From the IMG/VR virus record IMGVR_UViG_3300022928_000019, positions 8,884 to 72,883 of that record: 64,000 nucleotides of DNA. One strand, given 5' to 3'. The number at the start of each line of letters is the position of its first letter. Position 1 is the first letter of the stretch. Shown in pieces: positions 1 through 64,000 of the stretch. The notes under the pieces were generated by a model. It saw only the letters and a list, made by a program, of their open reading frames with translations, was not told the origin of the DNA and made no database searches. The position numbers were made by a program, and so were the translations under genes. Source of the DNA: a virus.

Positions 1-10
1 AATAGATGTT

Positions 11-1015
11 TTGGACAGAATGGCTAATACCCAAGTAGATGTTGTTGGGCCTCTTACGGATGCAGCAGAATTTGTAGGAGAGAATGCAGAGATTATTGCC
101 CCGGCTGTAGTTGCTGCTCGTAAACCACTCGGAAAAGGAATTAAGAAAGGTTACGAAGGTCTTGAGAATGTAATTGGGAAAGCGGGAGATGCAGTTGCGA
201 ACACTGCTCCAGTTCAAGCTTTAACTGCACCAGATCCTAGCGTTGGAAATATTGATGATTTAGTTCCAGATGTTGACCCGAATAAACCAGTTGCACAGAG
301 ATGGAAAACTCCTGATGGTGTGGATGTAACAGGGCAAAAGGGAGTTTCTAATGCAAGGCCAGTAAAGGTCAGTAATCTTATGTCTGAGGAATCAGTAGGT
401 AGGGCTAATCAACTTCTAGAGAGCAAGGGATTCAAGCCATTTACTGAACCACTGCCCGATGCAGATCCTAATAAGAAGTTAGATTTAAAACAAAGAGCCG
501 AATGGCAGTTAAGGTTCAGAGATCACATTAACCAACAAGTGGCAAGCGGTCGTACTACTTTAAGAACTAGGTTAATGAATGCCTTAAAGGCAATGAAGCC
601 AGGAATGCCACAGGGTAAACTCGGTAAGTTTTTGAAAGTTCTAGCGCCTGCTGCTACTGCATATGAAGTGATTGCACTTGGTAAGGATATTTACGAGTTA
701 CTTAGTAGAGAAGATCCTGAAGCTGCTCAAGCAGTAAAGGAGCAACTTGAGGTAGAAGAGGCAGGTATTATAGCAGAGGAAAGTATGGCTCCGATCACTG
801 AAGAGATTCAGAACTCTATGGGTACTTCAGAAGAGGTTTCCATGCCAATTGAAGAAATGAATAACTCTGCAGACTTTTCCTCTGGTGAGGCTGGAACTTA
901 CAACCTTCCACCAAACTTAGCCGAGGCGCTAAAAATGGATAATTTAGAAAACTTAGAGAAGAAGGATTCTCTTTCTTCTAACGAGATGGTTGACCTAATA
1001 ATGGGAAGCCAATGA
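11..1015 (+). CDS. Putative internal virion protein (may begin upstream of the window)
   Basis: 334-aa ORF, Ala/Glu-rich, co-oriented and directly upstream of the giant virion protein; no recognisable motif. Confidence 0.5.
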   Translation: MDRMANTQVDVVGPLTDAAEFVGENAEIIAPAVVAARKPLGKGIKKGYEGLENVIGKAGDAVANTAPVQALTAPDPSVGNIDDLVPDVDPNKPVAQRWKTPDGVDVTGQKGVSNARPVKVSNLMSEESVGRANQLLESKGFKPFTEPLPDADPNKKLDLKQRAEWQLRFRDHINQQVASGRTTLRTRLMNALKAMKPGMPQGKLGKFLKVLAPAATAYEVIALGKDIYELLSREDPEAAQAVKEQLEVEEAGIIAEESMAPITEEIQNSMGTSEEVSMPIEEMNNSADFSSGEAGTYNLPPNLAEALKMDNLENLEKKDSLSSNEMVDLIMGSQ

Positions 1016-1416
1016 ATAATGCCGAGTTCAATGAGTGGGCTAAATCTTACCTTAACCAAGTAGAGACAACCAAGCTTAAGCCTTTCAATCCTCAGGAATT
1101 ACTTGATAATCAAGAGAGGATTCAGGATAAAAGAGACAATCATCTTAAGCACAATATTGCTAGTGGGTCTTTAGGTTTAGCAGGGACTGCTCTTGCGTAC
1201 ACCAATCCAATTGCGGGTACTGCCTTGGGGCTTTCGTCATTCCTTCCCCAAATAAAACATAGGGCAGAGAACGCAGGAGACATGAGCTTGGGGTATGGCC
1301 CAAGTATATCTAGTCCAGATCAATTTAAAAACCCCAACGAGAGAGAAGATTACTACCGAACAGATAGTAAATCTACTGCTCCACCAGCACAAATAATTGC
1401 ACCAAAAATGCCATAA
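1012..1416 (+). CDS. Hypothetical protein with glycine-zipper-like hydrophobic segment
   Basis: ATGA overlap with the previous ORF; GSLGLAGTALAYTNPIAGTALGL segment. Confidence 0.55.
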   Translation: MNNAEFNEWAKSYLNQVETTKLKPFNPQELLDNQERIQDKRDNHLKHNIASGSLGLAGTALAYTNPIAGTALGLSSFLPQIKHRAENAGDMSLGYGPSISSPDQFKNPNEREDYYRTDSKSTAPPAQIIAPKMP

Positions 1417-1421
1417 TCTTT

Positions 1422-1443
1422 ACAACCTAGATATCTAGGTTAC
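1422..1443 (+). promoter_or_regulatory. 22-bp junction motif copy
   Basis: ACAACCTA-GATATC-TAGGTTAC, 9 nt before the ATG at 1453. Confidence 0.7.
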
Positions 1444-1452
1444 AATATAAGC

Positions 1453-4400
1453 ATGGCAAGCAGCATTATCGCTAAATATCGGGAGCATTTAGCCTCTCAA
1501 GGAAAAGACTCAACTCAAACTACCGATAAGGATCTAGCATTGGAGTTATACTCTGCACTCACTGAGCAGAAGAAGGACTTCGAGAAGTTTGCCGAGAACA
1601 GAGGTGACCCTGAGTTTGCACAACTTGTAAGAGATGCCTACGAAGAGAATAAAACCTTTAAGGGCAGTGCAGTTGATTCCATACCGGCAGAGTATTACAA
1701 TCGTAAGACAGGTCTGCAGAGAGGTCTATCGGTGGGTGCAGGTGCAGTTGGGATGGACGATACTGCTAGGGACTTGATGCGAGACGCTAATCGAAACGAA
1801 CGCAAAGCTAACAAGTATCAGAAGAATATATTTAATGACATACAGATGATCGATGATCCCATCGATGGTCTTAAGTATGTGACTCAAGCTATAACAAGCA
1901 CTGCAGTAAGTGTCGTACCCGACATGGCTTTATCTCTGATTACAAGAGGAGCAGGAGGCAAGATTCAAAAGAGCCTAGAGAAAGGCGGGAAACTCAAGGA
2001 TGTTCGCAAGAAACTTGAGAAGACCATGGGAGAAGGCTATGGCAAGAACATAGGTACAGTAGCAGGTGCATTTGGAACTTCTGCAGTCGAGAACACAGGT
2101 CATGTCTACGGAGACTTGTATGAGTATACCAAGCTAGATCCTAGCGATGAGAAGTATCTGTCTCCTAGTGAAGCTCGAGCATTATCAATGGTAGGTGGTG
2201 GTGCTTCTGCTACACTAGATTCCGTTCTGCCTGTATGGTTGGTGGGTAAGTTGTCTAAGAGCATTGGGGCAGATGCTGCTCAGAAGGAAGTCACCAAGAT
2301 GTTTAATGGCATGCCCGAGGGTATGGTTCTATTGGCAAAGGGTACTGCTGGGGAGGGCGTGACCGAGGGTCTTCAAGAAGTTGTACAGATGCTCACAGTC
2401 AAGTATCATACTGACGAGGAGTGGTCTCCGCAGGATTGGAACAGATTGATAAATGCATCTGTCATGGGTGCAATTGGAGGTGGTGCAGTAACAGGTGGTA
2501 CGGCTGCTATAGGAAGAATGCTTGAGGCTCCTGAGACTAGACCATGGGATCCTAAGCTTGAGGAGGTGGACACAAAGAAAGAGCGTGAGGAGATAAGGAA
2601 TCGCAATGCTCTAAGGAGATATGCAGACCTTGAGGTCGGTACAATTGTTAGCCCTGCAGGATCCGACAAGCTTGCCCGAGTGGTATCAAAGAATGAGGAG
2701 GATTCAACAGTAGTAGTAGAGTTCAGAGACGGACTCACTCAGCGCATGGATCCAACAAAGCTTAATGTAAAGCAGGATAAGAAAAGGGTAATTAAAGAAG
2801 AAGACCTGGAGAGCTTTTCAGATCAGAAGCTAGAGGAATTAAAAATATACTCACCGAAACTAACCTCAGCTATTGAGAAGGAGCAGGAAAGAAGAAACGT
2901 TGAGGTAGAGAAAGATAACACACTAAAAAGATTAGACACTGCCATAGAGGTATCTGAAAAGGGCAACCAAATCATAGCTGTAGATAGCTCGAGCAAAGAG
3001 CGTATACACTCAGCAACATTTACCGAGGAGGATGGCTTACTTGTACTAGATAACGAGTCTAAGGATAGCGAGAACGATCAAAGGGGAGACCAGGCAAGAG
3101 AACTTATACATAAGCAATTAAAAGCCAAAGCCAAGAAACTTGGTATGCCCTACAAGATTGGGGACGTTATCGAGTATCCACTAAGCGCTAGTGAGATTAA
3201 TCAGATCGACTCAAAAGCTGATTTGCTTGTCGAGTATGGCAGACTTAGGGCTAGATACAATCTACTTGGCAGGAGGGAACCTGAGACTGAAGAGCGTTTA
3301 ATCGCTCGAATGCAAGAACTAGGCATGATTAGCCTAGACCGAAACAACAGGCCAATCCTTGGGGAGGTAGAACTAAAGAAGGGTAGTAATAGTAGGTTAC
3401 TAACTACAAATCCTGAAGTTGCGAGCGTACTGTCGGGTTCAATATTTACCGACTTGGAGGCAAATCTTGTTGGCTATGAAGATACACTTAATGCCTCACA
3501 GATAAACGATAAGTTTATTCTTAAGGAAGCAAAAGCAATGCTAGGAGATATGGCTGAGACCATTGATGGCCTTAATCATTCTGATGTTGCTAGGATTGCA
3601 GAAGGAGCGACCGAGTTATTTAAGAAGCACTACCTCGATGAAGATGGTGGGTGGAAGGCCGGTAAGACAAGAAAGGACATCGAAGACGAAGAGGCAGAGA
3701 GGCAAGAGATTGCCTTGATGCGTAAACAAGAGTCAAAAGATAGATTCGATTTAATCAAACCGCAAGTTGGTAACTTTGTACAAATTGCAAAGGGACAAGC
3801 TCCTCAAAAGATTACAAGTGTAGATGAGGAGAATTTTACTGTTAGAACCACAGAGGGTGGGGATAATGACATATCAGCTAGATCCATAATTAGGCAGGCC
3901 GAAGAAAGACCACTTGAGAGAAATGGTGAGTTTGTTACTGAGCTTAATAGCGGAAAGGTAAGAAAGAAGGTCGTAGTAACAGGCAGTGATACAAATGGGG
4001 AGTATCGAGGAAGGAAGTCACTAACTGTAACTTTTGAGAAGAATGGGGATATCATATCGGTTACCGATTCCGAGAATAATTACTACTCCGATGCCAAGGG
4101 ACTGTCGGTTGATGATGATGAGTTTCAATCTACCTTAGCAAGTATTACGCTCACTAAGGTTGAGCAGAAGGATCCACCAACCCCTAAACCACAGAAGGTT
4201 GCTGATAATATTTTTAGGATCGGTAACACAATCGAGGGTTCAGTGCTTCAAGTTAATGGATCCAAAAAGATTGGTAAGCATGAGTTAGTCCCAGTACTCA
4301 CGGATAATACAGGTCGGGTCTCGGGCATCAAGGTTGGTGATGAAGAACTGACATTCGATGATCCTGTTCCTGCAAGTGAGTGGGTTGAGACTGCTAGGAC

Positions 4401-7400
4401 TAAGCTTAAGGCAGAGGGCATGTATGGAAGACAGACCTTGAAGCCCACTCGTGTATTCAGGAAGCCAAAGAATGAGCTATTGTTTAGGAGCAGAAATGAC
4501 TCCATCATAACTCCTCCAATAAATATCAAAACAGTTGAGGTGGATGAAGAGGATCCTGCGAAAGGGTTCGATGAGCTTTTAGCTGATGTAGATAAAAGCA
4601 AACTTAGTGAGAGCAAAAGCACTAAGACATTGATAGCCCTAAGGTACTTCTACCCAGGGTCTGATCAGCCAGCTATTCTTTTGAGAAGAGTAGCATCCTC
4701 TAAGGGGGATGTTGTCATTAGGGATATGAAGCGTAAGGGCGGTAAGACTTTAGACCCCCTTACAGATACATCTAGTTATTCCATTAAGATGAATAGCGAT
4801 CAATATTATGATGCGCTAGAGGGTGACGAGAGAATTGAGCCAGTAGCATTATTAGAAGTAACAGAAGAGGTTAATGTAAATACCGACTTTGATACGGAGC
4901 AGGAATTTAACTTAGCACTAGATCCATTCTTGGATAAGTCTAAAGTAAGGCTAGACCCAATGGGTATATTGGAGGGCATCGATACTTCTATCGAGCAGAC
5001 GGATGACCCCGAGGTAGAGGAAAGACTTAGACTCCAAAGGAATAGGATAGAGACCATGGTTCAGGATGAAGATGGTCAATTCAATCCACTGCTAGAAATC
5101 TTTGGGTTTGTTCCTGATAATACAATTTCCTCATTCAAGGAAGAGATCGAAAAGAGGCTTCCGGCAATTAAGGATAAGCAATTAAAAGCAAAAGGTAGGA
5201 AGATACTTAAATCCGATCAACTTAGGATACTTGATGTTACTGAGTTCTTGGGTGGTATTGCTGAAAAGAAAGGTTCTTGGCGAGTAGGAATAAGAGCCTT
5301 GGGTGATAATGGTGAAGAGTATCAGTCTTTAGATAAGGTTATTACCACAGCTCTAAATGAATTCTCAAAGAGAGGGTACAAGCCCCGAGCGGAAAAGGGT
5401 ACAGGCACGGATGCAATGTCTCGGGCAGTAACCTCACTGCTAGATGATGAGAGAGTTAGTGATCAGACTGGAGATAAAGGATTTAGTGACTCGGGTGACA
5501 TCCAGGATGAAAATGATATTGAGGGCAGTCAGCTACAAGATTCTATAGAACAGTCAGAGGCAGATGAGGTCACCTTAAATGATGGCTTGGACTCATACAT
5601 GGGAGATGGTGGCGATGAGCAACCCATGGTTATCAGTGATGTGGAAGAGCCTATCGATCAGATTTACGTGGAAATGGCAGAGAATGCCATCGCTAATCCG
5701 AAGGTCAGGCCTGAGGATAAGGAGCAGATAAAGTTTTCACTTTCGGTGTACAAGAACTCTAATCCTACTGAAAGAGAATCTAAGAGAGAAGAGCTTGTTA
5801 TGCTCCTAGTTGAGGCAATTAATATGGCTAATTCTGAGTCTGTTGGTGAGATTGCAAGTACCCCTGATGTAATAGAGAGGGAGATAGCATCTTCAATAGA
5901 GAAGCCTACATCGCCTCCGCCACTAGCCCAAGAGTTGATCGAGGAGAACTCAGTCTCACTTCAGAAGTTTTTTGGTGGTGCAGTCATGGATGGCGAGCCG
6001 ATACGGCTAGAGGCATATATCAATCGAATGCTCAATACCATAGTGGGTGAGGGTTCTGTTGATTCAGATATCTTAGACATGGCTCAGCAGTTAATGTCCC
6101 ATCCTTATGCCAAAGACCTTAATGTAAAGTTTGAGTCTTGGGACAACTTCAAGAAAGGTGTCAGTTCGGACGGTAGGAATGGTAAGATCACGAGGGCATA
6201 TCTGCGTGGCAACACTATTGTTATGGGGCCATTCTATAAGCTTAAGCTAGATAGTGACTTAACTGCTGATGACCATATAAGGGTCACCTTGCTCGAGGAG
6301 ATTGCCCACAGTGTTTTAGACAAGGCAGTAAATGTTGCTGTTCTCACCAATAGGCTAGGAGAGTTGCCTGCTGATGTCAGGGGAGTCATATCCAAGGAGA
6401 AGGCAGACAAGCTATATAGAGAGACTGAAGAAATCATGTCTTGGCTCAGAACCCAAACGGATGGCAGGTACTACCAAGGGCTACTGAATAAAAAAGAGTT
6501 TTGGGCAAACTTTGCAACTAATCCTGACTTCAGGAAATTCTTAAATCGCCCGATGCCACCTCAGTTAAGGCGTAAGTTTCAGTCTAGATTCGAGAGAGTA
6601 ATAGACTGGCTCTTAGATTTAGCTAGCAAGATTTTCGATGCCGACTTCACTAGACAAGCTTCTACCTTAGATGTTATCAGAAAAAGATACCGTACGGTAT
6701 TGCGTACGGCTGATAAGTTAGCAGCAGCTGATGTTGACATATACGCTACAATGAACAGCGAGAGCAGGGGGAACATCAACTCTGACCTCGGAATAAATTA
6801 CAATATACAAGATGGAAAAACCCAAGATAAAACCTTTTCGTCCCTCCCGAAAATTATTGCCACCACGGAAAACCTCAGCGGAAGAGATGGCAAAGATTCC
6901 TTCTACCGTGCCGCTGTCGATAGCGGATACGAAATCACTAGACAAAATCTTAGGAAAAAGCTCGAAGGACTCCCACAAAAAATAGGCACCGAGCATGGTG
7001 CGTACTTTGATCACGATGCAGGTCGTGCAATCAAGGTAACTAGGATTCCTGAAAGCATGATGTCCTTCGGGCATTTTTACGATGTCGGGAGATACATTAG
7101 GGATAAGCACAATATGAATCTCCTCTTTGGGGATGATATTCAATTTGTTGGTGTTAGCCCTAGGGAAGACGGAGATTATGCGATCATCACATCACAACCT
7201 TTAATACTAGGAAGGGAAGCTACATCTGATGAGATCATAGCAGATTTAGAGGGCAGGGGGTACAAGATAACAATGACCCCAAATTGGGAGGACAATGGGG
7301 CTACCCAGGAGATCAGTGCTATTTCCGAAGATGGAACAATTGAACTATCTGATATTGCTCCCAAGAATGTTTTAGTCGATAACGAAACTGGCGAGCTTGC

Positions 7401-10400
7401 TTACATAGATGTTCATGTTGAAGCTCCTAACGATTTAGCATCGAGGGTTGAGTCAGCAGATACGTTCGATCCTGAAGAGGCAAGTGTAGCCCAAGGTACG
7501 ATCCGCGCGCATATGACCGCACTAATGGATCTCGGTAATGTAATTTCTTCTGCTCTAACTGAGGTGGGGGAAGAGTCCTCAATGTCGGTTGAGAAAATTA
7601 AGGAATATCAGGTCGTAAAAGACGGAAGCACACCCGAGGTTATTGCTAAGGTGCTTGCGGATAAGGCAGCCTCGGTTGATGAAGTTCTAGCTCAATATAG
7701 ACAAGCTCTTCCTGAGCAGTCTCAGGCTACTGCAGGCTTAGATAATATCAACAATCTTGAGTCCATAGCAAATAGAGATACTGCTGCGAGAAACCTAATG
7801 AAGTTGCTAGTAGGCACTAGGGAGAGTGCCTCTGATCTACTAGGTTCCTCACTTAAGAATTATGAGAAATTGAACTCTAAGTTAGAGAGTTCATCAGATG
7901 CAATAGCTAGGCTTACATCCCCTAAGACAATGTTTGATGCAAGTAAAACTCAACGCCAGTTAGCCAAGGCAATGAGGGATTCACTTTATAAGCAGAATGA
8001 CTCGGGTGAAGGTTCGAAGGTTAATTCATTTGAGGCTGCATTAATAGCTGAAGGCAAAGATATAAATCTCACGGACTTTAGGAAACTGAGGGGAATGGAG
8101 ATCGATGAGGGCAAGCTATTTTCCCTGTTAGAGAAGCTGTCAGTCGGTTTTAAGGGGGTAAGGTTCATCGAGCAATTAACAGCCGAGGAAATCTTTGATG
8201 CACTTACCCCCATGAGTAATGCTCATTCTCTCGTCACTAATTCAGATCCAGATACAGAGCTAGACCAAGCAGTAAAAATTGGCATTGCCCTAATCCTTGG
8301 AAGGGATCAGAGGAACTCAGTTCCCCGCAGTGCATTTACAACAAGACTAAGGTTAGCTAAAGGAGAAGTCAGTCATGAGATAGCAGATGCAGTTAGGCTT
8401 ATCAAGGATGCTGCAAATGGTAGACCTGTCAGGGATATCAAGGATAGATCCATGAGGTCTATTATTGAAAATGTTAAAAGCATCAAGGCTGACATTGATG
8501 AATATAAAGCTGACCTTGAGAAAGTTAAGGAGGAGATACGAGTAGGAGAGATACACTTAAAGGTATACGATGAAAGAATAGCTGACCTTGACGAGTATTT
8601 TGAAACCTCTGCCCCAGTAGAACTTAGAGAAGGTGGGCAATACTCTATGCTCGAGATTGATGCCGATGGAAAACTTCAAGAAACATTATTTACATTCCGA
8701 CTAGGAAATGGGGAGAGTTCCGAAGAGGCAAAATATACTGCAGCCAAGGCATCTGAACTTAACAAGATAATGCAGACGGAGTCTTACAAACAAAAGTATG
8801 GGGGGACTCCAATGGATAGGTATTTCAAGCAACTTGTTACTGAGCTAAGAAAGCCTAATTTTGGTATTCAGTATCATACTGCTCACGTAGGGTTTCTCCA
8901 TGCAATGGCTCAGTCCCTACAGGAAAGGCTGTCAAATCTTGGCCCTGCAGGAAAGCTAGCAGCCTCACTTCTAAATACATACAATAGAGACTATAATGCC
9001 GAGGTAGGAGCAATATCCTCACAAGGTAAGAAAGTATCTAAGGCAATCAAGAGGCTTCATGGGGAGATGGCAAGGGAGTCGGGCGAGAATTTAAATCAGT
9101 TCATAAAAGGTTTTGGCTCCAAGATGTTCGACTGGTTCAACGAAAGACCTGACCTACAAGGACAAGAGGAGCAAGCGATCAATAAGGTTTGGTCTGACTT
9201 AAAGAAGGAAGATCCAACAAGGCAGTACACTGAGGAAGGTAAGCGAGCCTTGAGGGCTTACCTAAAGCAATGGGGTATACAGAACGATAACTTCAGGAGA
9301 CTCTATAAGAAGTACGACATAAAGGTTGAGGACGAGAATGTACCTCGTGGTGAACTAGCCCTAGGTGTAGATTCTCCTAACCTATTCAGAGACTTCGTTG
9401 AGCAGGGTGTTTTCACAACCCCACGTAAACTTAATCGCACAAAAATATTTCGAGTCGTATCACTTCTAGATAGTAAGTTCGCAGAGAAGGATTACGTAGA
9501 TGAGGAAAGTGATGGTAATTTCTTCGGGAAAGCTCTTGCAAGCATGCAAGAGGCTAGGGCTTCAGGAGTAGACATGGAGGAAAGCTTTCAACAGATCTTC
9601 GGTAAGTCAGTCAGCCCTGAGTTGTCTAGTCTGTTCTTCAGTCCGATTTTCAATGGTAAGTCTGCACACAATATCCCATTTGTATTACAATCGCAGGACA
9701 ACGAGGGCCGGAAGAGCAAGCGCATATTACTTCCCGAAGAACTCCAAAGAGCATGGAGAAATGCAGATGGAAACAATGAGGGTATACGAGTTGCAAATGC
9801 GATCCTTTCTTTATCCAAGATCATTCCTGGTTCTAATGAGGACACCCTATTTAATCTTGTTGGTCAGATGAAACATAGGGCAAGTGCCTTGATAAAAGTT
9901 GAAAGAGAATCTAGGCAGGAGGATACAGCAATCGATAATAATGCTGACCTAATGAGGATGCTTAAGGGTTCTGACTTTCATCATTCGATTCATGGTCGAG
10001 CATTGTACAATGTTTTGCCTGGTGAGTTCTTTGAGTACGAGATGTATGATGAGACATCTTCCTCTCAGCACTTATCAAAAATAATGATGACTGCTCACTT
10101 TGGTCGCAAGGGTGAGAAGCTTGCCGACAACTTCAAGGCAATCAAGGAGCAGTATGTGGCATCGAAGGATGCGTATGCAGATTATGCACAGGCAGCAGGC
10201 GTATCACTTAGGGGAGGAAGACCTCCATCTAGGAATATTTTCGGGTATGCTATTAAGGTTAGGAAAATAAAAGCCGAGATGGCAAACAGAGGTAAGGATC
10301 CGAATACATACTCAGACCTAGAGACTAAAGCTAAAGCTTTTTATGAGGCTGAAAACTCTATAGCTGCAACGAGTGCTGCATTCACATCAAGGAGTTCCAA

Positions 10401-12351
10401 CAATGCAGATCTTTCTATGGGGCTTGATGCACTTAGGGCATTAGCATTCGGATTGGTTAACACCATGAAGGGTGCATGGACATCTATTATGTCTATGCCT
10501 GATATCGTAAAGAAGATGGGTCTTAATCCTACTGCATTTAGGACTCTTGGGGGAGCAGTTAAGAACTTACCTCAAGAGATAGCAGGGTCATTCTTGGAGT
10601 CATTTGGGATAGAGATGATTAGACCTGATAAGTACAACGAAGAACTTCGTGATATGTATGGACGCGAGCAAGGCATGCTAGGGTTCGATGAGTTTACTAC
10701 CGAGATAGGTAAGGAAGGTTCACTTGGGGCAGGGCAAGGGACTTTTAGGAAAATCGTTAATGTAGTACAGGGTCTCTCTCAAGCAGGTGGAAGTATGAGA
10801 TCCAAGACTAGCGTTAACTTTATTCCAGGATCTGTACTAACGCCATTCACTGCCCCATTTAGTTATCTTGCTCAGGCAGTTAATAAATCCATTTCCTTAT
10901 CCATGGCAGAGACAATAGAAAGGTTTGTCCTTAGGGCTGTTGAGGCAATGGAAACCAAGGGCATAACGATAGACAATAATACCTTTGAGGTATCTGCCAA
11001 AGACCTTGGATACGAAGATTCCAAGCTAGACTCCTGGGTCTTCGGTAGTGTGGACATGGTGGAGAAGCTGAACCAAAGACTGACTGCTGAGGGTATGTCA
11101 TTTGCTCAGCTTGCACAAGACTACAGGAGAAGAAAGGAACTAGATCCTAATGCTAAGGTTCTGAGTGTAGATGCAGTTAGGGCTTCCCAGAATATTGCTA
11201 TGTCTGAGGTGACCTATGATACTATGGCCGGTAAGCCATCGGCAGCACTATCGGGAGTTGGTCAATTTTTCTCTCCTCTCCTTAGCTGGTCGGCATCTTC
11301 CTATAGTAAGGGTCTTGATCAGATGAGAAACAAGGAGGGTCGTCTTGCTATGAGGGAGAGTGTTAGGTATATGCTCACTGCCTCGGCATGGCTCATGCCT
11401 GTTGGTATTGCCTTCACTATGTTTATGGATTGGTGGGATGAGGAAGTACTTGGTAAGCCGTCATCTCTTAGAAAGGTTCCACCAATAGCTATGGTTCCTG
11501 GAATAGGTACATTTATGGCAATGACTGACCCAAGGTATGATGTTGCTGCTATGCTGGAAAGGGCAGCTCGAGCAAATAATATACTTGGTCTCGGGCAAGA
11601 GTTTATAACTCCTATGTTAGTCGGGCAACTTGACCCATCTTCCTTGGGTGCAAAGTTCGATCCTACCCGAAGAGTGCTTGGTATCTCAACTGTTATGAAT
11701 GCCTACGCTGTGGCAACTAACTACTTCAACGCTATAAGGACAGGAGGAAAAGAAGAAATAGTACCAGACTATGCTACAGTTGTCAGACCATTAATGTATC
11801 TAATGGGACTCAATGCAGTAATACAAAATACCCAAGCAGCAACAAACTTAACAAGCATAGAGGATATAGAGCCAACAGGCTTCATGACCAACGAAAGGCA
11901 AGTAGCTGACATCACAGGAATGAGGAACTCATTTAGGGTATTCGCAAAAGCCATAGGCATGGAGATGAGAAGAGGAGGAATAATGCAATTCTCGGCTACT
12001 GCCATGGGAAATGCTCTCAAGAGAATGGAAAGGGCAGCCTATGCAAACGATAGGCAAGCATTTAAAGATGCCTATAGGAGGGCTATCGAGCTATCTCAAT
12101 CTGATGATAAACGAAAGGATGTATCCGATAAATTCAAGAAAAGACATATTCGCAATGGTGTCACTAGGTACTCAATGAGTGATGCAGACATACAAGCTAT
12201 ACTATCCGTGATGGATCCTGACCAAAGGTCAAAAATCCTCACTGCAATGAGGAATCACGATTTTTATCTTAAAGCTATTGGAGGCACACCATCCAAGCCA
12301 AGAAAGGATGTAGGTCAGTATAAAGAGGCGCTTAGAAAGCTTGCGTTATGA
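1453..12351 (+). CDS. Giant polyvalent internal virion/DNA-ejection protein with zincin-like and Ser/Thr kinase-like domains
   Basis: 3632 aa. GEGVTEGLQE motif typical of phage core proteins; LLEEIAH...KEFWANFATNPDF (zincin/MPTase-like, ~6280-6540); GTEH..AIKVT..QPLILG..DIAPKNV..YIDV (kinase-like, ~6980-7420); hydrophobic C-terminal region. Confidence 0.75.
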   Translation: MASSIIAKYREHLASQGKDSTQTTDKDLALELYSALTEQKKDFEKFAENRGDPEFAQLVRDAYEENKTFKGSAVDSIPAEYYNRKTGLQRGLSVGAGAVGMDDTARDLMRDANRNERKANKYQKNIFNDIQMIDDPIDGLKYVTQAITSTAVSVVPDMALSLITRGAGGKIQKSLEKGGKLKDVRKKLEKTMGEGYGKNIGTVAGAFGTSAVENTGHVYGDLYEYTKLDPSDEKYLSPSEARALSMVGGGASATLDSVLPVWLVGKLSKSIGADAAQKEVTKMFNGMPEGMVLLAKGTAGEGVTEGLQEVVQMLTVKYHTDEEWSPQDWNRLINASVMGAIGGGAVTGGTAAIGRMLEAPETRPWDPKLEEVDTKKEREEIRNRNALRRYADLEVGTIVSPAGSDKLARVVSKNEEDSTVVVEFRDGLTQRMDPTKLNVKQDKKRVIKEEDLESFSDQKLEELKIYSPKLTSAIEKEQERRNVEVEKDNTLKRLDTAIEVSEKGNQIIAVDSSSKERIHSATFTEEDGLLVLDNESKDSENDQRGDQARELIHKQLKAKAKKLGMPYKIGDVIEYPLSASEINQIDSKADLLVEYGRLRARYNLLGRREPETEERLIARMQELGMISLDRNNRPILGEVELKKGSNSRLLTTNPEVASVLSGSIFTDLEANLVGYEDTLNASQINDKFILKEAKAMLGDMAETIDGLNHSDVARIAEGATELFKKHYLDEDGGWKAGKTRKDIEDEEAERQEIALMRKQESKDRFDLIKPQVGNFVQIAKGQAPQKITSVDEENFTVRTTEGGDNDISARSIIRQAEERPLERNGEFVTELNSGKVRKKVVVTGSDTNGEYRGRKSLTVTFEKNGDIISVTDSENNYYSDAKGLSVDDDEFQSTLASITLTKVEQKDPPTPKPQKVADNIFRIGNTIEGSVLQVNGSKKIGKHELVPVLTDNTGRVSGIKVGDEELTFDDPVPASEWVETARTKLKAEGMYGRQTLKPTRVFRKPKNELLFRSRNDSIITPPINIKTVEVDEEDPAKGFDELLADVDKSKLSESKSTKTLIALRYFYPGSDQPAILLRRVASSKGDVVIRDMKRKGGKTLDPLTDTSSYSIKMNSDQYYDALEGDERIEPVALLEVTEEVNVNTDFDTEQEFNLALDPFLDKSKVRLDPMGILEGIDTSIEQTDDPEVEERLRLQRNRIETMVQDEDGQFNPLLEIFGFVPDNTISSFKEEIEKRLPAIKDKQLKAKGRKILKSDQLRILDVTEFLGGIAEKKGSWRVGIRALGDNGEEYQSLDKVITTALNEFSKRGYKPRAEKGTGTDAMSRAVTSLLDDERVSDQTGDKGFSDSGDIQDENDIEGSQLQDSIEQSEADEVTLNDGLDSYMGDGGDEQPMVISDVEEPIDQIYVEMAENAIANPKVRPEDKEQIKFSLSVYKNSNPTERESKREELVMLLVEAINMANSESVGEIASTPDVIEREIASSIEKPTSPPPLAQELIEENSVSLQKFFGGAVMDGEPIRLEAYINRMLNTIVGEGSVDSDILDMAQQLMSHPYAKDLNVKFESWDNFKKGVSSDGRNGKITRAYLRGNTIVMGPFYKLKLDSDLTADDHIRVTLLEEIAHSVLDKAVNVAVLTNRLGELPADVRGVISKEKADKLYRETEEIMSWLRTQTDGRYYQGLLNKKEFWANFATNPDFRKFLNRPMPPQLRRKFQSRFERVIDWLLDLASKIFDADFTRQASTLDVIRKRYRTVLRTADKLAAADVDIYATMNSESRGNINSDLGINYNIQDGKTQDKTFSSLPKIIATTENLSGRDGKDSFYRAAVDSGYEITRQNLRKKLEGLPQKIGTEHGAYFDHDAGRAIKVTRIPESMMSFGHFYDVGRYIRDKHNMNLLFGDDIQFVGVSPREDGDYAIITSQPLILGREATSDEIIADLEGRGYKITMTPNWEDNGATQEISAISEDGTIELSDIAPKNVLVDNETGELAYIDVHVEAPNDLASRVESADTFDPEEASVAQGTIRAHMTALMDLGNVISSALTEVGEESSMSVEKIKEYQVVKDGSTPEVIAKVLADKAASVDEVLAQYRQALPEQSQATAGLDNINNLESIANRDTAARNLMKLLVGTRESASDLLGSSLKNYEKLNSKLESSSDAIARLTSPKTMFDASKTQRQLAKAMRDSLYKQNDSGEGSKVNSFEAALIAEGKDINLTDFRKLRGMEIDEGKLFSLLEKLSVGFKGVRFIEQLTAEEIFDALTPMSNAHSLVTNSDPDTELDQAVKIGIALILGRDQRNSVPRSAFTTRLRLAKGEVSHEIADAVRLIKDAANGRPVRDIKDRSMRSIIENVKSIKADIDEYKADLEKVKEEIRVGEIHLKVYDERIADLDEYFETSAPVELREGGQYSMLEIDADGKLQETLFTFRLGNGESSEEAKYTAAKASELNKIMQTESYKQKYGGTPMDRYFKQLVTELRKPNFGIQYHTAHVGFLHAMAQSLQERLSNLGPAGKLAASLLNTYNRDYNAEVGAISSQGKKVSKAIKRLHGEMARESGENLNQFIKGFGSKMFDWFNERPDLQGQEEQAINKVWSDLKKEDPTRQYTEEGKRALRAYLKQWGIQNDNFRRLYKKYDIKVEDENVPRGELALGVDSPNLFRDFVEQGVFTTPRKLNRTKIFRVVSLLDSKFAEKDYVDEESDGNFFGKALASMQEARASGVDMEESFQQIFGKSVSPELSSLFFSPIFNGKSAHNIPFVLQSQDNEGRKSKRILLPEELQRAWRNADGNNEGIRVANAILSLSKIIPGSNEDTLFNLVGQMKHRASALIKVERESRQEDTAIDNNADLMRMLKGSDFHHSIHGRALYNVLPGEFFEYEMYDETSSSQHLSKIMMTAHFGRKGEKLADNFKAIKEQYVASKDAYADYAQAAGVSLRGGRPPSRNIFGYAIKVRKIKAEMANRGKDPNTYSDLETKAKAFYEAENSIAATSAAFTSRSSNNADLSMGLDALRALAFGLVNTMKGAWTSIMSMPDIVKKMGLNPTAFRTLGGAVKNLPQEIAGSFLESFGIEMIRPDKYNEELRDMYGREQGMLGFDEFTTEIGKEGSLGAGQGTFRKIVNVVQGLSQAGGSMRSKTSVNFIPGSVLTPFTAPFSYLAQAVNKSISLSMAETIERFVLRAVEAMETKGITIDNNTFEVSAKDLGYEDSKLDSWVFGSVDMVEKLNQRLTAEGMSFAQLAQDYRRRKELDPNAKVLSVDAVRASQNIAMSEVTYDTMAGKPSAALSGVGQFFSPLLSWSASSYSKGLDQMRNKEGRLAMRESVRYMLTASAWLMPVGIAFTMFMDWWDEEVLGKPSSLRKVPPIAMVPGIGTFMAMTDPRYDVAAMLERAARANNILGLGQEFITPMLVGQLDPSSLGAKFDPTRRVLGISTVMNAYAVATNYFNAIRTGGKEEIVPDYATVVRPLMYLMGLNAVIQNTQAATNLTSIEDIEPTGFMTNERQVADITGMRNSFRVFAKAIGMEMRRGGIMQFSATAMGNALKRMERAAYANDRQAFKDAYRRAIELSQSDDKRKDVSDKFKKRHIRNGVTRYSMSDADIQAILSVMDPDQRSKILTAMRNHDFYLKAIGGTPSKPRKDVGQYKEALRKLAL

Positions 12352-12770
12352 GTGACAATAAAAAGTCAGGTACTTACTATGAACAATTATTTATATGCGA
12401 GTGCCTAAATAAGGGAATGGATGTTTCAGTACCCATAGGTGACTACAACCAATACGATGTAATAATAGATACAAGTAAAACCCTCTTTAGGGTTCAGGTT
12501 AAAGGTACAGCAAGTAAAAGGAGGGACAGAAGAAGTGGCTATAGTATAACCACAGGAATGGGTCGGCATACATCCAAAAAGACTAGGTACCAGGATGATG
12601 CATATGATATACTAGCTGCTCTTGTTATCAGTGATGGTTATCAGTATTGGTATATAATACCCAAGGATAAAGTTGGCACAAATTTAACACTAAAATTATT
12701 CCCATCTCCGGACAGTAAAGCAAAGTGGGAGAAATATAGACATGGGTGGGATTTAATTTGTAAGATGTAA
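12348..12770 (+). CDS. PD-(D/E)XK endonuclease (intron-associated/PDDEXK_5-like)
   Basis: G..YE..F...G.DVS.P.GD...YD.IID......RVQVK pattern. Confidence 0.8.
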   Translation: MSDNKKSGTYYEQLFICECLNKGMDVSVPIGDYNQYDVIIDTSKTLFRVQVKGTASKRRDRRSGYSITTGMGRHTSKKTRYQDDAYDILAALVISDGYQYWYIIPKDKVGTNLTLKLFPSPDSKAKWEKYRHGWDLICKM

Positions 12771-12788
12771 CCTAATAATCTAGGTTAT
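12767..12788 (+). promoter_or_regulatory. 22-bp junction motif copy
   Basis: GTAACCTA-ATAATC-TAGGTTAT; contains the upstream TAA stop; ATG at 12796. Confidence 0.7.
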
Positions 12789-12795
12789 TTTATAT

Positions 12796-12927
12796 ATGAA
12801 GTGTCCAGTTACCAAAAAAAATTGTAGCAACCCCAAGTGCAAAAGTGGATGCATGATGAAAAAGAAAAAGGCCAATGCATCTAAAAGGGGCAAGCCTGCT
12901 CGTAAGATCAAAAAGAAGGGTTACTGA
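12796..12927 (+). CDS. Small basic Cys/Lys-rich protein (43 aa, not in ORF track)
   Basis: MKCPVTKKNCSNPKCKSGCMMKKKKANASKRGKPARKIKKKGY; TGATG coupling to the next ORF. Confidence 0.6.
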   Translation: MKCPVTKKNCSNPKCKSGCMMKKKKANASKRGKPARKIKKKGY

Positions 12928-13019
12928 TGGCCTGTGGATTATGTGGAGGGAAACGTAAGGTTTCCAAGGGAAGACCAGTCAAGAAGCTCAAGGTAAAAAA
13001 GAGGCGTGGCAAGGGCTAG
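12927..13019 (+). CDS. Small basic protein (30 aa, not in ORF track)
   Basis: MACGLCGGKRKVSKGRPVKKLKVKKRRGKG; translationally coupled. Confidence 0.5.
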   Translation: MACGLCGGKRKVSKGRPVKKLKVKKRRGKG

Positions 13020-13245
13020 AAGAGTATACAAGTCTGGTAGAGCTAAGTCAGAGTATGATGCTTACCATGGCAAGGCCGAGCAGATAAAAAGAAGGTCTGC
13101 TAGAAATAAGGCTCGAAGGAAGGCTAAGTGTAAAAAAGGACAAGAGGTTCACCATAAGGACATGAATCCTAAAAACAATAAGAGGAGTAATTTAAAATGC
13201 GTTTCCAAGAAAACGAACAGAAGAAAACAGCCGAAGAGAAAATGA
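13006..13245 (+). CDS. Small basic HNH-like protein
   Basis: EVHHKDMNPKNNKRSNLKCVSKKTNR HNH pattern. Confidence 0.7.
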   Translation: MARARRVYKSGRAKSEYDAYHGKAEQIKRRSARNKARRKAKCKKGQEVHHKDMNPKNNKRSNLKCVSKKTNRRKQPKRK

Positions 13246-13445
13246 TGTCTTCCTATCACGAACAGGTTGATGCGTTTTCTATGGATCTTGATAACCTAAT
13301 AGCTAGGTATCAACAGGAGTTCGATTTGACTGTGGAGACAATGGTCGGGTGCTTGGAGTGTACGAAGACTGCATTAGCTCAGCCAATGATAATAGATATG
13401 GGTAGTGAGATGCTAGATGATGATGAGACCGAGACTCTAAACTAA
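13242..13445 (+). CDS. Hypothetical acidic protein
   Basis: ATGA overlap at 13242 suggests this start rather than 13197. Confidence 0.55.
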   Translation: MMSSYHEQVDAFSMDLDNLIARYQQEFDLTVETMVGCLECTKTALAQPMIIDMGSEMLDDDETETLN

Positions 13446-13468
13446 CTAACAACCTAATAATAATCATC

Positions 13469-13867
13469 ATGTTCGGTAGAAAAAAAAGAAAAAAAAGAGC
13501 AAGAGCTAGAAATGCTGCTGCTAGAAATACTGCTAAGAATAAAACTAGCAATAAAACCAAGCAAGCACCGCCTCCCCCACCTCCTAATTTCGACACAAAG
13601 GCAGTAGAGAAACAGATTAAGGGAACTTTTAAGAAAAAAGGCTTAGGGAAACTTAAGTTAAACGCGCCAAAGGGTACTCCTAAAGCAAGTCCCAAGAAAG
13701 CAAGTCCCAAGAAAGCAAGTCCCAAGAAAGCTATTACTCCAAAGCGTACTACTCCAAAGCGTACTACTAGAAACTCGAGAGCAACCAGGGGTCTTGTTAA
13801 TAATGCAAGAGGAAGAGCCATGAGAAGCCCAAAATTTCGTTCAAGATTCGGACGCAGACGTAGATAA
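13469..13867 (+). CDS. Histone H1/protamine-like basic protein
   Basis: Very K/R-rich; SPKK x3 and TPKR x2; 15-bp DNA repeat x3 at 13682-13730. Confidence 0.65.
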   Translation: MFGRKKRKKRARARNAAARNTAKNKTSNKTKQAPPPPPPNFDTKAVEKQIKGTFKKKGLGKLKLNAPKGTPKASPKKASPKKASPKKAITPKRTTPKRTTRNSRATRGLVNNARGRAMRSPKFRSRFGRRRR

Positions 13868-14187
13868 TGGCCAAGAGATCTAAGAGGTCTCGCAAGAAAG
13901 CTTCCCCTAAAGCTTCCATGAAGTGTGGGCAGGTCAAAAAATCTAGTAGACCTGGCAAGAAGATAATGAAGAAGTATTGCACTGGCGGAAAAGAAAAGCT
14001 AGTGCATGCAGGTGCTAAAGGGTATGGTAATAACTATTCTCGTAAGGCAAGGTCTTCATTTAAGAAAAGACACAAATGTGGAACTGCAAAGCCTGGGACT
14101 GCAAGGCATTTAGCATGCACTGAACTTTGGGGCGGGAAGGGTAAGAGAAAAACTTCCTGCCCCAAGGGGCGTAAGTGCAAGGCATAA
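13867..14187 (+). CDS. Conserved small basic phage protein
   Basis: KSSRPGKK...KLVHAGAKGY...RSSFKKRHKC...ARHLAC.ELW, a pattern I recognise from marine phage basic proteins. Confidence 0.6.
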   Translation: MAKRSKRSRKKASPKASMKCGQVKKSSRPGKKIMKKYCTGGKEKLVHAGAKGYGNNYSRKARSSFKKRHKCGTAKPGTARHLACTELWGGKGKRKTSCPKGRKCKA

Positions 14188-14399
14188 TGGACTACTACAT
14201 TCTCATAGGAATTGGTGTGGCTCTTTCAGTGTTAGGATTTTTCCTGAAAAGAATGAAGGAGGATATTGATATCGTGAAATCTAAGAATGCAAGAGTCGAA
14301 ATCAACCAAGCAAGAAACCACGAGAGAATCAATAACTTAGAGAAGGTAGTAGAGGATCGGAGAGAAGATATTAAAAGGCTATTCGAGATTATGAAGTAA
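14187..14399 (+). CDS. Small membrane protein with coiled coil (holin-like)
   Basis: N-terminal TM segment YILIGIGVALSVLGFFL; TAATG coupling. Confidence 0.5.
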   Translation: MDYYILIGIGVALSVLGFFLKRMKEDIDIVKSKNARVEINQARNHERINNLEKVVEDRREDIKRLFEIMK

Positions 14400-14950
14400 T
14401 GGAACAGTCAAGCCCATCCTCTAAACCTGATCCAACACTTATAGAACCCCGGAGGAATCTCAAGGAGTTTATAGTCTGGGATCAAAGTTCTACATCACCA
14501 CCAATACTACCAGAGGGGTATAGCCCTGGCTCAGCCGAGTCTGATAATTTAGCGACAGCGCAATACTTGGATTTGACAAAAAAGATGTCAGATGGTGACC
14601 CACTATGGGAGAATATAGTCGAATTTGTCGATATTACTGGCGTTGCTTCATATGATGATGCATGGCGAGCATACGAAGATTACAAGAATGGTGATATTGG
14701 TGGGCTAGAGTTTATGATAGAAGGGGTGGGTGCTTTGCCTGTAGTTGGAAGAATAAAAAAAATTATCGCAACGAGTAGGATGGCCAACAACCCCCTACAA
14801 AGGATGACTGCCAAGGCAATAGATACCTATGGGAAAGCAAGAACCCCTGTAAATATTATAAATAAAGGAGATGCATTACAGGATATAGATGAGGATCAGA
14901 ATAATGGGAGGGTATCAGATACTCTTAATAGGTTGCTTTATGGAAAGTGA
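14399..14950 (+). CDS. Hypothetical protein
   Basis: 183-aa coupled ORF. Confidence 0.55.
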   Translation: MEQSSPSSKPDPTLIEPRRNLKEFIVWDQSSTSPPILPEGYSPGSAESDNLATAQYLDLTKKMSDGDPLWENIVEFVDITGVASYDDAWRAYEDYKNGDIGGLEFMIEGVGALPVVGRIKKIIATSRMANNPLQRMTAKAIDTYGKARTPVNIINKGDALQDIDEDQNNGRVSDTLNRLLYGK

Positions 14951-14970
14951 GTAAGTGTTTTTCCATCTAG

Positions 14971-16011
14971 TCACTTATGGACATAGCCTTCGGTTGTCTT
15001 GGTATTTGAGTGACCGACTGCCTTACCAATATCCTCTAGGCTTAATCCTGCTTTATCTAATCTAGTAATACAAGAGTGCCTAAGGCAGTGAAACGACCTG
15101 CCATATATGTCTAATCTCTCGCACAACCTTTTGAAGTAAACACTAGGCTTAGATCTAGTCTTTGGGTTGGTTATAATATCATGCCATTCAGGAAAGCAGT
15201 ATACCTTATCTTCAACATCTATCTCACTGAGTACTTGTTGTATTATGCCCGAGCCAAAGTACTGACTAGTAGTATCAATTGATACCAACTTGTCTCGCTT
15301 TATCGTCCATACCACCATCTTCTTTCTATTCCTAATGCTGTCCCACTCAAGGGATGCAATGTCTGCTAGCCTAAGACCTGTCCAATAGGATATGGCAGTA
15401 GCCTGTCTAAAGAAATATGGTGCATTCTTGATTATTTTATCTACCTCTTTCTTGAGGAATATATCTCTTTCCTTGGGGGTCTTTTGTTTGTGGGTAAGCT
15501 TGGAATTGTCTATCTTAAGAAACATAAGTGGGTTAGTCATTACATACATCTTTATCTGAGCAAAGTTCCATAGCTGACTCATGGTTGATTTACGTAATGC
15601 CCTCATGCTTAATGAGGTTCCATCATTCTTATTCAAATAGTCGTAGATATCTTTTTCAGATATACTAGCAATTGGCTTATCAATACATTTGTAAGCCTTG
15701 CCGAACTGCTCGTATATCGATGTCATCGTGTAGATGGAATTCTGTGATGTTGCACTAAACTCCATGTGCTTCTTGTATTCCTCGACAACATCCCAGAACT
15801 TCATGGACTTACTGCCTACGATCTTTGTTATAACATCAGCAGATAAAACGCCTAGCTTACCAGCATCCTCAAGCTCTGATATCCTAAGATCTTTCACGAG
15901 CTTGTTTGCTTCTTTGCGATCCCTTGTCCTCAGGTGGGTGGATCTCAATGTGCCATTGATATCCTTGTACTTGACTGAGTAGTCACCGCTCTTGTTTTTC
16001 ACTATTTTCAT
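14971..16011 (-). CDS. int: Tyrosine recombinase/integrase 1
   Basis: TGLRLADI (R), FHCLRHS (HxxR), VGHS, GY catalytic residues; AGGAG RBS. Confidence 0.92.
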   Translation of the reverse strand: MKIVKNKSGDYSVKYKDINGTLRSTHLRTRDRKEANKLVKDLRISELEDAGKLGVLSADVITKIVGSKSMKFWDVVEEYKKHMEFSATSQNSIYTMTSIYEQFGKAYKCIDKPIASISEKDIYDYLNKNDGTSLSMRALRKSTMSQLWNFAQIKMYVMTNPLMFLKIDNSKLTHKQKTPKERDIFLKKEVDKIIKNAPYFFRQATAISYWTGLRLADIASLEWDSIRNRKKMVVWTIKRDKLVSIDTTSQYFGSGIIQQVLSEIDVEDKVYCFPEWHDIITNPKTRSKPSVYFKRLCERLDIYGRSFHCLRHSCITRLDKAGLSLEDIGKAVGHSNTKTTEGYVHK

Positions 16012-16035
16012 TTTGTTACACTCCTATGGGTTAGG

Positions 16036-18285
16036 TTACACATGAGCAAGCTCTAAACTCTTAGCTTGCTTAGCGAGTTTGTCTCGCAGTTCCATCCACT
16101 CGAGTTCCATCTCTATCTCACTCTTAGTCTCAATGAGATCCTCATCAAAACTAAGGAAGTGGTCAGCCATTATATCATCAACACTACCATCTTGGTAATC
16201 CACTGGCACATACTCGCCTAGTATGCACATGGTGGCAGCGTCTCGCTTGTCTGCTAGCTTGTCAAACATGGACTCCTCAATTGTATCTTTGCTAAGAAGC
16301 ACAGTAATATCTGCATCCCTCTTAGAGTTTACTCGGTACACCCTACCTAGGGCTTGATGGAATGACCCATAGCTCCATTCGAATGATCCGATTATCATAT
16401 TGGGGCAATCAGGAAAGCTATGTCCAACTGCACACTTAGCACCCATGAGCAGTACTTGTGTATCATGCCTCCTGAATTGATTAGCCTCCCGAGCATGGTC
16501 TGATGCATTTGAGTCTATCCTAGAGAACGAAACATCTGCGTCCTCTAGTCTGTTGGACAGTTCATCTGTCTGACCTATGCATGATGATATATGAATGACC
16601 TGCTCACCTTGTGATATGTACTTATGTACAAGCTCGAGCGTGGTGATAAGCTTGGGATTGAAGTTAGATGACACCACTCCTTCATTAAATGATCTACCTG
16701 CAGGATCTGCACATATACCACGTAGCCTCTGCAACTGAACTCCATAACATGTCTTTGGATCCTTGTATGGTATATTCTTAATATCTAGGTTGTGGGCATA
16801 TAGTTTCTTTTGGGCATATCCCAATGGCACTCTGAGTGTCTTTACATTACACTTAACTACATCAGGGTTACATTGCTCCTTGGATATGAAAGCAACGAGT
16901 GACTTAAGGACTTTGAGTAATCTCTGAGCCTGACTGATAATTGGACTAGTCTTAATACATGAGGATCCATTTCCCCTGATAGCCTCCTCGGTGTAGTCTC
17001 TCTCACGTGTAAGGAATGTGCTACAAAATGTAGCCTCATCCTCTAGTGCATATGGCCACCTAGGATTACTCTTCTTGCCATGAAACCAATTCGGTACTGC
17101 GAGCCATCCTAGTATAGGGAATATGTTCGGTAGGATATTAGGTATGGGTGTAGCAGTTAAGGCATACCTATACTTAGGTTGAAGTCTAATGATTGCCCGA
17201 GTTATCGCTGAGTCTAGTGACTGCATGATGTGAGCCTCATCGAGCATAACACAATCAAAGTGGTGTCCTGCTATGCTAGATAGACTAGGCTTCAGCACAC
17301 AAGTGAATCCATTGTGAGTTTGCCCGATGCCACAATGATATTCGTTATCTACCGATGGAGGGTTATCGGGATCCCATGGTGCATTGTAGCCAAGGTCTCG
17401 CATCTTTGACCTAAGCAATCTCTCACGATCCTGTGCTGCCCATGATCTAGGTATAGTTTCTATACCACCATTGAGGAAGAATGCAGTCGGGTAGGTTATA
17501 TAAACACCTGTCGGCAGTGTGCCATCACTACGAAGATGTTTGTAATAGTCATCAGCAGAGAAGATTGTACGCACTTTTGTGTCGGGTGAGAACTTAGCCA
17601 TCTCTGCGATCCATTGAGCGGGGTCATACTTCTTCAGCCTACCATCGGAACTTTTGACAGTACCCTTGGGTGCTACCAAGAGAGTACGCCTAGCATTCTT
17701 TAGGGAGTTCAATGCGATTGCCATGCATGTCTTACCTGTACCTACATCTCCACACACTAGTGCCTGATCAACACATGCCACTCGAGCAATGTAATCAAGC
17801 TGACCAGGATAGAAGGTAAAGTCATTTATTTCTTCTAGTACTCTGCATTTATCCTTAATCCGATTGAATGCCTTGGGTCTAAGTTCAGCAACAGTCTTAA
17901 CCTCGGGCATCTCAAAGAAGTCCCACATCTGAATAGATGTAAGTTCGTAATCTCCAATAGGATTATCCCGAAAAACGAACTGCCTCTTTCTGTCATCAGT
18001 GAATGCATATCCGGCATCAACGCCCGATCTCTCGATGTCATGATCTACCACATAGGTTCGACCACTCTTCTCGGTGTGCATCTTCTTCTTGGACACTGGT
18101 CTAGTGTATGAATACTTGAGTCTCTTAAAGGTGTAATCTTTACCTGCAGTTACGCGAGGTAACAATGTCTTGGTCTTAGAGCTAGGTGTTTGCTTAGCAG
18201 TCAAGACCTTCAACTCATCCACCATCCCGACCAACTCATATGGGGTCAGAGGGAGTAGGGGAGGAGAGGTATACTTATACTTCAT
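16036..18285 (-). CDS. SNF2-family helicase/ATPase
   Basis: GDVGTGKT Walker A, LDEAH, LTATP, QALGRVYR motif VI. Confidence 0.88.
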   Translation of the reverse strand: MKYKYTSPPLLPLTPYELVGMVDELKVLTAKQTPSSKTKTLLPRVTAGKDYTFKRLKYSYTRPVSKKKMHTEKSGRTYVVDHDIERSGVDAGYAFTDDRKRQFVFRDNPIGDYELTSIQMWDFFEMPEVKTVAELRPKAFNRIKDKCRVLEEINDFTFYPGQLDYIARVACVDQALVCGDVGTGKTCMAIALNSLKNARRTLLVAPKGTVKSSDGRLKKYDPAQWIAEMAKFSPDTKVRTIFSADDYYKHLRSDGTLPTGVYITYPTAFFLNGGIETIPRSWAAQDRERLLRSKMRDLGYNAPWDPDNPPSVDNEYHCGIGQTHNGFTCVLKPSLSSIAGHHFDCVMLDEAHIMQSLDSAITRAIIRLQPKYRYALTATPIPNILPNIFPILGWLAVPNWFHGKKSNPRWPYALEDEATFCSTFLTRERDYTEEAIRGNGSSCIKTSPIISQAQRLLKVLKSLVAFISKEQCNPDVVKCNVKTLRVPLGYAQKKLYAHNLDIKNIPYKDPKTCYGVQLQRLRGICADPAGRSFNEGVVSSNFNPKLITTLELVHKYISQGEQVIHISSCIGQTDELSNRLEDADVSFSRIDSNASDHAREANQFRRHDTQVLLMGAKCAVGHSFPDCPNMIIGSFEWSYGSFHQALGRVYRVNSKRDADITVLLSKDTIEESMFDKLADKRDAATMCILGEYVPVDYQDGSVDDIMADHFLSFDEDLIETKSEIEMELEWMELRDKLAKQAKSLELAHV

Positions 18286-19166
18286 GCTGCCTCCTTATGT
18301 TTCTTTACTTTGTATATGATCTTAGGATACCGACCTTGGGCGTCAGGTATCGGTGGGATAAGAATATCTTGCCCCTGTTTGTTTACGAAGTAGTCGCTAT
18401 GCAAGGTACGCAAGTGACCGACTCTGCCATTTTTAAGCGGACTAGATTTCTTCTGTCCATTTTTTTCTTGGTATTCCCTAATAACTTTAGGCAAGTAGAC
18501 CACGCGATAGAGTGATTGCTTTGAGTCTATCTTGTACTTCTTCTTGATCTGCTTCATTACCTTCTTGTTGCTCCGATCAATTCTACTTGGAGCAAAGTAT
18601 GGTATAGCCGAGTAGTTGATTACCTTGAGTGCCATAAGCACAGTCTCCATTACTTTAATGGCATTATCATCATAGCCTGCGAACTCTATGAACTCTGAGA
18701 TCTTCTTTCTGAGTTCACCCTCGCCACACTCACTCGGTAGGTTGCCTCGGATATGCCCGGATGGATGCTTGATTGTGTATATGATTACATCATCAAACCA
18801 TACAGGTATTCCTGTTGCATCTGGCCCCCACTGCATTGACAGCTTGCAGAGTAATTCCTTTGCTGCTTCATCCTCCAATTTGCATGCATATTCCCAAGCA
18901 TGTTGAATTAAGTTTGCCTGGTGTCCCTTGCTAATAACTATCTCATGGTATTCCTTATCCTCGAACTTAATAGTCAAACTTTCGCTAGGCCACTTTGACT
19001 TAGAAAAGTTATTTGTAACATGGGTTGCTTGCATGGCATCTGTCACGCTTTTATCTACGAGCATAGTTTGCCCATAGTGGTTATTCCATACTTCATTGAT
19101 AATACCTACTGCAGTGGTTGAATCATCATACTCTGCACCTTCACTTCCGAATATTCTCTCAGTCAT
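18282..19166 (-). CDS. Hypothetical phage protein
   Basis: 294 aa, coupled to the helicase; C-terminal RVGHLR motif. Confidence 0.6.
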   Translation of the reverse strand: MTERIFGSEGAEYDDSTTAVGIINEVWNNHYGQTMLVDKSVTDAMQATHVTNNFSKSKWPSESLTIKFEDKEYHEIVISKGHQANLIQHAWEYACKLEDEAAKELLCKLSMQWGPDATGIPVWFDDVIIYTIKHPSGHIRGNLPSECGEGELRKKISEFIEFAGYDDNAIKVMETVLMALKVINYSAIPYFAPSRIDRSNKKVMKQIKKKYKIDSKQSLYRVVYLPKVIREYQEKNGQKKSSPLKNGRVGHLRTLHSDYFVNKQGQDILIPPIPDAQGRYPKIIYKVKKHKEAA

Positions 19167-19202
19167 CTCTCATCCTTTCTTTGTTGGTTGTTTAAAATAA
19201 AT

Positions 19203-19369
19203 TCAGTCGGGGGCAGGTTTTTGGTCATCACGTGGATTTGTTGCCCACGCTCGCATTATCCCTTGCGACCTTGCCCGAAGGCTTCTCCACCTTAGATGCA
19301 CTGAATATAGATGCACCTAAGGCTCAAAATGGAGGCATTAAAGATCGCTCCCTAAGAACCCCCGACTGA
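19203..19369 (-). ncRNA. Candidate multi-stem structured ncRNA
   Basis: 11-bp closing stem (19203-19213/19359-19369) enclosing four hairpins, including a cUUCGg tetraloop; G-U pairs work only on the minus strand. Confidence 0.65.
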
Positions 19370-19372
19370 TAT

Positions 19373-19394
19373 GTCACCTATGATACTAGGTTAC
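19373..19394 (-). promoter_or_regulatory. 22-bp junction motif copy
   Basis: Minus strand GTAACCTA-GTATCA-TAGGTGAC, 3 nt before the ncRNA stem; contains the stop of the 19386 ORF. Confidence 0.7.
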
Positions 19395-19634
19395 TTTCTT
19401 GTGAAGAGCGTAACCCATGCAATTCTTATTCGAGTCCCACACTAGAAACATTTGCCCCTGCTGTAGTGCGACAGTCGTCAGAGGTATTAACTCCTGAGGA
19501 AGATGTAGACTATTAAACCTTAGTGCTATGTCCTCGGCTAAATCACCATCTTGCTTGACGGACTCTGTTTCAAACACCTCATATGCTTTATCAATATTAA
19601 ACGGAGGTGGTTTAAATTTTTCTAGCCTACTCAT
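19386..19634 (-). CDS. Hypothetical protein
   Basis: 82-aa coupled ORF. Confidence 0.55.
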   Translation of the reverse strand: MSRLEKFKPPPFNIDKAYEVFETESVKQDGDLAEDIALRFNSLHLPQELIPLTTVALQQGQMFLVWDSNKNCMGYALHKKVT

Positions 19635-20128
19635 GATATAGCCTTATTAAGTATCCTTGCCAACTCATCCTTTACTATAAAGCGTACACGATCTTCTGTC
19701 AGATTATTGTTAAGAAGAGTAGCAATGGCATTGAGCCTAGGGTCAGGTCTCGGGCTATTGCGCTGCCTTGGAGGCTGCGGTGGGGTATCCTCATCCTCAT
19801 CCTCATCCTCGTCCTCTTCCTCGTCCTCTTCCTCCCAAACTGCCTCGATTGAGTCACGACTTATGTTTGGTTCTGCTAGTTTTGCAATGGGTACTAGCAT
19901 CTTGTAGATCTTTTGCTTGGTTGAGTGGATCTCGTCATCCCTCATGTCCTCATCCTCAGCCCAGTCATCACCGAAGAAGCTCTTTAATAGTTCTCCCTCG
20001 TCTAATACCACTGACTGAAGTGAGTCACAGTCGGCATCAACGTTTTCTTGAAGCCATTGGTTAACCGCATCCCTAGCATTAGGGTTAGCGCGTTGTAGTT
20101 TTAATATTTCTTTGTAGTAGTCACTCAT
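19631..20128 (-). CDS. Hypothetical acidic protein
   Basis: 165 aa with an E/D tract. Confidence 0.6.
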   Translation of the reverse strand: MSDYYKEILKLQRANPNARDAVNQWLQENVDADCDSLQSVVLDEGELLKSFFGDDWAEDEDMRDDEIHSTKQKIYKMLVPIAKLAEPNISRDSIEAVWEEEDEEEDEDEDEDEDTPPQPPRQRNSPRPDPRLNAIATLLNNNLTEDRVRFIVKDELARILNKAIS

Positions 20129-20131
20129 GAT

Positions 20132-20153
20132 GTAATACAGGTATATAGGTTAC
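20132..20153 (-). promoter_or_regulatory. 22-bp junction motif copy
   Basis: Minus strand GTAACCTA-TATACC-TGTATTAC; contains the methyltransferase TAA; ATG 3 nt later. Confidence 0.7.
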
Positions 20154-21622
20154 ATTATAAAATGTGCAAACAAAATTCTGTATGCACGTTCAGCTTGGGT
20201 TGGCACAATGCCATTACCCAAAAGTCTTAGTCTTGGAACTCGCTGAGCCATGACTTCGGGAGAAGCGTAGTATTCTTTGGTAGTCCCATCAGGGATTCTA
20301 CCCATGTAGGGTTGAGCTTCCCCGACTGTGAAAGAAGAGCTAGGTCTCTGCCCAAGCATTTCTGATTGGATTCCACTGATGTCCTCGCTCCCTCCACATG
20401 ATCCGATGCTTGAGGGGTTCCCCATGTGCTGGCTACCTTCCGCCCCAATGTCTCCTGGGATCCCTCGGGTACTGTCCCCATGGTATCCTTCCAATCCCTC
20501 GACATTGGAGTCGGCCACTTCTGCATTGTCTCCACTGCATCTCTCAGCTTGGGAGTCCACTTCTCCCCCTTGGCATTCGTCCGAATGAATCGTCCGTTCT
20601 CTAGGGTCACATTCGGTGCTAGTCCTCCCTCGGCATCGACTGTCCTCGGTGTGGGATACATTATCTCGGGGTTCATCTCGGGGTTCACTACATCCTCCCT
20701 CAGATTCTTGCACCCTCCCTTCTTCTTGTTCCGAGCTAGTGCTTCCCCTGTCTTCGGTGGGAGTACATCCATCGTGTTGGGAGTTGCCCAACTCTTCAGT
20801 GCCACTGCTGACAGACTCGGACTCTGCCTGTTCTTCTCCGACTCGGGAGTTCCGTCCGTCTTCCCTGTCCTCGGGGTAGGCCATGATGACTCTTGGTTCT
20901 TCCCATCCGTACTGAGCTTCCCCTGGACGTGAAGGCCATGTACCTGCTCGCCAAGGTTGCTTTTCCCCCGATCCGTCATGCAAGCTCGGGAGTCTTGCTC
21001 TTTCGGAGTCCCCCAACCTTCGTTCAATTTCAGTGTCAGGGTTTGTGTTACGGAAGAGCATGAAGACTCGCTTACGTTGGTGAGGCGCGCCTTCTTCACT
21101 CGCACTGACCAATGTGAACGCACCCTCGTAACCAATTTTTTCCATGTATCCCATGACATATTTGAGAACGCTTGTGTCCTGCTCGCCACCGAACTTACAA
21201 CTGATGATCCCTTCGACATTTTCGAGGGCAACCCAGTTTGGTCGGCAAAGCTGAACTCCGTCTGCAATGAAGGGGAACAAGTGCCTTGGGTCTTCAGTTC
21301 CCTTCCGAATGCCTGACGATGAGAAGGGTTGGCAAGGGAATCCCGCAGATAAGATGTCCACGCATCCACGGAACTTTCCGTATGGGAACTCTTTAACATC
21401 CGTAAAGATAGGTGCTTCAGAAAGTTCACCCTCTTCAATCTTCGCAACCAAGTTGGCGCAAGCGTATCCTTCCCGTTCCACGTATGCGATTTCTCGCAAG
21501 TTTGGGAATAGTCCTCGAAGTCCTCTCCCCATCCCTTCATATCCACTGCACATAGAGAGGTGAGTGACGACGTTCTCGGTAAGTATACCCTGTAATTGTT
21601 CTTCTTCATAATCTAGATTCAT
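20150..21622 (-). CDS. C5 cytosine DNA methyltransferase, alpha-like chain
   Basis: Motif I-like SMCSGYEG, motif IV AGFPCQPFS, VI ENV, VIII HQRKRVF, X RLRLLGNGIVP; likely start ATG 21622. Confidence 0.9.
   Translation of the reverse strand: MNLDYEEEQLQGILTENVVTHLSMCSGYEGMGRGLRGLFPNLREIAYVEREGYACANLVAKIEEGELSEAPIFTDVKEFPYGKFRGCVDILSAGFPCQPFSSSGIRKGTEDPRHLFPFIADGVQLCRPNWVALENVEGIISCKFGGEQDTSVLKYVMGYMEKIGYEGAFTLVSASEEGAPHQRKRVFMLFRNTNPDTEIERRLGDSERARLPSLHDGSGEKQPWRAGTWPSRPGEAQYGWEEPRVIMAYPEDREDGRNSRVGEEQAESESVSSGTEELGNSQHDGCTPTEDRGSTSSEQEEGRVQESEGGCSEPRDEPRDNVSHTEDSRCRGRTSTECDPRERTIHSDECQGGEVDSQAERCSGDNAEVADSNVEGLEGYHGDSTRGIPGDIGAEGSQHMGNPSSIGSCGGSEDISGIQSEMLGQRPSSSFTVGEAQPYMGRIPDGTTKEYYASPEVMAQRVPRLRLLGNGIVPTQAERAYRILFAHFIM
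20227..21609 (-). CDS. Nested alternative-frame ORF: WPTP-repeat, motif IX-bearing methyltransferase beta-like chain
   Basis: 460 stop-free codons on the same strand; WGTP/WPTP/WATP/YPTP repeats and LNPTWVESLMGLPKNTT. Confidence 0.65.
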   Translation of the reverse strand: MKKNNYRVYLPRTSSLTSLCAVDMKGWGEDFEDYSQTCEKSHTWNGKDTLAPTWLRRLKRVNFLKHLSLRMLKSSHTESSVDAWTSYLRDSLANPSHRQAFGRELKTQGTCSPSLQTEFSFADQTGLPSKMSKGSSVVSSVASRTQAFSNMSWDTWKKLVTRVRSHWSVRVKKARLTNVSESSCSSVTQTLTLKLNEGWGTPKEQDSRACMTDRGKSNLGEQVHGLHVQGKLSTDGKNQESSWPTPRTGKTDGTPESEKNRQSPSLSAVALKSWATPNTMDVLPPKTGEALARNKKKGGCKNLREDVVNPEMNPEIMYPTPRTVDAEGGLAPNVTLENGRFIRTNAKGEKWTPKLRDAVETMQKWPTPMSRDWKDTMGTVPEGSQETLGRKVASTWGTPQASDHVEGARTSVESNQKCLGRDLALLSQSGKLNPTWVESLMGLPKNTTLLPKSWLSEFQD

Positions 21623-21623
21623 T

Positions 21624-21645
21624 GTAATATAAAAATATAGGTAAC
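21624..21645 (-). promoter_or_regulatory. 22-bp junction motif copy
   Basis: Minus strand GTTACCTA-TATTTT-TATATTAC, 1 nt before ATG 21622. Confidence 0.65.
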
Positions 21646-21715
21646 ATTTGTTAGCGATAGAGCGACATTGCCATAAGGACAACCCCCACCCAAAATAGAA
21701 TAATTAGTAGGTCAT

Positions 21716-22108
21716 TCATTTTGCCCACACCATTGGTAAGATTAGCCATGCACGAGAGGCATTTAATATGGGTTCACCCTTATGCGTTACGAAGCTCTCG
21801 TTTTCCATCGGGTTGTACTTTACCCTTTTCCATGTCTCATCCCCCAAAGCCCGAATAGACGTTGGGTTCGGGTGAAGGATTCCCCTTAGCCATGCATGAA
21901 CCTCCTTCCTCTTGTTAGCCACTACCTTTAGACGAGTCTTATCTCGAACAACAAAAGAAGGCTTATCAAGGTGAGCAATATCGGCATGAGCCTTAACCAA
22001 ACCATCCTGACGAATACTCCAGCAATCCTGATGCAGGTTTCGATACACATCAAAAGGTCTATTAAAATCCAAATGATAACGTGGGTCATGTTGTTTTAGT
22101 AGTTTCAT
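21716..22108 (-). CDS. Conserved hypothetical phage protein
   Basis: VYRNLH..CWSIRQ.G.V..HA...KRKEVHA...V.YNP pattern. Confidence 0.65.
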   Translation of the reverse strand: MKLLKQHDPRYHLDFNRPFDVYRNLHQDCWSIRQDGLVKAHADIAHLDKPSFVVRDKTRLKVVANKRKEVHAWLRGILHPNPTSIRALGDETWKRVKYNPMENESFVTHKGEPILNASRAWLILPMVWAK

Positions 22109-22410
22109 ACTTCCTCCAGTGATTCTAAGATCTTGTCGTGGTCTAGCTTTGCTGCGATAGACTCCAAGACTTTGTCGTGATTAGTTATAAAGTGAGAGAT
22201 ATCTGATTCCTCGTCATGTAGCAGAACGCTACACAACTTGGTTACTCGGATATCCTCCACATAGTCAGGGCAGTGGTGGGTACTACTGATACTTCCATAG
22301 TCGTAGTCGAATGAATCGTTGCCGACACCGAACTCAGCAGTTCCACTCACTGTTACATTAACACCGAGGACATTCATTTCTTCGTCCTCAAACTCATACT
22401 CATAGCTCAT
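22105..22410 (-). CDS. Hypothetical acidic protein
   Basis: 101 aa, coupled. Confidence 0.6.
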   Translation of the reverse strand: MSYEYEFEDEEMNVLGVNVTVSGTAEFGVGNDSFDYDYGSISSTHHCPDYVEDIRVTKLCSVLLHDEESDISHFITNHDKVLESIAAKLDHDKILESLEEV

Positions 22411-22411
22411 A

Positions 22412-22462
22412 GTTATATAATATATTAGGTTACAATTATTGTCGCTAAAAAACGTAGGTTAT
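22412..22462 (-). promoter_or_regulatory. Two tandem 22-bp junction motif copies
   Basis: Minus strand ATAACCTA-CGTTTT-TTAGCGAC (22441-22462) and GTAACCTA-ATATAT-TATATAAC (22412-22433). Confidence 0.65.
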
Positions 22463-22716
22463 TCCTCGTCTTCGTCTTCGTTACGGATAGAGTCATAATA
22501 AATAGCATCTTCATCTAGTTTAGTGACAATGGATCCATGTCTATCAAACTCTAGTCCGAGTCTATCCATTATGATGTTCATTGATAGCTTCACATCATCC
22601 TCTGTTGGTTCTCTATCCTTGGGTTCATTGCTTTGGAGGTCGGCTGCCCATTGATGGACAGCCTCCCACACTACTTCTACTGATTCTCGTACACTGCCGT
22701 GCGTAGGTTTACTCAT
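22459..22716 (-). CDS. Hypothetical protein
   Basis: 85 aa, in the early-gene array. Confidence 0.6.
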   Translation of the reverse strand: MSKPTHGSVRESVEVVWEAVHQWAADLQSNEPKDREPTEDDVKLSMNIIMDRLGLEFDRHGSIVTKLDEDAIYYDSIRNEDEDEE

Positions 22717-22886
22717 GATTCACTTTCCTCTTCATCTATTTCAATGCAATAGTCATGTACGCCAGCGTCATAGCCTTGCTTATAATGGACTCTGTTTATA
22801 TCGTTATGGTCATAAGGATTTTCTTCCACGCCATGTTCATAGCCATGTAAATATCCTATTTGGTAAGCTTCTGTTTTATTACTCAT
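22713..22886 (-). CDS. Small Rmf-like-motif protein (57 aa, not in ORF track)
   Basis: AYQIGYLHGYEHG..ENPY......HYKQGYDAG; AAGGA RBS; ATGA overlap. Confidence 0.55.
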   Translation of the reverse strand: MSNKTEAYQIGYLHGYEHGVEENPYDHNDINRVHYKQGYDAGVHDYCIEIDEEESES

Positions 22887-22898
22887 AGTTTTCCTTTC

Positions 22899-23525
22899 TT
22901 ATTTTAGGTTAGTTATTTTATCCATTACTTGATCGAATGTCTTGCTACCGAATCGTAGCATTTTAGCCGTTATCTTTCTCTTTGCATAGTTCTTGAACTC
23001 CCAAGAGAACAATCCATTAGCTACGCTGAATGCGAAGTACATAGGATCTTGATTCCATCCTCTCCTAGTGTGCTTGACATCATTATCGAAACACCAATCG
23101 ACTGCTTGATCAACCATCCTACAGGCTTTACACCATGCATCGATCTTCTCTTTGTCTGTGTTGGTCGGGAGAATATGATACCCTCCACACTCTATGAAAC
23201 AACCAGTCTCGGAGTTAAGCGTGGAATCCAATATGATAAACTTGCCCTTTGCACCTGCATTTATTTTTGCATAGTCAAAGCAATAGAAGTCATCACCTGA
23301 TCCACACGCATAGTAGAGATGCCCATAAGGACTTGTAAGGTTGTATAGCTCAATGTCATTAATCTTATAGTGTCCTTGGTCATCCTGTGGTATGAGCCAT
23401 GGTTTCAGACTGCCATCTCTGTGGTCGTAAGGATCAAGTAATCGCTTGTCCTCACTCATTGGGTAGTCTGTTATGTGACATTGGTATGCCACCTTGCTAG
23501 TTCCTAGGTCTTTGTAGTATCCCAT
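22899..23525 (-). CDS. Hypothetical protein
   Basis: 208 aa. Confidence 0.6.
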   Translation of the reverse strand: MGYYKDLGTSKVAYQCHITDYPMSEDKRLLDPYDHRDGSLKPWLIPQDDQGHYKINDIELYNLTSPYGHLYYACGSGDDFYCFDYAKINAGAKGKFIILDSTLNSETGCFIECGGYHILPTNTDKEKIDAWCKACRMVDQAVDWCFDNDVKHTRRGWNQDPMYFAFSVANGLFSWEFKNYAKRKITAKMLRFGSKTFDQVMDKITNLK

Positions 23526-23527
23526 TA

Positions 23528-23803
23528 TTAGTTCTCCGTTTGCAGTTCATACTCAACATCCTCAGCACACATCCTAATCGTACCAAGCACTCCCTGGATT
23601 TCAGCTAGAGCTTCTCTTGCGGTCATCCACCCTTCTTCACCCCTTGGGTAATGGTTACGCCCATGGAATGAATGACTAGGTATCTTTTGGATAGCACTAT
23701 CAATAGCAGAATAAAACTCCTGCCACTCATTTATTAATGTTTGTTTGTCATCACCATTCATATGTACGAATGGCATGACTGCGTCCTTGTATATGTATTT
23801 CAT
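23528..23803 (-). CDS. Hypothetical protein
   Basis: 91 aa; P.VHMNG...HGRNHYP pattern. Confidence 0.6.
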   Translation of the reverse strand: MKYIYKDAVMPFVHMNGDDKQTLINEWQEFYSAIDSAIQKIPSHSFHGRNHYPRGEEGWMTAREALAEIQGVLGTIRMCAEDVEYELQTEN

Positions 23804-23805
23804 TA

Positions 23806-24231
23806 TTAGTCCTCCGTTTCTATTCTAGTTGGTTCATGTTTGATTTCTTGTGGTGCATGATACCACTGGGTGTGTTCAACAGTTCCTTTCTCAAGGTCAT
23901 ATGTGAAGTCATCACCATAGTCAGTGCCATCACCGGCCCCATTGTAGTACCCACCAGGGTAGTCAGCCCAACGATCAATCATATCCCCGGCCTTTTGGAC
24001 GGCAGCCTTGGTAAGATCTCCATGAGGCTTACCATCAAGCAGAATATCATCATGCTCGTTGATATCACCATAGTAGTATCCCTCATCGGATCCACCTGAG
24101 TACGATATCGTGAACTTAATTACGCCATGCTCCTTGAGGTAGTTTAATAGTTCCTTGGTCAATGGCTTAGGCCCATTGCTCCAATCCCACTCTTCTTGTC
24201 CTAGGTTAATGCTTGGTTTGTCTTCACTCAT
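23806..24231 (-). CDS. DUF6878-like protein
   Basis: I.YSGGSDEG motif; adjacent to the DUF6915-like gene; start chosen at the ATGA overlap. Confidence 0.6.
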   Translation of the reverse strand: MSEDKPSINLGQEEWDWSNGPKPLTKELLNYLKEHGVIKFTISYSGGSDEGYYYGDINEHDDILLDGKPHGDLTKAAVQKAGDMIDRWADYPGGYYNGAGDGTDYGDDFTYDLEKGTVEHTQWYHAPQEIKHEPTRIETED

Positions 24232-24602
24232 AGTATTTCTATCTCCTTTTTGGTTTTGTAGCCGACTTTTAACATCCAATCGGCAGGTTGTTGTTTGATT
24301 CCCCTTAGCCAATCTTGTGGCGTGGGGATAAATCCGCAGTCCTCCATCACATGTTGCTCGGCAACTAGCTTGGTAGGTACTATTCTGAATTTGTCTCCAT
24401 TATCATCTTGATCAATTAATATCTCGTGACCGAGTATGCTACAGCACCACTCAATCCCGGCGCTATGATGTCTTAATGCGCGATGAGTCCAATCACCTGT
24501 AAAGGCTTTGGTCTCATCGAACCAGTTATGTACATAAAGATATTCATCGGGTTCTCCTCCGAACTTCTTTGCTGATGATTCTGCGTGTTTATATGGTGTC
24601 AT
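24228..24602 (-). CDS. DUF6915-like protein
   Basis: PYKHAESSAKKFGG...HNWFDETKA...HRALRHH...EQHV.EDCGFIP..DW. Confidence 0.7.
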   Translation of the reverse strand: MTPYKHAESSAKKFGGEPDEYLYVHNWFDETKAFTGDWTHRALRHHSAGIEWCCSILGHEILIDQDDNGDKFRIVPTKLVAEQHVMEDCGFIPTPQDWLRGIKQQPADWMLKVGYKTKKEIEIL

Positions 24603-24771
24603 TTATTTTCCTCCTTTAGTAGTTCTGTGTATCTTCTGATGAAGTGCCTAGCTGCGTAGTACTCCTCTGTGGTAAGTTCATTCTTTCTCCACATAGATTC
24701 AGCTTCAGCTTCTAGTTTCTCTTGTATATTCATATATTTGATCCTTCCTATCATCGCCCCCAACCGTAGTA

Positions 24772-24793
24772 GCAACCTAGAGAACTAGGTTAC
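24772..24793 (-). promoter_or_regulatory. 22-bp junction motif copy within an extended 14-bp hairpin
   Basis: Minus strand TAGTAGTAACCTAG-TTCT-CTAGGTTGCTACTA. Confidence 0.65.
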
Positions 24794-24810
24794 TACTAGG
24801 GGGGTGTTTG

Positions 24811-25605
24811 TTATCCCTGAATATTAAACTCTGCTGCTAACTCTTCGAACATCTTGTCCCATGTGGAACTGCTCTCGTAGTAGGTGAGGGCAAAGCGTAT
24901 AGCCTCATCTCTTGCACTATGATTTTCCCAAGATAGAAGCTCGGTGTGCAACTGAAACACGGTATAGTTGTTGCCCCATGCCTTAATCTCATCCTTGAGT
25001 TCCTCGGGGATTGTTTCCTCGGGTAGTAGTTTTGCTAAATCCCTAAAGTGACAGCTAAGATTCTCGGCATCGCAAAGGTCACTATCGGGTGATGAGACAT
25101 CAAGGCACTCCTCTATAGCATCAGGCTCACAGAATTCGAAGTCTCCTTCCCCTGACTCCGTTGCATTGACAAGTAGTTGCCTAAGAGGGTCTGGGGTAAT
25201 CTTATCGGATGTCTCTTTCTCTAGTGTATACTGGAATTTCTGAAGTATACCATCTACCTCTTCTCTACTCTGCTCTAGTTCTTCACATGCACTCGTGAAT
25301 TTGTCTCTAGCCCAATTATACTCACAAGCCTTTTCGGAGTACCAAGACTCTAGTTCATCGTATGCTTCCTCTAGGTCGTTGTACTTTCTAGAAGCATTAT
25401 CTTGTGCGTCGATGTAATCCTCGATGCCCTTGCGTTCCTCTGCGGTAAGAGTCAAGCCATACTCTCGGCATGCCTTCTCAGCTTGGGCTATTTCCCTGAG
25501 CCTCGATTCGTTGGCTTCTCTTATCCTCGCTTCCTCGGCTTGTTTAAGTAGCTCTTCAGAGCTTGCGTTAACTACTGCGGTTTCTTGGTTATTTTGATCA
25601 CTCAT
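24811..25605 (-). CDS. Acidic coiled-coil protein
   Basis: 264 aa, very Glu-rich. Confidence 0.65.
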   Translation of the reverse strand: MSDQNNQETAVVNASSEELLKQAEEARIREANESRLREIAQAEKACREYGLTLTAEERKGIEDYIDAQDNASRKYNDLEEAYDELESWYSEKACEYNWARDKFTSACEELEQSREEVDGILQKFQYTLEKETSDKITPDPLRQLLVNATESGEGDFEFCEPDAIEECLDVSSPDSDLCDAENLSCHFRDLAKLLPEETIPEELKDEIKAWGNNYTVFQLHTELLSWENHSARDEAIRFALTYYESSSTWDKMFEELAAEFNIQG

Positions 25606-25622
25606 GGTTATATCTTTCTTAT

Positions 25623-25644
25623 GTTATTTGGTTATTTGGGTTAC
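25623..25644 (-). promoter_or_regulatory. 22-bp junction motif copy (degenerate)
   Basis: Minus strand GTAACCCA-AATAAC-CAAATAAC, contains a TAA stop. Confidence 0.5.
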
Positions 25645-25875
25645 ACTTAGTTCCCTTGTATTGCATTTAATATCAAGGGTTATATCGTCCTTCTTGAATC
25701 GGAGGACGAAAGGTTTCTTTTTGAAATGGATGAACTCACCGCCATCCTTCTCTACTGCTTTGCGAGCATGATCTTCATAGTCAGACCAATCCTCGTACAT
25801 CCATTCATCTCTCCACCTATCGAAGAGATACTCAATGGTTCCAGTTAGTTTTTTGGCTAATTCTTCAGCACTCAT
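25624..25875 (-). CDS. Hypothetical protein
   Basis: 83 aa, coupled. Confidence 0.6.
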   Translation of the reverse strand: MSAEELAKKLTGTIEYLFDRWRDEWMYEDWSDYEDHARKAVEKDGGEFIHFKKKPFVLRFKKDDITLDIKCNTRELSVTQITK

Positions 25876-26078
25876 CTGTCTTCATCCTCCTTGTCGAAGT
25901 ATTGGGTTACGAAGTAATGGTAATCAGAGCTACACTGCTTGTCTGATGCTGCATAATCGAAGGCACCCTCTTGCTCTTTGAACATACCGATCACGCCTTT
26001 GAGGCTACCATCGAATGGGCAGGTAAGAACTATCGCCCATCTATTACTCGGCTTGCACTTGCACTCGCACTCAGTCAT
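25872..26078 (-). CDS. Hypothetical protein
   Basis: 68 aa, coupled. Confidence 0.55.
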   Translation of the reverse strand: MTECECKCKPSNRWAIVLTCPFDGSLKGVIGMFKEQEGAFDYAASDKQCSSDYHYFVTQYFDKEDEDR

Positions 26079-26511
26079 TGTGTATACCCTCCCTTGCTTC
26101 TGCTACCTCGATGCCCGACTCCTCATCCTCATCCTCACCCTCATCTGATGCCGTGCCTCCCTCCTCATAGTGGTAGTAGTTCTGCTTGCGAAGGAACTTG
26201 GCACACTCAATCCATAGCTCATTAGATATGAGAGGGATAGTGAATGACTCACGAGATCCATCATGCTCTAGTCGCTTCTTCTCTTCGGCTAGTATCTCTT
26301 CCTCCTTGGCAATCACTTGATCGGCAAACTCATTGATTGCCTGGATGATGAATGGCCCGATCATCGGGTTAGTGTAGTTGCAAAGGTATCTGAGATACTC
26401 ACCATTGCTCATGCTACCACCCATCTCGGGGTCTTGTGACTTGATTGGTTTTCTTTCCACAGCGTGTAAGCCTGGAATCCTTTTAAGTTTAATGTTACTT
26501 GGATCACTCAT
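26071..26511 (-). CDS. Hypothetical protein
   Basis: ORF; ATG 26511 lies immediately after a junction motif. Confidence 0.6.
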   Translation of the reverse strand: MSDPSNIKLKRIPGLHAVERKPIKSQDPEMGGSMSNGEYLRYLCNYTNPMIGPFIIQAINEFADQVIAKEEEILAEEKKRLEHDGSRESFTIPLISNELWIECAKFLRKQNYYHYEEGGTASDEGEDEDEESGIEVAEAREGIHND

Positions 26512-26533
26512 GTTATTCATATATCTAGGTTAC
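26512..26533 (-). promoter_or_regulatory. 22-bp junction motif copy
   Basis: Minus strand GTAACCTA-GATATA-TGAATAAC-ATG; contains the upstream TAA. Confidence 0.7.
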
Positions 26534-27237
26534 GCTAACGCCATAGCGATAGCTTTGTTTTTCTTAGCACCATGTGGGTTGATCCACACAGACTTAGCGT
26601 TCTTGTTGTTGCCATCACACAGTCCACAATCCTTACACTCCTTGCCATGCGTATCGGATAGGCATTCGATTGTATCGATTGGGCGTACAGGTGAGACATG
26701 GAAGTATCTAAGACCAAGTGACTTTGCAGCCTTGCGAGAATCCTCCGTCTCAGTACTAGCCATAAAGTACTTACCATACTCAGTAGCTAGGGTAGGGGAC
26801 ATCATATGCCAATCATGGAAGTATCCTGTCCAACCGGCACAATGGTCAGTCACCATCTTAATCTTCTGCAAGGGAATGATACTAGGGTTACCATAAGCAC
26901 CGAACCTCACATACCGATTACGGAATGCTACCTTATATGCACCAAGGGCAAGGAAAGGATAGCTACCCTTATGGTATGACTTGTACACAGCCATAGGTGC
27001 TTGCCCTACATTGACATAGCACCCATTGCCATCAGCGAATGGGCATCCATTGCAGTTAGTCTTAGCATCTAGTCCTGTTGCAACAGACTCAACAGGATTG
27101 GTGAATCTATTTAAGATCCATATCTGAGCCATGTTACCTGTCTTAGCATTAGCTGACTTCCAAGTAACGATAGCTACATAGTCATCGTCCTCATAGATAC
27201 AATGCCCACCACTTGTGAATGAATTTTTTACATACAT
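26530..27237 (-). CDS. Cys-rich conserved phage protein (possible Fe-S/radical-SAM-like fold)
   Basis: SANAKTG.M, CNGCP...GCYV, VRFGAYGNP, WTGY.H.W, C..C.LC.G. Confidence 0.55.
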   Translation of the reverse strand: MYVKNSFTSGGHCIYEDDDYVAIVTWKSANAKTGNMAQIWILNRFTNPVESVATGLDAKTNCNGCPFADGNGCYVNVGQAPMAVYKSYHKGSYPFLALGAYKVAFRNRYVRFGAYGNPSIIPLQKIKMVTDHCAGWTGYFHDWHMMSPTLATEYGKYFMASTETEDSRKAAKSLGLRYFHVSPVRPIDTIECLSDTHGKECKDCGLCDGNNKNAKSVWINPHGAKKNKAIAMALA

Positions 27238-27241
27238 AATT

Positions 27242-27415
27242 CTAGTCCTCCTTTAGTTTAGTGTTAATGAAGTCATAGGTTATCCCATGCTTCTTTGCTT
27301 GGTTTACTGCTATTTGTGTAGCCCTCTCGTGTGCATCAGAGTCTGACTTCTTAGCTATGTAGCTGAAAGAATACACGAGTTGCTTGTCCTTGATAATTGA
27401 TACTTCGATAGTCAT
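27242..27415 (-). CDS. Hypothetical protein (57 aa, not in ORF track)
   Basis: Fills the gap, TGATG coupling. Confidence 0.45.
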   Translation of the reverse strand: MTIEVSIIKDKQLVYSFSYIAKKSDSDAHERATQIAVNQAKKHGITYDFINTKLKED

Positions 27416-27729
27416 CAGAACTCCGTATTTATAACTACTCCACCATCATAGCTAATGACTGTCGTATGATTACTTAAGATATCAATGATTTCATCATCAT
27501 CATACTCTTCATCTTCATCAAAGAGATGCTCGTAATCATTTTGCAGATCACCTATCGAATTGTAGTCAGAGTATTGGCAATCAAGTGCCACTACATCTAA
27601 CTCATAGTTAGGGTCTACGTCCTCGAGGAAATCATATAGAGCCTCGAGTCCTCTTAGAGACCAAGAGCTTCCCCTTGCTCGCTGATCGAATGCGTTAACG
27701 AATAGTCCTTGTGTTATTGTTTGTATCAT
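27415..27729 (-). CDS. Small very acidic protein (possible DNA mimic)
   Basis: F..AF...R...WS..GLEALYDFLE....ELDVVAL.C.Y.DY; D/E-rich; AGGAGG RBS. Confidence 0.55.
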   Translation of the reverse strand: MIQTITQGLFVNAFDQRARGSSWSLRGLEALYDFLEDVDPNYELDVVALDCQYSDYNSIGDLQNDYEHLFDEDEEYDDDEIIDILSNHTTVISYDGGVVINTEF

Positions 27730-27744
27730 AATTATTTTCCTCCT

Positions 27745-28191
27745 TTATTTGTTGTGATAATGAATGCCCGCATGCCCTTTGGTGTAAGCCTTTGCATCTT
27801 CTAGTGAACTGAATCCACGATAGATGGATTCCACGCAGTCCTCTTCTCTGTCAGGGTAGTACTTGACTACATCGAATGTTCCATCCTCTTGGTCTGTTAC
27901 ATAGTAGTCACCTTCCCAAAGGTTAGGTCTTCTGAATCCGTAATGGTATGCTTGCACAGACCAATCACCATTCAGCCCACACTCTTGCCAAGCGAAGTAA
28001 TCAAAGATCCGATCAATCGAATCCATCAATCGATTATGGTGAGAGTATTCGGTTACCAACTCCATGCCCTTGACATGCTTGTCGTGCATGTAATCTTTAT
28101 GAATACACCCAAGTTCGATGAGCATAAGATTCTCATTTAACCCTTCGGCTAATGTCTCAGATATTGTCTCTATGTAGTATGTAGGATTCAT
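27745..28191 (-). CDS. Hypothetical protein
   Basis: 148 aa. Confidence 0.6.
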   Translation of the reverse strand: MNPTYYIETISETLAEGLNENLMLIELGCIHKDYMHDKHVKGMELVTEYSHHNRLMDSIDRIFDYFAWQECGLNGDWSVQAYHYGFRRPNLWEGDYYVTDQEDGTFDVVKYYPDREEDCVESIYRGFSSLEDAKAYTKGHAGIHYHNK

Positions 28192-28193
28192 AT

Positions 28194-28215
28194 GTTATTT
28201 ATTATTCTTGGTTAC
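28194..28215 (-). promoter_or_regulatory. 22-bp junction motif copy
   Basis: Minus strand GTAACCAA-GAATAA-TAAATAAC, 2 nt before ATG 28191. Confidence 0.65.
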
Positions 28216-28395
28216 TTTATGGTAGTACTCACGAGCATCCTCGTAGTTGAATGTATTGATAAGCCCACGCTTGGAATGGGTGACGATAGCTATTTGCCAA
28301 GGCTTAATGTTTGGATACTTGTGCTTGGCTATCTTGCCTAGGTAGTACACATAGTTATCCACCTTCTGATCCATTTGAGCATTAGTCTCAATCAT
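28195..28395 (-). CDS. Hypothetical protein
   Basis: 66 aa, coupled. Confidence 0.55.
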   Translation of the reverse strand: MIETNAQMDQKVDNYVYYLGKIAKHKYPNIKPWQIAIVTHSKRGLINTFNYEDAREYYHKVTKNNK

Positions 28396-29114
28396 GCTAC
28401 CACCTCCTTGTAGAAGGTGTAAAAGTCACCGATTGGTACTTTCATATTGAAGGCTTTGCCTCCACTCCCACTCCCCTTGCTATTAGCTCTACTAAACCAC
28501 TTGGTTACCTCGATATACTCACTGCCGATAGAGAACCACCACTCTCCATACTCAGCCCCTCGAGCATCAATAGCAGTGTAGACCCAACCTTCAGTATCTT
28601 TATTCCATGTTGCCCACTCTGGAAAGCGCTTGGCTACAAGCCCGAGCCTTTCCTCCATAAGCAATCGAACCTTTTCACCATGAAAATCTAGATGATTGGG
28701 GTGAAAGGAACTAGCTAAGTACTGAGGGTCACCGAAACAACTCTCACCATAAGCAATGAGGTTGTTGACCCACTTGAACAAGCCACACTCACCCTCGAGT
28801 ATGGCATCGTTGCCCATGATTAAGGCATCATCTAGTTTATCATCGGCATTGCGATCCTTGTGAGCCTCGAGTAGATGCTCATCATATGGAAAGCCAAACC
28901 AATGAGTGGCTTTATCCCCACAAGTAGTCCCAATGTAGTATTGGAACTCAACGATATAGTCATTGATAACATCCATGCACTCCTCGGCACTTAAGTCACG
29001 AGCTTGTGATGAACTGACATAGTCTAAGTGCCTAAGCATCTTGCGTGTAAGTTTGATAGCCTTGGTTTGCAAGGTCATCTTTGGGTAAGGTTTGTATTTG
29101 TATTCTTCAGTCAT
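28392..29114 (-). CDS. Hypothetical protein
   Basis: 240 aa, GGAGG RBS. Confidence 0.65.
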   Translation of the reverse strand: MTEEYKYKPYPKMTLQTKAIKLTRKMLRHLDYVSSSQARDLSAEECMDVINDYIVEFQYYIGTTCGDKATHWFGFPYDEHLLEAHKDRNADDKLDDALIMGNDAILEGECGLFKWVNNLIAYGESCFGDPQYLASSFHPNHLDFHGEKVRLLMEERLGLVAKRFPEWATWNKDTEGWVYTAIDARGAEYGEWWFSIGSEYIEVTKWFSRANSKGSGSGGKAFNMKVPIGDFYTFYKEVVA

Positions 29115-29123
29115 GTTACCTCC

Positions 29124-29894
29124 TTAGTTGAGTGTTAATTTCATTTGATTAGGGTGATCCCTAAAGACATAGAGCATGCGAGGCTCATCCTCGCAGTCGA
29201 AGTGTGCAGTAGCCTCGGCATCAGTGATGCGTGATATCTCCCATGATCCTTCGATGATTGACTCACCGACTGCTAGATCCCTAGCAATATCGATGACCCT
29301 ATCCTTGACATAGCATTCCCACATAGCTTTCTGAATCTCGGCAGATGATGGGTAGCAACCCTCGCTATGGTAGTACCCATTCTCATTGAGATAGAATGCA
29401 ATGTCATCCCAATCATCGAAGTCCTCACCGACATTGAAGTCATCATCGTACTCCAATTCAATCAGTTGAAGGAGATCCTCGTACTCACGCCTCGAGTGAT
29501 CTTCTTCATCTAGGCAAGGATAATTGGCTAGCGATGCTTCAATCTCCTCACCCATCTTGAATGCCTCCTTGTCATTGATATCTACAGATAGATACTCAAT
29601 CCACCCACATAACCAATGACCCACACGAGTAATGTCATAGGGTAGCTCGGCATCTTCAAACATCTGCACCGCACAATCCCAATTAGAATTGGTGAGCATA
29701 GATGAGTCACGATTCCTACCGAGTACACAATACAAGGTATCACTAGGCTTCTCGCCCATGTAGTTGCTCCAAGAATCGAAGGCACTTGGACTGCCTAGTT
29801 CATCAATTAGCTTAGGTAGGTTGGTAGAAGGAAAGCGCTTAGCAAGATAGGCATCAAGCTCAGCACCTTCAAGTTTGATATTATTTTCACTCAT
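29124..29894 (-). CDS. Conserved acidic phage protein
   Basis: RNRDS..L..SNW...RVGHW..GWIE...YPCLDEED.S.RE pattern. Confidence 0.65.
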   Translation of the reverse strand: MSENNIKLEGAELDAYLAKRFPSTNLPKLIDELGSPSAFDSWSNYMGEKPSDTLYCVLGRNRDSSMLTNSNWDCAVQMFEDAELPYDITRVGHWLCGWIEYLSVDINDKEAFKMGEEIEASLANYPCLDEEDHSRREYEDLLQLIELEYDDDFNVGEDFDDWDDIAFYLNENGYYHSEGCYPSSAEIQKAMWECYVKDRVIDIARDLAVGESIIEGSWEISRITDAEATAHFDCEDEPRMLYVFRDHPNQMKLTLN

Positions 29895-29897
29895 AAT

Positions 29898-29919
29898 GTT
29901 ATTTAGTATAATAGGTTAC
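29898..29919 (-). promoter_or_regulatory. 22-bp junction motif copy
   Basis: Minus strand GTAACCTA-TTATAC-TAAATAAC, 3 nt before ATG 29894. Confidence 0.7.
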
Positions 29920-30336
29920 GTTTAGTTGAAGTTTGGTAGGGTTATAGTCGCGGACATGGAACATTAGTTCATCACCAACTTTAACTCCATCCCATGGGGC
30001 ATCATCTTTATGTAAGAATCCCATACGCCCATGATCTAGATCAATCTGCCAACCATCACCCACATAGTCATACACCATCCCACGTACATCCTTACCAAGG
30101 ATTTCCTTGAGCTTGCGTGTATAATCCCATTCCCCTCGGTGATACCATATGTTGGTTTCGTATTGATACTTTACTCCGTTAGCTTCACATAACTCACGAG
30201 TATACTTCTCGGCATCTAACTTAACCTTGAAGTAAGGAGTCTTTACATAACACCTACCACTCCCATCATCTATGAAGATAGATCCGAAGTATCCTCTGTC
30301 TTCTCCATCCTCTAATTTTGTAAATAAATTTTCCAT
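29899..30336 (-). CDS. Hypothetical protein with S1/OB-fold-like C-terminus
   Basis: G.V.DYV..G..IDL..G..GFLH.......VKVGD.L...V.D. Confidence 0.55.
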   Translation of the reverse strand: MENLFTKLEDGEDRGYFGSIFIDDGSGRCYVKTPYFKVKLDAEKYTRELCEANGVKYQYETNIWYHRGEWDYTRKLKEILGKDVRGMVYDYVGDGWQIDLDHGRMGFLHKDDAPWDGVKVGDELMFHVRDYNPTKLQLNVTYYTK

Positions 30337-30358
30337 GTTATATAGATATATAGGTTAC
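30337..30358 (-). promoter_or_regulatory. 22-bp junction motif copy
   Basis: Minus strand GTAACCTA-TATATC-TATATAAC-ATG (0-nt gap). Confidence 0.7.
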
Positions 30359-30646
30359 TTTTAGATTATGCAGCACATTTCTAGTACTACCGCGATGATG
30401 CAGACTAGGAAGCCTCCACCTAAAACAATTTTGTCCATGGTACTACCCATGAACTGAGGGTCATTAGCATTCTTCATGTAAGACCCTCCTCACTTCAGCT
30501 TCATCGTTACGTTTGATTGCATCCACAACCATGCCATTTTCCATGGCAATATCGGGATCAATAAAGAACTCACCACATATGGCGAGGAATGTTAAGTAGT
30601 TCATAGTTATTTCCTTTCGTTGTTTGGTTAACGTTGAGTCGAATTT

Positions 30647-30690
30647 AAAAAGTAAAGCCCATGCCCAAGGAATAAGCCTCGGACATGGGC
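30647..30690 (-). terminator. Rho-independent terminator
   Basis: GCCCATGTCCGAGG-loop-CCTTGGGCATGGGC followed by TTTACTTTTT on the minus strand. Confidence 0.7.
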
Positions 30691-30699
30691 TGAAAGTTT

Positions 30700-30765
30700 A
30701 CGTCTAGGTGACGTAGTTTTAACGTAGTTATGACGTAGTTCACACGTAGTTCTAACGGATGAGCT
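30700..30765. repeat. 11-bp-period ACGTAGTTnnn tandem repeats (iteron-like)
   Basis: Four copies at 30711, 30722, 30733, 30744 plus two degenerate in-phase flanking copies. Confidence 0.75.
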
Positions 30766-31334
30766 ACATCGGGTTGCATTGCGATAAGTATGAACATCCT
30801 CTAGGGAATACATACTATACTGCTTCCATGTGTTGACTATTCTAACCCCTTCGCTCCATGACAGAGAGACCTAGTTTGTTCCGAGTAGTCATTGACAAAC
30901 TAAATCCGAGGCACGCCTCCTATCGATCAGATTACACACTCTTTCGCATACATGAATATCCTCACGGCTCCTTACACGCTTCGTCTGCTTCCACGACTCA
31001 CCCCGAACCACTTCGGTTGGCTACTCGCTTTGTGACTAGGCTACACATTCGCCTTGTATGGTACTTGCCTGCTCGAAATCGAACCGCTCACATGTGCATA
31101 GCTTTGTAAGAGCTAGAGCATGGTCTACGTCCGTAATCCCGAATTGACAGCCTCAGTTTTTCACCCTTGGCACAGGTACTTTTTTGAAATGGAAAAGCAG
31201 AAAACCATGAGAACTAAAAAACGAAGTTAGGCATTGATGCGTTGCACGTCTCACCGAGACACTAAGCACAATCTGTGCGTCTCACGCTAGCCTAGGTTAG
31301 GCTTAGTTTGCTAAGGTGGTTTATATATCATGGC

Positions 31335-31362
31335 TAGGTTAGGTTAGGTTAGGTTAGGTTAG
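31335..31362. repeat. (TAGGT)5 tandem repeat
   Basis: taggttaggttaggttaggttaggttag at the 3' end of the 31359 ORF. Confidence 0.85.
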
Positions 31363-31790
31363 AATTCTAAGCCCATTGCCTCGCGTTGCTCGGGGGTAAG
31401 GTTTGCTACAATTCTCTCGAGTTGATCTAGCCTTGTAGCTTGTTTATTAATCACGTCTTGCTTTGTGATCTTGGGCTTATTGATAGAGATATTTAGCTTA
31501 TTAGACGTCTCAGAGATCTTGTCAGTCACGCCGTCTTGCAAAGCTTTGTTTACCATTGCAATTGTAACCGCGTCTCGCATGGTTTTCTCACCGCTTAGAA
31601 CATTATGAACGGCTGCAGTTAAAGCTTTGCCTTTCAAGAGCGGATTTGCTTTGCGAAGGTTTGCTTTTATTTCTGAAGCGCTAGCACCTTGCTTGCCGAA
31701 TACAACTTCGTGTCGTATTACTTTGCCGTTTTTATTTAAGACTTCACGACGTGCTTGGGTATGGGATTGAATTAAGGATAGGTTGCTCAT
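31359..31790 (-). CDS. Hypothetical protein, first gene of the leftward arm
   Basis: 143 aa, basic. Confidence 0.6.
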   Translation of the reverse strand: MSNLSLIQSHTQARREVLNKNGKVIRHEVVFGKQGASASEIKANLRKANPLLKGKALTAAVHNVLSGEKTMRDAVTIAMVNKALQDGVTDKISETSNKLNISINKPKITKQDVINKQATRLDQLERIVANLTPEQREAMGLEF

Positions 31791-31887
31791 TGTTATTTTG
31801 ATATTTGATTGATTAATATTTGCGCCATAATTGACATACTATTTAATGCCATGCATACCCATTGATTATCAATGACTTATGGCATAA

Positions 31888-31915
31888 GTGTTACCTAATG
31901 ACCATTAGGTTACAA
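31888..31915. other. dif-like 11-6-11 palindromic site (wider-spaced variant of the junction motif)
   Basis: GTGTTACCTAA-TGACCA-TTAGGTTACAA at the divergence point. Confidence 0.45.
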
Positions 31916-32025
31916 AGGGGGGTGCCGGGGGGAAGCAACCTGGCGTCTTATACAATTATATACACCCTTTCTGAACTTTCTGGGATCTGATCCGATTCGG
32001 GTTTATAGGATTTGACCGAATGAAA

Positions 32026-32047
32026 GAAACCTAGTAAACTAAGTAAC
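32026..32047 (+). promoter_or_regulatory. 22-bp junction motif copy
   Basis: GAAACCTA-GTAAAC-TAAGTAAC upstream of ATG 32059. Confidence 0.6.
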
Positions 32048-32058
32048 AGCATTGATGA

Positions 32059-34350
32059 ATGAATCCAGCAATAGAACAGGCACGAGCTATAGCCAGGGCA
32101 GAGGCATCCAGAATTGCAGCACAGGCGAAGGCACAGCAGCAAGCAGCAAGCGATGCTGCTCGAGAAGCTGCACAAAGAGCAGCCAACGAGGCTGCTAGGC
32201 AGCAAGTAATAGAGGCATCAAGACAGGCAGCAATAGACCATGCAAAAAACCAAGCAGCAGAGCAAGCAAGACTACAGGCAGCAGAGGAAGCTAAGCGTAT
32301 TGCAACAGAGCAAGCTCAGCAAGAGGCAGCAAGGGTAGCTCAGCAGGAGGCAGATAAGAATATGGATTTTAATGCATCTGATCGTTTTAGGGACTTTAAC
32401 GATAATTATGGAAGTGATTATGGTTCATCATACAACTACACCGATACTTATTCGGCTCCCTCATACGACACATACACACCATCATTTGATACCTTTGATT
32501 ACCTAGATACGATAAACACTTATGATGCCTTTGATACTGCATCAAACTATGCAAATTCAGTAGCATTAGATAACTACAACTACTCGGATAATGTAAGTGA
32601 CTTTCTAGACACATACGATTCGGACTACTTTGACCCCAACACATATATTGATTTAAGCACAGACGCCATCGATACTGACTTTAGTCAATCAATCATAGAC
32701 AATTCATACGGAGGTGATTTTGATGCAGGTCTAGATATCGGGCAGACCTTCGATTATCTTGACGGAGTAGATATTAATTCTGACGACTTTAGTAATTACG
32801 ATGCATCTACTCAGTTTGCAGCACAAGATGTTAGCACATTCGATGAAAAAGAATTAGATATTCTTAAGAGTGTTGGAGCGATTGAAATTAATGAAGATGG
32901 TGCAGTAACTGACTTTGATTCACAGAATGCCCTTAGGCAGATTGAGGATCAGTTAATTGAGTATAGAGGGGATCTTTCAGATGAAGAAATTACTAATCTG
33001 ACTAGTTTAAGAAATGAAATTCTTGCTGCTGAAGATTTAGGCTTGGATGCATTTAGCATTGATATAGCAGATCAGCCATCATCTGCGCTCGCAGGTGAGG
33101 GCGGCTCGGTCGGTCTAGTAGGCACTGATTTCAGCAATAAGTTCTTGTTCTCTGGTGATCCGGATTATGAAGAGAGTAAGCTAAACTCTCTCAGTGCTGG
33201 TTACATTAACGAAGGCAATGCTGCAAAGAATAGCCAGATATATGGCAATACAGGTGGCAAATTTAATATTTATGGTGAGCCAGTAGACATGAGGACTAAC
33301 CCTGCTTTACAGGGAATGAGTTTTCAGGCTACACCGAACGCAGCTGGATCGGTCATCCAGGGTGTAGACACATTCACTGATTATCTTCGTAACGGAGCCG
33401 GAATGCTCCTTAAGCCAGTTAATTGGCTTTCTGATGGCATTGGAGGTGGCTTGGATGCCATAGGTGGTGCTTTGGGTAACAACCCCATAGGTAGAGGCTT
33501 CTCGAGCTTTGGTAACATCGTAGACAACACAGGTGATTATCTTTTTGGTAGTGGTGATCGAGATAGTTTATTAGGCACTGTTTTCAATGTACCCGATAAC
33601 CTTACCAAAACGGTTGCAGGTGGGCTTTCAGGGAATTGGGACGTTGCGAAGCAAGGATTAAAAGGATTGGTTGCTGCTCCCTTTGAATTAGCAGGTAATG
33701 CGATAAGCGTTCCTGTTGCGATTGCTAAAGATGTATTTGGGGTGGATGATATATCACTTAGTGTTGGTGGTGGTTCCGGAGGCGGTGGAGGCGGTGGGGG
33801 TCGCAGGATGCCTAGTCGTCAAGCTCCACAGAGAAAGAAGATAAGCAGGGTACTTGGCTCAGGAAACTCTAGGGAGGGCATCAGTTCAGTGAGCGGGTCT
33901 ACGGTAGGATATGCAGGCAATGAGTATGATATGTCTACTGCTAGTGGTCAAAAATCGCTCCTTAATGATTCTGACTTTCCCACACTTGCTGACGCTATTG
34001 CTCAAACTGGTGGCAGTAGTTTATTGTCCGATGATCAAATTAGGGGTCTCGTAGGTATGGGTAATTCTCCTGGTGCAGGGCCTAGCTCAGGTACTGCTGA
34101 TGACCCGATTGGATCTACTGATGTAGACAGAAGTTCTTTAGCCGAAAAATTTGAAGAAAAACAGGGTGGTGAAAAACCTAAGGTAAAGAAGACTGCCCAA
34201 GTCGAGAGCATAGAAAACATTATAGACAAGTTAGCTAATGGATCTGTTAGAAAAACTAAAGCTGCTCCTGCATTACCTACTACTTCTACCGGGAGCGAAA
34301 ACTTGGATATATTTGACAATGATGCGCCTTTGATTGGTGAAAAGGATTAA
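32059..34350 (+). CDS. Large low-complexity protein (possible ejected virion protein)
   Basis: A/Q/E coiled-coil N-terminus, D/Y/S/T-rich tract, Gly-rich amphipathic middle. Confidence 0.6.
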   Translation: MNPAIEQARAIARAEASRIAAQAKAQQQAASDAAREAAQRAANEAARQQVIEASRQAAIDHAKNQAAEQARLQAAEEAKRIATEQAQQEAARVAQQEADKNMDFNASDRFRDFNDNYGSDYGSSYNYTDTYSAPSYDTYTPSFDTFDYLDTINTYDAFDTASNYANSVALDNYNYSDNVSDFLDTYDSDYFDPNTYIDLSTDAIDTDFSQSIIDNSYGGDFDAGLDIGQTFDYLDGVDINSDDFSNYDASTQFAAQDVSTFDEKELDILKSVGAIEINEDGAVTDFDSQNALRQIEDQLIEYRGDLSDEEITNLTSLRNEILAAEDLGLDAFSIDIADQPSSALAGEGGSVGLVGTDFSNKFLFSGDPDYEESKLNSLSAGYINEGNAAKNSQIYGNTGGKFNIYGEPVDMRTNPALQGMSFQATPNAAGSVIQGVDTFTDYLRNGAGMLLKPVNWLSDGIGGGLDAIGGALGNNPIGRGFSSFGNIVDNTGDYLFGSGDRDSLLGTVFNVPDNLTKTVAGGLSGNWDVAKQGLKGLVAAPFELAGNAISVPVAIAKDVFGVDDISLSVGGGSGGGGGGGGRRMPSRQAPQRKKISRVLGSGNSREGISSVSGSTVGYAGNEYDMSTASGQKSLLNDSDFPTLADAIAQTGGSSLLSDDQIRGLVGMGNSPGAGPSSGTADDPIGSTDVDRSSLAEKFEEKQGGEKPKVKKTAQVESIENIIDKLANGSVRKTKAAPALPTTSTGSENLDIFDNDAPLIGEKD

Positions 34351-34750
34351 GGAATTCTTAAGAGTTGTTAGGGAGGAGCGTGGGTCTATTAGCCTACCTT
34401 CTGCAATACTAGTTTTAGCAAGGCTTACTATAAAGCTGTTGCCTTATTGGTATCTTGCCAAAAAGCCCGAGAAGCTTGAATGGATGAGGAGGTACAAGGT
34501 ATGTTATAACTGCCCTGTATTCGATCCCGAACTTAAGAGGTGTAGACCTTACGGTAACTCAGAGCAAGGGTGTGGATGCTACACTCCTTTCTCGAACTTA
34601 GTTTATGATGAATGCTGGGGAAGAATTAACTACGGAAAAGCTATCGGGTGGTCAGTCCATGATCACGAGTCGTGGATTGTCCGTATTCGTAATGGACAGA
34701 GAGGTATCTCTCGAAGGGGATCAGTGGAGAAACGAGACTGGACTATTTGA
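34334..34750 (+). CDS. Cys-rich small phage protein
   Basis: R..VC.NCP......RC.....GCGC........ECW. Confidence 0.6.
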   Translation: MVKRIKEFLRVVREERGSISLPSAILVLARLTIKLLPYWYLAKKPEKLEWMRRYKVCYNCPVFDPELKRCRPYGNSEQGCGCYTPFSNLVYDECWGRINYGKAIGWSVHDHESWIVRIRNGQRGISRRGSVEKRDWTI

Positions 34751-34859
34751 TAGCCTAGAAGAGGCAGTAAAGGACTGCTTGAGGCTCGAGGTTGAGGCAA
34801 ATGCACCCGAAGACCTTAAGGGTTTATATGATGTTAGTATACAGTTAGACGCCAAGTGA
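34659..34859 (+). CDS. Hypothetical protein
   Basis: Coupled to the next ORF by GTGA overlap. Confidence 0.45.
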   Translation: MITSRGLSVFVMDREVSLEGDQWRNETGLFDSLEEAVKDCLRLEVEANAPEDLKGLYDVSIQLDAK

Positions 34860-35173
34860 AGGGTCTGAATGCTCCCGATTACATCAGGGAAATAAGAGCA
34901 GTAGAAGGGGAGGGGGAAGTTTATTTAAAGTACTACTCTGAACTCATGGGTTATCAAAATATCGGGCTTAGATTAAGCAAAACAGGCAAATTGCCAAATA
35001 TCCCTACAAAAGCCGACAATATGGCAGATGCTACGCTATTGTTAGAGGCATGGAACAAGTGGTTAAGAAAGGAATCCATACATTCATATGGCAGTCAGAA
35101 GAAACGCTCATCATCGCGGAAGTCAAAGGACAAAACTTCGACTGGAGAACCTTTTTTCACCTTTATGAGTTAG
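34856..35173 (+). CDS. Hypothetical protein
   Basis: 105 aa. Confidence 0.5.
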   Translation: MKGLNAPDYIREIRAVEGEGEVYLKYYSELMGYQNIGLRLSKTGKLPNIPTKADNMADATLLLEAWNKWLRKESIHSYGSQKKRSSSRKSKDKTSTGEPFFTFMS

Positions 35174-35237
35174 GACATGAATATGTCTTTGCTGTTATGC
35201 CACACCTTAGGAACTTCATAGATATACATGCAGAAGA

Positions 35238-35543
35238 ATGAAAAGAAACACTCCACTAAAAAGAAAAAAGCCGATGAGGAGGGTATCCAAGAAGAGGCAA
35301 GCAGAGTCCAAAGAATATTCGAGGAAACGCTCGAGCTTCCTAGCCACATTGCCATTATGCGAGGTCTGTGCAAAATCAAAAAGTACAGACATTCATCACC
35401 GAAAGGGAAGAGGCAAGTATTACCTAGATGAAGGTACTTGGCTTGCAACATGCCGAGGATGCCATGATCGGATTCACAGGAATCCGACTTGGGCTAGGGA
35501 AAAAGGCTTTATACTAGATCGATACGTCGATAAAAATCAATAA
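35238..35543 (+). CDS. HNH endonuclease
   Basis: CEVC...STDIHH.KGR....WLATCRGCHDRIH.NP.WA. Confidence 0.8.
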   Translation: MKRNTPLKRKKPMRRVSKKRQAESKEYSRKRSSFLATLPLCEVCAKSKSTDIHHRKGRGKYYLDEGTWLATCRGCHDRIHRNPTWAREKGFILDRYVDKNQ

Positions 35544-35585
35544 TGTAACCATGTATAGAATTATATGTTCACAGCTCATACATGT

Positions 35586-35786
35586 TCATAGCTCATTATC
35601 ATCTTCCTCTAGGGAAGTGCCTTTGAGCCTTCTGATATCTTCTGTTGCTTGAACGGCTTTTTGCCGAGCATCAGATTCGACATCGATACATAAGTTACGC
35701 CATTGCTCTAACGAGTGAATTCGATCCTGTACCGTCACCCCAAGGGTGTCGGGAGCATAATCCCCATATGTCAATGCATACGTCAT
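35586..35786 (-). CDS. Hypothetical protein
   Basis: 66 aa. Confidence 0.45.
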   Translation of the reverse strand: MTYALTYGDYAPDTLGVTVQDRIHSLEQWRNLCIDVESDARQKAVQATEDIRRLKGTSLEEDDNEL

Positions 35787-35827
35787 TTAGATAATTGGTT
35801 ATCAATACAATAACCAATTTACCTAAA

Positions 35828-35849
35828 GTAATCAAGATAAATAGGTTAC
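35828..35849 (-). promoter_or_regulatory. 22-bp junction motif copy
   Basis: Minus strand GTAACCTA-TTTATC-TTGATTAC, overlapping the stop of the LamG gene. Confidence 0.65.
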
Positions 35850-36907
35850 TAAGTTATCCCGTAAGTTCCTTTTTGAGTGTCGTAGATAGATAAAGCTTCT
35901 GCAGCGCTTAAAGCTTTATTCGTGTATACATCTACCTGCCCAATGTGACCATGAAAGTTTACACCCTTGAGAGTGTAATACTGTCTGCCTCCAATCATAA
36001 AAACATCATTATTATACCAGTTAAAGGTAGTATCAGTTCTCCCTATGTAAGGTCTCAACCTCTCCTCGTCAGTGAGACCTGCAGTTATAGTTGTCTTTGA
36101 CTCATATTGTCCATCAAGCCATAGATCAATAGATCCAAGTGAATTACCAGGATCTATGCTCCAAGCCATATGGTGCCATGAATCTACGACAAAATCACTA
36201 GCTAATTGTGTTTTTAAAACTTTTGCTGTGACGGCATTACTGTTTCCACTCATCTGTACACCTGCCCCAGTGAATGTTGTGCGAAAACCGTGAGGGTTGT
36301 ACTTATAGCAGGTTAGCGAAAATACGGTGTCATAAGAACCCATACTAGCAAAGTTGCTCAAAGGTTCCATTGATACTAAAATGCCATTATTGAGGGTAGA
36401 AAAATACCCATTTATTCGCAGACTATCGCAAAGGAGATACTGGCTTCTCGTACTATGATCGAGTCCATCAGCAAGGCCTAAGTTTGGCTTAAACCAAATA
36501 GATCCAGATTTTGGCACTTGTTTTCCCACGGAGGTATACTCTTCTCCAATTCCTTTATTTGAAAGGAGGTTGATACTGTTTTGAGCAGGCGAGCCAGCAT
36601 TGTTCGCAGTTACATGACCTGGAAAGAAGACGGTTCCATCTGGTTCCACTGTGAATTCCTTTTGTAGACCAAATGTCGCAGGACTGAAACGAATACTTTC
36701 GGTAGTGTCAGTAATAGGAACACTTACAGTATTTCCTGCATTGATGTCGTCTATCTGTGATGCACTAAGATTACTTGTGTTAAATGCATAGTGTTCTCCG
36801 GCGGGGGCTGAAGTGTATACTGATGATCCGTTGTAAACTAGTTCGTTTACCGTATTCCCATTGTAAGTCAAACTTGTGACGTCGACCCCATTGTATTTAA
36901 TTCCCAT
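35849..36907 (-). CDS. LamG/concanavalin A-like domain protein
   Basis: WHHMAWS...LWLDG...FMIGG...FHGHIGQV.VY.NKALSAAE; likely start MGIKYNG at 36907. Confidence 0.75.
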   Translation of the reverse strand: MGIKYNGVDVTSLTYNGNTVNELVYNGSSVYTSAPAGEHYAFNTSNLSASQIDDINAGNTVSVPITDTTESIRFSPATFGLQKEFTVEPDGTVFFPGHVTANNAGSPAQNSINLLSNKGIGEEYTSVGKQVPKSGSIWFKPNLGLADGLDHSTRSQYLLCDSLRINGYFSTLNNGILVSMEPLSNFASMGSYDTVFSLTCYKYNPHGFRTTFTGAGVQMSGNSNAVTAKVLKTQLASDFVVDSWHHMAWSIDPGNSLGSIDLWLDGQYESKTTITAGLTDEERLRPYIGRTDTTFNWYNNDVFMIGGRQYYTLKGVNFHGHIGQVDVYTNKALSAAEALSIYDTQKGTYGIT

Positions 36908-36935
36908 AAGGTTTATTTTAAGCTTAAGCGAATCT

Positions 36936-36957
36936 GTTATCAAGTATATTAAGTAAC
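36936..36957 (-). promoter_or_regulatory. 22-bp junction motif copy
   Basis: Minus strand GTTACTTA-ATATAC-TTGATAAC, contains the upstream TAA. Confidence 0.6.
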
Positions 36958-37416
36958 ATTAAATGCCTTCAGATTCCTTTGGTCTAGGCAGTATCCTTTC
37001 CCATGACCCAAGTCCTTAATATTCTCTTGTCGAATCAAGTCCTTCTTCCATGCCCAACCTTTAATGTCTACCGACCTTCCATCGACTATTGCGAGTACAT
37101 AGAAGTCAATATCTTGGTTAACTTTAAGTGTACTTAGAAGCCTAGCATTAGGGTAGTTAGATGATTTTATATCATACCTATTCCCTTTAAGAACTCCATC
37201 GTAACTTCCGCTTCTAGCTTCGGGAGCAAAGTCAGGGAAGCAATTAAACTTCTTAGCGAATGCATACTCAGCTACTGCTCCCATTACATCTGCTTCCGAG
37301 CCATCTTGTTTCCCCATCTTGGCATCCTTTACGCCTGTGCCTCTACTTATAAGGCTCCTCATCCTGCCTAGGATTTGGCAGAGGTTGTACTCTGCTTCTG
37401 TAAGCTCTAGTTTCAA
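36949..37416 (-). CDS. Putative PD-(D/E)XK-fold protein
   Basis: GAVAEYAF...YDG.....RYDIKS...DFYVLA. Confidence 0.55.
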   Translation of the reverse strand: MKLELTEAEYNLCQILGRMRSLISRGTGVKDAKMGKQDGSEADVMGAVAEYAFAKKFNCFPDFAPEARSGSYDGVLKGNRYDIKSSNYPNARLLSTLKVNQDIDFYVLAIVDGRSVDIKGWAWKKDLIRQENIKDLGHGKGYCLDQRNLKAFNVT

Positions 37417-37946
37417 ACTATTATTTCCTTATCAATTTGATCCTCTGGTAACCCACACTCACTTGAGTGACTATCTTCTAATGGCTTAAAGCTATCTCTC
37501 TTGATTCTCCATACCTCTCCCCCTAAATCGTGGATCATCTTTGCCTCATTCGGGAATCGGATGTCATCTACTACGCATCTGAAACATTGGTGATCTGTAG
37601 CACTTGCCCAGGCTATTAGGTCTGCGATCCTGTCGTGAACAGGAGCGATCCATATGTCTGGATGCATCGCTCGTCCCCACTCAGTCCCCAAGGTCTGTAA
37701 ACAGTGCCTAGCTGTTATGCCCTCGGGGAACCCTGGAATCTGTTCTTCCTTTAAGTTGTATAAATACTTTGAGGGTATGATTACCTCCAGCATCTTCTTA
37801 ATCGGTAAAGAAAGACTTAAAATTTCTCCGCCAATCTTTTGCGCGAATGTTGTTTTACCAACACCTTTGGGGCCGGTAAGTCCTATTACTGAGGGGAGGG
37901 TAAATTCTTCTGAATTAACTGCCTCACTGATCTTATATGTCTGCAT
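37413..37946 (-). CDS. Deoxynucleoside monophosphate kinase
   Basis: GLTGPKGVGKTT; R..LQTLGTEWGR; VDDIRFPNE. Confidence 0.85.
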   Translation of the reverse strand: MQTYKISEAVNSEEFTLPSVIGLTGPKGVGKTTFAQKIGGEILSLSLPIKKMLEVIIPSKYLYNLKEEQIPGFPEGITARHCLQTLGTEWGRAMHPDIWIAPVHDRIADLIAWASATDHQCFRCVVDDIRFPNEAKMIHDLGGEVWRIKRDSFKPLEDSHSSECGLPEDQIDKEIIV

Positions 37947-38131
37947 ACTTTAAATGGTTTTTTTCCTGCCTTTAGTTTAGGGCCAATTTTAAAATGGAAA
38001 TACTCACATGAACATTCACCGAATCCGTCATATTCTTCTAGATCCACTAGATGTACATTTTGTGGGTTTTGGAGTGATGTTAAGAGAAACCTTTGTGCCT
38101 CAAGATATTGTACCTCAAATTGAGTACTCAT
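37886..38131 (-). CDS. SWIM zinc-finger protein
   Basis: CSC..F...........CRH. Confidence 0.65.
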   Translation of the reverse strand: MSTQFEVQYLEAQRFLLTSLQNPQNVHLVDLEEYDGFGECSCEYFHFKIGPKLKAGKKPFKVCRHIRSVRQLIQKNLPSPQ

Positions 38132-38354
38132 TGTTTCTTAGAAAACTAGGTTTCACTCTGGGAATACCTGTTCCTATTCTTTCGCCATTTTTATCCCAAC
38201 CGCGGATTTGATCTTTTGCCCAGAATTTATCTACTGCTTGATCAATCTCTAACCTTATTTTGTGAAACTCCCCGGGCGAGAAATAAAGGGGCAGGGGAAT
38301 TTCCCCCGCCCCATATGACCCTACCCCAAGGTCATGAAGTAGATTCTTGTCCAC
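38115..38354 (-). CDS. Hypothetical protein
   Basis: 79 aa, overlapping operon arrangement. Confidence 0.5.
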   Translation of the reverse strand: MDKNLLHDLGVGSYGAGEIPLPLYFSPGEFHKIRLEIDQAVDKFWAKDQIRGWDKNGERIGTGIPRVKPSFLRNNEYSI

Positions 38355-38571
38355 CTTCGATTACCTGAAGCTTACTTTTAAGCTCTAGGTTTTCTACCTT
38401 GGTGGCAATTGCCTCAATTTTCTCCAAAATAGACTCAAGTCTTTGATACGCCTCGCTTCGAGACATGGCATTATTTCCAACAACATTAAGCTTTTGCTCC
38501 AAAGTGAGTGAGTCCCACTTTTTAGCTGCTTCTTCTTCTGCAGTTTGTTCTTCTGTTTTTTCTTCGCTCAT
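38332..38571 (-). CDS. Hypothetical coiled-coil protein
   Basis: 79 aa, coupled. Confidence 0.55.
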   Translation of the reverse strand: MSEEKTEEQTAEEEAAKKWDSLTLEQKLNVVGNNAMSRSEAYQRLESILEKIEAIATKVENLELKSKLQVIEGGQESTS

Positions 38572-38756
38572 TGTGCGTTTTTTACTAGTTGATAAATTTT
38601 CGAGATTGGTAGCCTAACTATAGCTTTTGCTGTCCTACCTTTCGGTTTGAAATCAATGGTCTGAAGCTCGGCATTGAGCGTGACAATTAAGTCACGCCCA
38701 TTGCCGTCATCAGAGTTAGTTTCTCTCGATAGGTTTTTGAGAAGTTTTGTAGCCAT
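38568..38756 (-). CDS. Hypothetical protein
   Basis: 62 aa, coupled. Confidence 0.55.
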   Translation of the reverse strand: MATKLLKNLSRETNSDDGNGRDLIVTLNAELQTIDFKPKGRTAKAIVRLPISKIYQLVKNAQ

Positions 38757-39157
38757 CAGTAGGGTACATCCTCGTCATCTTCAGGGACATTAACTGCTAC
38801 CTTAGCAGGAGCCTTAGGTGCAGCAGCATTATCATCCTTATTACCAGCTGCAAAGCCGAAGCTCATTGGTTTCACAACGAACTTAACTTTACGCTGTGGT
38901 TTACCATCCTTGCCCTCAAACTTGTCCTGTTTGATGTCGGCATCTAGATAAACAGCATCGCCCTTTTTGGCATACTTAGCGATGTAGTCACCAGCCTGTC
39001 TCCATGCCTCGAAATCATAAAAGGAAGCAGTCCGCTCACCTTTAACTGTTTCGTTAATGGCTAGGCTGAAGGTACACAGGGTAGCATCGCCAATCGTTTT
39101 AGTTGTAGGATCGGCTGTTAACCGTCCCATGAATTGTGCTTTGGAGTAAGAACTCAT
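38756..39157 (-). CDS. ssb: Single-stranded DNA-binding protein
   Basis: GRLTADP, FSLAIN, KKGD.V, acidic DVPY tail. Confidence 0.92.
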   Translation of the reverse strand: MSSYSKAQFMGRLTADPTTKTIGDATLCTFSLAINETVKGERTASFYDFEAWRQAGDYIAKYAKKGDAVYLDADIKQDKFEGKDGKPQRKVKFVVKPMSFGFAAGNKDDNAAAPKAPAKVAVNVPEDDEDVPY

Positions 39158-40425
39158 GATAATTTGGGTCGTGGTGTGAATTTTTGGATTTTTGGTTTAA
39201 AGCAGACCTCGACGTCACCACACCGTCCTTGGCGCTGCTTACTTATTGAAATTACTGTTTGATCGGGGTCATCATTCTGCCTCCATAGAAGAGCAACCAC
39301 ATCTGCATCCTGCTCAATGGCTCCCGACTCCCGAATATCGGAAAGCCTAGGCTTACGATTTAATTCATCTGCACCCCGATTTAGCTGACTGAGCATTATA
39401 ATCGGAATATTAAGTTCCATTGCTAGTGCCTTCATGGATCCTGCGATCTCGGCAACCTGTTGTTCACGAGGCATGCGAGGATCAATAGCTGACATCTTTT
39501 GCGCATAATCTACTACGATAAAATCCAATCCTTTACGCGCTAGCTTCCTAGCTTTGGATCTTACTTGGGCTGAGTTGATCATACCTCTGTCATCGATCCA
39601 AAAATTCTTAGACTTCATCCACATCATAGCTTCCTGATACTTGTTTAAGTCCTCAGGTCTTGCTGTCTTGTCTATTATGTATCCTAATGGAACTTCAGAT
39701 ACATTAGATATGAGTCTTTGCATGACTGCTTCTGCCTTCATCTCTAAACTAAAGAATAAAACATTCTTGCTGTTTTTAAGTGCAGATAATGCTAGTTCGC
39801 ATCCAAATGCAGTCTTACCTACCGAAGTTCGTGCTGCCAAAACTACAAGGTCACTTGGCTGCCAACCAAATGTCATGCGATCTAATTCGCCTATACCTGA
39901 AGGGATCCCCGACATACCATCAACTTCCATTCGTTTTTTTATGTTTACCCACATAGAATCCACGACATCGGAAGCTGATCGAGTCGGATCCTTAGTTTCG
40001 AGACTCATGCTAGTTAAGTCACGATCAGCTGCCTCTATAATAGAGTCAGTGGGAACTTGCTCATCGATGAGGTCACTGACCTCAAGAACGATTTTACGGA
40101 GTTGCCTACGCCTAAAGTCGTCTTTGCACTTCTCAAAATATCTATTAAATCCTGTGCTAGTGTCGCAAGAATGGATGATGTCAGTCACCCACGACCGCTC
40201 CTCGGAATCAAATTGAAGCATAATATCCACATCGATTACTTCACTAGTTTTGTCGCAGTCCTGAACAGCCAGCCAAAGTTGTTGGCAGTGAGGGTCAGAA
40301 AACCACTCCGTGGAAACACCAGCATCAATGCAGTCATCAATCAAATTAGCATCTTTCAACATGGTGCTAATAAGACCCCTCTCAGCTTGGTAATCAGTTT
40401 TTATCTCTGTTGTCGCAAAATTCAT
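39154..40425 (-). CDS. dnaB: Replicative DnaB helicase
   Basis: AARTSVGKT, FSLEM, VVDY, LSQLNR, RESGAIEQDAD, KQRQG. Confidence 0.95.
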   Translation of the reverse strand: MNFATTEIKTDYQAERGLISTMLKDANLIDDCIDAGVSTEWFSDPHCQQLWLAVQDCDKTSEVIDVDIMLQFDSEERSWVTDIIHSCDTSTGFNRYFEKCKDDFRRRQLRKIVLEVSDLIDEQVPTDSIIEAADRDLTSMSLETKDPTRSASDVVDSMWVNIKKRMEVDGMSGIPSGIGELDRMTFGWQPSDLVVLAARTSVGKTAFGCELALSALKNSKNVLFFSLEMKAEAVMQRLISNVSEVPLGYIIDKTARPEDLNKYQEAMMWMKSKNFWIDDRGMINSAQVRSKARKLARKGLDFIVVDYAQKMSAIDPRMPREQQVAEIAGSMKALAMELNIPIIMLSQLNRGADELNRKPRLSDIRESGAIEQDADVVALLWRQNDDPDQTVISISKQRQGRCGDVEVCFKPKIQKFTPRPKLS

Positions 40426-40936
40426 CTATATAAAGTTGGTCAATTTCGTTAATGTCTGTAGTGCCTCTGTATTTCTCAAATACAGGCTTTCTGTTATTTG
40501 AAGCCCAATCCATGAACTCATCGATGGACACATTTTCTTTTTTGTGACTGATGACAGGCCTCCATTCAGCATTATTTCTAATCCATGAGGTAAGGCACTG
40601 CCCCCATTGCTTTATGGGGTTTTTCCCCATGACCCACCCTTTAGCTTCATAGTGGCTAAAGAAAAGTTGAGCTTTAGGTTCAACTGGCTCAGGAATGTCC
40701 TTTGATTTAAAAAACTTAACTACCTCTTCTAAGTTTTTAGGCTTATTTCCTTCACCCAATGTTTTCTCAGCCCTTGGCTTACGAGTACGCTGTGGCTTAA
40801 CTTCAACCTTAATCTCAGGATGGTAGCTAGCTAGTGCAGCAAGAAACAAACCTTGTCGATCTAGACCACTAAAGTCAGACAAAGCATCAAGCCTAGCTTC
40901 AATGTTAGGAGATAGTCTAATTTCTAAGCGCTTCAT
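40394..40936 (-). CDS. Putative replication initiator/helicase loader
   Basis: F..HYE..GW..GK...K.W......W.RN motif; directly upstream of dnaB. Confidence 0.6.
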   Translation of the reverse strand: MKRLEIRLSPNIEARLDALSDFSGLDRQGLFLAALASYHPEIKVEVKPQRTRKPRAEKTLGEGNKPKNLEEVVKFFKSKDIPEPVEPKAQLFFSHYEAKGWVMGKNPIKQWGQCLTSWIRNNAEWRPVISHKKENVSIDEFMDWASNNRKPVFEKYRGTTDINEIDQLYIDEFCDNRDKN

Positions 40937-41354
40937 CTTCCACCTCCCTTAGCCAAATATAAATACCTGCATTCTGTGATCTTATCTTTTGAATCTGCAG
41001 ATCCACGACTTGAGCATCCGAGTTGTAAAAAAGCAACTTGCCCATGCAGTCCTGAAACATTTTGACCAAATTGTCAGCATCAGGCTTAGTAAAGTGCCAA
41101 GTCCAACCCTTATCTTTGACTGCTCGTTTCTCAGACTTAAGAAAAGGGAACTTATAAATGATTGTAAGTGCCAAAGGGCCTTCCAGAGGTCTCTCAGGAA
41201 CATAAGGCATGAGGAGGCTAGCAAAGTCTGCTTCCTGTTGCTTTCCCTTGGCGGTGGTATACGAAAATGGGATTCCATTCTTTTTAACTCCTACTCGTTT
41301 TGATGATTGTGCAGTGGATCTCGGTGGATTGCATCTAATGGTAAATGCCTTCAT
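40917..41354 (-). CDS. rusA: RusA-family Holliday junction resolvase
   Basis: KPDADNLVK...D......SDAQV. Confidence 0.88.
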   Translation of the reverse strand: MKAFTIRCNPPRSTAQSSKRVGVKKNGIPFSYTTAKGKQQEADFASLLMPYVPERPLEGPLALTIIYKFPFLKSEKRAVKDKGWTWHFTKPDADNLVKMFQDCMGKLLFYNSDAQVVDLQIQKIRSQNAGIYIWLREVEDEALRN

Positions 41355-42433
41355 GCTGCCGAAACCGACTTTGCTTTTTCCTTACGGAACATGACCTGTT
41401 CCAACCGTGTGCGAAGATCCTTCTTTGCATCCCCCTTAGACTGATCAGTATGCTCAGCCCATATCTTTATTAGGTCTGGTTCAGAAATCTTCGTAGCTTG
41501 GAGGAATTCCTTAACAGGTAGATTCGCAGAAAACAGAATTTCAGACGCACCCACAGCATCAAAGGAAGTAACACTTCCAGTATTACGCAGCTTCCAACCA
41601 GGAATATCAATACCACTCTCAAGACGACCTTTCGCAGTCGATTTAACGCTTTTGCCAAACCTTTCAATAAGTCCGACCCGCTCCATTTTTTCAGCCAATT
41701 CTTCGTTTGAAATATTTTCCATATCAGTTTCTTTATCAATTTCATCTTTAATTAATTTAAATGCAGCAGGGCAGTGTGCTAGAGCCTTGCAGTACTTGCA
41801 TTGTAGGTGACCTGCGGTCATCGGTGCATCCTCTGCCTCTACCTCGATAGCTAACTTTCTTAGTTTAATTGCTAGCATGTCAGATAGATCACGACCCATT
41901 ACTCCCTGAGTCCACTTTCCAATGGCAGGTTGTAGAAGAGCTACCCTCACGCGTTTCACCTGGGGGTAGTTTTGCATCACAAGTGTAGCATAAACCTGCA
42001 ACTGCTTATTCTTCGACGCCTCTTCGTAATGACCATAGAGCATTTTGTAATCGATGACGCTGGCATCCTCTCCATCGATTTCTAGATAATCGATCTGACC
42101 AGAGAGGACACCAATGCCTTCATCATTGAGTAACCACAACCTAAGTTCCCTAATCACTTCACCCTGCAACCCAAAAATCTTGGTTACTTCTGCCTCCATT
42201 CTTCGGCACTCTTGAATGATGAACGCATGACTAGAATCAAGTATATCATCAATCGGAGTTCCGTTTTCCATATAAGAGTGCAATTCTGTGCCTTGGGTTG
42301 CATCGGATGTGTCGTAATCCTTAAATTTCTGTGAGGCTTTAAAGCGAGCTTTGCACAGCATATTTTCGTAGACTGATGAACCCGACATCTTCGGGACACC
42401 CTTCCAAGCTCGCTCGTTTTTTACTATTCCCAT
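41351..42433 (-). CDS. Cas4-like PD-(D/E)XK exonuclease (DUF2800-like)
   Basis: GTELH..E, GQID, VIDYK, N.QL.VYA, CKYC....CP. Confidence 0.82.
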   Translation of the reverse strand: MGIVKNERAWKGVPKMSGSSVYENMLCKARFKASQKFKDYDTSDATQGTELHSYMENGTPIDDILDSSHAFIIQECRRMEAEVTKIFGLQGEVIRELRLWLLNDEGIGVLSGQIDYLEIDGEDASVIDYKMLYGHYEEASKNKQLQVYATLVMQNYPQVKRVRVALLQPAIGKWTQGVMGRDLSDMLAIKLRKLAIEVEAEDAPMTAGHLQCKYCKALAHCPAAFKLIKDEIDKETDMENISNEELAEKMERVGLIERFGKSVKSTAKGRLESGIDIPGWKLRNTGSVTSFDAVGASEILFSANLPVKEFLQATKISEPDLIKIWAEHTDQSKGDAKKDLRTRLEQVMFRKEKAKSVSAA

Positions 42434-42891
42434 CCCGACAAATCCGCCACTTTGTCAGTTTTAGGCTTAGGTAATGCCCATTTAGGTAATGTAGGTGGAG
42501 TAACAATCCTACGATTTTCGACAGCTACCCACTTCACAGGAAGATAGTAAAGATACCTTCCGATTCCCCACTTAACAGCTGCACGTTTAAATGCATCACT
42601 GATTCCACCCTTAACACCCTCGATGTTAGTGTCTCCAGCCCCATCGACTTTAGACACCCATCCATCACCAATATTTAAAGAAAGAGTGCATAGAAGCCTG
42701 CCCGTTTTGGTTTCGTAGTAATCGTCTGACCAATTCTCAAACCCAACCACATCATCGAGTCGTTTCATTACGTCTCTTGCATCAATGTAAGCTAATGCTG
42801 AACCTTTTTTTCCATCTTTAGTCATTTGACCAACGCGCCAGTGTACTACCTTCTCCTCGAACGGAGCCTTCAATCCTTGATAAATATCCAT
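42424..42891 (-). CDS. Rad52/Sak-family single-strand annealing protein
   Basis: LAYIDAR.V..RLD.V.G..NW, KGGISDAFKRAAVKWGIGRYLY. Confidence 0.88.
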   Translation of the reverse strand: MDIYQGLKAPFEEKVVHWRVGQMTKDGKKGSALAYIDARDVMKRLDDVVGFENWSDDYYETKTGRLLCTLSLNIGDGWVSKVDGAGDTNIEGVKGGISDAFKRAAVKWGIGRYLYYLPVKWVAVENRRIVTPPTLPKWALPKPKTDKVADLSGWE

Positions 42892-43100
42892 TAGGCTTCC
42901 TCCAATTCTGTTAGTGCCTCAACTTCTTTTTTGAGGACGCGCTGATATTTCGAAAACTTAGTCTTATAGGATTTCAAAACTCCTTTTTTGACCAAGTGTT
43001 TCACACTGCGAAATGAGTCGAAACCTAGCTTGGTTGCTGCCTCGGTAAGGCTGTAGGTTTCGTTCAATCGCACTATCCCATTCACTTTTGTACCACTCAT
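42891..43100 (-). CDS. Excisionase/Cro-like HTH protein
   Basis: YSLTEAA.KLG....V..LV..G.L..Y. Confidence 0.7.
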   Translation of the reverse strand: MSGTKVNGIVRLNETYSLTEAATKLGFDSFRSVKHLVKKGVLKSYKTKFSKYQRVLKKEVEALTELEEA

Positions 43101-43276
43101 TGAGTTACCCTTTTGGCGGTTAATGACACCTCGGTCAATAGATAATATTCGCAAAGTGCAAAAAAAATTAGCAATCTGTTAATTTTGGTGTAATAGGGTG
43201 AAAATAATGTATTGACTTTAGTAAAAAAATATTTCCTTTAGTAGGTCTTAACAATTAATTAGTTCCAGAAATCCCT

Positions 43277-43501
43277 ATGAATAAATCAGATAAATCAATA
43301 GGCATTCGCGTTACTGACGAATGTTACCAAAAAATCCAAGAGATGTGCGAAAGACTTGGGGGAATACCAATTAATAATTTCGCACAAAATTCGATTGAGA
43401 CTTGCATCGAAATGCTTGAATCAAAAACTTTAACAACACCGAAGTGGATAGCAGTAGGTCGTTATTCATTGGAATTTACAATAGGAAACAAATTGAAATG
43501 A
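43277..43501 (+). CDS. Putative ribbon-helix-helix regulator
   Basis: SIGIRVTDECYQKIQEMC; divergent from the HTH gene. Confidence 0.5.
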   Translation: MNKSDKSIGIRVTDECYQKIQEMCERLGGIPINNFAQNSIETCIEMLESKTLTTPKWIAVGRYSLEFTIGNKLK

Positions 43502-43815
43502 ACCGAATTGAAGTGCAGCTTGCTAGTGATAAACAAGTATTAGAATTTGATGAACCTGTAAAGTCAGTCGAGATTCTTAATTCTAAATATTACTTGAAAT
43601 CGTATATCCCTCTAGCTGCTCTTTTTGTGGGGCTTTTAATCGGACATATATATTCAAAACCTAAAGGATTGGTATATGATCCTCTCACTCATCGGTGTAT
43701 ACCTAAGGCTACTGCTAAACTCATGTTAAATCATGGATTGCATTGGTGCCGTGAACATAAAAGATTGGAAAAGAAATATGATTCTCCCAATTTCCCTGTA
43801 CTAGATTTTGAATGA
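43498..43815 (+). CDS. Hypothetical membrane protein
   Basis: One TM segment; ATGA overlap. Confidence 0.5.
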   Translation: MNRIEVQLASDKQVLEFDEPVKSVEILNSKYYLKSYIPLAALFVGLLIGHIYSKPKGLVYDPLTHRCIPKATAKLMLNHGLHWCREHKRLEKKYDSPNFPVLDFE

Positions 43816-43975
43816 TTATACTTAACTTAAAAGTATAGTACTTACTTTACCCAAGGCATTGCCTCCTTAAATCCCCCCCCTATAGTCCCCCCCCTTTGAT
43901 GGTTCCATGCCAAGTCGGAAGATGAGTAAATCCGTACGCTTTTACTCATTCACAAAATACCCAATCGGAACTTTA

Positions 43976-44008
43976 ACGTAGTTTTAACGTAGTTCATACG
44001 TAATCCAC
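43976..44008. repeat. Second cluster of 11-bp ACGTAGTT repeats
   Basis: ACGTAGTTTTA ACGTAGTTCAT ACGTAATCCAC. Confidence 0.7.
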
Positions 44009-44102
44009 TAATTTCGGTAGTTGGAATTTGTTATATAGGTATAGGCATAGGATATAGACATAGTCATAGATACAGAATCAGATTCAGATATATAAAAATT
44101 TG

Positions 44103-44143
44103 CAAGCGATGGCTAAAGGGGGCCGGCTTTAGCCATCGGCTTG
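44103..44143. terminator. Strong hairpin downstream of integrase 2
   Basis: GATGGCTAAAG/CTTTAGCCATC 11-bp stem plus CAAGC/GCTTG extension; lies between convergent genes. Confidence 0.55.
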
Positions 44144-44158
44144 AATGTCAGTATTTAT

Positions 44159-45085
44159 CTAGCCTACAGGCCGAATCTTGAAAAAGTTTACTGCATCTTT
44201 TTTCTCGGCTACAGAACTGCAGTAATGTCGGTGAAAAGTTTTATAATTTGAATGACCTGTGTACCTCATAGTCTGCTCCATACCCATGGTAAAGTATGCA
44301 TAGGTGCAGAAGGTATGACGCATCGCATCATGGGCAATTCTACCGAAATATCTGCGCCTTGCGATTCGGTAGGCATTGTAGGTGAATTTTTCCCTTATCC
44401 CATATTTCCTAACCCATGATATTAGATTATCAGGAAGATCATGGAGTACCCGAGTCGTCCGAAGCTTAGAATTTGCACCGAGGATATAGAGCTTCTTACC
44501 TTGCAAATCTAAATCCTTACTTTCGATTTTCAAGGACTCGTATGGTCTGACACCTGCGAAAAGTTGTATGGCTATTCTGCCTTTAAACTTATCGGGCATT
44601 TTATTAAGTAGATCCTTAGCCTGGTTAACTGACAGAATCTCAATGGGGTTCTCATCTTGTAAAACCTCAAGGATTTTAACATTGGTAAACTTTCTTTCGG
44701 GGCAGAAGCCTTGGTCTCCACACCAATTCAGAAAGCCACAAACATCATTTCTGTGACCGATCCTAGACCATCTCCCATCGAAACTTTCAGCAAACCGTTT
44801 GACATCTTGCCTAGTTATTTGGTCAACAGTTTTACAATCTGTCCAATTTAGGAAGCTAGTAAGCCTAGTTTTATAGGTCATCAAGCTTGCTTTACGGAGG
44901 TTCCTTTGACCGCATGCCTTCATATACATAAGGTATGCATCAATAATGCTCACATTATTGCATAACCCATTAGCCTCTTGAGGCTTATGAGTGGTGGGAG
45001 ATGGCAGATTCGAACTGCCGACCTCATGCGTGTCATGCATGCTTGGAACCCCCTTTTTGAATAGGTTCAAGAAGGGAATTTTCAT
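44159..45085 (-). CDS. int: Tyrosine integrase 2
   Basis: FAGVRPYE (R), HDAMRHT (HxxR-like), TGHS, HY. Confidence 0.9.
   Translation of the reverse strand: MKIPFLNLFKKGVPSMHDTHEVGSSNLPSPTTHKPQEANGLCNNVSIIDAYLMYMKACGQRNLRKASLMTYKTRLTSFLNWTDCKTVDQITRQDVKRFAESFDGRWSRIGHRNDVCGFLNWCGDQGFCPERKFTNVKILEVLQDENPIEILSVNQAKDLLNKMPDKFKGRIAIQLFAGVRPYESLKIESKDLDLQGKKLYILGANSKLRTTRVLHDLPDNLISWVRKYGIREKFTYNAYRIARRRYFGRIAHDAMRHTFCTYAYFTMGMEQTMRYTGHSNYKTFHRHYCSSVAEKKDAVNFFKIRPVG
44992..45042 (-). mobile_element. attP core: 3' part of tRNA-Val(GAC)
   Basis: CATGC-ATGACAC-GCATG anticodon arm, AGGTC, GGCAG-TTCGAAT-CTGCC T arm, ATCTCCC-A-CCA; no 5' acceptor strand or D arm upstream. Confidence 0.85.
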
Positions 45086-45088
45086 TGT

Positions 45089-45110
45089 GTTACTTAATTA
45101 TTTTGTTTAC
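45089..45110 (-). promoter_or_regulatory. 22-bp junction motif copy
   Basis: Minus strand GTAAACAA-AATAAT-TAAGTAAC, 3 nt before the int ATG 45085. Confidence 0.55.
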
Positions 45111-45125
45111 AGGTTGTTGTTTCCA

Positions 45126-45365
45126 ATGTCAGTATTGGAGAATCAAAATATGAAGGATGAAGATATTCTAAATCAGGTCGAACCAAAACTTAAAGAGTAC
45201 TATTCAACATTTCTGTTAGTTGGATTTAAAGCAGACGATGGTGAGATTAGTTGCATCGGAGACATGGGTTGTCCTAAGGAAAAATTTAACGAAAATCTTA
45301 AGCTAAGACCTTTGCATCGACAGATAGCTAGAATGATTAAAAGAGAAAATGAGAAAAATACGTAA
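45126..45365 (+). CDS. Hypothetical protein
   Basis: Start likely at 45126 or 45150; overlaps the next ORF. Confidence 0.5.
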   Translation: MSVLENQNMKDEDILNQVEPKLKEYYSTFLLVGFKADDGEISCIGDMGCPKEKFNENLKLRPLHRQIARMIKRENEKNT

Positions 45366-45741
45366 AGGCTGGGCATGCTTTGACGAGTTTCCACCGATAT
45401 TCGTAAGGCTTTTAGCACGAGAAAAGATTCGCAACAAGAACGGAAAAACTAGTGCAGTTAGAGTTCTCACTGATGAAGAAATTGCGATCAATTCAGGCAT
45501 GGATCTATTTGATGTTCAATCTATCTCACAGATGCACGACTGGTCTGATATAAGCGTTGGTGAGGCTAAAAGGTTTTGCCAAGGCTGCAACTTCGATTTA
45601 TTTGACTGGCAAGTGAGAAATGGTGCTTATGCATTAGCTTCAAATGGAAGCTTTGCGTATCTTCGAAGTAGTCCTGATTGGATTAAAAAATATAAACCAA
45701 TGCTAATGTCATTTTTCAATGCCCAGACGAAAAAAGTATAG
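45349..45741 (+). CDS. Hypothetical protein (possible HTH)
   Basis: LTDEEIAINSG...VQSIS. Confidence 0.5.
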   Translation: MRKIRKGWACFDEFPPIFVRLLAREKIRNKNGKTSAVRVLTDEEIAINSGMDLFDVQSISQMHDWSDISVGEAKRFCQGCNFDLFDWQVRNGAYALASNGSFAYLRSSPDWIKKYKPMLMSFFNAQTKKV

Positions 45742-46387
45742 TACCGAGGAGTTAGCTACTGCGATGCGACGTCATGACGGCAACTATGCCGATGCAGCTA
45801 AAGAGTTAGGCATGACTGAGGGGAATATGCGAGAGCGTGTTCGTAAGGATCCAAGGGTTAAAAGTATTTGGCAAGTAGCCGGGAACCAAGGACACGAGCC
45901 TTCCGATGTTGAACTTATGGTCAGGAAAGACCCTCCACCTGCGCCAGACCACAAAGAGTTTCTAGGAGCATTAAAGGAAAATGGTAAGGAAGAGTTCATG
46001 GGTGAACTCGAGACAATGCTTAGGAACCCTGAGAACATTGAGAAGTTAAAAGTATTTCAGAACCTGAAGGGTGGCATCGGGCAACTAATGTCTAATGCCT
46101 TGGATGTAACTCAGAAAATAGCCATTCGACAGAATATGGCTTTATTTGAAGTAGGGGAAAAGCTACGAGACGATATTTCTAGTGGGATATTGGATCCCGA
46201 GGAGGAGATATTAAGGACTAAGCTATTTCTGCAGACGACCGAGCAACAAGGTAAATTTTACGACAGGTTACTTCATGGTTTAGACTTGATGATTAAAATG
46301 TCAGAAAGGGATAAAGTTAAAGAAAAGAAAAAGCCTGGATTCAGACCTTTGAAGGAGATGCAAAGTGCCGAGGCTAAAGAAGATTGA
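45719..46387 (+). CDS. Putative terminase small subunit
   Basis: N-terminal HTH (GNYADAAKELG); overlaps the large terminase gene. Confidence 0.6.
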   Translation: MPRRKKYSTEELATAMRRHDGNYADAAKELGMTEGNMRERVRKDPRVKSIWQVAGNQGHEPSDVELMVRKDPPPAPDHKEFLGALKENGKEEFMGELETMLRNPENIEKLKVFQNLKGGIGQLMSNALDVTQKIAIRQNMALFEVGEKLRDDISSGILDPEEEILRTKLFLQTTEQQGKFYDRLLHGLDLMIKMSERDKVKEKKKPGFRPLKEMQSAEAKED

Positions 46388-47903
46388 TCCTAAAGCTTTC
46401 CTCGATGCCTTTACCGAGGATGAAGAGGTTGGAGCAGAAGAAGAAATATGGTCTCCTTCTTTGTCGGGATCCCAAAGTGAACTTTTTAATTCTACATCAA
46501 AGTACATTTTAGCGTATGGAGAACGTGCTTCGGGTAAGACTTTTGTATTGGGTGGGCATAAGCTTGTTAGGCATTGCTACGAAAACTTTAATGCCTTGGC
46601 ACTAATTATAGTTGGAGTTAAGTCACAAGCCACACAGGGTGGAGTTTGGCACAAATTGCAGACCGAAGTACTACCCGAGTGGAAAGAGGGTTTAGGGATA
46701 GACTATACAGACGAAAAGATGGACTTACAGAAAGCTCCATATATTGATATTCAGAATCGATATGGTGGTTGGTCGAGGATAAGTCTTATGTCTGCTCCAT
46801 TCGGGACAATGCTTATTGACCGGATCAAAGGTTTTGAACCTAGTTATGTCTTTGTCGATGAGCTTACTAACCTAGATTCTCCCTCTTACTTCGAGGCTGT
46901 GGTTCAACAACTTGGTCGTAGGCAAGGCATTGAGGGAATCCAACAGTATTGCGCTGCATGCAACCCTGACGGGCCAAGTCATTGGGTGTATAAAAGATTC
47001 TTTGAATCACCGCTAGACGATGAAGGTAATTATAATCACGATTATCATGTAGTACATGTAAAGATAGCAGAGAACGAAAAAAACCTTCCTGAGGGTTATT
47101 ACTCGCGAGTAATGCAGGCTGTTTCAAATGACCCAATCGAGGCGAAAAGGATGCTAGAGGGTGAATGGATAGATAGACCATCGGGCGATGCTTTATTAGC
47201 TCCCTACTTTTCGAAACCTCTTCATGTTAAGGGAGATGCAAAATCAGGCATAATCCCTAACCCTAGTTTCCCTATAATAATTGGATATGACCCAGGCTCA
47301 GTAAATAATGCTATGGTGTTTATGCAGTGCCTAATTGGTAAGGAAAAAAGCATGTGGATAGTGTTCGATGAATTGATTTTTATTAATCAAAAGATTCCTT
47401 ACACGAAAATTGTTCCGTATTTGTACCGGAAGATGAAATACTGGAATAATTTGGTGGGTACAGACTTCAAATACATCCACATCTCAGACAACTCTGCATT
47501 CAATCAGTATCGTGCAAAGACAGGCTCTTATGACGTGAAGGACTTTGAGGATATATCTAAGGAGAAATGTGAAGTGTTCGGCTTGGAGCCTATTCGAATG
47601 AAGGCAGCACCAAAGTTTTCGGGGTCTGTTGAGGGCCGAGTACGGCTACTAATATCAAAGTTAGTTCAGGAGGAAATTGTATTTTCTGCACAATGCACGG
47701 ATGTAATCAAGAGTGTAAGGAATCTTTCTTCTGATAAGAGTAAAGATGGCAAATACGATCCTAGCTTGGCTATGAAGCCAAAGAGAAGTGTATACATTCA
47801 TTCATTTGATGCGCTGACCTATCCCATTATGTTTTATGATGTTAAGACAACTATGCCTACGCCCAATGTAAGGACATCCTCAATAATAGAAATAAATGCT
47901 TGA
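46365..47903 (+). CDS. terL: Terminase large subunit
   Basis: YGERASGKT, VFVDE, ACNP, IIGYDPG, HSFDALTY. Confidence 0.9.
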   Translation: MPRLKKIDPKAFLDAFTEDEEVGAEEEIWSPSLSGSQSELFNSTSKYILAYGERASGKTFVLGGHKLVRHCYENFNALALIIVGVKSQATQGGVWHKLQTEVLPEWKEGLGIDYTDEKMDLQKAPYIDIQNRYGGWSRISLMSAPFGTMLIDRIKGFEPSYVFVDELTNLDSPSYFEAVVQQLGRRQGIEGIQQYCAACNPDGPSHWVYKRFFESPLDDEGNYNHDYHVVHVKIAENEKNLPEGYYSRVMQAVSNDPIEAKRMLEGEWIDRPSGDALLAPYFSKPLHVKGDAKSGIIPNPSFPIIIGYDPGSVNNAMVFMQCLIGKEKSMWIVFDELIFINQKIPYTKIVPYLYRKMKYWNNLVGTDFKYIHISDNSAFNQYRAKTGSYDVKDFEDISKEKCEVFGLEPIRMKAAPKFSGSVEGRVRLLISKLVQEEIVFSAQCTDVIKSVRNLSSDKSKDGKYDPSLAMKPKRSVYIHSFDALTYPIMFYDVKTTMPTPNVRTSSIIEINA

Positions 47904-47909
47904 CCTTTT

Positions 47910-47931
47910 GTAACCCAAAAGATTAAGTAAC
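47910..47931 (+). promoter_or_regulatory. 22-bp junction motif copy
   Basis: GTAACCCA-AAAGAT-TAAGTAAC, 3 nt before ATG 47935. Confidence 0.65.
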
Positions 47932-47934
47932 ACT

Positions 47935-48135
47935 ATGCCGATTATTACTATTACTGGAGAATTAGACGAAGAGGCAATTAATGCGCTTCCTTCATTAGAG
48001 CATAATGACAATATTACAATTACTTTGACTGCTAATGTGGATGGAAAGGTAACAACTGAGGCTGGAACTATAGAGTCTTACATAATCGGGCAAGCAGGTG
48101 CAGAATTCTCAGTCGATAACATAACCGTAAATTAA
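47935..48135 (+). CDS. Hypothetical protein
   Basis: 66 aa. Confidence 0.55.
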   Translation: MPIITITGELDEEAINALPSLEHNDNITITLTANVDGKVTTEAGTIESYIIGQAGAEFSVDNITVN

Positions 48136-48136
48136 G

Positions 48137-48412
48137 ATGCAAGACTTAGTACAATTGAATATATCCGAACCTGAAGTCTCTGAATTATTTGAGGGAATTT
48201 CAGCAGGAAGTAAAGTAAAGCTTACCCTCGAAGTTACGGTTTCAGAGTTAGATGACGAAAGGTTCATTGCTACTATCGATGAAGTCCATGACAATGTGAG
48301 TTCAGAAGACGATATCGAAATGGAAGATGAGGATGATTACGAGGATGATGACGAGGATGATGACGAGGATGATGAGTACGAAGAGGAAGAGGACGAAGAA
48401 GAGGAGTCTTGA
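48137..48412 (+). CDS. Hypothetical protein with poly-D/E tail
   Basis: 91 aa. Confidence 0.6.
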   Translation: MQDLVQLNISEPEVSELFEGISAGSKVKLTLEVTVSELDDERFIATIDEVHDNVSSEDDIEMEDEDDYEDDDEDDDEDDEYEEEEDEEEES

Positions 48413-48740
48413 TAAGTACTCTCCTGCAAGTCTAATAATCAAAGCTCATTATAACGAGGTTGGAGTAAACAAGGTTTGGAACCGAAATCGTATACAGAGG
48501 TTAATAGGATACCTCCGTATCACAGAGGAGGAACTAGTATCTTTACTGAACTCAAACATATCTGCCTTCAAGGCCTCTTATCTAAGAGGCTCAGTTACTG
48601 GCCCCTGTGCATTACTCCTAACAGTCTTAGAAGCCACATACATGAGTGAGTTCATAAAGGACTCAATTCCAGACATATTTAACTTTTATGGTACATCCCG
48701 ACATACTCAAAAAGACAGGCACGACACAGCAGCGCCTTAG
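48372..48740 (+). CDS. Hypothetical protein
   Basis: Last in-frame ATG at 48372; upstream extension is the shadow of the acidic repeat. Confidence 0.5.
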   Translation: MSTKRKRTKKRSLDKYSPASLIIKAHYNEVGVNKVWNRNRIQRLIGYLRITEEELVSLLNSNISAFKASYLRGSVTGPCALLLTVLEATYMSEFIKDSIPDIFNFYGTSRHTQKDRHDTAAP

Positions 48741-50997
48741 GGAAGTTTTTACCTGCAAAAAGTCAGACTCCAAGGATTGGAAGATCAAGGAGAGATTGAC
48801 TGATTTAGTACGCAGTCGTGTACATGAGGGCATTTATCATTCATGTAAAAATCACTCTCTGTACCTAGCAGTCGATTTAGCATGGGACTCTCTTCCTATT
48901 AATAAGTTTTCGATTCCGTTATTACAGTACGCACAGGGAAAAATAAATATTCAGCAGTGTGCCACAAAGCTAGATGGAATAGATCCCGAACTTGCTGAGC
49001 AGTATACTACATATGATGATGAGGGGACAGTTAAAGATATTAACTTACTTCGTCTGTATGAGGTGACTGTAAATATTATTCGGTCGTACATAACGCGGCG
49101 AGTTGCTGCGCAAGTTAGTAGGTTCAGCAATCTATATCCTTACCTTAAATTCGATGCAAGAGGTACAGACACTCCATCTAAGGTTAGGGCAGAAGTATTG
49201 TCACAACGCGTAGAGATGATGACCGAACAGTTCGGATTTAGAACAAAGTTCGAGCAGGCTATAAGATCTATGTTTATGTATGGCTATGCGATTATGTTTC
49301 CGTCTGAGCCTTGGACTAGGAAAGTTCAGTGGCGTGAAGATGAGGATGGGGACTTAGAAAGCTATGTTGAGAAAGAGGGTATACACTTTGATTTGCCACA
49401 TCCTACTAGAACATTTTGGGATAACTCAGAGCCGATCTCTGCTATAAATACTGATCTTGGCCCTAATTGGATTGGATATTGGGATATCGTAAGGTTTTCC
49501 GATGTGAGGGATGATGCAGCATATTGGAATCTAGACGACATTGCTTACACCAATAGCTTGCATGGCTTAGTTAATTCATACAAGGATTTCTTTGATTACT
49601 ACTTTGATGGATCTGTTTTAGCTTTTCCAAAGAAGACAGATTGGTTTCCATTTAATAACGACAGGACTTCTAGTAAGGGAATTTATGCTGGGGAGGATGA
49701 AGATAAAGCAATGTTTGTTTCTACTATCTTCATGAGGCTTAACCCTAAAGCAGAAGGATTAGGAGACTACCCATTTGATTGTTGGCTCAAGCTAGTCGTA
49801 GCTAGTGATGAAACAATTATCTATGCAGAATGGATGCCTTCTCTACCTGCTATTTATGGAGGCATCAATCAAAACGATGACCGAATGGCTAATTGCTCTT
49901 TTGCTCATGACCTGATGCCATTCCAAGATCAGCTTAATAATATAGTATATTCTATGCTGCATCACATGAAGGTTTCAATGTTTAAGGTCATGATGATTGA
50001 TCAAGATGCCTTAGATCCAGATGTTCAGGAGTACCTGCAAGATTCACTAGCAGAAGACACATTCTACCAAAAGCCTAAGGCTGTATTTTATTCAGGTGCT
50101 AGGGCAGCTGACTTAGGCATAGATACTAAGAATATTCTTACCGTGGTAGACGCATCCAACGAGTTATCACAGGGTATAAACAATTCACTGAACTCTTTGT
50201 TTCAGCTTTTGAGCTTAGTTGAGAAGCTAATGATTCTGTCTCCTCAAGAATTAGGTCAGACAGCTGAGCGTGAAATATCAGCCACAGAAGTCTCGGAAAT
50301 TGCTAATAGTACAAATGCAATTTACTCCTTTATATCTCAAGGCATTGATGACATGCGCGCTGCAGCAAAGAAGATGATCTACGAGCATCTTGTTACCTGT
50401 TCTACAACAGAGTTCAATGTTCCTGTTAAAAAGAGATTCACTTTAGCTTCCATAACAGAAGCAGGTTTAGAGATAGAAGATACTGGGGATCAAGATGAGA
50501 ATCCCAAAGGCAGAAACATTATAGGATTACCGAGCAACCTCGTACACGAGTATTTATTTACAAGTCGAGACGGATCGGAGCGGACACAAAACATACAGGC
50601 AGCAGGAGCATTGACTCAGTTATTCCAGCAGATTATGTCGGTTCAGCCTATTGCTGAGGCTTTGGGCAAGGAGCGTATGTTTGAAATGCTGAATGAGATT
50701 TTTAGAATGTCGGGTGCTGGGTATGATCTAAACTTAGAGATGGATGAGGCAGACGAGGCTGAAGAATTAAGCATGCAGGACGAGCAATTTATGGCTGAGC
50801 TTAAGGTTAAAATGCCACAGATTGAGCAAATGCTCATGATGTTATCTCAACAAATAGGAGGTCAACCAGGTCAACCAGGTCAACCAGGTCAACCAGCTCC
50901 AGGAGGAGAAGGTATGCCTATGCCTATGCCTATGCCACAGGGTGAACCGATGCCGGCTGAAGGGCAAGCTCCCCCACCCGAGCAAGCACCAGTTTAA
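48688..50997 (+). CDS. Portal protein
   Basis: Size and position after terL; QDQLNN and SATEV motifs; Pro/Gln-rich tail. Confidence 0.75.
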   Translation: MVHPDILKKTGTTQQRLREVFTCKKSDSKDWKIKERLTDLVRSRVHEGIYHSCKNHSLYLAVDLAWDSLPINKFSIPLLQYAQGKINIQQCATKLDGIDPELAEQYTTYDDEGTVKDINLLRLYEVTVNIIRSYITRRVAAQVSRFSNLYPYLKFDARGTDTPSKVRAEVLSQRVEMMTEQFGFRTKFEQAIRSMFMYGYAIMFPSEPWTRKVQWREDEDGDLESYVEKEGIHFDLPHPTRTFWDNSEPISAINTDLGPNWIGYWDIVRFSDVRDDAAYWNLDDIAYTNSLHGLVNSYKDFFDYYFDGSVLAFPKKTDWFPFNNDRTSSKGIYAGEDEDKAMFVSTIFMRLNPKAEGLGDYPFDCWLKLVVASDETIIYAEWMPSLPAIYGGINQNDDRMANCSFAHDLMPFQDQLNNIVYSMLHHMKVSMFKVMMIDQDALDPDVQEYLQDSLAEDTFYQKPKAVFYSGARAADLGIDTKNILTVVDASNELSQGINNSLNSLFQLLSLVEKLMILSPQELGQTAEREISATEVSEIANSTNAIYSFISQGIDDMRAAAKKMIYEHLVTCSTTEFNVPVKKRFTLASITEAGLEIEDTGDQDENPKGRNIIGLPSNLVHEYLFTSRDGSERTQNIQAAGALTQLFQQIMSVQPIAEALGKERMFEMLNEIFRMSGAGYDLNLEMDEADEAEELSMQDEQFMAELKVKMPQIEQMLMMLSQQIGGQPGQPGQPGQPAPGGEGMPMPMPMPQGEPMPAEGQAPPPEQAPV

Positions 50998-51000
50998 TTT

Positions 51001-52320
51001 ATGAGCGAAGAAAAGATTGAAGAACAAGTAGAGGAAACGCCAGCGGTAGATGCTCCTGAGGAAGAGTCTAGCAACCCAATTTTCGATGCCTTATTTAAGG
51101 CAGTTGAAGAAGAGGGTACTGAAGATGAGGCAGAGCAAGAATTTGTTCCACCGCAGTCTCTCCATGGTGCTTTACATGAACTTGAATCAGAAGAGCCATC
51201 TGAGCAATCGGAGCAATCAGAACCAGAACAACCAGAAGAATCTGCAGGCAAAGAAGTTCAGCAAGAGGCTTCATCTAGTCCAAAGAAGGTTAAACGAAAA
51301 AGAAGGGTAGTTGATCCTGTATTTGATAGTCCACATAAACGACCTACAAAGCAACCTACAGAACCACAAGATGACCTTACTGGTTTAAACTCAGATGAGC
51401 GTAAAAGATATGAATTGGCAAAGTGGGCTTCTGAAAACCTAGAAGGATACAAGAATAAGCATAAATCCTATCTTTCATTTTTTAGGAAGCACCAAGAGTT
51501 TCTTAATAAAAAGCTATCAGATGACCCCGAATCTGATTTATCTCAAGATAGTGAATATAGGAGTTTTTTGGTTCAGAATCAGCCAGCATTTAATGTTGAT
51601 GAGGTTAAGGATAAAAGAATTACAACAGAGGCAGAAAAGAAAGCTCTCGATAAACTTCAGCCAGAGCAACAAAAACTTGAGCGTCAGATCAAAGCCTTAA
51701 GGAATGAGCCTATTGCCAAAGAACTTAAAGCGAAAAAGAAGAAGCTAGTCTCTGATAATATCCCTAAGGAAGTAATGGATCTTTTTAGATCTAACCCCAA
51801 TTTTTCTAAGACACATGCTTTAGAAGCAAAGATTGTAGACCGTGTTCTTGGAGATGCTTATTCGATGATTGATGCATTTTATGATATATCTCATGAAATT
51901 GCAGATTATAATGAGAAAAATCCAGTTCATGTTAAGCTCTCGAAGTGGATCGATAATGAGCAGACAAACTACATTAATTCTGGTAAAACAAAAAAGGGAG
52001 GTCGTCTTTTTGTAAGAAGAGAAAGATTCCCAGGTGTCCCAGATGCAGAGAAGTCAAAGTATTATACATTTTCGGATGATGATGTTATGAAGCTTCTAGC
52101 AGCACGAGCAGGGCAAAGTGTTGATACTCAGATCAAAAAAACACTAAAGAATTTGCAAGAGTCTGGGTTCGTTAGGGGAAGTGGGGGCAAGGCAAGTCCT
52201 GCCCTTGAACCAAATCCATCTCCTTCGCCTAGGAGGTCACCTTCACCTAGACCTGGGCCTTCGGCGCCACAGGCTGAACCTAAATCTGACAACCCAGTGA
52301 TATCCCTTTTGGGACTATAG
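51001..52320 (+). CDS. Scaffolding protein
   Basis: Acidic/helical; lies between portal and capsid genes. Confidence 0.6.
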   Translation: MSEEKIEEQVEETPAVDAPEEESSNPIFDALFKAVEEEGTEDEAEQEFVPPQSLHGALHELESEEPSEQSEQSEPEQPEESAGKEVQQEASSSPKKVKRKRRVVDPVFDSPHKRPTKQPTEPQDDLTGLNSDERKRYELAKWASENLEGYKNKHKSYLSFFRKHQEFLNKKLSDDPESDLSQDSEYRSFLVQNQPAFNVDEVKDKRITTEAEKKALDKLQPEQQKLERQIKALRNEPIAKELKAKKKKLVSDNIPKEVMDLFRSNPNFSKTHALEAKIVDRVLGDAYSMIDAFYDISHEIADYNEKNPVHVKLSKWIDNEQTNYINSGKTKKGGRLFVRRERFPGVPDAEKSKYYTFSDDDVMKLLAARAGQSVDTQIKKTLKNLQESGFVRGSGGKASPALEPNPSPSPRRSPSPRPGPSAPQAEPKSDNPVISLLGL

Positions 52321-52428
52321 ATCGATCTTTTGGTAATCAATTAACAGCCATGCTTGCTGTGGATTTATAGAAAAATACCAAAAGATCAGTAGTTCAGCTT
52401 TTTTTGTAAAAGTTACGCTATTTTGAAT

Positions 52429-52450
52429 GTAACCAATTAATCTTAGTTAC
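52429..52450 (+). promoter_or_regulatory. 22-bp junction motif copy
   Basis: GTAACCAA-TTAATC-TTAGTTAC, 8 nt before the capsid ATG. Confidence 0.7.
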
Positions 52451-52458
52451 AAAACATT

Positions 52459-54321
52459 ATGGCAAACGAAATACAAAGTTCAGGACAATTTACTACTTCT
52501 GGTTATCAGAACACGCAGATGTCAGTACCAACTGCATCTAATGCTAGTTCTTTAATCCCGGGTGGTGGATCAGGTTACGAGGCACTTCCTCGTATTATTA
52601 AGGTAGATAGCTCAACAGGCTGCACCCTTACCAAGGCTCATGTTAAAGGTTTAACACCTGGCGAGTTCGAGGCACTTGGAAATAAGGAAGTTGACCTTGC
52701 TCGTGTTATTGCCTCTGCAGCTGAGGCTAAAACTCTTGGCGTTGAGGAGCGTGGACTCGCAACCTTGCTTACATCCTCTGTTCAGAATATTAAGCCTTTA
52801 ATAAATAAGCAGAATATCGCAGAACAATCGATTATTCTTCCTTATGTTCAGCGTCGTCAGCGTTCAGTTATCAATGCTAACTACTTTGCCGTAGAAGGAG
52901 GGCTTGCAGCAACTTCTTCAGATGCATATGATGCTTCTTTTAGCAGTCAATCTGGTGACTACAAAGTAACTGTTAACTTGGGTGGTTCTGATTGGGTAAC
53001 TCCTCTTCAGAATATTGAGCGTTACTTCCTCCCTGGTGGTTATGTTATCGTTAATCACTGGACAGCAGCAGGTGCTGTTCAAGAAGTACAGTTTATGATC
53101 GTTGGGGCTGCTAATGCAGATGCAGGTAGCATTGCTAAAGCAACTGTTATTCTTCGCCCTACTGGAAAAGATATCCCTGCATCGGCAGCATTCTCTACTC
53201 TTCCAGCTGGCGTTCAAGCAAAATGGCAGCCAACTGCAGGTATCCTTCAAACGATTGCCAACAATGTAAACGACTATGAGTCGTGGTGTCGTAACCAACC
53301 AACTGACCTGAGCGTACGTCTCTTGGTTAACTGGTTGCAAACCACTCGTGAATCTCGTGAGGTCAATGACTCTTACAAGAAGACCCTCGAGTCGATTATG
53401 TCTGGCAAGGTTAATCCTTATCTCTCTTCCATGGTCTATCAGCCGCTTCAAGAGCAAAACAAAATTGCTTCCAAGATTAGCCAAGATCAATGGACACGAT
53501 CCGTATGGTACAACCAAGCCATTAACGACGCTCAGAAACCTGAGACTTACATGAATCTTCCTGCGGTTACTGACCCAGAGGACACCAATTGTACACTCGA
53601 GTACAAAGCCAACGCACTTGGTATTAAGTCTCTGCTTCGTGAAGGTAATCGTATTAAGGACAATGCTGGAAATGCCCTTGACCTTGATTCTCTCTTCTCT
53701 GACTTGTACCATCTCAAGCGGAATCGTGAACAAGATGGTGATACTATCTCAACCATCGATGTCATGACTGACCGTTTGACTGCAGTCAAAATCTTTGAAG
53801 CTTTCAATTCTTACTACAAGCTTCGTTACGGTTGGGAAACTCAGCGTAATGCCAACATCAATCAAACGATTGAGCATAACGGCATCATACTTTTCAACTA
53901 CAATGTTTACGACATTCCTGATGTTGGAGTACAATTGGCAGTCTTCCATGACCCAATGTTCGATGACTTCTTGAATGTAAGTGCTGGGAAAAAGTATCTT
54001 CTCGATGGAACTCGTTCTGGGGACGATGTATTCAGTGGAGACGATGCAGGATTCTCTCAAGCTACAAGTCGTATGTTGTGGCTCGTTGACTGGTCTGACG
54101 TAAAGATCGGTATTGCTGGAACCAACAGCATTACTCGCACTCAACCTCATCCTGAAGTTGATCGCTTGTATAGCTGCCGTATGGACTCTGTGAAACGCAC
54201 ATTCAATCTGCGTTCTACAAAGTGGACTACCATGATGGATCGTCCCCACCGTCACCTCATCATCGAGAACATCTCCGATGAGGTACAGTTTACTATCGGC
54301 ACTACGACCCACAAGTTCTAA
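52459..54321 (+). CDS. Major capsid protein (putative)
   Basis: Position after scaffold; visibly different, high-expression-style codon use (CGT, AAC, TAC); followed by a terminator. Confidence 0.7.
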   Translation: MANEIQSSGQFTTSGYQNTQMSVPTASNASSLIPGGGSGYEALPRIIKVDSSTGCTLTKAHVKGLTPGEFEALGNKEVDLARVIASAAEAKTLGVEERGLATLLTSSVQNIKPLINKQNIAEQSIILPYVQRRQRSVINANYFAVEGGLAATSSDAYDASFSSQSGDYKVTVNLGGSDWVTPLQNIERYFLPGGYVIVNHWTAAGAVQEVQFMIVGAANADAGSIAKATVILRPTGKDIPASAAFSTLPAGVQAKWQPTAGILQTIANNVNDYESWCRNQPTDLSVRLLVNWLQTTRESREVNDSYKKTLESIMSGKVNPYLSSMVYQPLQEQNKIASKISQDQWTRSVWYNQAINDAQKPETYMNLPAVTDPEDTNCTLEYKANALGIKSLLREGNRIKDNAGNALDLDSLFSDLYHLKRNREQDGDTISTIDVMTDRLTAVKIFEAFNSYYKLRYGWETQRNANINQTIEHNGIILFNYNVYDIPDVGVQLAVFHDPMFDDFLNVSAGKKYLLDGTRSGDDVFSGDDAGFSQATSRMLWLVDWSDVKIGIAGTNSITRTQPHPEVDRLYSCRMDSVKRTFNLRSTKWTTMMDRPHRHLIIENISDEVQFTIGTTTHKF

Positions 54322-54356
54322 GCGCTAAGCCTCTCACATCTCACATCACTCATGAC

Positions 54357-54398
54357 GGTCGGGAGGCACTGCGTATGCGGGGCCTCCCGATCTATTTT
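54357..54398 (+). terminator. Terminator after the capsid gene
   Basis: GGTCGGGAGGC...GCCTCCCGATC then TATTTT. Confidence 0.65.
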
Positions 54399-54406
54399 AC
54401 AAAGAT

Positions 54407-54802
54407 ATGAAGTTACATTTTGAAAACGCAGATATTAAGTATAATGGATTTGATAGTTTTATCAGAGTCCAAGTAGGGGCTTCCTGGGAAGGCATTGCAG
54501 AGGTTGAAGATAAGCTTGGCAGTGACCTAGTTGAAATCCCTGGCGTAAGTGAGCTATCTGATTCTGATTGGGATTGGTATAAAAAAAAATCCGTAGAGGA
54601 TCCAGTAGCCTACCGTCAGTTCGGAGTAATCAAACAGGATTCAACTCAAAACCCAAATGCCGTGTATGCTCAGGAAGCTGGAAGTCCTACGGATACTCCT
54701 ACTTCGGGTGACAGTGAAGTCATTGAAGTAGAGGTAGAAGATGTAGCTCCACCTACTGCTGAGGAAGAACCACCTACTCCGAAAAGGAAAGGTAAGAAGT
54801 AA
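54407..54802 (+). CDS. Hypothetical head-associated protein
   Basis: 131 aa after the capsid gene; PKRKGKK tail. Confidence 0.55.
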   Translation: MKLHFENADIKYNGFDSFIRVQVGASWEGIAEVEDKLGSDLVEIPGVSELSDSDWDWYKKKSVEDPVAYRQFGVIKQDSTQNPNAVYAQEAGSPTDTPTSGDSEVIEVEVEDVAPPTAEEEPPTPKRKGKK

Positions 54803-54950
54803 TGGATCAGCACACTGCAGTCGGGACATTCGGCTGGGTTTGCTCTTGGGGTCTTGCTGAATTTCATTTGATTGCAGCTAGCTCTGCTGCAACACTTACA
54901 TGTGTCTACATGATACTGGCGATTAGATCCAAACTGAGGGATACTAAGTA

Positions 54951-55874
54951 ATGAACACTATTTCCATAGATGCCGTAGGTAGGGACAAGCTATCTGCATC
55001 TGCTTTTAATATACCAGTCGCAGTAGTATCTAACCGTTTGGCAACATTCGAGCATGCGGCCTTCTCGGGTGTGTTTCAACAGACTGCAGCCGGAACACTT
55101 CCCTCATATAGTGCTAAGTCTTTTAGGATTACAAATTCATCAGGAGCGAACATAGAAGTCGGACAAAAACAAATGTTCTTCTCTAAGACTTTTGATGAAG
55201 ACACCGATGGGATGTCAGTAGACTCACCGAGTCTTAGTTTATCCACAGAGAGTAATTCAACTCCATTAGGTCTAAGTGAAGTAATGAAGCTAGTTCACAC
55301 TGCAGGAACAGCTGCATATCACACTGTTGATTCAGTAGGTCTAGACGGAGTTATATTCAAGTGCTATTTTAAGGTAGATAGTCTTGATGACGAAATCTCT
55401 CCATTAGCGTTATATTCAGATTTTGATAGCATAGATATAAACTTTCCAGGGGCTGCTATAAGAATCAAACCAGACTTATCCATACATGCACGAGCAGGTT
55501 ATAATAATACATCTATTGGAAGTAGCCCGATTGCCTTAGGGGTTTGGCATAGGGCAACACTTAGTTTGGGGTCTGATAGTTTTACTGCATCTGTAGAAAG
55601 ATGGACTGGAGCATCTTATGTATCATTGACCACAAATACTCAGATAACATCTAGTGGTAATGGATTACTTACTGATATTGCAGGTAATCCTGCTTATGTA
55701 ATAGGAGTTACTTCAGAGGGAAATGCAGTACAGTATGTCGATGCTATTCAAGGGTATATTTCAACAGGAGAAAAAGAGATCTTACTCAATGGAGACACAA
55801 AAGAATACTTCTGTCAGACTAGTTTAGATGAGTTTGATGTAACTGGAGCTTGTAGCGGTTATTTCAGGAGGTAG
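54951..55874 (+). CDS. Virion protein with lectin-like beta-sandwich
   Basis: Ser/Thr-rich; LGVWHR motif. Confidence 0.5.
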   Translation: MNTISIDAVGRDKLSASAFNIPVAVVSNRLATFEHAAFSGVFQQTAAGTLPSYSAKSFRITNSSGANIEVGQKQMFFSKTFDEDTDGMSVDSPSLSLSTESNSTPLGLSEVMKLVHTAGTAAYHTVDSVGLDGVIFKCYFKVDSLDDEISPLALYSDFDSIDINFPGAAIRIKPDLSIHARAGYNNTSIGSSPIALGVWHRATLSLGSDSFTASVERWTGASYVSLTTNTQITSSGNGLLTDIAGNPAYVIGVTSEGNAVQYVDAIQGYISTGEKEILLNGDTKEYFCQTSLDEFDVTGACSGYFRR

Positions 55875-55876
55875 TT

Positions 55877-56239
55877 ATGGCTACCGAGGTAGGTGATAAT
55901 GTGCAGGTCAAAGCAAACCTTGCTTTTATGGCTAAGGTTATTGCGATTGTTGGAACAGCTGTATGGGGGTACTCAGTCATCTGGAACAAGATATCTACGT
56001 TAGATAATGGGTTGGACAGAGTTCAGCATGAAGGAACTTTGCTTGGCGATTTATCTGCTCGCATGATGCACATTGAGAAGTTTGCTGAGCAAGCAAAGAC
56101 TGACCTTGACCACCTTGTAGAAATGCAAGATGCCCCGATTACCTCAGACCACCAACAGTTTGAGAGAATTAAATATTTGGAGAAAGAGCTAAATATCGTC
56201 AGGAGTAAATTAGACTGGCTGACAATGGGAGCTAGGTGA
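55877..56239 (+). CDS. Membrane-anchored coiled-coil protein
   Basis: One N-terminal TM segment. Confidence 0.55.
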   Translation: MATEVGDNVQVKANLAFMAKVIAIVGTAVWGYSVIWNKISTLDNGLDRVQHEGTLLGDLSARMMHIEKFAEQAKTDLDHLVEMQDAPITSDHQQFERIKYLEKELNIVRSKLDWLTMGAR

Positions 56240-56703
56240 TGTTTGAGTTAGTTACAATGTTTTTCACTGCTGGTGGAAGTGCTGCATTAGGTAGTGTATT
56301 GAAAGGCGTGTTTGGGGCTATCTCCGACTCTCGCCAGCAAAAGTTTGAATTAGAATTAGCAAGGGAGGCTAGAGGAAATGAATTTGCACTTAAATTTCAG
56401 GAGCAACTTAATAGTGGTGAAGGTGGTATGTTCACTCGGGTTACTAGGAGGCTGCTCAGCCTCATACTATGCGGAACCCTCTCGGCAGTCGTTATCCTTT
56501 GCACCCTCTTCCCAAGTGCAGAAATCATCACCCTCACAAACCCAACAGGAGAAGGAGCAACCGAAATCCTTTTTGGACTCATCACATTCCCTACTAAGCA
56601 GTCCCCCATTATGGTTACTACAGGTTCGCTAGCAAGTTACTTCGTAATTGTTTTGGCTCCTATGGTTTTGGGATTTTACTTCACCCCAGGAGGCAGACGA
56701 TGA
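56236..56703 (+). CDS. Putative holin
   Basis: 2-3 TM segments, VTRR and VLGFYF motifs. Confidence 0.55.
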   Translation: MMFELVTMFFTAGGSAALGSVLKGVFGAISDSRQQKFELELAREARGNEFALKFQEQLNSGEGGMFTRVTRRLLSLILCGTLSAVVILCTLFPSAEIITLTNPTGEGATEILFGLITFPTKQSPIMVTTGSLASYFVIVLAPMVLGFYFTPGGRR

Positions 56704-57434
56704 AGACTTGGCAAGAGTTTAACGATACAGTTAATGATATGCTTCTTATTGATGGCCTCCGTAGAGGCAGAGGAGTAGAAAGGTTTAAGGATCGTATGAT
56801 CGTTGCAGGAGTTAAAGACCTGCAAGGATTTATCATGGGATATATGTCCACACCTACTGAGCTTGTATTAGATCAAAACGAATTCACCTTACATTCTGAG
56901 GGAAATTGTTATGTTGGCTCATTTAATTTAGAAGCATCTAGAATACTAGATGTGGTTGTTAGAGTTATGCCTTCAAATGATGGAGAAACTAGCACATTCT
57001 ATAGGCTTAACATATATCCTGCGTACAAAAGGTATTCCATAATTTCTGGTACTCATTCATCAAGGTCTGCTGTTTACCCAGGCAAGATATGCTTTGATAG
57101 AGGTACTATTTATATAGCACCTGGATTAGGGGACAGCGAGACACTAAGCATTCTTTATAATCAAGAAGTTCAATATAAGCCAATTTTTGAGTGTAGCTCT
57201 GAAGAAAAAAATCAATCAACTCCATTTAGTGATGATGCTGCACTTGCCGTGCATTATTTTGTTAAGTATCATTTCCATAAGGATGTTAATGATGACCAGT
57301 CTCAAGCTCAAGAAAACTACCAAAATTACCAAAGGGAAAGAAGGTCACTCCACTGGAAGATGAGGGATTATGTTTCAACAAATAATCCTGTGGCGCAACT
57401 CACAGCAGAAGGGTTCATTGTAGGAAATGAGTGA
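56700..57434 (+). CDS. Putative head-tail adaptor
   Basis: Size and position; helical N- and C-termini. Confidence 0.5.
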   Translation: MKTWQEFNDTVNDMLLIDGLRRGRGVERFKDRMIVAGVKDLQGFIMGYMSTPTELVLDQNEFTLHSEGNCYVGSFNLEASRILDVVVRVMPSNDGETSTFYRLNIYPAYKRYSIISGTHSSRSAVYPGKICFDRGTIYIAPGLGDSETLSILYNQEVQYKPIFECSSEEKNQSTPFSDDAALAVHYFVKYHFHKDVNDDQSQAQENYQNYQRERRSLHWKMRDYVSTNNPVAQLTAEGFIVGNE

Positions 57435-59136
57435 TACAAGAACACAGTTAAAGGCAAGATTTGCTGCAGGACAAAGAATAGGGGAGTCAGACTTCTCTGC
57501 CCTGATAGATTCGCTTGCCCATTTAACAGAAGATATAGCAAGCGGGTCTTTAGCAACAGGAGACCAATTGTCAGCTTTATCTAGCGGGCTTGAAGATCTA
57601 AAGATTTATGCAGAGGCAATAAGGAGTGAGTTTGATAATTACATTGGTACTCATGCTACGGATCAGTATGTAATTGAATCTGATGCTGCTGTAAGGGATG
57701 AACTTAATGCAACTATAACCCAGTCAGTTCAATCTCTACAATCAACAGATCTCGAGCTAATTGAGATTACTAGTGGGAACACAGATCTCTCATTGGAATT
57801 GTTGAGCCTATATTTGGATTCATTTGAGTCTGTTGATTCTGACATAGCAAACTTACAAGCACAGAGTGCAACTAATGAGCTACTCAATTTAAAGGTTAGC
57901 GAACTGCAGTCAGAGATAGAGTCTAAAGCTGATATTGTACATACTCATGAAGAGTATGCTACTAAAGTCAGTATTGGTAATTTCATAACTGCAGAGGATA
58001 TACCTAATTTTGCTGCAGAGATACATCAGCATACGGCTGCAGACATTACCGACCTTGATGGCATGTTTGCCACAGATGCAAGGGTATTAGAGCTAATCAA
58101 CGAGAATAGGTCTACTATAGATGTTAATGCCATCATTGCAGACGGATACTACTCAAAAGGAGAAGTAGATCAGAAGTTTTATGTTTTCACATTAGATACT
58201 TCTCAAGTTATAGGATTCAATGATGAGGTTTCTAACATTGCGACATCGATTGCCCAAGTAGAATTAGCTACTGCGAAAGAAGAAATTTCTTCTGATGTAA
58301 ATCAACTTAGCCTCGATCTTACAGATCTTACTAGTACCGTTGGAAGTAACTCTACTGCAATTACTACTAATGATACTCAAGTACGAGTAGACTTCGCAGC
58401 ATCTGATTTAACCACTTTAACAAGTGCGAACAGTTATACGGATGGAAAGATCACTGATCTTATCGGTGGTGCAGGTGATGCATATGATACCCTAAAGGAA
58501 ATACAAACTGCACTCGAAGCAGGAGATGCAACGGGTGATGTCCTTACATCACTGAACAGCATCAATCAAGAAATTGATAGCAATGACACAGAGCTTGATA
58601 ATATTAGAAAGTGGCTCGGCAGGACTGCAGATGAACTAGCGTCAGACCCTAATGTCACATCACTATCTAATGACGTAGATGCAGGTGAAACAATAATAAA
58701 TGTCCTTGATCAGACTGGTTTCTCCATAGGTGATGAAATTGTAATCGGAGAAGGTACGTCAAGTGAGGAGGCAACTATAGCAGACCTAGGGTCACTAGTC
58801 CTAGAGAGTCCACTAACTAAGAGTCATGCTGCAGGCACTAAAATTTCATTAAAGAACCCACTCATATCTTCTATTTCTTCTATATCCGGAGGTTCTGCTT
58901 CATCCTCTGATTTGGAGGCACTCCAGCAAACTGTTTCTACTCTAGAGTCTAGCATCACTACTTTGCAGACGGATCTTTCCACAGCCCAGACTTCTATTAC
59001 TTCCCTGCAAGAAGAGGTTATTGCTCAGCAGGTATTGATTAGTGAGTTGGAGCAGATGGTCGATGAAGGTAATTACTCACAAAATAATTATTTCGCTTTT
59101 AATTACGTAACTGATGGATATGGGGCTACATTTTAA
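57427..59136 (+). CDS. Tail fibre-like coiled-coil protein
   Basis: H.H motifs, GAGDAYDTLKEI, heptad repeats. Confidence 0.65.
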   Translation: MSDTRTQLKARFAAGQRIGESDFSALIDSLAHLTEDIASGSLATGDQLSALSSGLEDLKIYAEAIRSEFDNYIGTHATDQYVIESDAAVRDELNATITQSVQSLQSTDLELIEITSGNTDLSLELLSLYLDSFESVDSDIANLQAQSATNELLNLKVSELQSEIESKADIVHTHEEYATKVSIGNFITAEDIPNFAAEIHQHTAADITDLDGMFATDARVLELINENRSTIDVNAIIADGYYSKGEVDQKFYVFTLDTSQVIGFNDEVSNIATSIAQVELATAKEEISSDVNQLSLDLTDLTSTVGSNSTAITTNDTQVRVDFAASDLTTLTSANSYTDGKITDLIGGAGDAYDTLKEIQTALEAGDATGDVLTSLNSINQEIDSNDTELDNIRKWLGRTADELASDPNVTSLSNDVDAGETIINVLDQTGFSIGDEIVIGEGTSSEEATIADLGSLVLESPLTKSHAAGTKISLKNPLISSISSISGGSASSSDLEALQQTVSTLESSITTLQTDLSTAQTSITSLQEEVIAQQVLISELEQMVDEGNYSQNNYFAFNYVTDGYGATF

Positions 59137-59191
59137 AGTGGCTACTATGCAGGCTTTTCGAGTCAGTATGCCTAGATAAATCCCTTTTGAT

Positions 59192-61558
59192 ATGGCGAGG
59201 GCTACAAATGCATACAATCATTTTTCGATCACCGTTCCCGATGGAGGTAATCTGATTTCTGGTAGTAATTCGCAAGATACTGCTGGTGCTGCAAACTATG
59301 TTGAGAAGATAAATTTCAGAAGAGAAAGTGATGGTGAAGTGAGGCGTGAGGGTTGGGACTCAATATCTGCACCTGATGGAACTCCCCTAAATACTGTTGG
59401 TAACTCAGAAGATCCCATCCGAATGATTCATCAGTTTGATTCAGAAGGTAAGAAGATACTAGTATGCGCTGCAGCCGACAAGATCTACAGACTATATGAA
59501 GATACTAAGACATGGAAAGTAATAGCAGAGGGCTTGGTCAACATAGACCACTTAGGTTACGAGACAGATGTTCAGGAGGCAGTGGATAAGTACAAGTTAG
59601 AACCAATAAGATGGGAGGTTGTTTCAATTGATGGATACTGTATATTCAATAACGGAGTAGATCTTCCGTTATACTACAGAGAGTCTTGGCCTTGTGCATT
59701 CCCATTGTTTTCCCTAAGGGAACGAGGGATTGTCCGTTGTGGTACAATCGCAGAGTTAGACGGTAGGCTGTTTATTGCAAATGTGGAATACATTGATGAG
59801 ACAAAAGCAAACAACTTTGAGTACTTCATGGCAGCTGCATTCAATGCTTATATGTTGCCGGAGTTGTTTGATGAGTATGACGATTATTTTTATAGTTACA
59901 GAGTTTCCCATATGATTGAGTTTTCAGCATGGAGACTTGCAGATGATCAGAGGGAAGCTCGTGCAGCACCATACTTATTTGGTCAGAGTTACAATGGCTA
60001 TATACATAGCATGTCTGGCTCCAACATATTATCAATAAGACTAAATTTTGTATTGGGTGGGGCAAGAGACCAAGACGATTTTTACACTATGATCGTTCAT
60101 AACCCTTACTATTTCGCTACAGAGGCTGAGGCTGCTGCGTTTACCTATACACATTCTACATTTGTAGCAGGGGATAGTATTCGAATGAGCATAAAAGATT
60201 CTGCTGGAGTAGTAAAAGTTTACGATGCAGATGTTTCTAACATAGAAGCTGATTGGCTATTTGCTAATACAGTTATTACTCTTACAGATGCTTATAACAA
60301 TACATCATCGGGGGTCTTGACATCAACTGGTGATGAACAAAGTGAAACTAATCAGAATATTTCCTTGGAAGATGAGGTGCAATTTATTTTACTGAAGGAG
60401 CCTGATACTTTTAGTGTAGACGAAAGAGTAACAAGAGAGTCTGCAGATACATTTTCATTCCCGGAGGATGGATCCCAGATACTTAAGATGAATAAGCTTG
60501 GTGATAAGTTATTAGTACATAGGGAGACTGGTTATTTATCGATTAGTCGAGGCGATCAATACACTGCATTTTATTACGAAGAGAAATACAAGGGAGAGCG
60601 TGTAGCTGACTTTAGGAATACTGTAATCAATATTGATGATCAAAGGCAGGTTTTTATGGGCTACAACGGGGTTTATTTCATAACTCTTGGGCAAACTGAC
60701 CCTATGCCCTTTACTCCGTTAACAATTGGCCCAGAGGCATGGAGGCTTATTTCACCTAAAGATGTTGAGCATACCTATTCAACGATCAACCCACTTACGA
60801 ATGAAATGTTCGTGGTATGCCCGATTAATTACAATGCTTATAAGAATGGCATTGATATTGATTATGGAGTCTTAGCTTATGACATGACATTTGGAACGGT
60901 ATCTCAGATTGATGCTGCTTTCACAGCAATGTGCAGTACATATCCATCGGATATATTTGATAGCAGAAGGTTCCTAATGGCTACGCATAATGTTAAATTA
61001 ATAGAGAATCAATACTCTTCAACAAGGTACATAGACTCTGAATCTGTTACTTCAGACCTTGCCCCATTAGGTTCAAGAATCGTTAGATATGGATATGGGT
61101 CTAGAGAAGGCGAGCTAGAGCCTTATAGGCAATTTTCAAGAGACGGAGTTGATTTTGAATCCAAAATAGTTTTCGGCAAAAATGATTTCGCAGATAGGTT
61201 TTCGGAAAAAAAGCTAAGGTCTTATGCTTTGCATATGTCAGATATTTTCGACTACTCATCCTATATGGATGGGAACTATGTTGGCGATGGCTATGGCTAC
61301 CTTGATACAGCAGTTGTGGCTAAAGTTAAGTTATCTACATTCAGTACAACTCAAGTCACAGAAACAGAAGAAATCATTGAGGAATTAGAGGACATGAGTT
61401 CTGAGGTTATGATACCCACATATGCCCAAGGCAACTACTATCAAGACACCATAACTTTAACTGGTCTTGGTCAACCATTTAAGTTTATTGGACGGACTTT
61501 CGAGGTTTCAGGCGTGAGAACTAGACATACAGCGGAGGCAATGAGCAATGCCACATAG
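59192..61558 (+). CDS. Tail nozzle/stabilisation protein (beta-propeller-like)
   Basis: 788 aa; NF.....GEVRREG N-terminus; podovirus nozzle-like size and position. Confidence 0.6.
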   Translation: MARATNAYNHFSITVPDGGNLISGSNSQDTAGAANYVEKINFRRESDGEVRREGWDSISAPDGTPLNTVGNSEDPIRMIHQFDSEGKKILVCAAADKIYRLYEDTKTWKVIAEGLVNIDHLGYETDVQEAVDKYKLEPIRWEVVSIDGYCIFNNGVDLPLYYRESWPCAFPLFSLRERGIVRCGTIAELDGRLFIANVEYIDETKANNFEYFMAAAFNAYMLPELFDEYDDYFYSYRVSHMIEFSAWRLADDQREARAAPYLFGQSYNGYIHSMSGSNILSIRLNFVLGGARDQDDFYTMIVHNPYYFATEAEAAAFTYTHSTFVAGDSIRMSIKDSAGVVKVYDADVSNIEADWLFANTVITLTDAYNNTSSGVLTSTGDEQSETNQNISLEDEVQFILLKEPDTFSVDERVTRESADTFSFPEDGSQILKMNKLGDKLLVHRETGYLSISRGDQYTAFYYEEKYKGERVADFRNTVINIDDQRQVFMGYNGVYFITLGQTDPMPFTPLTIGPEAWRLISPKDVEHTYSTINPLTNEMFVVCPINYNAYKNGIDIDYGVLAYDMTFGTVSQIDAAFTAMCSTYPSDIFDSRRFLMATHNVKLIENQYSSTRYIDSESVTSDLAPLGSRIVRYGYGSREGELEPYRQFSRDGVDFESKIVFGKNDFADRFSEKKLRSYALHMSDIFDYSSYMDGNYVGDGYGYLDTAVVAKVKLSTFSTTQVTETEEIIEELEDMSSEVMIPTYAQGNYYQDTITLTGLGQPFKFIGRTFEVSGVRTRHTAEAMSNAT

Positions 61559-62027
61559 GAAGGCCCCAAGTAGAACTCCCTACACTAAGACTGTACACTT
61601 TACTGATCCTCAGCTTAAGAGGCTTCAGGAGAAAGTTAATGAGAAAGGCAACCTAAGTGAGATCCGGGAATCTGTTGAGAGAGTAGAGATATCCTCTGGT
61701 GTAAACTTAGATGTGCTTGCCCAGAAAGTTACTGACCTAGAAAATGCATCTGCTCAACTGAAGTCATCCGACATTGTAGGCAATGGATCCAATTCTTATC
61801 AAATAGGATTTACTGCTACTAGTGAAGACTCGGCATCGTATGATGTAAGTGTTAATGGGGCAGTTAAGTCTCCGGTTTCTGATTACACAATAGACTTAAC
61901 TACAAATGTAGTACAATTTTCAACAGTAGTAGCAAGTGGTGATGACATTGTCATTACACAAAGAGACGGAAGTAGCTTCTCCCATGAGGATGCTATTGAT
62001 GATTTCCTTATAGCATTATATAATTAA
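61548..62027 (+). CDS. Tail-associated protein
   Basis: VSVNG......DY.I.....V.F......GDDI domain. Confidence 0.6.
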   Translation: MPHRKAPSRTPYTKTVHFTDPQLKRLQEKVNEKGNLSEIRESVERVEISSGVNLDVLAQKVTDLENASAQLKSSDIVGNGSNSYQIGFTATSEDSASYDVSVNGAVKSPVSDYTIDLTTNVVQFSTVVASGDDIVITQRDGSSFSHEDAIDDFLIALYN

Positions 62028-62030
62028 GTA

Positions 62031-62267
62031 ATGAGCATTTTAAGGAAAATAGGTTATTCGATTTCAGAATTGAAGTCTTTGATAGCCAATAAGACTCTTG
62101 GAAGCTTAATAGATGTCCAGGTTCCTGCTCCATCTGAGCAAGCAATACTTCAGTATGTCAATGGTGTATGGACATCTGCTGGTCTTGATTCAATTGATTC
62201 AATTGATGGAGGTTTTGCAGCAACCACTGAGTTTGAGGGAGATAGTATAGATGGAGGATCTGCGTAG
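62031..62267 (+). CDS. Small tail-fibre module
   Basis: LGSLIDV.....AILQY.NG.W; IDGG repeats. Confidence 0.6.
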   Translation: MSILRKIGYSISELKSLIANKTLGSLIDVQVPAPSEQAILQYVNGVWTSAGLDSIDSIDGGFAATTEFEGDSIDGGSA

Positions 62268-62506
62268 TGGGGTATAGAAGAATACAGGTACGTCGGGATA
62301 CATCCGTAAACTGGGAGGGAGTTAATCCAGCCCTACAACAAGGTGAGATCGGCATGGACTTGAGTAATAAAAGAATGAAGGTTGGTGATGGTTTTACCTC
62401 CTGGAATGACTTAGAATACATAGATGACCCTGGGCTTGATAAAATAAGGGCAGAATATGGAAATGAAGTAACATTTGAGTTAAATTTTGATCTACATAAA
62501 AAGTAA
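62267..62506 (+). CDS. Mtd-N/hyaluronidase-like fibre anchor module
   Basis: RIQVRRDT..NW...NP.L..GEIG......KVGDG...WNDL.Y. Confidence 0.8.
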   Translation: MGYRRIQVRRDTSVNWEGVNPALQQGEIGMDLSNKRMKVGDGFTSWNDLEYIDDPGLDKIRAEYGNEVTFELNFDLHKK

Positions 62507-62524
62507 CCTAATATAATATATAAC
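62503..62524 (+). promoter_or_regulatory. 22-bp junction motif copy
   Basis: GTAACCTA-ATATAA-TATATAAC; contains a TAA stop; ATG 1 nt later. Confidence 0.7.
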
Positions 62525-62525
62525 A

Positions 62526-63290
62526 ATGCCAGCAACAGACATACTTGGAAAAATCGGAGAAAAAGTAGGAACAGAGATCAATGGTCTCTCTACTGACATC
62601 TCGACAAACACTGCAAACATCGCAACCAATGCAAGCAACATTGCCACCAACGCAAGTGGTATTGCTACCAATGTAACGGACATCGCAACTAATGCAGGAA
62701 ACATTTCAACTAACGCAGGAAACATCGCTACAAACACAAGTGACATTTCCACTAATGCAAGTGCGATCAGTCAGAACACTTCCGACATCTCGACAAACGC
62801 ATCTGGGATAGCAAGCAACCTATCTGCGATACAATCAAACGATAGTGACATCACCGCACTTCAAACAAAGACAGGGTCACTTGCAACTGATGGAAACAGT
62901 GCATCGTTCAGTGGTGACCTTGGTGCGGCCAACCTTGTTTTATCTGGCAACCTCACAGTCAATGGCACACAAACTGTCATCAATACCACCACGCTTGAAA
63001 TTGAAGACAATATCATCGAGGTCAACCTTACTGCTTCTGATGGGTCTGAGACTGCACAGACTGGCGGTATTCAAGTCAACAGAGGTTCTGGTCTGGATAA
63101 AGCACAGATCATCTGGAATGATACCAATGATGAGTTTCATCTTTTAAAAGGCACAAATGATGCAAACCTTGATTGTGCAAATATTGATGCTGGAGAATTA
63201 AAAGTTCCAACTGGTGCAGACATTTTAATTAATAATGTTGAGCTTGGAAACTACGCATCCTTTGAGACTGAGTTCTTAGCGAATCTGTAA
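62526..63290 (+). CDS. Tail fibre protein
   Basis: I(A/S)TNxxx heptad repeats; GNLTVNGT.T..NTT.L.IEDN motif. Confidence 0.75.
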   Translation: MPATDILGKIGEKVGTEINGLSTDISTNTANIATNASNIATNASGIATNVTDIATNAGNISTNAGNIATNTSDISTNASAISQNTSDISTNASGIASNLSAIQSNDSDITALQTKTGSLATDGNSASFSGDLGAANLVLSGNLTVNGTQTVINTTTLEIEDNIIEVNLTASDGSETAQTGGIQVNRGSGLDKAQIIWNDTNDEFHLLKGTNDANLDCANIDAGELKVPTGADILINNVELGNYASFETEFLANL

Positions 63291-63598
63291 TGTCGAGCAT
63301 TCTCGCCCAGATTGGTGCAAAGATCGGACAGGAGTTCTCTTCTCGTCTGCAAGGTCTGTCTGGGTCGGATGATTATTCGGAAATTGGATATGATGCTAAT
63401 GGCAATGTATCCACAGTAACTACATACACTGATTTAACCAAAGCAACCTTGGTTAAGACTAAGACACTCTCCTACACTTCTGGGTCACTTACTGGCATAG
63501 TGGTCACAGATTCCAGTGGGGCTACAGTCTTAACCCAGACCCTTGCTTACGATGCAACCAGTGGTGATTTGGATTCGATAGAAAAGGATTACGCATAA
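63290..63598 (+). CDS. Tail-fibre module
   Basis: YD.NG-type beta hairpins; TAATG coupling. Confidence 0.55.
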   Translation: MSSILAQIGAKIGQEFSSRLQGLSGSDDYSEIGYDANGNVSTVTTYTDLTKATLVKTKTLSYTSGSLTGIVVTDSSGATVLTQTLAYDATSGDLDSIEKDYA

Positions 63599-64000
63599 TG
63601 GCAACTTACACTGTAACAAATGGAAGACTTGTTTGCACAGGCACAGACATTACGAGTGATGGAATTAAAACTGCTATTGACGCAAACCCAAGTGTTGGAA
63701 CGGCCGAAAAACTCAGTGGAGATGGCAACTCTAGTCCAATTTTTAAGTTTAAAGCTGAAATTTCTATAGGTAATAATTCTACCGATTCTACATGGAAAAT
63801 CACAGATGAATACATTACTGTATTTGCCGATTATCTAATAATAAATGGTGCTAACGCAAAATTGCAATGCGGCCAGCTTGATGCTAATAGTAAAGCTCAG
63901 AACACAAGTTGCTTCACTTACTCTTGTTCAGCTAACACACGAGATAGGTTTCGACTAGATAATGGAGGGGGTTTGTATGTTTATGGTGGTTACTTTAAGG
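63598..64000 (+). CDS. Partial tail/receptor-binding protein (runs off the window)
   Basis: TAATG-coupled ATG; MATYTVTNGRLVCTG..., appears open to the window end. Confidence 0.55.
   Translation, partial: MATYTVTNGRLVCTGTDITSDGIKTAIDANPSVGTAEKLSGDGNSSPIFKFKAEISIGNNSTDSTWKITDEYITVFADYLIINGANAKLQCGQLDANSKAQNTSCFTYSCSANTRDRFRLDNGGGLYVYGGYFK

What the first reader, a model, noticed from the sequence alone, without database searches (positions are those of the whole stretch)
1422..62524. Genome-wide oriented 8-6-8 quasi-palindrome marking gene junctions: cassette-recombination sites or a phage-wide promoter/operator system
Seen: 20 copies of GTWAYHWA-N6-TADRTWAC (best arm GTAACCTA) at 1422, 12767, 19373, 20132, 21624, 22412, 22441, 24772, 25623, 26512, 28194, 29898, 30337, 32026, 35828, 36936, 45089, 47910, 52429 and 62503, plus a half site at 16032 before int1. 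All lie at gene boundaries. The conserved arm is usually gene-distal and flips with transcription direction. The upstream stop codon often falls inside the site (GTAACC), and in most copies the next ATG, or the ncRNA, follows within 0-11 nt with no Shine-Dalgarno. Many copies cannot form an RNA hairpin, pointing to a DNA site. Knowledge: inverted arms around a 6-bp spacer with one conserved and one variable arm is the geometry of Xer/dif and pdif sites, and a stop codon inside the site recalls integron cassettes. Inference A: a tyrosine recombinase (int1 has no evident attP) captures or shuffles gene cassettes between these sites. Inference B: the site is a factor-bound promoter for leaderless mRNAs, since TAnnnT often spans the spacer about 7 nt before the start and sites also precede the capsid and giant genes.
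Basis: partly seen in the sequence, partly recalled or inferred. Interest (0 to 1): 0.88.

Follow-up and report, generated by a model that had tools for sequence, protein, structure and literature searches.

The report
Phage-wide start-codon-abutting promoter-like motif
An uncultured 73-kb marine phage marks about twenty gene starts with a 22-bp signal (two GTAAC boxes 17 bp apart around an AT-rich centre) that most likely acts as a phage-specific promoter giving messages with almost no leader, not as a recombination site.

Summary
The motif is real and far above chance. The stated consensus matches 8 window sites exactly (0.04 expected). Nine more listed sites are 1 mismatch away, two are 2 away, and one (22441) is not credible. 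Read in the direction of transcription it is GTAACCTA, an AT-rich N6, then TAWRTAAC and an A. In 11 window copies an ATG without a Shine-Dalgarno follows after 0-3 nt. Across five related phage genomes, 27 loose matches have a gene start 0-3 nt downstream (0.38 expected). Relatives keep the motif before the same genes. A more distant lineage keeps the GTAAC-N12-RTAAC geometry with other inner bases (GTAACACG...). That variant is absent from two Verrucomicrobia single-cell genomes that carry an island 85-90% identical to that lineage. In 3 of 4 metatranscriptomes the capsid-gene contig starts at the motif's 3' end. One palindromic copy sits 4 nt before a conserved structured RNA. Gene order among relatives is collinear, and the one replacement examined does not break in the spacer. 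The cassette-recombination reading (A) is not supported. No phage RNA polymerase or sigma factor was found, so the reader of the signal is unknown.

The parts
20132..20153 (-). Motif copy GTAACCTAtataccTGTATTAC, then 3 nt, then the ATG of gene 19631-20128
21624..21645 (-). Motif copy, then 1 nt, then the ATG at 21622 of the DNA methyltransferase gene (20150-21622)
22412..22433 (-). Motif copy, then 1 nt, then the ATG of gene 22105-22410
25623..25644 (-). Weaker copy (2 mismatches), 17 nt before the ATG of gene 24811-25605
26512..26533 (-). Motif copy that abuts the ATG at 26511 (gap 0). The stop codon of upstream gene 26530-27237 lies in GTAACC
28194..28215 (-). Motif copy, then 2 nt, then the ATG of gene 27745-28191
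29898..29919 (-). Motif copy, then 3 nt, then the ATG of gene 29124-29894
30337..30358 (-). Motif copy GTAACCTAtatatcTATATAAC that abuts the ATG of gene 29899-30336 (gap 0)
32026..32047 (+). Copy GAAACCTAgtaaacTAAGTAAC, 11 nt before the 763-aa low-complexity gene (32059-34350). A TTGACC lies 8 nt upstream
35828..35849 (-). Motif copy 41 nt before gene 35586-35786
36936..36957 (-). Motif copy 28 nt before the in-frame ATG at 36907 of gene 35849-36943
38133..38154 (-).
45089..45110 (-). Copy GTAAACAAaataatTAAGTAAC, then 3 nt, then the ATG of the second integrase (44159-45085). This is the first gene of a leftward unit in a divergent intergenic region
47910..47931 (+). Copy after the large terminase gene, then 3 nt, then the ATG of a 66-aa gene (47935-48135). 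One RNA contig starts at 47937
52412..52450 (+). Capsid-gene signal. Three GTWAC boxes lie 17 bp apart (52412, 52429, 52446). The main copy is 52429-52450, 8 nt before the capsid ATG at 52459. RNA contigs start at 52448, 52450 and 52460
62503..62524 (+). Motif copy whose spacer and first right-arm base read TATAAT at positions 10-15, then 1 nt, then the ATG of gene 62526-63290. One RNA contig (62496-62881) runs across it
1422..1443 (.). Near-palindromic copy, 9 nt before the 3632-aa giant gene (1453-12351)
12767..12788 (.). Palindromic copy at the stop codon of the PD-(D/E)XK gene (12348-12770), followed by TTTATATAT. It may also act as a terminator
19373..19394 (-). Palindromic copy 4 nt upstream of a structured non-coding RNA
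19195..19372 (-). Conserved structured RNA downstream of the copy at 19373
   Evidence: The fold z-score is -5.1 (on 19185-19372). In a 3-sequence alignment, 14 of 45 predicted pairs show changes on both sides. The only Rfam match is sR36 at 19.6 bits, below its gathering score
24772..24793 (.). Palindromic copy inside a longer CCCCCC...GGGGG inverted repeat, between genes 24811-25605 and 24599-24754
31890..31913 (.). Palindrome GTTACCTA-N8-TAGGTTAC in the divergent region 31791-32058.
16032..16039 (-). Left arm only (GTAACCTA), followed by an AGGAG Shine-Dalgarno and the first integrase ATG (16011)
45349..45741 (+). 130-aa protein kept in all lineages, with a weak XRE-type helix-turn-helix likeness. 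It is only a candidate for the factor that binds the motif

Best explanation
The 22-bp element is the promoter signal of this phage family. It consists of a strongly kept upstream box GTAACC(TA), an AT-rich centre where the DNA is probably opened, and a second box RTAAC exactly 17 bp after the first, followed by an A. Transcription most likely starts at or within a few bases of the element's 3' end. A gene whose ATG follows after 0-3 nt is then read from a leaderless or nearly leaderless message, while genes inside operons use ordinary GGAGG ribosome sites. Because the element contains stop triplets in all three frames, it also closes the preceding gene. Fully palindromic copies can work in both directions, or may also act as a stop or roadblock. 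The element is not a host consensus. Some phage-encoded factor, still unidentified, must therefore direct a polymerase to it, most simply the host RNA polymerase. What is shown: the motif, its position, its orientation, its conservation, its lineage-specific variant and its absence from the probable host. What is only weakly hinted: the RNA 5' ends. What is inferred: the polymerase, the factor and the exact start base.
For: Enrichment and placement: there are 8 exact sites against 0.04 expected. Of 156 loose matches in five genomes, 27 have a called gene start 0-3 nt downstream, against 0.38 expected by random placement. All 16 one-directional window copies point the way of the next gene. Shine-Dalgarno-like sequences precede 3 of 37 motif genes and 164 of 436 other genes. 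Positions that my search pattern left free are nevertheless kept in lineage A: C6 25/27, A8 26/27, T15 26/27, A23 24/27, and positions 10-13 are A or T in 26-27 of 27. GTWAC pairs peak at a spacing of 17 bp, with 4, 4, 5, 10 and 15 pairs in the five genomes and at most 3 at any other spacing from 10 to 24. Orthologous genes keep the motif across relatives: the capsid gene, the gene after the terminase, the methyltransferase, the 763-aa gene and the second integrase. Lineage B keeps the same geometry with other inner bases, GTAACACG...GTAAC followed by ATG. That variant occurs 11 and 8 times in two 80-kb phage records. It occurs 0 times in 4.2 Mb of two Verrucomicrobia single-cell genomes that hold an island 85-90% identical to one of those phages. 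RNA: in 3 of 4 metatranscriptome runs from different coded studies, the capsid contig begins at 52448, 52450 or 52460. The motif ends at 52450 and the ATG is at 52459, and no loose end is reported there. One contig begins at 47937, where the motif ends at 47931 and the ATG is at 47935. A copy lies 4 nt before a conserved structured RNA that has no start codon. Consensus sigma-70 promoters are not enriched in 44000-63999 (33 against 48.6 in shuffles).
Against: The RNA data are assembled contigs. They cannot show true 5' ends or the strand, and a processing site would look the same. One RNA contig runs across the copy at 62503. No polymerase, sigma factor or other reader was found. A recognisable -10 hexamer in a fixed register is present in only 12 of 27 lineage-A copies, and no -35 is conserved. 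Three copies lie 17-41 nt from the ATG, and some palindromic copies precede no clear gene. An integrase and the capsid gene carrying the same signal is odd for a promoter of one temporal class. The host link rests on the sister lineage and on the label of the database records.
Confidence: 0.6

Rival explanations
1. The element is an operator of the stoperator kind. A phage repressor or other regulator binds the oriented copies at gene junctions and blocks or tunes transcription that starts elsewhere. The promoter-like features would then be secondary.
For: The phage looks temperate, with two integrases. The sites are many, lie at gene junctions, and are oriented with transcription, like the stoperators described for cluster A mycobacteriophages (PMC9283540, passages read). 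The two-box, partly symmetric design suits a DNA-binding protein. A conserved 130-aa protein has a weak XRE helix-turn-helix likeness.
Against: A roadblock does not explain why the ATG follows at 0-3 nt, why SD-like sequences are rare, or why RNA contigs begin at the element. It also does not explain a copy directly before a non-coding RNA. The two readings can coexist if the regulator binds on top of the promoter.
Confidence: 0.15
2. The element works in RNA. Either it is a cleavage site at which long transcripts are cut to give leaderless messages, or it is a ribosome-recruiting leader that replaces the Shine-Dalgarno, like the start-associated sequences of cluster K mycobacteriophages.
For: It is tightly coupled to the ATG and SD-like sequences are rare. 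RNA contig ends at the element's 3' end fit cleavage as well as initiation. SAS elements sit 3-7 bp before start codons, and their function is still open (PMC3203893, passages read).
Against: Most copies cannot fold, so a protein would have to read 22 nt of single-stranded RNA. A copy precedes a non-coding RNA. Copies become symmetric in divergent or terminal positions, and extra GTWAC boxes occur in 17-bp register upstream. Both features point to double-stranded DNA. The copy before the second integrase opens a leftward unit, so a further promoter would be needed inside a 260-bp divergent region.
Confidence: 0.12
3. The copies are core sites of a tyrosine recombinase that captures or shuffles gene cassettes.
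For: The 8-6-8 geometry resembles recombinase core sites (recalled knowledge). Two integrase genes are present. The region rich in copies (19-31 kb) is the most variable among relatives. One 66-aa gene directly behind a copy is replaced by another ORF in a close relative.
Against: Arm complementarity is 3-5 of 8 in most copies. Shared genes keep the same order in three genomes. The replacement breaks at 47958 and 48133, outside the spacer. In lineage B, the relative of the second integrase overlaps a tRNA gene, and the pair occurs in a bacterial chromosome, as in ordinary integration. Twenty active sites in both orientations would scramble the genome.
Confidence: 0.03

Closest known systems
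Promoters of phage single-subunit RNA polymerases (T7 class); description recalled, no paper read
   Same: A conserved sequence of about 20 bp that is specific to the phage. It ends at the transcription start, is repeated through the genome before genes of several classes, and varies between related phages.
   Different: No such polymerase gene was found (whose control was silent, and 62 ORFs scanned). The element has two repeated boxes around an AT-rich centre. The start codon follows at once.
C-box promoters of restriction-modification controller (C) proteins (PMC2632904, passages read)
   Same: A dyad-type site for a small helix-turn-helix protein lies just upstream of a gene translated from a leaderless RNA, and no recognisable -10 is present. 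The phage's 130-aa protein gave its best, though weak, fold matches to C.Esp1396I.
   Different: C-boxes lie 17-18 nt from the start codon and control one operon. Here the element abuts the ATG and marks about 20 places across a phage genome.
Start-associated and extended start-associated sequences of cluster K mycobacteriophages (PMC3203893, passages read)
   Same: Repeated, oriented motifs a few bases before ATG start codons. Upstream stop codons lie inside them. Imperfect inverted repeats have a better-kept left arm, and the consensus is subcluster-specific. Their function is unknown.
   Different: SAS contains the AGGAG ribosome-site core and is confined to non-structural genes. This element has no such core and also precedes capsid and virion genes.
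Stoperators of cluster A mycobacteriophages (PMC9283540, passages read)
   Same: Many oriented copies of one short site spread across a temperate phage genome.
   Different: Per the abstract and passages read, stoperators are 13-bp asymmetric sites bound by a monomeric repressor that terminates transcription elongation. Unlike here, they are not described as abutting SD-less start codons (recalled; not in the passages read).
PeSL promoter/stem-loop cassettes of T4-type phages (PMC2839356, abstract read)
   Same: A repeated regulatory cassette is concentrated in a hyperplastic region of small variable genes, where gene gain and loss happens next to the cassette.
   Different: PeSLs are sigma-70-like promoters plus terminator hairpins, and they recombine with each other. 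Here no sigma-70 consensus and no shuffling were seen.
Xer/dif and pdif sites, integron attC sites (recalled)
   Same: Inverted arms around a 6-bp spacer in the few palindromic copies, and a stop codon inside the site.
   Different: Most copies are not inverted repeats, and no recombination signature was found.

Membership tests
Tyrosine-recombinase core site (Xer/dif, pdif type) | Two inverted binding arms flanking a 6-8 bp crossover spacer | tested here: not met
   Arm complementarity is 6-7 of 8 at 6 of the 20 listed copies (1422, 12767, 19373, 24772, 35828, 52429) and 3-5 of 8 at the other 14.
Tyrosine-recombinase core site (Xer/dif, pdif type) | Rearrangement or gene gain and loss with breakpoints in the spacer | tested here: not met
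   Shared genes are collinear in G000, G001 and G002. The one replacement examined breaks at 47958 and 48133. Only one event and three genomes were examined, and no DNA reads were laid.
Integron attC cassette site | A folded single-stranded hairpin site at the 3' end of promoterless cassettes | tested here: not met
   The 22-mers of the start-linked copies fold at about 0 kcal/mol. The copies sit at the 5' ends of genes.
Sigma-70 type promoter (-35/-10) | TTGACA-like and TATAAT-like hexamers 16-18 bp apart at fixed distance from the start | tested here: inconclusive
   No upstream position is conserved. TTGAC-like hexamers lie 4-8 nt upstream of some copies. TAnnnT starts at positions 9-11 in 12 of 27 lineage-A and 3 of 10 lineage-B copies. 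Consensus promoters are not enriched.
Promoter of a phage-encoded single-subunit RNA polymerase | A T7-like RNA polymerase gene in the same genome | tested here: inconclusive
   There is no PF00940 match in six frames, but the tool's control rang nowhere. No polymerase was found among 62 ORFs scanned. About 25 small ORFs were not scanned. The first 2838 residues of the giant protein are not modelled.
Leaderless mRNA | Transcript 5' end at or within a few nt of the start codon, and no Shine-Dalgarno | tested here: inconclusive
   SD-like sequence is seen in 3 of 37 motif genes. Contig starts lie 11 nt and 9 nt before the capsid ATG and at its second base in 3 of 4 runs, and at the third base of the ATG of gene 47935 in 1 run. 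Contigs cannot prove 5' ends.
Stoperator-type repressor sites | Many oriented copies bound by the immunity repressor that stop elongation | not testable with these tools
   Orientation and multiplicity are met. Binding and silencing need experiments.
Start-associated sequence (cluster K) | Motif 3-7 bp before the start codon that contains the AGGAG core | tested here: not met
   The position is similar, but the motif holds no AGGAG core.

The most novel reading that the evidence does not exclude
A whole family of 73-81 kb phages, probably infecting marine Verrucomicrobia, runs most of its genes on leaderless messages. These start at a bipartite GTAAC-N12-GTAAC promoter read by a transcription component that no current profile recognises. 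That component could be a new kind of promoter-specificity factor for the host polymerase, or a cryptic phage polymerase, possibly delivered with the unexplored giant virion protein.
Probability: 0.25. Interest if true: 0.8.

Novelty: new variant of a known kind. Interest (0 to 1): 0.55.

Why it matters
Phage-specific promoters are a known kind of element, but this one has an unusual design. Two identical boxes lie 17 bp apart, the element abuts the start codon, and its symmetric form appears in both directions. It sits in a phage family with no cultured relative and no recognisable polymerase or sigma factor. If the start sites are confirmed, the element gives a ready map of the transcription units of an abundant uncultured phage group. 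It would also be a clear case of a phage in which many genes are read without leaders. Finally, it offers a handle to fish out the unknown factor that reads the signal. The lineage-specific change of the inner bases (CCTA against CACG) offers a natural specificity swap for such a test.

Tried and rejected

No tRNA and no Rfam family at gathering score is in the window.

No cultured phage relative was found by DNA or by capsid protein. The terminase has only distant matches of 22-28%.

Sigma-factor profiles: PF04542 gave none. PF08281 gave one 13-bit match inside the small-terminase gene, below cut-off.

The 3632-aa giant protein:
- It has no Pfam, PHROG or PDB-sequence match.
- The Atlas gave only 0.80-score leads to LPD38/LPD39 clusters.
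- No DxDxD or RxxxK...YG motif is kept among five orthologues.
- Its C-terminal 1153 residues have 325 relative clusters at E <= 0.001. In the 150 listed, the matched part lies at or near the C-terminal end of proteins of up to about 6300 aa.
- Two of these relatives have no Pfam domain.
- The model of the last 794 residues is all-helical (pLDDT 69.8) and has no fold match (best TM 0.16).
- This does not look like a polymerase core, but the first 2838 residues were not modelled.

The 763-aa ORF is low-complexity. The most conserved small protein (56236-56703) is a membrane protein.

Divergent gene pairs sharing one palindromic copy looked promising. Only two cases (G004 64757 and 6238) have ORFs of 41 aa or more on both sides.

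A looser search for more copies of the structured RNA found only the two known relatives.

Among the 32 RNA contig pieces listed (58 more were not shown), none covers 52314-52447 or 47904-47936. Contig depth was not used to rank genes.

A reading as an archaeal TATA-type promoter was considered, because two relatives sit in a bin labelled 'uncultured archaeon'. It was dropped for three reasons: the phage has DnaB, bacterial SSB and RusA. The island lies in a bacterial chromosome. Several contigs of the bin carry the phage motif, so they are probably mis-binned.

Literature: a search for 'GTAACCTA' with 'phage' found 98 papers, and the 10 listed looked unrelated by title and abstract. 'Verrucomicrobia, phage, leaderless' gave 5 papers, none on such a motif by title and abstract. 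No claim of absence from print goes beyond these searches. Supplementary files were not consulted.
Full report
WHAT THE WINDOW IS. The window is bases 8884-72883 of a 72,883-bp viral record that is rated 96% complete and linear. It is a tailed phage.
- Recognisable packaging and virion genes are the small and large terminase, portal and capsid genes.
- Replication and recombination genes are a DnaB-type helicase, SSB, RusA, an exonuclease and a Rad52-like protein.
- Other genes are a dNMP kinase, a DNA methyltransferase, an SNF2 helicase, an HNH and a PD-(D/E)XK nuclease, and two tyrosine integrases.
- A 3632-aa gene has no match.
- No cultured phage is close.
- The capsid protein has 47 related loci in IMG/VR.
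I fetched four whole relatives. G001 and G002 have capsids 87% identical and form 'lineage A' with the window. G003 and G004 have capsids about 60% identical and form 'lineage B'.

- The stated consensus matches 8 distinct window sites exactly, against 0.04 expected. The best arm, GTAACCTA, occurs 15 times against 1.43 expected.
- Of the 20 listed coordinates, 8 are exact, 9 have one mismatch, 2 have two, and 22441 is not credible.
- I found further copies at 38133, at 31890 (an 8-8-8 palindrome) and upstream of the window at -7208.
- My crude ORF calls cover 94.6% of the genome, yet all copies touch gene boundaries.
- All 16 one-directional copies point the way of the next gene.

ANATOMY. Read in the direction of transcription, lineage A gives GTAACCtA, an A/T-rich run, then TA.ATAAC and an A.
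- Positions my search pattern left free are strongly kept: C6 25/27, A8 26/27, T15 26/27, A16 22/27, A23 24/27. Positions 10-13 are A or T in 26-27 of 27.
- Nothing upstream is conserved except a few A/T bases.
- The right arm is less a mirror image of the left arm than a second RTAAC box. GTWAC pairs peak sharply at a spacing of 17 bp in all five genomes, with 4, 4, 5, 10 and 15 pairs and at most 3 at any other spacing.
- Some genes have three or four boxes in that register, among them the capsid gene at 52412/52429/52446 and G004 at 50510-50565.
Four or five copies are true palindromes.

LINK TO GENE STARTS.
- In the window the ATG follows after 0-3 nt at 11 copies, after 8-11 nt at three (the capsid gene, the giant gene and the 763-aa gene), and after 17-41 nt at three.
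- Over five genomes, 27 of 156 loose matches have a called gene start 0-3 nt downstream, against 0.38 expected by random placement.
- SD-like sequences precede 3 of 37 motif genes and 164 of 436 other genes, many of them GGAGG.
- The element carries stop triplets in all three frames. This explains why upstream genes so often end inside it, without any need for an integron-like mechanism.

CONSERVATION.
- Close relatives have the motif before the same genes: the capsid gene, the gene after the terminase, the methyltransferase, the 763-aa gene, the second integrase and the gene at -7186.
- Lineage B keeps the geometry and the outer boxes but has other inner bases, GTAACACGAA....attGTAAC followed by ATG.
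- Some sub-lineages lack the motif before the capsid gene but keep it after the terminase.

HOST, AND WHY THE SIGNAL IS THE PHAGE'S OWN.
- Two single-cell genomes labelled Verrucomicrobia carry the following in a chromosomal region that also holds a GntP permease, an autotransporter and a 5'-nucleotidase. One stretch of 1254 nt is 84.8% identical to G003 and covers its second-integrase-type gene and a complete tRNA-Thr. Another stretch of 156 nt is about 90% identical to the 3' end of its capsid gene.
- This points to Verrucomicrobia as host of lineage B. For the window's own lineage the host is only inferred.
- The lineage-B motif occurs 11 and 8 times in the two 80-kb phages and 0 times in the 4.2 Mb of these two genomes.
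- The signal is therefore not a general host promoter, and something the phage brings must read it.

RNA.
- Nine metatranscriptome runs hold parts of the structural region. I laid four of them as assembled contigs.
- The capsid contigs begin at 52460, 52448 and 52450 in three runs of different coded studies, and at 52519 in the fourth. The motif is 52429-52450 and the ATG is at 52459. No loose end is reported there.
- One contig begins at 47937, where the motif is 47910-47931 and the ATG is at 47935.
- One contig (62496-62881) runs across the copy at 62503, as operon read-through would.
- By the tool's own standard this is a weak hint. Contigs show neither true ends nor strand, and processing would look alike.

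A COPY BEFORE A NON-CODING RNA.
- The palindromic copy at 19373 lies 4 nt before a stretch of about 180 nt with no ORF. The stretch folds far better than shuffles (z = -5.1).
- It is conserved in G001 and G002. In a three-sequence alignment, 14 of 45 predicted pairs changed on both sides.
- Rfam has no family for it.
- In the two relatives only the left box is recognisable upstream.
- This argues against a purely translational role.

WHICH MACHINERY.
- No T7-like polymerase (whose control was silent) and no sigma domain were found. No polymerase appeared among 62 ORFs scanned in Pfam and/or PHROGs, and about 25 small ORFs were not scanned.
- The conserved C-terminal part of the giant protein belongs to a large unexplored family (325 clusters). 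It is modelled as all-helical with no fold match. That is not what a polymerase core looks like, but most of the protein remains unmodelled.
- Some copies have a TTGAC-like hexamer 4-8 nt upstream. With a 17-bp spacer this would place a -10 in the AT-rich centre and the start at about position 22-24. This suggests the host polymerase, but it holds for a minority, and a fixed-register TAnnnT is present in only 12 of 27 copies.
- A 130-aa protein kept in all lineages is modelled confidently (pLDDT 87). Its best matches are XRE-type helix-turn-helix proteins, with restriction-modification C proteins on top. The matches are weak (Foldseek E 0.04; VIA Z 4.9, rmsd 3.9 over 74 residues). It is a candidate binder and no more.

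RECOMBINATION READING.
- Shared genes in the variable 19-31 kb region keep their order in three genomes.
- The 66-aa gene behind the copy at 47910 is absent from relatives or replaced by another ORF. The break points against the closest relative are at 47958 and 48133, not in the spacer.
- The copies may still favour gene turnover by ordinary recombination between repeats, as described for PeSL cassettes (PMC2839356, abstract). I saw no shuffling.

COMPARISON AND VERDICT. In function the element most resembles a phage-specific promoter. In layout it resembles:
- the C-box/leaderless arrangement of controller proteins (PMC2632904);
- the still unexplained SAS/ESAS repeats of cluster K mycobacteriophages (PMC3203893);
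- in its genome-wide orientation, stoperators (PMC9283540).
It meets the defining features of none of these families fully. I rate it a new variant of a known kind. I give confidence 0.6 for the promoter/leaderless reading, 0.15 for a mainly operator role, 0.12 for an RNA-level role and 0.03 for recombination.

Noticed in passing
window 19195-19372 (-): A structured non-coding RNA of about 180 nt lies between genes 19386-19634 and 18282-19166. Its fold z-score is -5.1. It is conserved in G001 and G002 with compensatory changes. No Rfam family matches except a 19.6-bit hit to the archaeal C/D-box family sR36, far below its threshold.
   Followed up: partly
window about 30700-30755 (-) and 31336-31362 (-): A gene-poor stretch (30360-31360) contains four direct ACTACGT repeats about 11-12 nt apart and a run of five to six CTAAC pentamers, which contain the motif core AACCTA. 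It may be an origin of replication or a binding array.
   Followed up: no
L149 5315-10154 and the same region of L150: Two Verrucomicrobia single-cell genomes carry an island with an integrase and tRNA-Thr 85% identical to phage G003. It also holds four unrelated ORFs (one with a BT4734-like N-terminal domain) and a 156-nt piece of the phage capsid gene's 3' end. It is either a prophage remnant or a satellite-like element.
   Followed up: partly
window 1453-12351 (+): [quoted passage not shown] In the listed relatives it lies at or near the C-terminal end of proteins of up to about 6300 aa. No Pfam domain was found in this protein or in the two relatives scanned. The modelled last 794 residues are all-helical, and the orthologue alignment shows a hydrophobic stretch.
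   Followed up: partly
window 56236-56703 (+): A 155-aa membrane protein is 99% identical to that of a lineage-B contig (L128) whose capsid is only about 61% identical. This suggests recent exchange of what may be a lysis gene.
   Followed up: no
window 47935-48135 (+): A 66-aa gene sits directly behind the motif. It is absent from most relatives, where the motif is followed by the next gene, and is replaced by a different ORF in L147. A degenerate second motif-like stretch precedes 48137.
   Followed up: partly
G006 (the genome holding L147 and L148): A 1.6-Mb bin labelled 'uncultured archaeon' holds at least five contigs with capsid relatives or motif copies of this phage family (C6, C40, C43, C57 and the contig of L148). 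These are probably viral contigs binned by mistake.
   Followed up: no
window 24760-24815: The palindromic copy at 24772 is embedded in a longer inverted repeat (CCCCCCTAGTAGTAACCTAG...CTAGGTTGCTACTACGGTTGGGGG). It could be a strong hairpin at the end of gene 24811-25605.
   Followed up: no

Follow-up and report, generated by a model that had tools for sequence, protein, structure and literature searches.

The locus and its RNA element

The window, by which we mean the whole 64,000-nucleotide stretch analyzed, makes up most of a viral record of 72.9 kb that is 96% complete. Its minus strand carries a row of genes that reads, 5′ to 3′, methyltransferase, 165-aa ORF, 82-aa ORF, structured RNA, 294-aa ORF (P0001), SNF2-family helicase, and tyrosine integrase. 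The methyltransferase, at 20150–21682 on the minus strand, is a C-5 cytosine DNA methyltransferase (PF00145, 1e-27). The 82-aa ORF (19386–19634, minus strand) falls in no family and ends with its stop codon 16 nt ahead of the RNA; homologues of this ORF are found 5′ of the RNA in four related loci (L006, L010, L026, and L033). Downstream of the RNA are the 294-aa ORF P0001 (18282–19166, minus strand), with no Pfam or PHROG family, the SNF2-family helicase (16036–18285, minus strand; PF00176 at 5.4e-13, Helicase_C at 3.7e-07, phrog_62) and, as the last gene of the unit, the tyrosine integrase (14971–16011, minus strand; PF00589 at 1.2e-18). The best structural match to P0001 was the anti-CRISPR protein AcrVA2 (Foldseek probability 0.84, E 0.035), with a VIA Z of 7.3 over 177 residues and 5.6 for the next match, which weakly suggests that its modeled fold may be AcrVA2-like.

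In its whole, long form the RNA covers 167 nt of the minus strand, 19203–19369, as defined by its fold and by covariance model R1, whose match in the window at 19203–19368 (146.3 bits, E 7e-30) is in line with the coordinates proposed at the outset. As the original prediction had it, the element fills an intergenic gap, here one of 219 nt between the minus-strand 82-aa and 294-aa ORFs, and it occurs as a single copy in the 72.9-kb phage record. The 19 nt immediately 5′ of the RNA overlap the stop codon of the upstream ORF, and the first 13 nt of these recur once, at 11206–11224. The minus strand folds with a minimum free energy of −71.7 kcal/mol compared with −49.9 ± 4.3 kcal/mol in 200 dinucleotide shuffles (z −5.12), and none of the 200 shuffles was as good, an outcome in favor of the prediction, which would have been refuted by a folding energy no better than that of such shuffles. 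The plus strand of 19203–19369 folds less distinctly (z −3.94). The fold of the element is autonomous and was unchanged when 270 nt of context were added.

Comparison with Rfam, named as a check in the prediction, returned no match at gathering score in the whole 64-kb window for any of the 4227 models of Rfam 15. In a search extended to E 10, the best sub-threshold match on the element was to sR36, an archaeal C/D-box RNA, at 19.6 bits against a threshold of 55 (E 0.019), and no Rfam model of a known ribozyme family matched the element even at that limit. Rfam models searched against the RNA in eight homologue loci, with E up to 1, gave no match either, and ARAGORN found no tRNA or tmRNA gene in the window or in the same eight loci. 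The earlier view that the element is not a tRNA, a tmRNA, or a known ribozyme thus agrees with both programs, and 19203–19369 (minus strand) is a member of a structured RNA family absent from Rfam 15.

Homologues, secondary structure, and conservation

Relatives were reached by two routes. The 294-aa protein P0001 has 10 relatives in the protein collection; searching viral contigs for its close relatives gave no match, a profile search with the same protein gave four viral loci, and the profile search of genome contigs gave none. A recognizable copy of the element lies just 5′ of the P0001 homologue in three of the four viral loci, two of the three being identical there. A degenerate pattern of the conserved 3′ block recovered a further set of stretches (5 and 7 viral, 18 metagenome, and 1 genome). 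De-duplication left 19 distinct homologues, 15 of them long forms of 140–176 nt and 4 short forms of about 90–125 nt, with a minimal short form of about 95 nt in locus L020. Model R1, built from the 15 long forms, finds 20 copies in 22 sources at 66–157 bits, the 16 long-form copies scoring 119–157 and the short forms 66–77, with one copy per phage record. When words of the core half-sites were searched singly in viral contigs, 16 new loci were obtained, which we regard as chance matches because none of the 16 matches the model. Going by these exact-word scans, the family looks small.

The carriers are a lineage of uncultured temperate phages, and the labels of contigs and sequencing runs are those of marine and salt-marsh samples. 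Related contigs carry Shine-Dalgarno sites, sigma-70-type promoters, and rho-independent terminators, an indication that the hosts are bacteria. Among cultured phages, blastn with positions 18000–21000 gave no match, and tblastn with the integrase and with a 512-aa ORF at 46365–47903 gave distant matches only, at no more than about 31% identity over partial lengths; the regions matched by the 512-aa ORF carry the annotation terminase large subunit.

Patterns of substitution among the homologues are those of a conserved secondary structure. RNAalifold applied to a plain MAFFT alignment gave 33 pairs, 20 of which show compensatory double changes. In the model-fitted alignment of the 19 distinct sequences, 95% of cells hold standard pairs and double changes occur in 22 of the 33 pairs; this alignment is biased toward the model, and the MAFFT result agrees with it. 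The covariation score of the model-fitted alignment was 0.496 compared with 0.18 ± 0.014 in shuffles, none of the 500 shuffles reached that value, and sliding the pairing partners by 1–3 columns reduced the score to at most 0.13. Covariation among homologues was a further check attached to the original prediction of a non-coding, multi-branched RNA, and with covariation this strong that description holds.

The core is a three-way junction from which P1, a variable P2 arm, and a P6 arm extend, all segments being given here for the minus strand. P1 is formed by UCAGUCGGGGG (19359–19369) and CCCCCGACUGA (19203–19213), which pair perfectly over 11 bp, and six of its seven modeled pairs show double compensatory changes across the 19 distinct sequences. 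The segment J1/2, UUCUUAGGGA (19349–19358), follows with a conserved UUC...GA, of which U12, U13, and C14 are invariant or nearly so; a mini-hairpin of 2–5 bp, judged by eye alone, is possible within it. P2 pairs GCGAUCU (19342–19348) with AGGUCGC (19265–19271), and all seven pairs covary. Beyond P2 lies P3 (CUCCA/UGGAG), with covariation in all four modeled pairs, which together with the variable P4 hairpin that it encloses spans 19285–19334; P4 has 12 bp in the window, two of them G-U, differs between homologues in both length and sequence, shrinks greatly in L026, and is missing from the short forms. The P5 hairpin GCC-UUCG-GGC (19273–19282), which reads GYC-UUCG-GRC across the family, has invariant outer pairs and a middle pair that switches between C-G in nine sequences and U-A in six. 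Short forms retain P1, a plain P2 hairpin, and the entire 3′ arm, and it is the long forms that elaborate P2 into P3, P4, and P5. Single-sequence folding of L020 and of L030 recovers the same core, and in phages of the L030 type P1 reaches about 20 bp, interrupted by bulges.

The 3′ arm consists of a 3-bp helix, a large conserved internal loop, and the P6 hairpin. Its two strands, AAGGGAUAAUGCGAG at 19250–19264 and UGAUGACCAAAAACCUG at 19214–19230, are conserved at 90% or above, the former in 20 aligned matches, and the AGG of the 5′ strand pairs with the CCU of the 3′ strand to make the 3-bp helix. Since this pairing is invariant it is beyond the reach of a covariation test, and two pairs adjoining P6 likewise never vary. 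P6 itself, CGUGGG-CAACAAA-UCCACG at 19231–19249, shows double changes in four pairs and is bounded by the invariant G-U pairs G152-U172 and G158-U166 (alignment A5 numbering). Across all 20 aligned matches, conservation is 90% or more in the blocks AAGGGAUAAUGCGAG, GGGC...AAAUC, and UGAUGACCAA-AACCUG, GGGAUAAUG and UGAUGACC being core segments, and about 40 nucleotides of the junction and internal loop are nearly invariant. To our knowledge, phage structured RNAs that combine strong covariation with dozens of invariant unpaired nucleotides are rare.

Every complementarity listed in the original prediction is present in the minus strand, that is the 11-bp stem, CUCCA/UGGAG, the 12-bp hairpin, GCC-UUCG-GGC, CGUGG/CCACG, and UCGCA/UGCGA. 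Four of the five stems, now P1, P3, P5, and P6, are also supported by comparison of the homologues; the remaining one, UCGCA/UGCGA, is not conserved in them and is refuted, UCGCA belonging to the 3′ strand of the covarying P2 and UGCGA forming part of the invariant loop.

The strand on which the element acts can be read from its G-U pairs. U12-G188, G150-U175, and the two pairs bounding P6 are kept as G-U in 18–19 of the 19 sequences. Read from the complementary strand, these positions would give C-A mismatches, which identifies the gene-sense (minus) strand as the functional one. Conservation is concentrated in the core: its 51 columns are 84–98% identical to the window in every homologue and the whole RNA is 34–62% identical, and the neighboring integrase of ThiF-type and DpdA-type phages is 33–41% identical to that of the window.

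So conserved a block might instead be credited to a short coding sequence on one strand or the other, such as the 45-aa ORF on the plus strand at 19232–19369, and on each strand one frame is indeed free of stops over the core in all homologues, with open stretches of 41–55 aa. A stop-free frame over the core is what is expected of a short conserved block. Against coding, the positions of starts and stops are not conserved, and L010 and L025 are without the sole sense-strand ATG of the core. In several homologues the 17 conserved codons are immediately flanked by stops. The 5′ half differs in length by numbers not divisible by three, and substitutions occur as paired changes that preserve helices. 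We give this explanation practically no credence.

Gene context and transcription

Synteny, derived from ORF calling and BLASTP clustering, places a tyrosine integrase downstream of the RNA and on the same strand in all 13 informative long-form sequences (L017 and L025 were left out because they end too early downstream), directly in 7 and after two genes in 6, and the integrase is the only constant downstream partner of the long form. Three layouts were seen. In layout (a), which comprises the window, L006, L010, and L026, the order is methyltransferase, two small ORFs, RNA, P0001, SNF2 helicase, and integrase; L025 and L033 are loci that end within this layout. In layout (b), found in L007 and L018 and in L017 as far as that locus extends, a Prok-E2_D protein precedes the RNA and a ThiF/E1-like protein, SNF2 helicase, and integrase follow it. 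In layout (c), with seven distinct sequences, the RNA stands between DpdA (assigned by PF23859 at 3.4e-25 in L030) and the integrase. The genes 5′ of DpdA were considered as preQ0-synthesis genes, which their sequences did not bear out. Across the family the gene immediately downstream may be the 294-aa ORF, a ThiF-like gene, the integrase, or an SF2 helicase. Long forms start 16–50 nt past the upstream stop codon, and the next ORF begins 15–45 nt beyond the RNA.

The original prediction had offered the element as a small RNA, a protein decoy, or a cis-regulatory leader of a helicase-integrase operon. The link to the integrase stands, at 13 of 13, and the link to the helicase and the 294-aa protein is not obligatory, for the RNA abuts the integrase in seven phages, a ThiF-like gene replaces the 294-aa ORF in two, and the relative G003 has no RNA; these observations do not separate the three roles. 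G003, a record that is 81% complete, has the helicase, a P0001 homologue, and the integrase, and the RNA was absent from it even with search filters off, so the RNA is evidently dispensable to a relative that has the integrase. No protein family co-occurred with the RNA in all contexts among four whole records (two about 100% complete, one 96%, and G003 at 81%) and six partial loci.

Short forms are placed differently. In L024 and L032 a strong intrinsic terminator lies within about 10 nt 3′ of the RNA, in L020 a U-rich tail is followed by a perfect TTGACA-17-TATAAT promoter and a manA RNA, and in L023 an SF2 helicase comes after the RNA. The manA RNA (RF01745) is found on the contigs of both L020 and L032.

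So close an association with integrase genes raises the question of a DNA-level site, such as an attP that might be a phage-borne copy of a host RNA gene, or some other site of recombination or replication that would be recognized as duplex DNA or as a folded single strand. A classic attP layout has the 3′ part of an RNA gene carried beside the integrase, and in the seven distinct phages of layout (c) the RNA is immediately 5′ of the integrase in the same orientation, flanked by repeated GTTACAC/TTGACAC/GTGTAAC motifs. Motifs of the GTTACA type also precede the integrase of G003, however, and are independent of the RNA because that relative lacks it. In six phages the integrase is 3.2 kb away from the RNA. 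Nor would a DNA site account for five helices held paired by compensatory changes, or for invariant G-U pairs that are mismatched on the other strand. Among 185,579 species genomes the core pattern was found at one locus, on a contig with phage gene order, and the model matched one of 76 genomes of the order to which that MAG belongs, namely the MAG itself. Because the core pattern is confined to this one phage-like locus no host gene copy was found; the true host may lie outside the genomes searched. We consider a DNA-level site very unlikely.

Signals for separate transcription are sparse. No conserved promoter of the RNA's own was found, promoter-like sites being present in 5 of 16 loci at differing positions, and in the window none was predicted beside the RNA, the nearest promoter-like site (19702–19674) standing before the 82-aa ORF. 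In DpdA-type phages TTGACAC downstream and TATCAT upstream were taken up as candidate promoter boxes and proved to be the two strands of the extended P1. P1 with a U-tail was considered as a terminator; none was found in the scan and the U-tail is not conserved. Because a conserved promoter of its own is lacking, the RNA most probably lies within a polycistronic early or lysogeny transcript.

Sequencing runs are consistent with this picture. Eleven of the 24 listed runs contain at least half of the sampled words of the stretch, and six rows are recorded as RNA. In three of four metatranscriptome runs, exact pieces of 151–194 nt lie on the RNA (19196–19346, 19213–19406, and 19263–19413) at a depth of 2–4; these are contigs from runs chosen with this same stretch, in which DNA carry-over is possible, from which ends, strand, and level are not readable, and whose gaps in coverage carry no meaning. 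Two of the pieces extend beyond the 5′ end of the RNA into the ORF that precedes it, lending weak support to co-transcription with that ORF, and other pieces are scattered on neighboring genes.

An element between cistrons could also serve the processing or stability of the transcript, its long P1 and compact fold acting as a site for RNase III or RNase E, as a 3′ barrier by which the upstream and integrase-proximal segments of the mRNA would decay independently, or as a new self-cleaving ribozyme. The RNA does stand between cistrons in all long forms, its P1 is lengthened in L030, and it marks the border between variable upstream cassettes and the conserved helicase and integrase genes. Yet a barrier or RNase site needs neither a three-way junction nor some 40 invariant unpaired nucleotides, and the ribozyme searches described above, to E 10, were negative. 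We hold a processing element to be improbable, with a better claim than a DNA-level site.

Several further observations bear on how the RNA might affect the genes that follow it. In layout (c) a conserved hairpin of 8–11 bp that includes the Shine-Dalgarno site of the integrase lies directly 3′ of the RNA. When the window RNA was folded with its context, the Shine-Dalgarno site of the next gene took no part and no alternative pairing or expression platform was found. RNAduplex pairing of the RNA with the 120 nt that follow it showed no signal in 13 loci (z −1.8 to +2.5), the long duplexes being artefactual. Terminator-like sites over 13–32 kb of the window were at the level of chance (15 compared with 12.5 ± 3.2), so control of read-through has no obvious target in the window. 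Antisense targets for the two conserved single-stranded blocks were likewise not above chance in the window.

Possible functions and comparison with known systems

The reading we favor, while setting it somewhat short of an even chance, is a cis-acting gate on distal lysogeny genes that works by binding a factor. The RNA would act in cis on the polycistronic transcript as an autonomous factor-binding domain, its invariant junction and loop binding a conserved partner that could be a small ligand, the transcribing RNA polymerase, or another host protein. Binding of the partner would then gate the distal genes, a series that in every long form closes with a tyrosine integrase, and the outcome would be to tune the integration side of the choice between lysis and lysogeny. 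The route might be read-through of a terminator in the short forms, translation of the integrase behind its Shine-Dalgarno hairpin in DpdA-type phages, or processing of the mRNA. We favor a cis-acting gate because the positional link to the integrase is absolute, because long forms have no transcription signals of their own, because a hairpin that could sequester the Shine-Dalgarno site adjoins the RNA in layout (c), and because a terminator stands directly behind the RNA in two short forms, L024 and L032, an arrangement that is the usual layout of a read-through switch. The lack of an expression platform and of any excess of terminators in the window counts against it. Three other observations also run against a gate: the immediate downstream genes are heterogeneous between phages, the consensus promoter of L020 follows the RNA as if the RNA closed a unit, and the integrase of G003 is without the RNA.

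A more novel reading, which we would call doubtful, is that of a phage sensor RNA of a new class, in which the junction pocket binds a small molecule or the elongating RNA polymerase and so decides expression of the distal lysogeny genes. If this were true, the choice between lysis and lysogeny in a marine temperate phage lineage would hang directly on a signal sensed by RNA. That the RNA is instead a cofactor of the tyrosine integrase itself seems to us most improbable.

The principal alternative is a stable trans-acting non-coding RNA or RNP scaffold, cut from the operon transcript or ending it, which we regard as possible although less probable than a gate in cis. P1 would protect such an RNA and the invariant loop would bind or titrate a host or phage factor, so that it might serve as an anti-defense decoy or as an immunity RNA resembling those of P4 CI and P1 c4. 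An autonomous fold with no visible expression platform, downstream genes that vary between phages, and short forms that stand at the 3′ end of a unit, followed by terminators in L024 and L032 and by a U-rich tail and promoter in L020, are all consistent with action in trans, as is the presence of manA RNAs with L020 and L032. So are an accessory distribution, with absence from G003, and neighbors that are DNA-modification or candidate anti-defense genes (the C5 methyltransferase, DpdA, E1/E2-like proteins, and the AcrVA2-like fold), and extreme conservation of the core over divergent phages would fit a conserved binding partner. Against action in trans, long forms are without promoter or terminator of their own, no antisense target rises above chance in the window, and no protein family accompanies the RNA wherever it occurs. 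Action in trans also leaves unexplained why, in 13 of 13 loci, the RNA is placed strictly upstream of the integrase.

Because it has no Rfam model, a conserved core, and a link to the integrase, the RNA is a well-defined candidate for an RNA or RNP that regulates the lysogeny switch in a new way. At about 95 nt its short form lends itself to direct biochemistry, and even should the RNA turn out to act in stability alone, a new family could be deposited from the alignment and model. Literature searches, together with a term search in the main text of a large survey of viral structured RNAs in the same virus collection (PMC10690425), turned up no integrase-linked phage RNA like this one; the supplementary tables of that survey contain about 10,000 candidate motifs, which may include it. 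With that proviso as to the supplement, we rate the element as a new family of conserved structured RNA in phages, one whose link to the integrase is both consistent and out of the ordinary.

Comparison with known systems shows partial likeness to several. As in riboswitches generally, covarying stems surround conserved unpaired junction nucleotides, an aptamer-like trait. A closing inverted repeat is present as in the msr-msd of retrons, but none of eight neighboring ORFs has a reverse transcriptase domain. With box C/D and kink-turn RNAs the element shares a conserved RUGAUGA, but the CUGA near its 3′ end occurs in the window and is missing in the homologues, and P6 in its covarying register has no room for the 3-nt bulge of a kink-turn; tandem G-A pairs adjoining P6 are possible. 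Resemblances to the TPP riboswitch, to 5S rRNA loop E, to ykkC, and to the hammerhead were considered and had no model match.

For a role in processing, the comparators are retroregulation by lambda sib and the RNase III sites of T7. The sib site is an RNase III hairpin downstream of int, and Int synthesis depends on whether the transcript carries it. Here too an RNA structure lies near an integrase gene, but it is upstream of the gene, branched, and conserved in its unpaired positions. The P4 CI and P1/P7 c4 RNAs are antisense RNAs of 70–80 nt with defined complementary targets nearby, encoded within their own source transcript in a region of lysogeny control and released by processing. The present RNA resembles them as a small structured RNA within an operon of a temperate phage. 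It differs in having no complementary target above chance in the window, and the search of Rfam, which includes a c4 model, gave no match. Like the manA RNA (RF01745), the element was discovered by comparison, occurs mostly in phages and marine metagenomes, has a complex junction with conserved unpaired nucleotides, and is placed 5′ of genes on the same strand, but it matches neither manA nor any other model and its partner is an integrase as opposed to a metabolic gene.

In function a gate acting on the transcript may resemble the antiterminator RNAs of mobile elements. The put RNAs consist of two hairpins in about 70 nt near early promoters, and the EAR RNA of Bacillus eps operons is a processive antiterminator that lies between cistrons. 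The put RNA of HK022 has been described as a cis-acting RNA of processive antitermination (PMC9378689). The present element differs from both in being a three-way junction of about 95–175 nt located far down its operon; terminators downstream of it in the window are not above chance, and it had no match to E 10 among the models of Rfam 15, which may not include put. It is like put and EAR in that all are autonomous structured domains in a long operon, without an expression platform, those two acting on the transcribing polymerase, and the RNA of L024 and of L032 has a terminator immediately behind it. For the put, c4, and CI RNAs, each mechanism that has been solved proved to be a new form of transcription or lysogeny control.

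Cassettes and repeated sequence around the RNA

Accessory cassettes differ among the related phages just 5′ of the structured RNA (window 19203-19369, minus strand), and in L007, a relative with the ThiF-type layout, they lie on both of its sides. A C5 cytosine methyltransferase cassette is positioned two ORFs upstream of the RNA in the window (20150-21682, minus strand), a DpdA cassette (7-deazaguanine DNA transglycosylase family) occurs upstream of the RNA in L030, a phage with the RNA directly upstream of its integrase, and a Prok-E2_D and ThiF/E1-like pair flanks the RNA on both sides in L007. The position beside the RNA looks like one at which modules for DNA modification or anti-defence are exchanged.

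Directly 5′ of the RNA, and overlapping the stop codon of the upstream ORF, is the 13-nt word TAGTATCATAGGT (window 19370-19388, minus strand), which may be the "junction motif" that the original prediction placed 3 nt before the RNA. Searching for this word with up to 3 mismatches returned 2 matches against 0.03 expected, its only recurrence being at window 11206-11224 (minus strand), antisense within a giant ORF of 3632 aa (window 1453-12351, plus strand) that has a homologue in every related phage record examined.

Further upstream, many unrelated and only partly matching metatranscriptome contigs with loose ends pile up at window 19787-19834, inside the 165-aa ORF, to a depth of at most 34. 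We read this stretch as low-complexity, and the pile-up is an artefact to be disregarded in coverage.

Elements ahead of the integrase and beside the short forms

In L030 (4498-4521) a conserved hairpin, UGUUACAC-loop-GUGUAACA, with homologues in L021, L019, L027, L028 and L022, encloses the integrase Shine-Dalgarno site just ahead of the start codon, which is GTG or ATG. Repeats of a related type, GTTACAC / TTGACAC, are also found upstream of the integrase in G003 (L004 1304-7108), a relative that lacks the RNA and has the gene order helicase, P0001 homologue, two small ORFs, integrase; by eye, its 230-nt gap ahead of the integrase is mostly occupied by a possible 60-aa ORF. The hairpin and repeats may serve as operators or arm-type sites, or may control translation.

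Two of the four contigs with short-form homologues of the RNA also bear the manA RNA motif RF01745 (gathering score 55.2), at L020:1615-1828 (plus strand, 82.9 bits) and L032:9144-9355 (minus strand, 87.6 bits). In L020 the motif follows the short form at a distance of approximately 135 nt and is preceded by a consensus TTGACA-17-TATAAT promoter.

Predicted fold of P0001

P0001, the 294-aa product of the next ORF downstream (window 18282-19166, minus strand), belongs to no Pfam or PHROG family, and its C-terminal 55 residues are invariant, basic and predicted to be disordered. Its AlphaFold model (pLDDT 71) has as top match the anti-CRISPR AcrVA2 (7ci1/7ci2; Foldseek probability 0.84, E 0.035), and the predicted fold aligns with AcrVA2 across 177 residues at a VIA Z of 7.3, compared with 5.6 for the runner-up.
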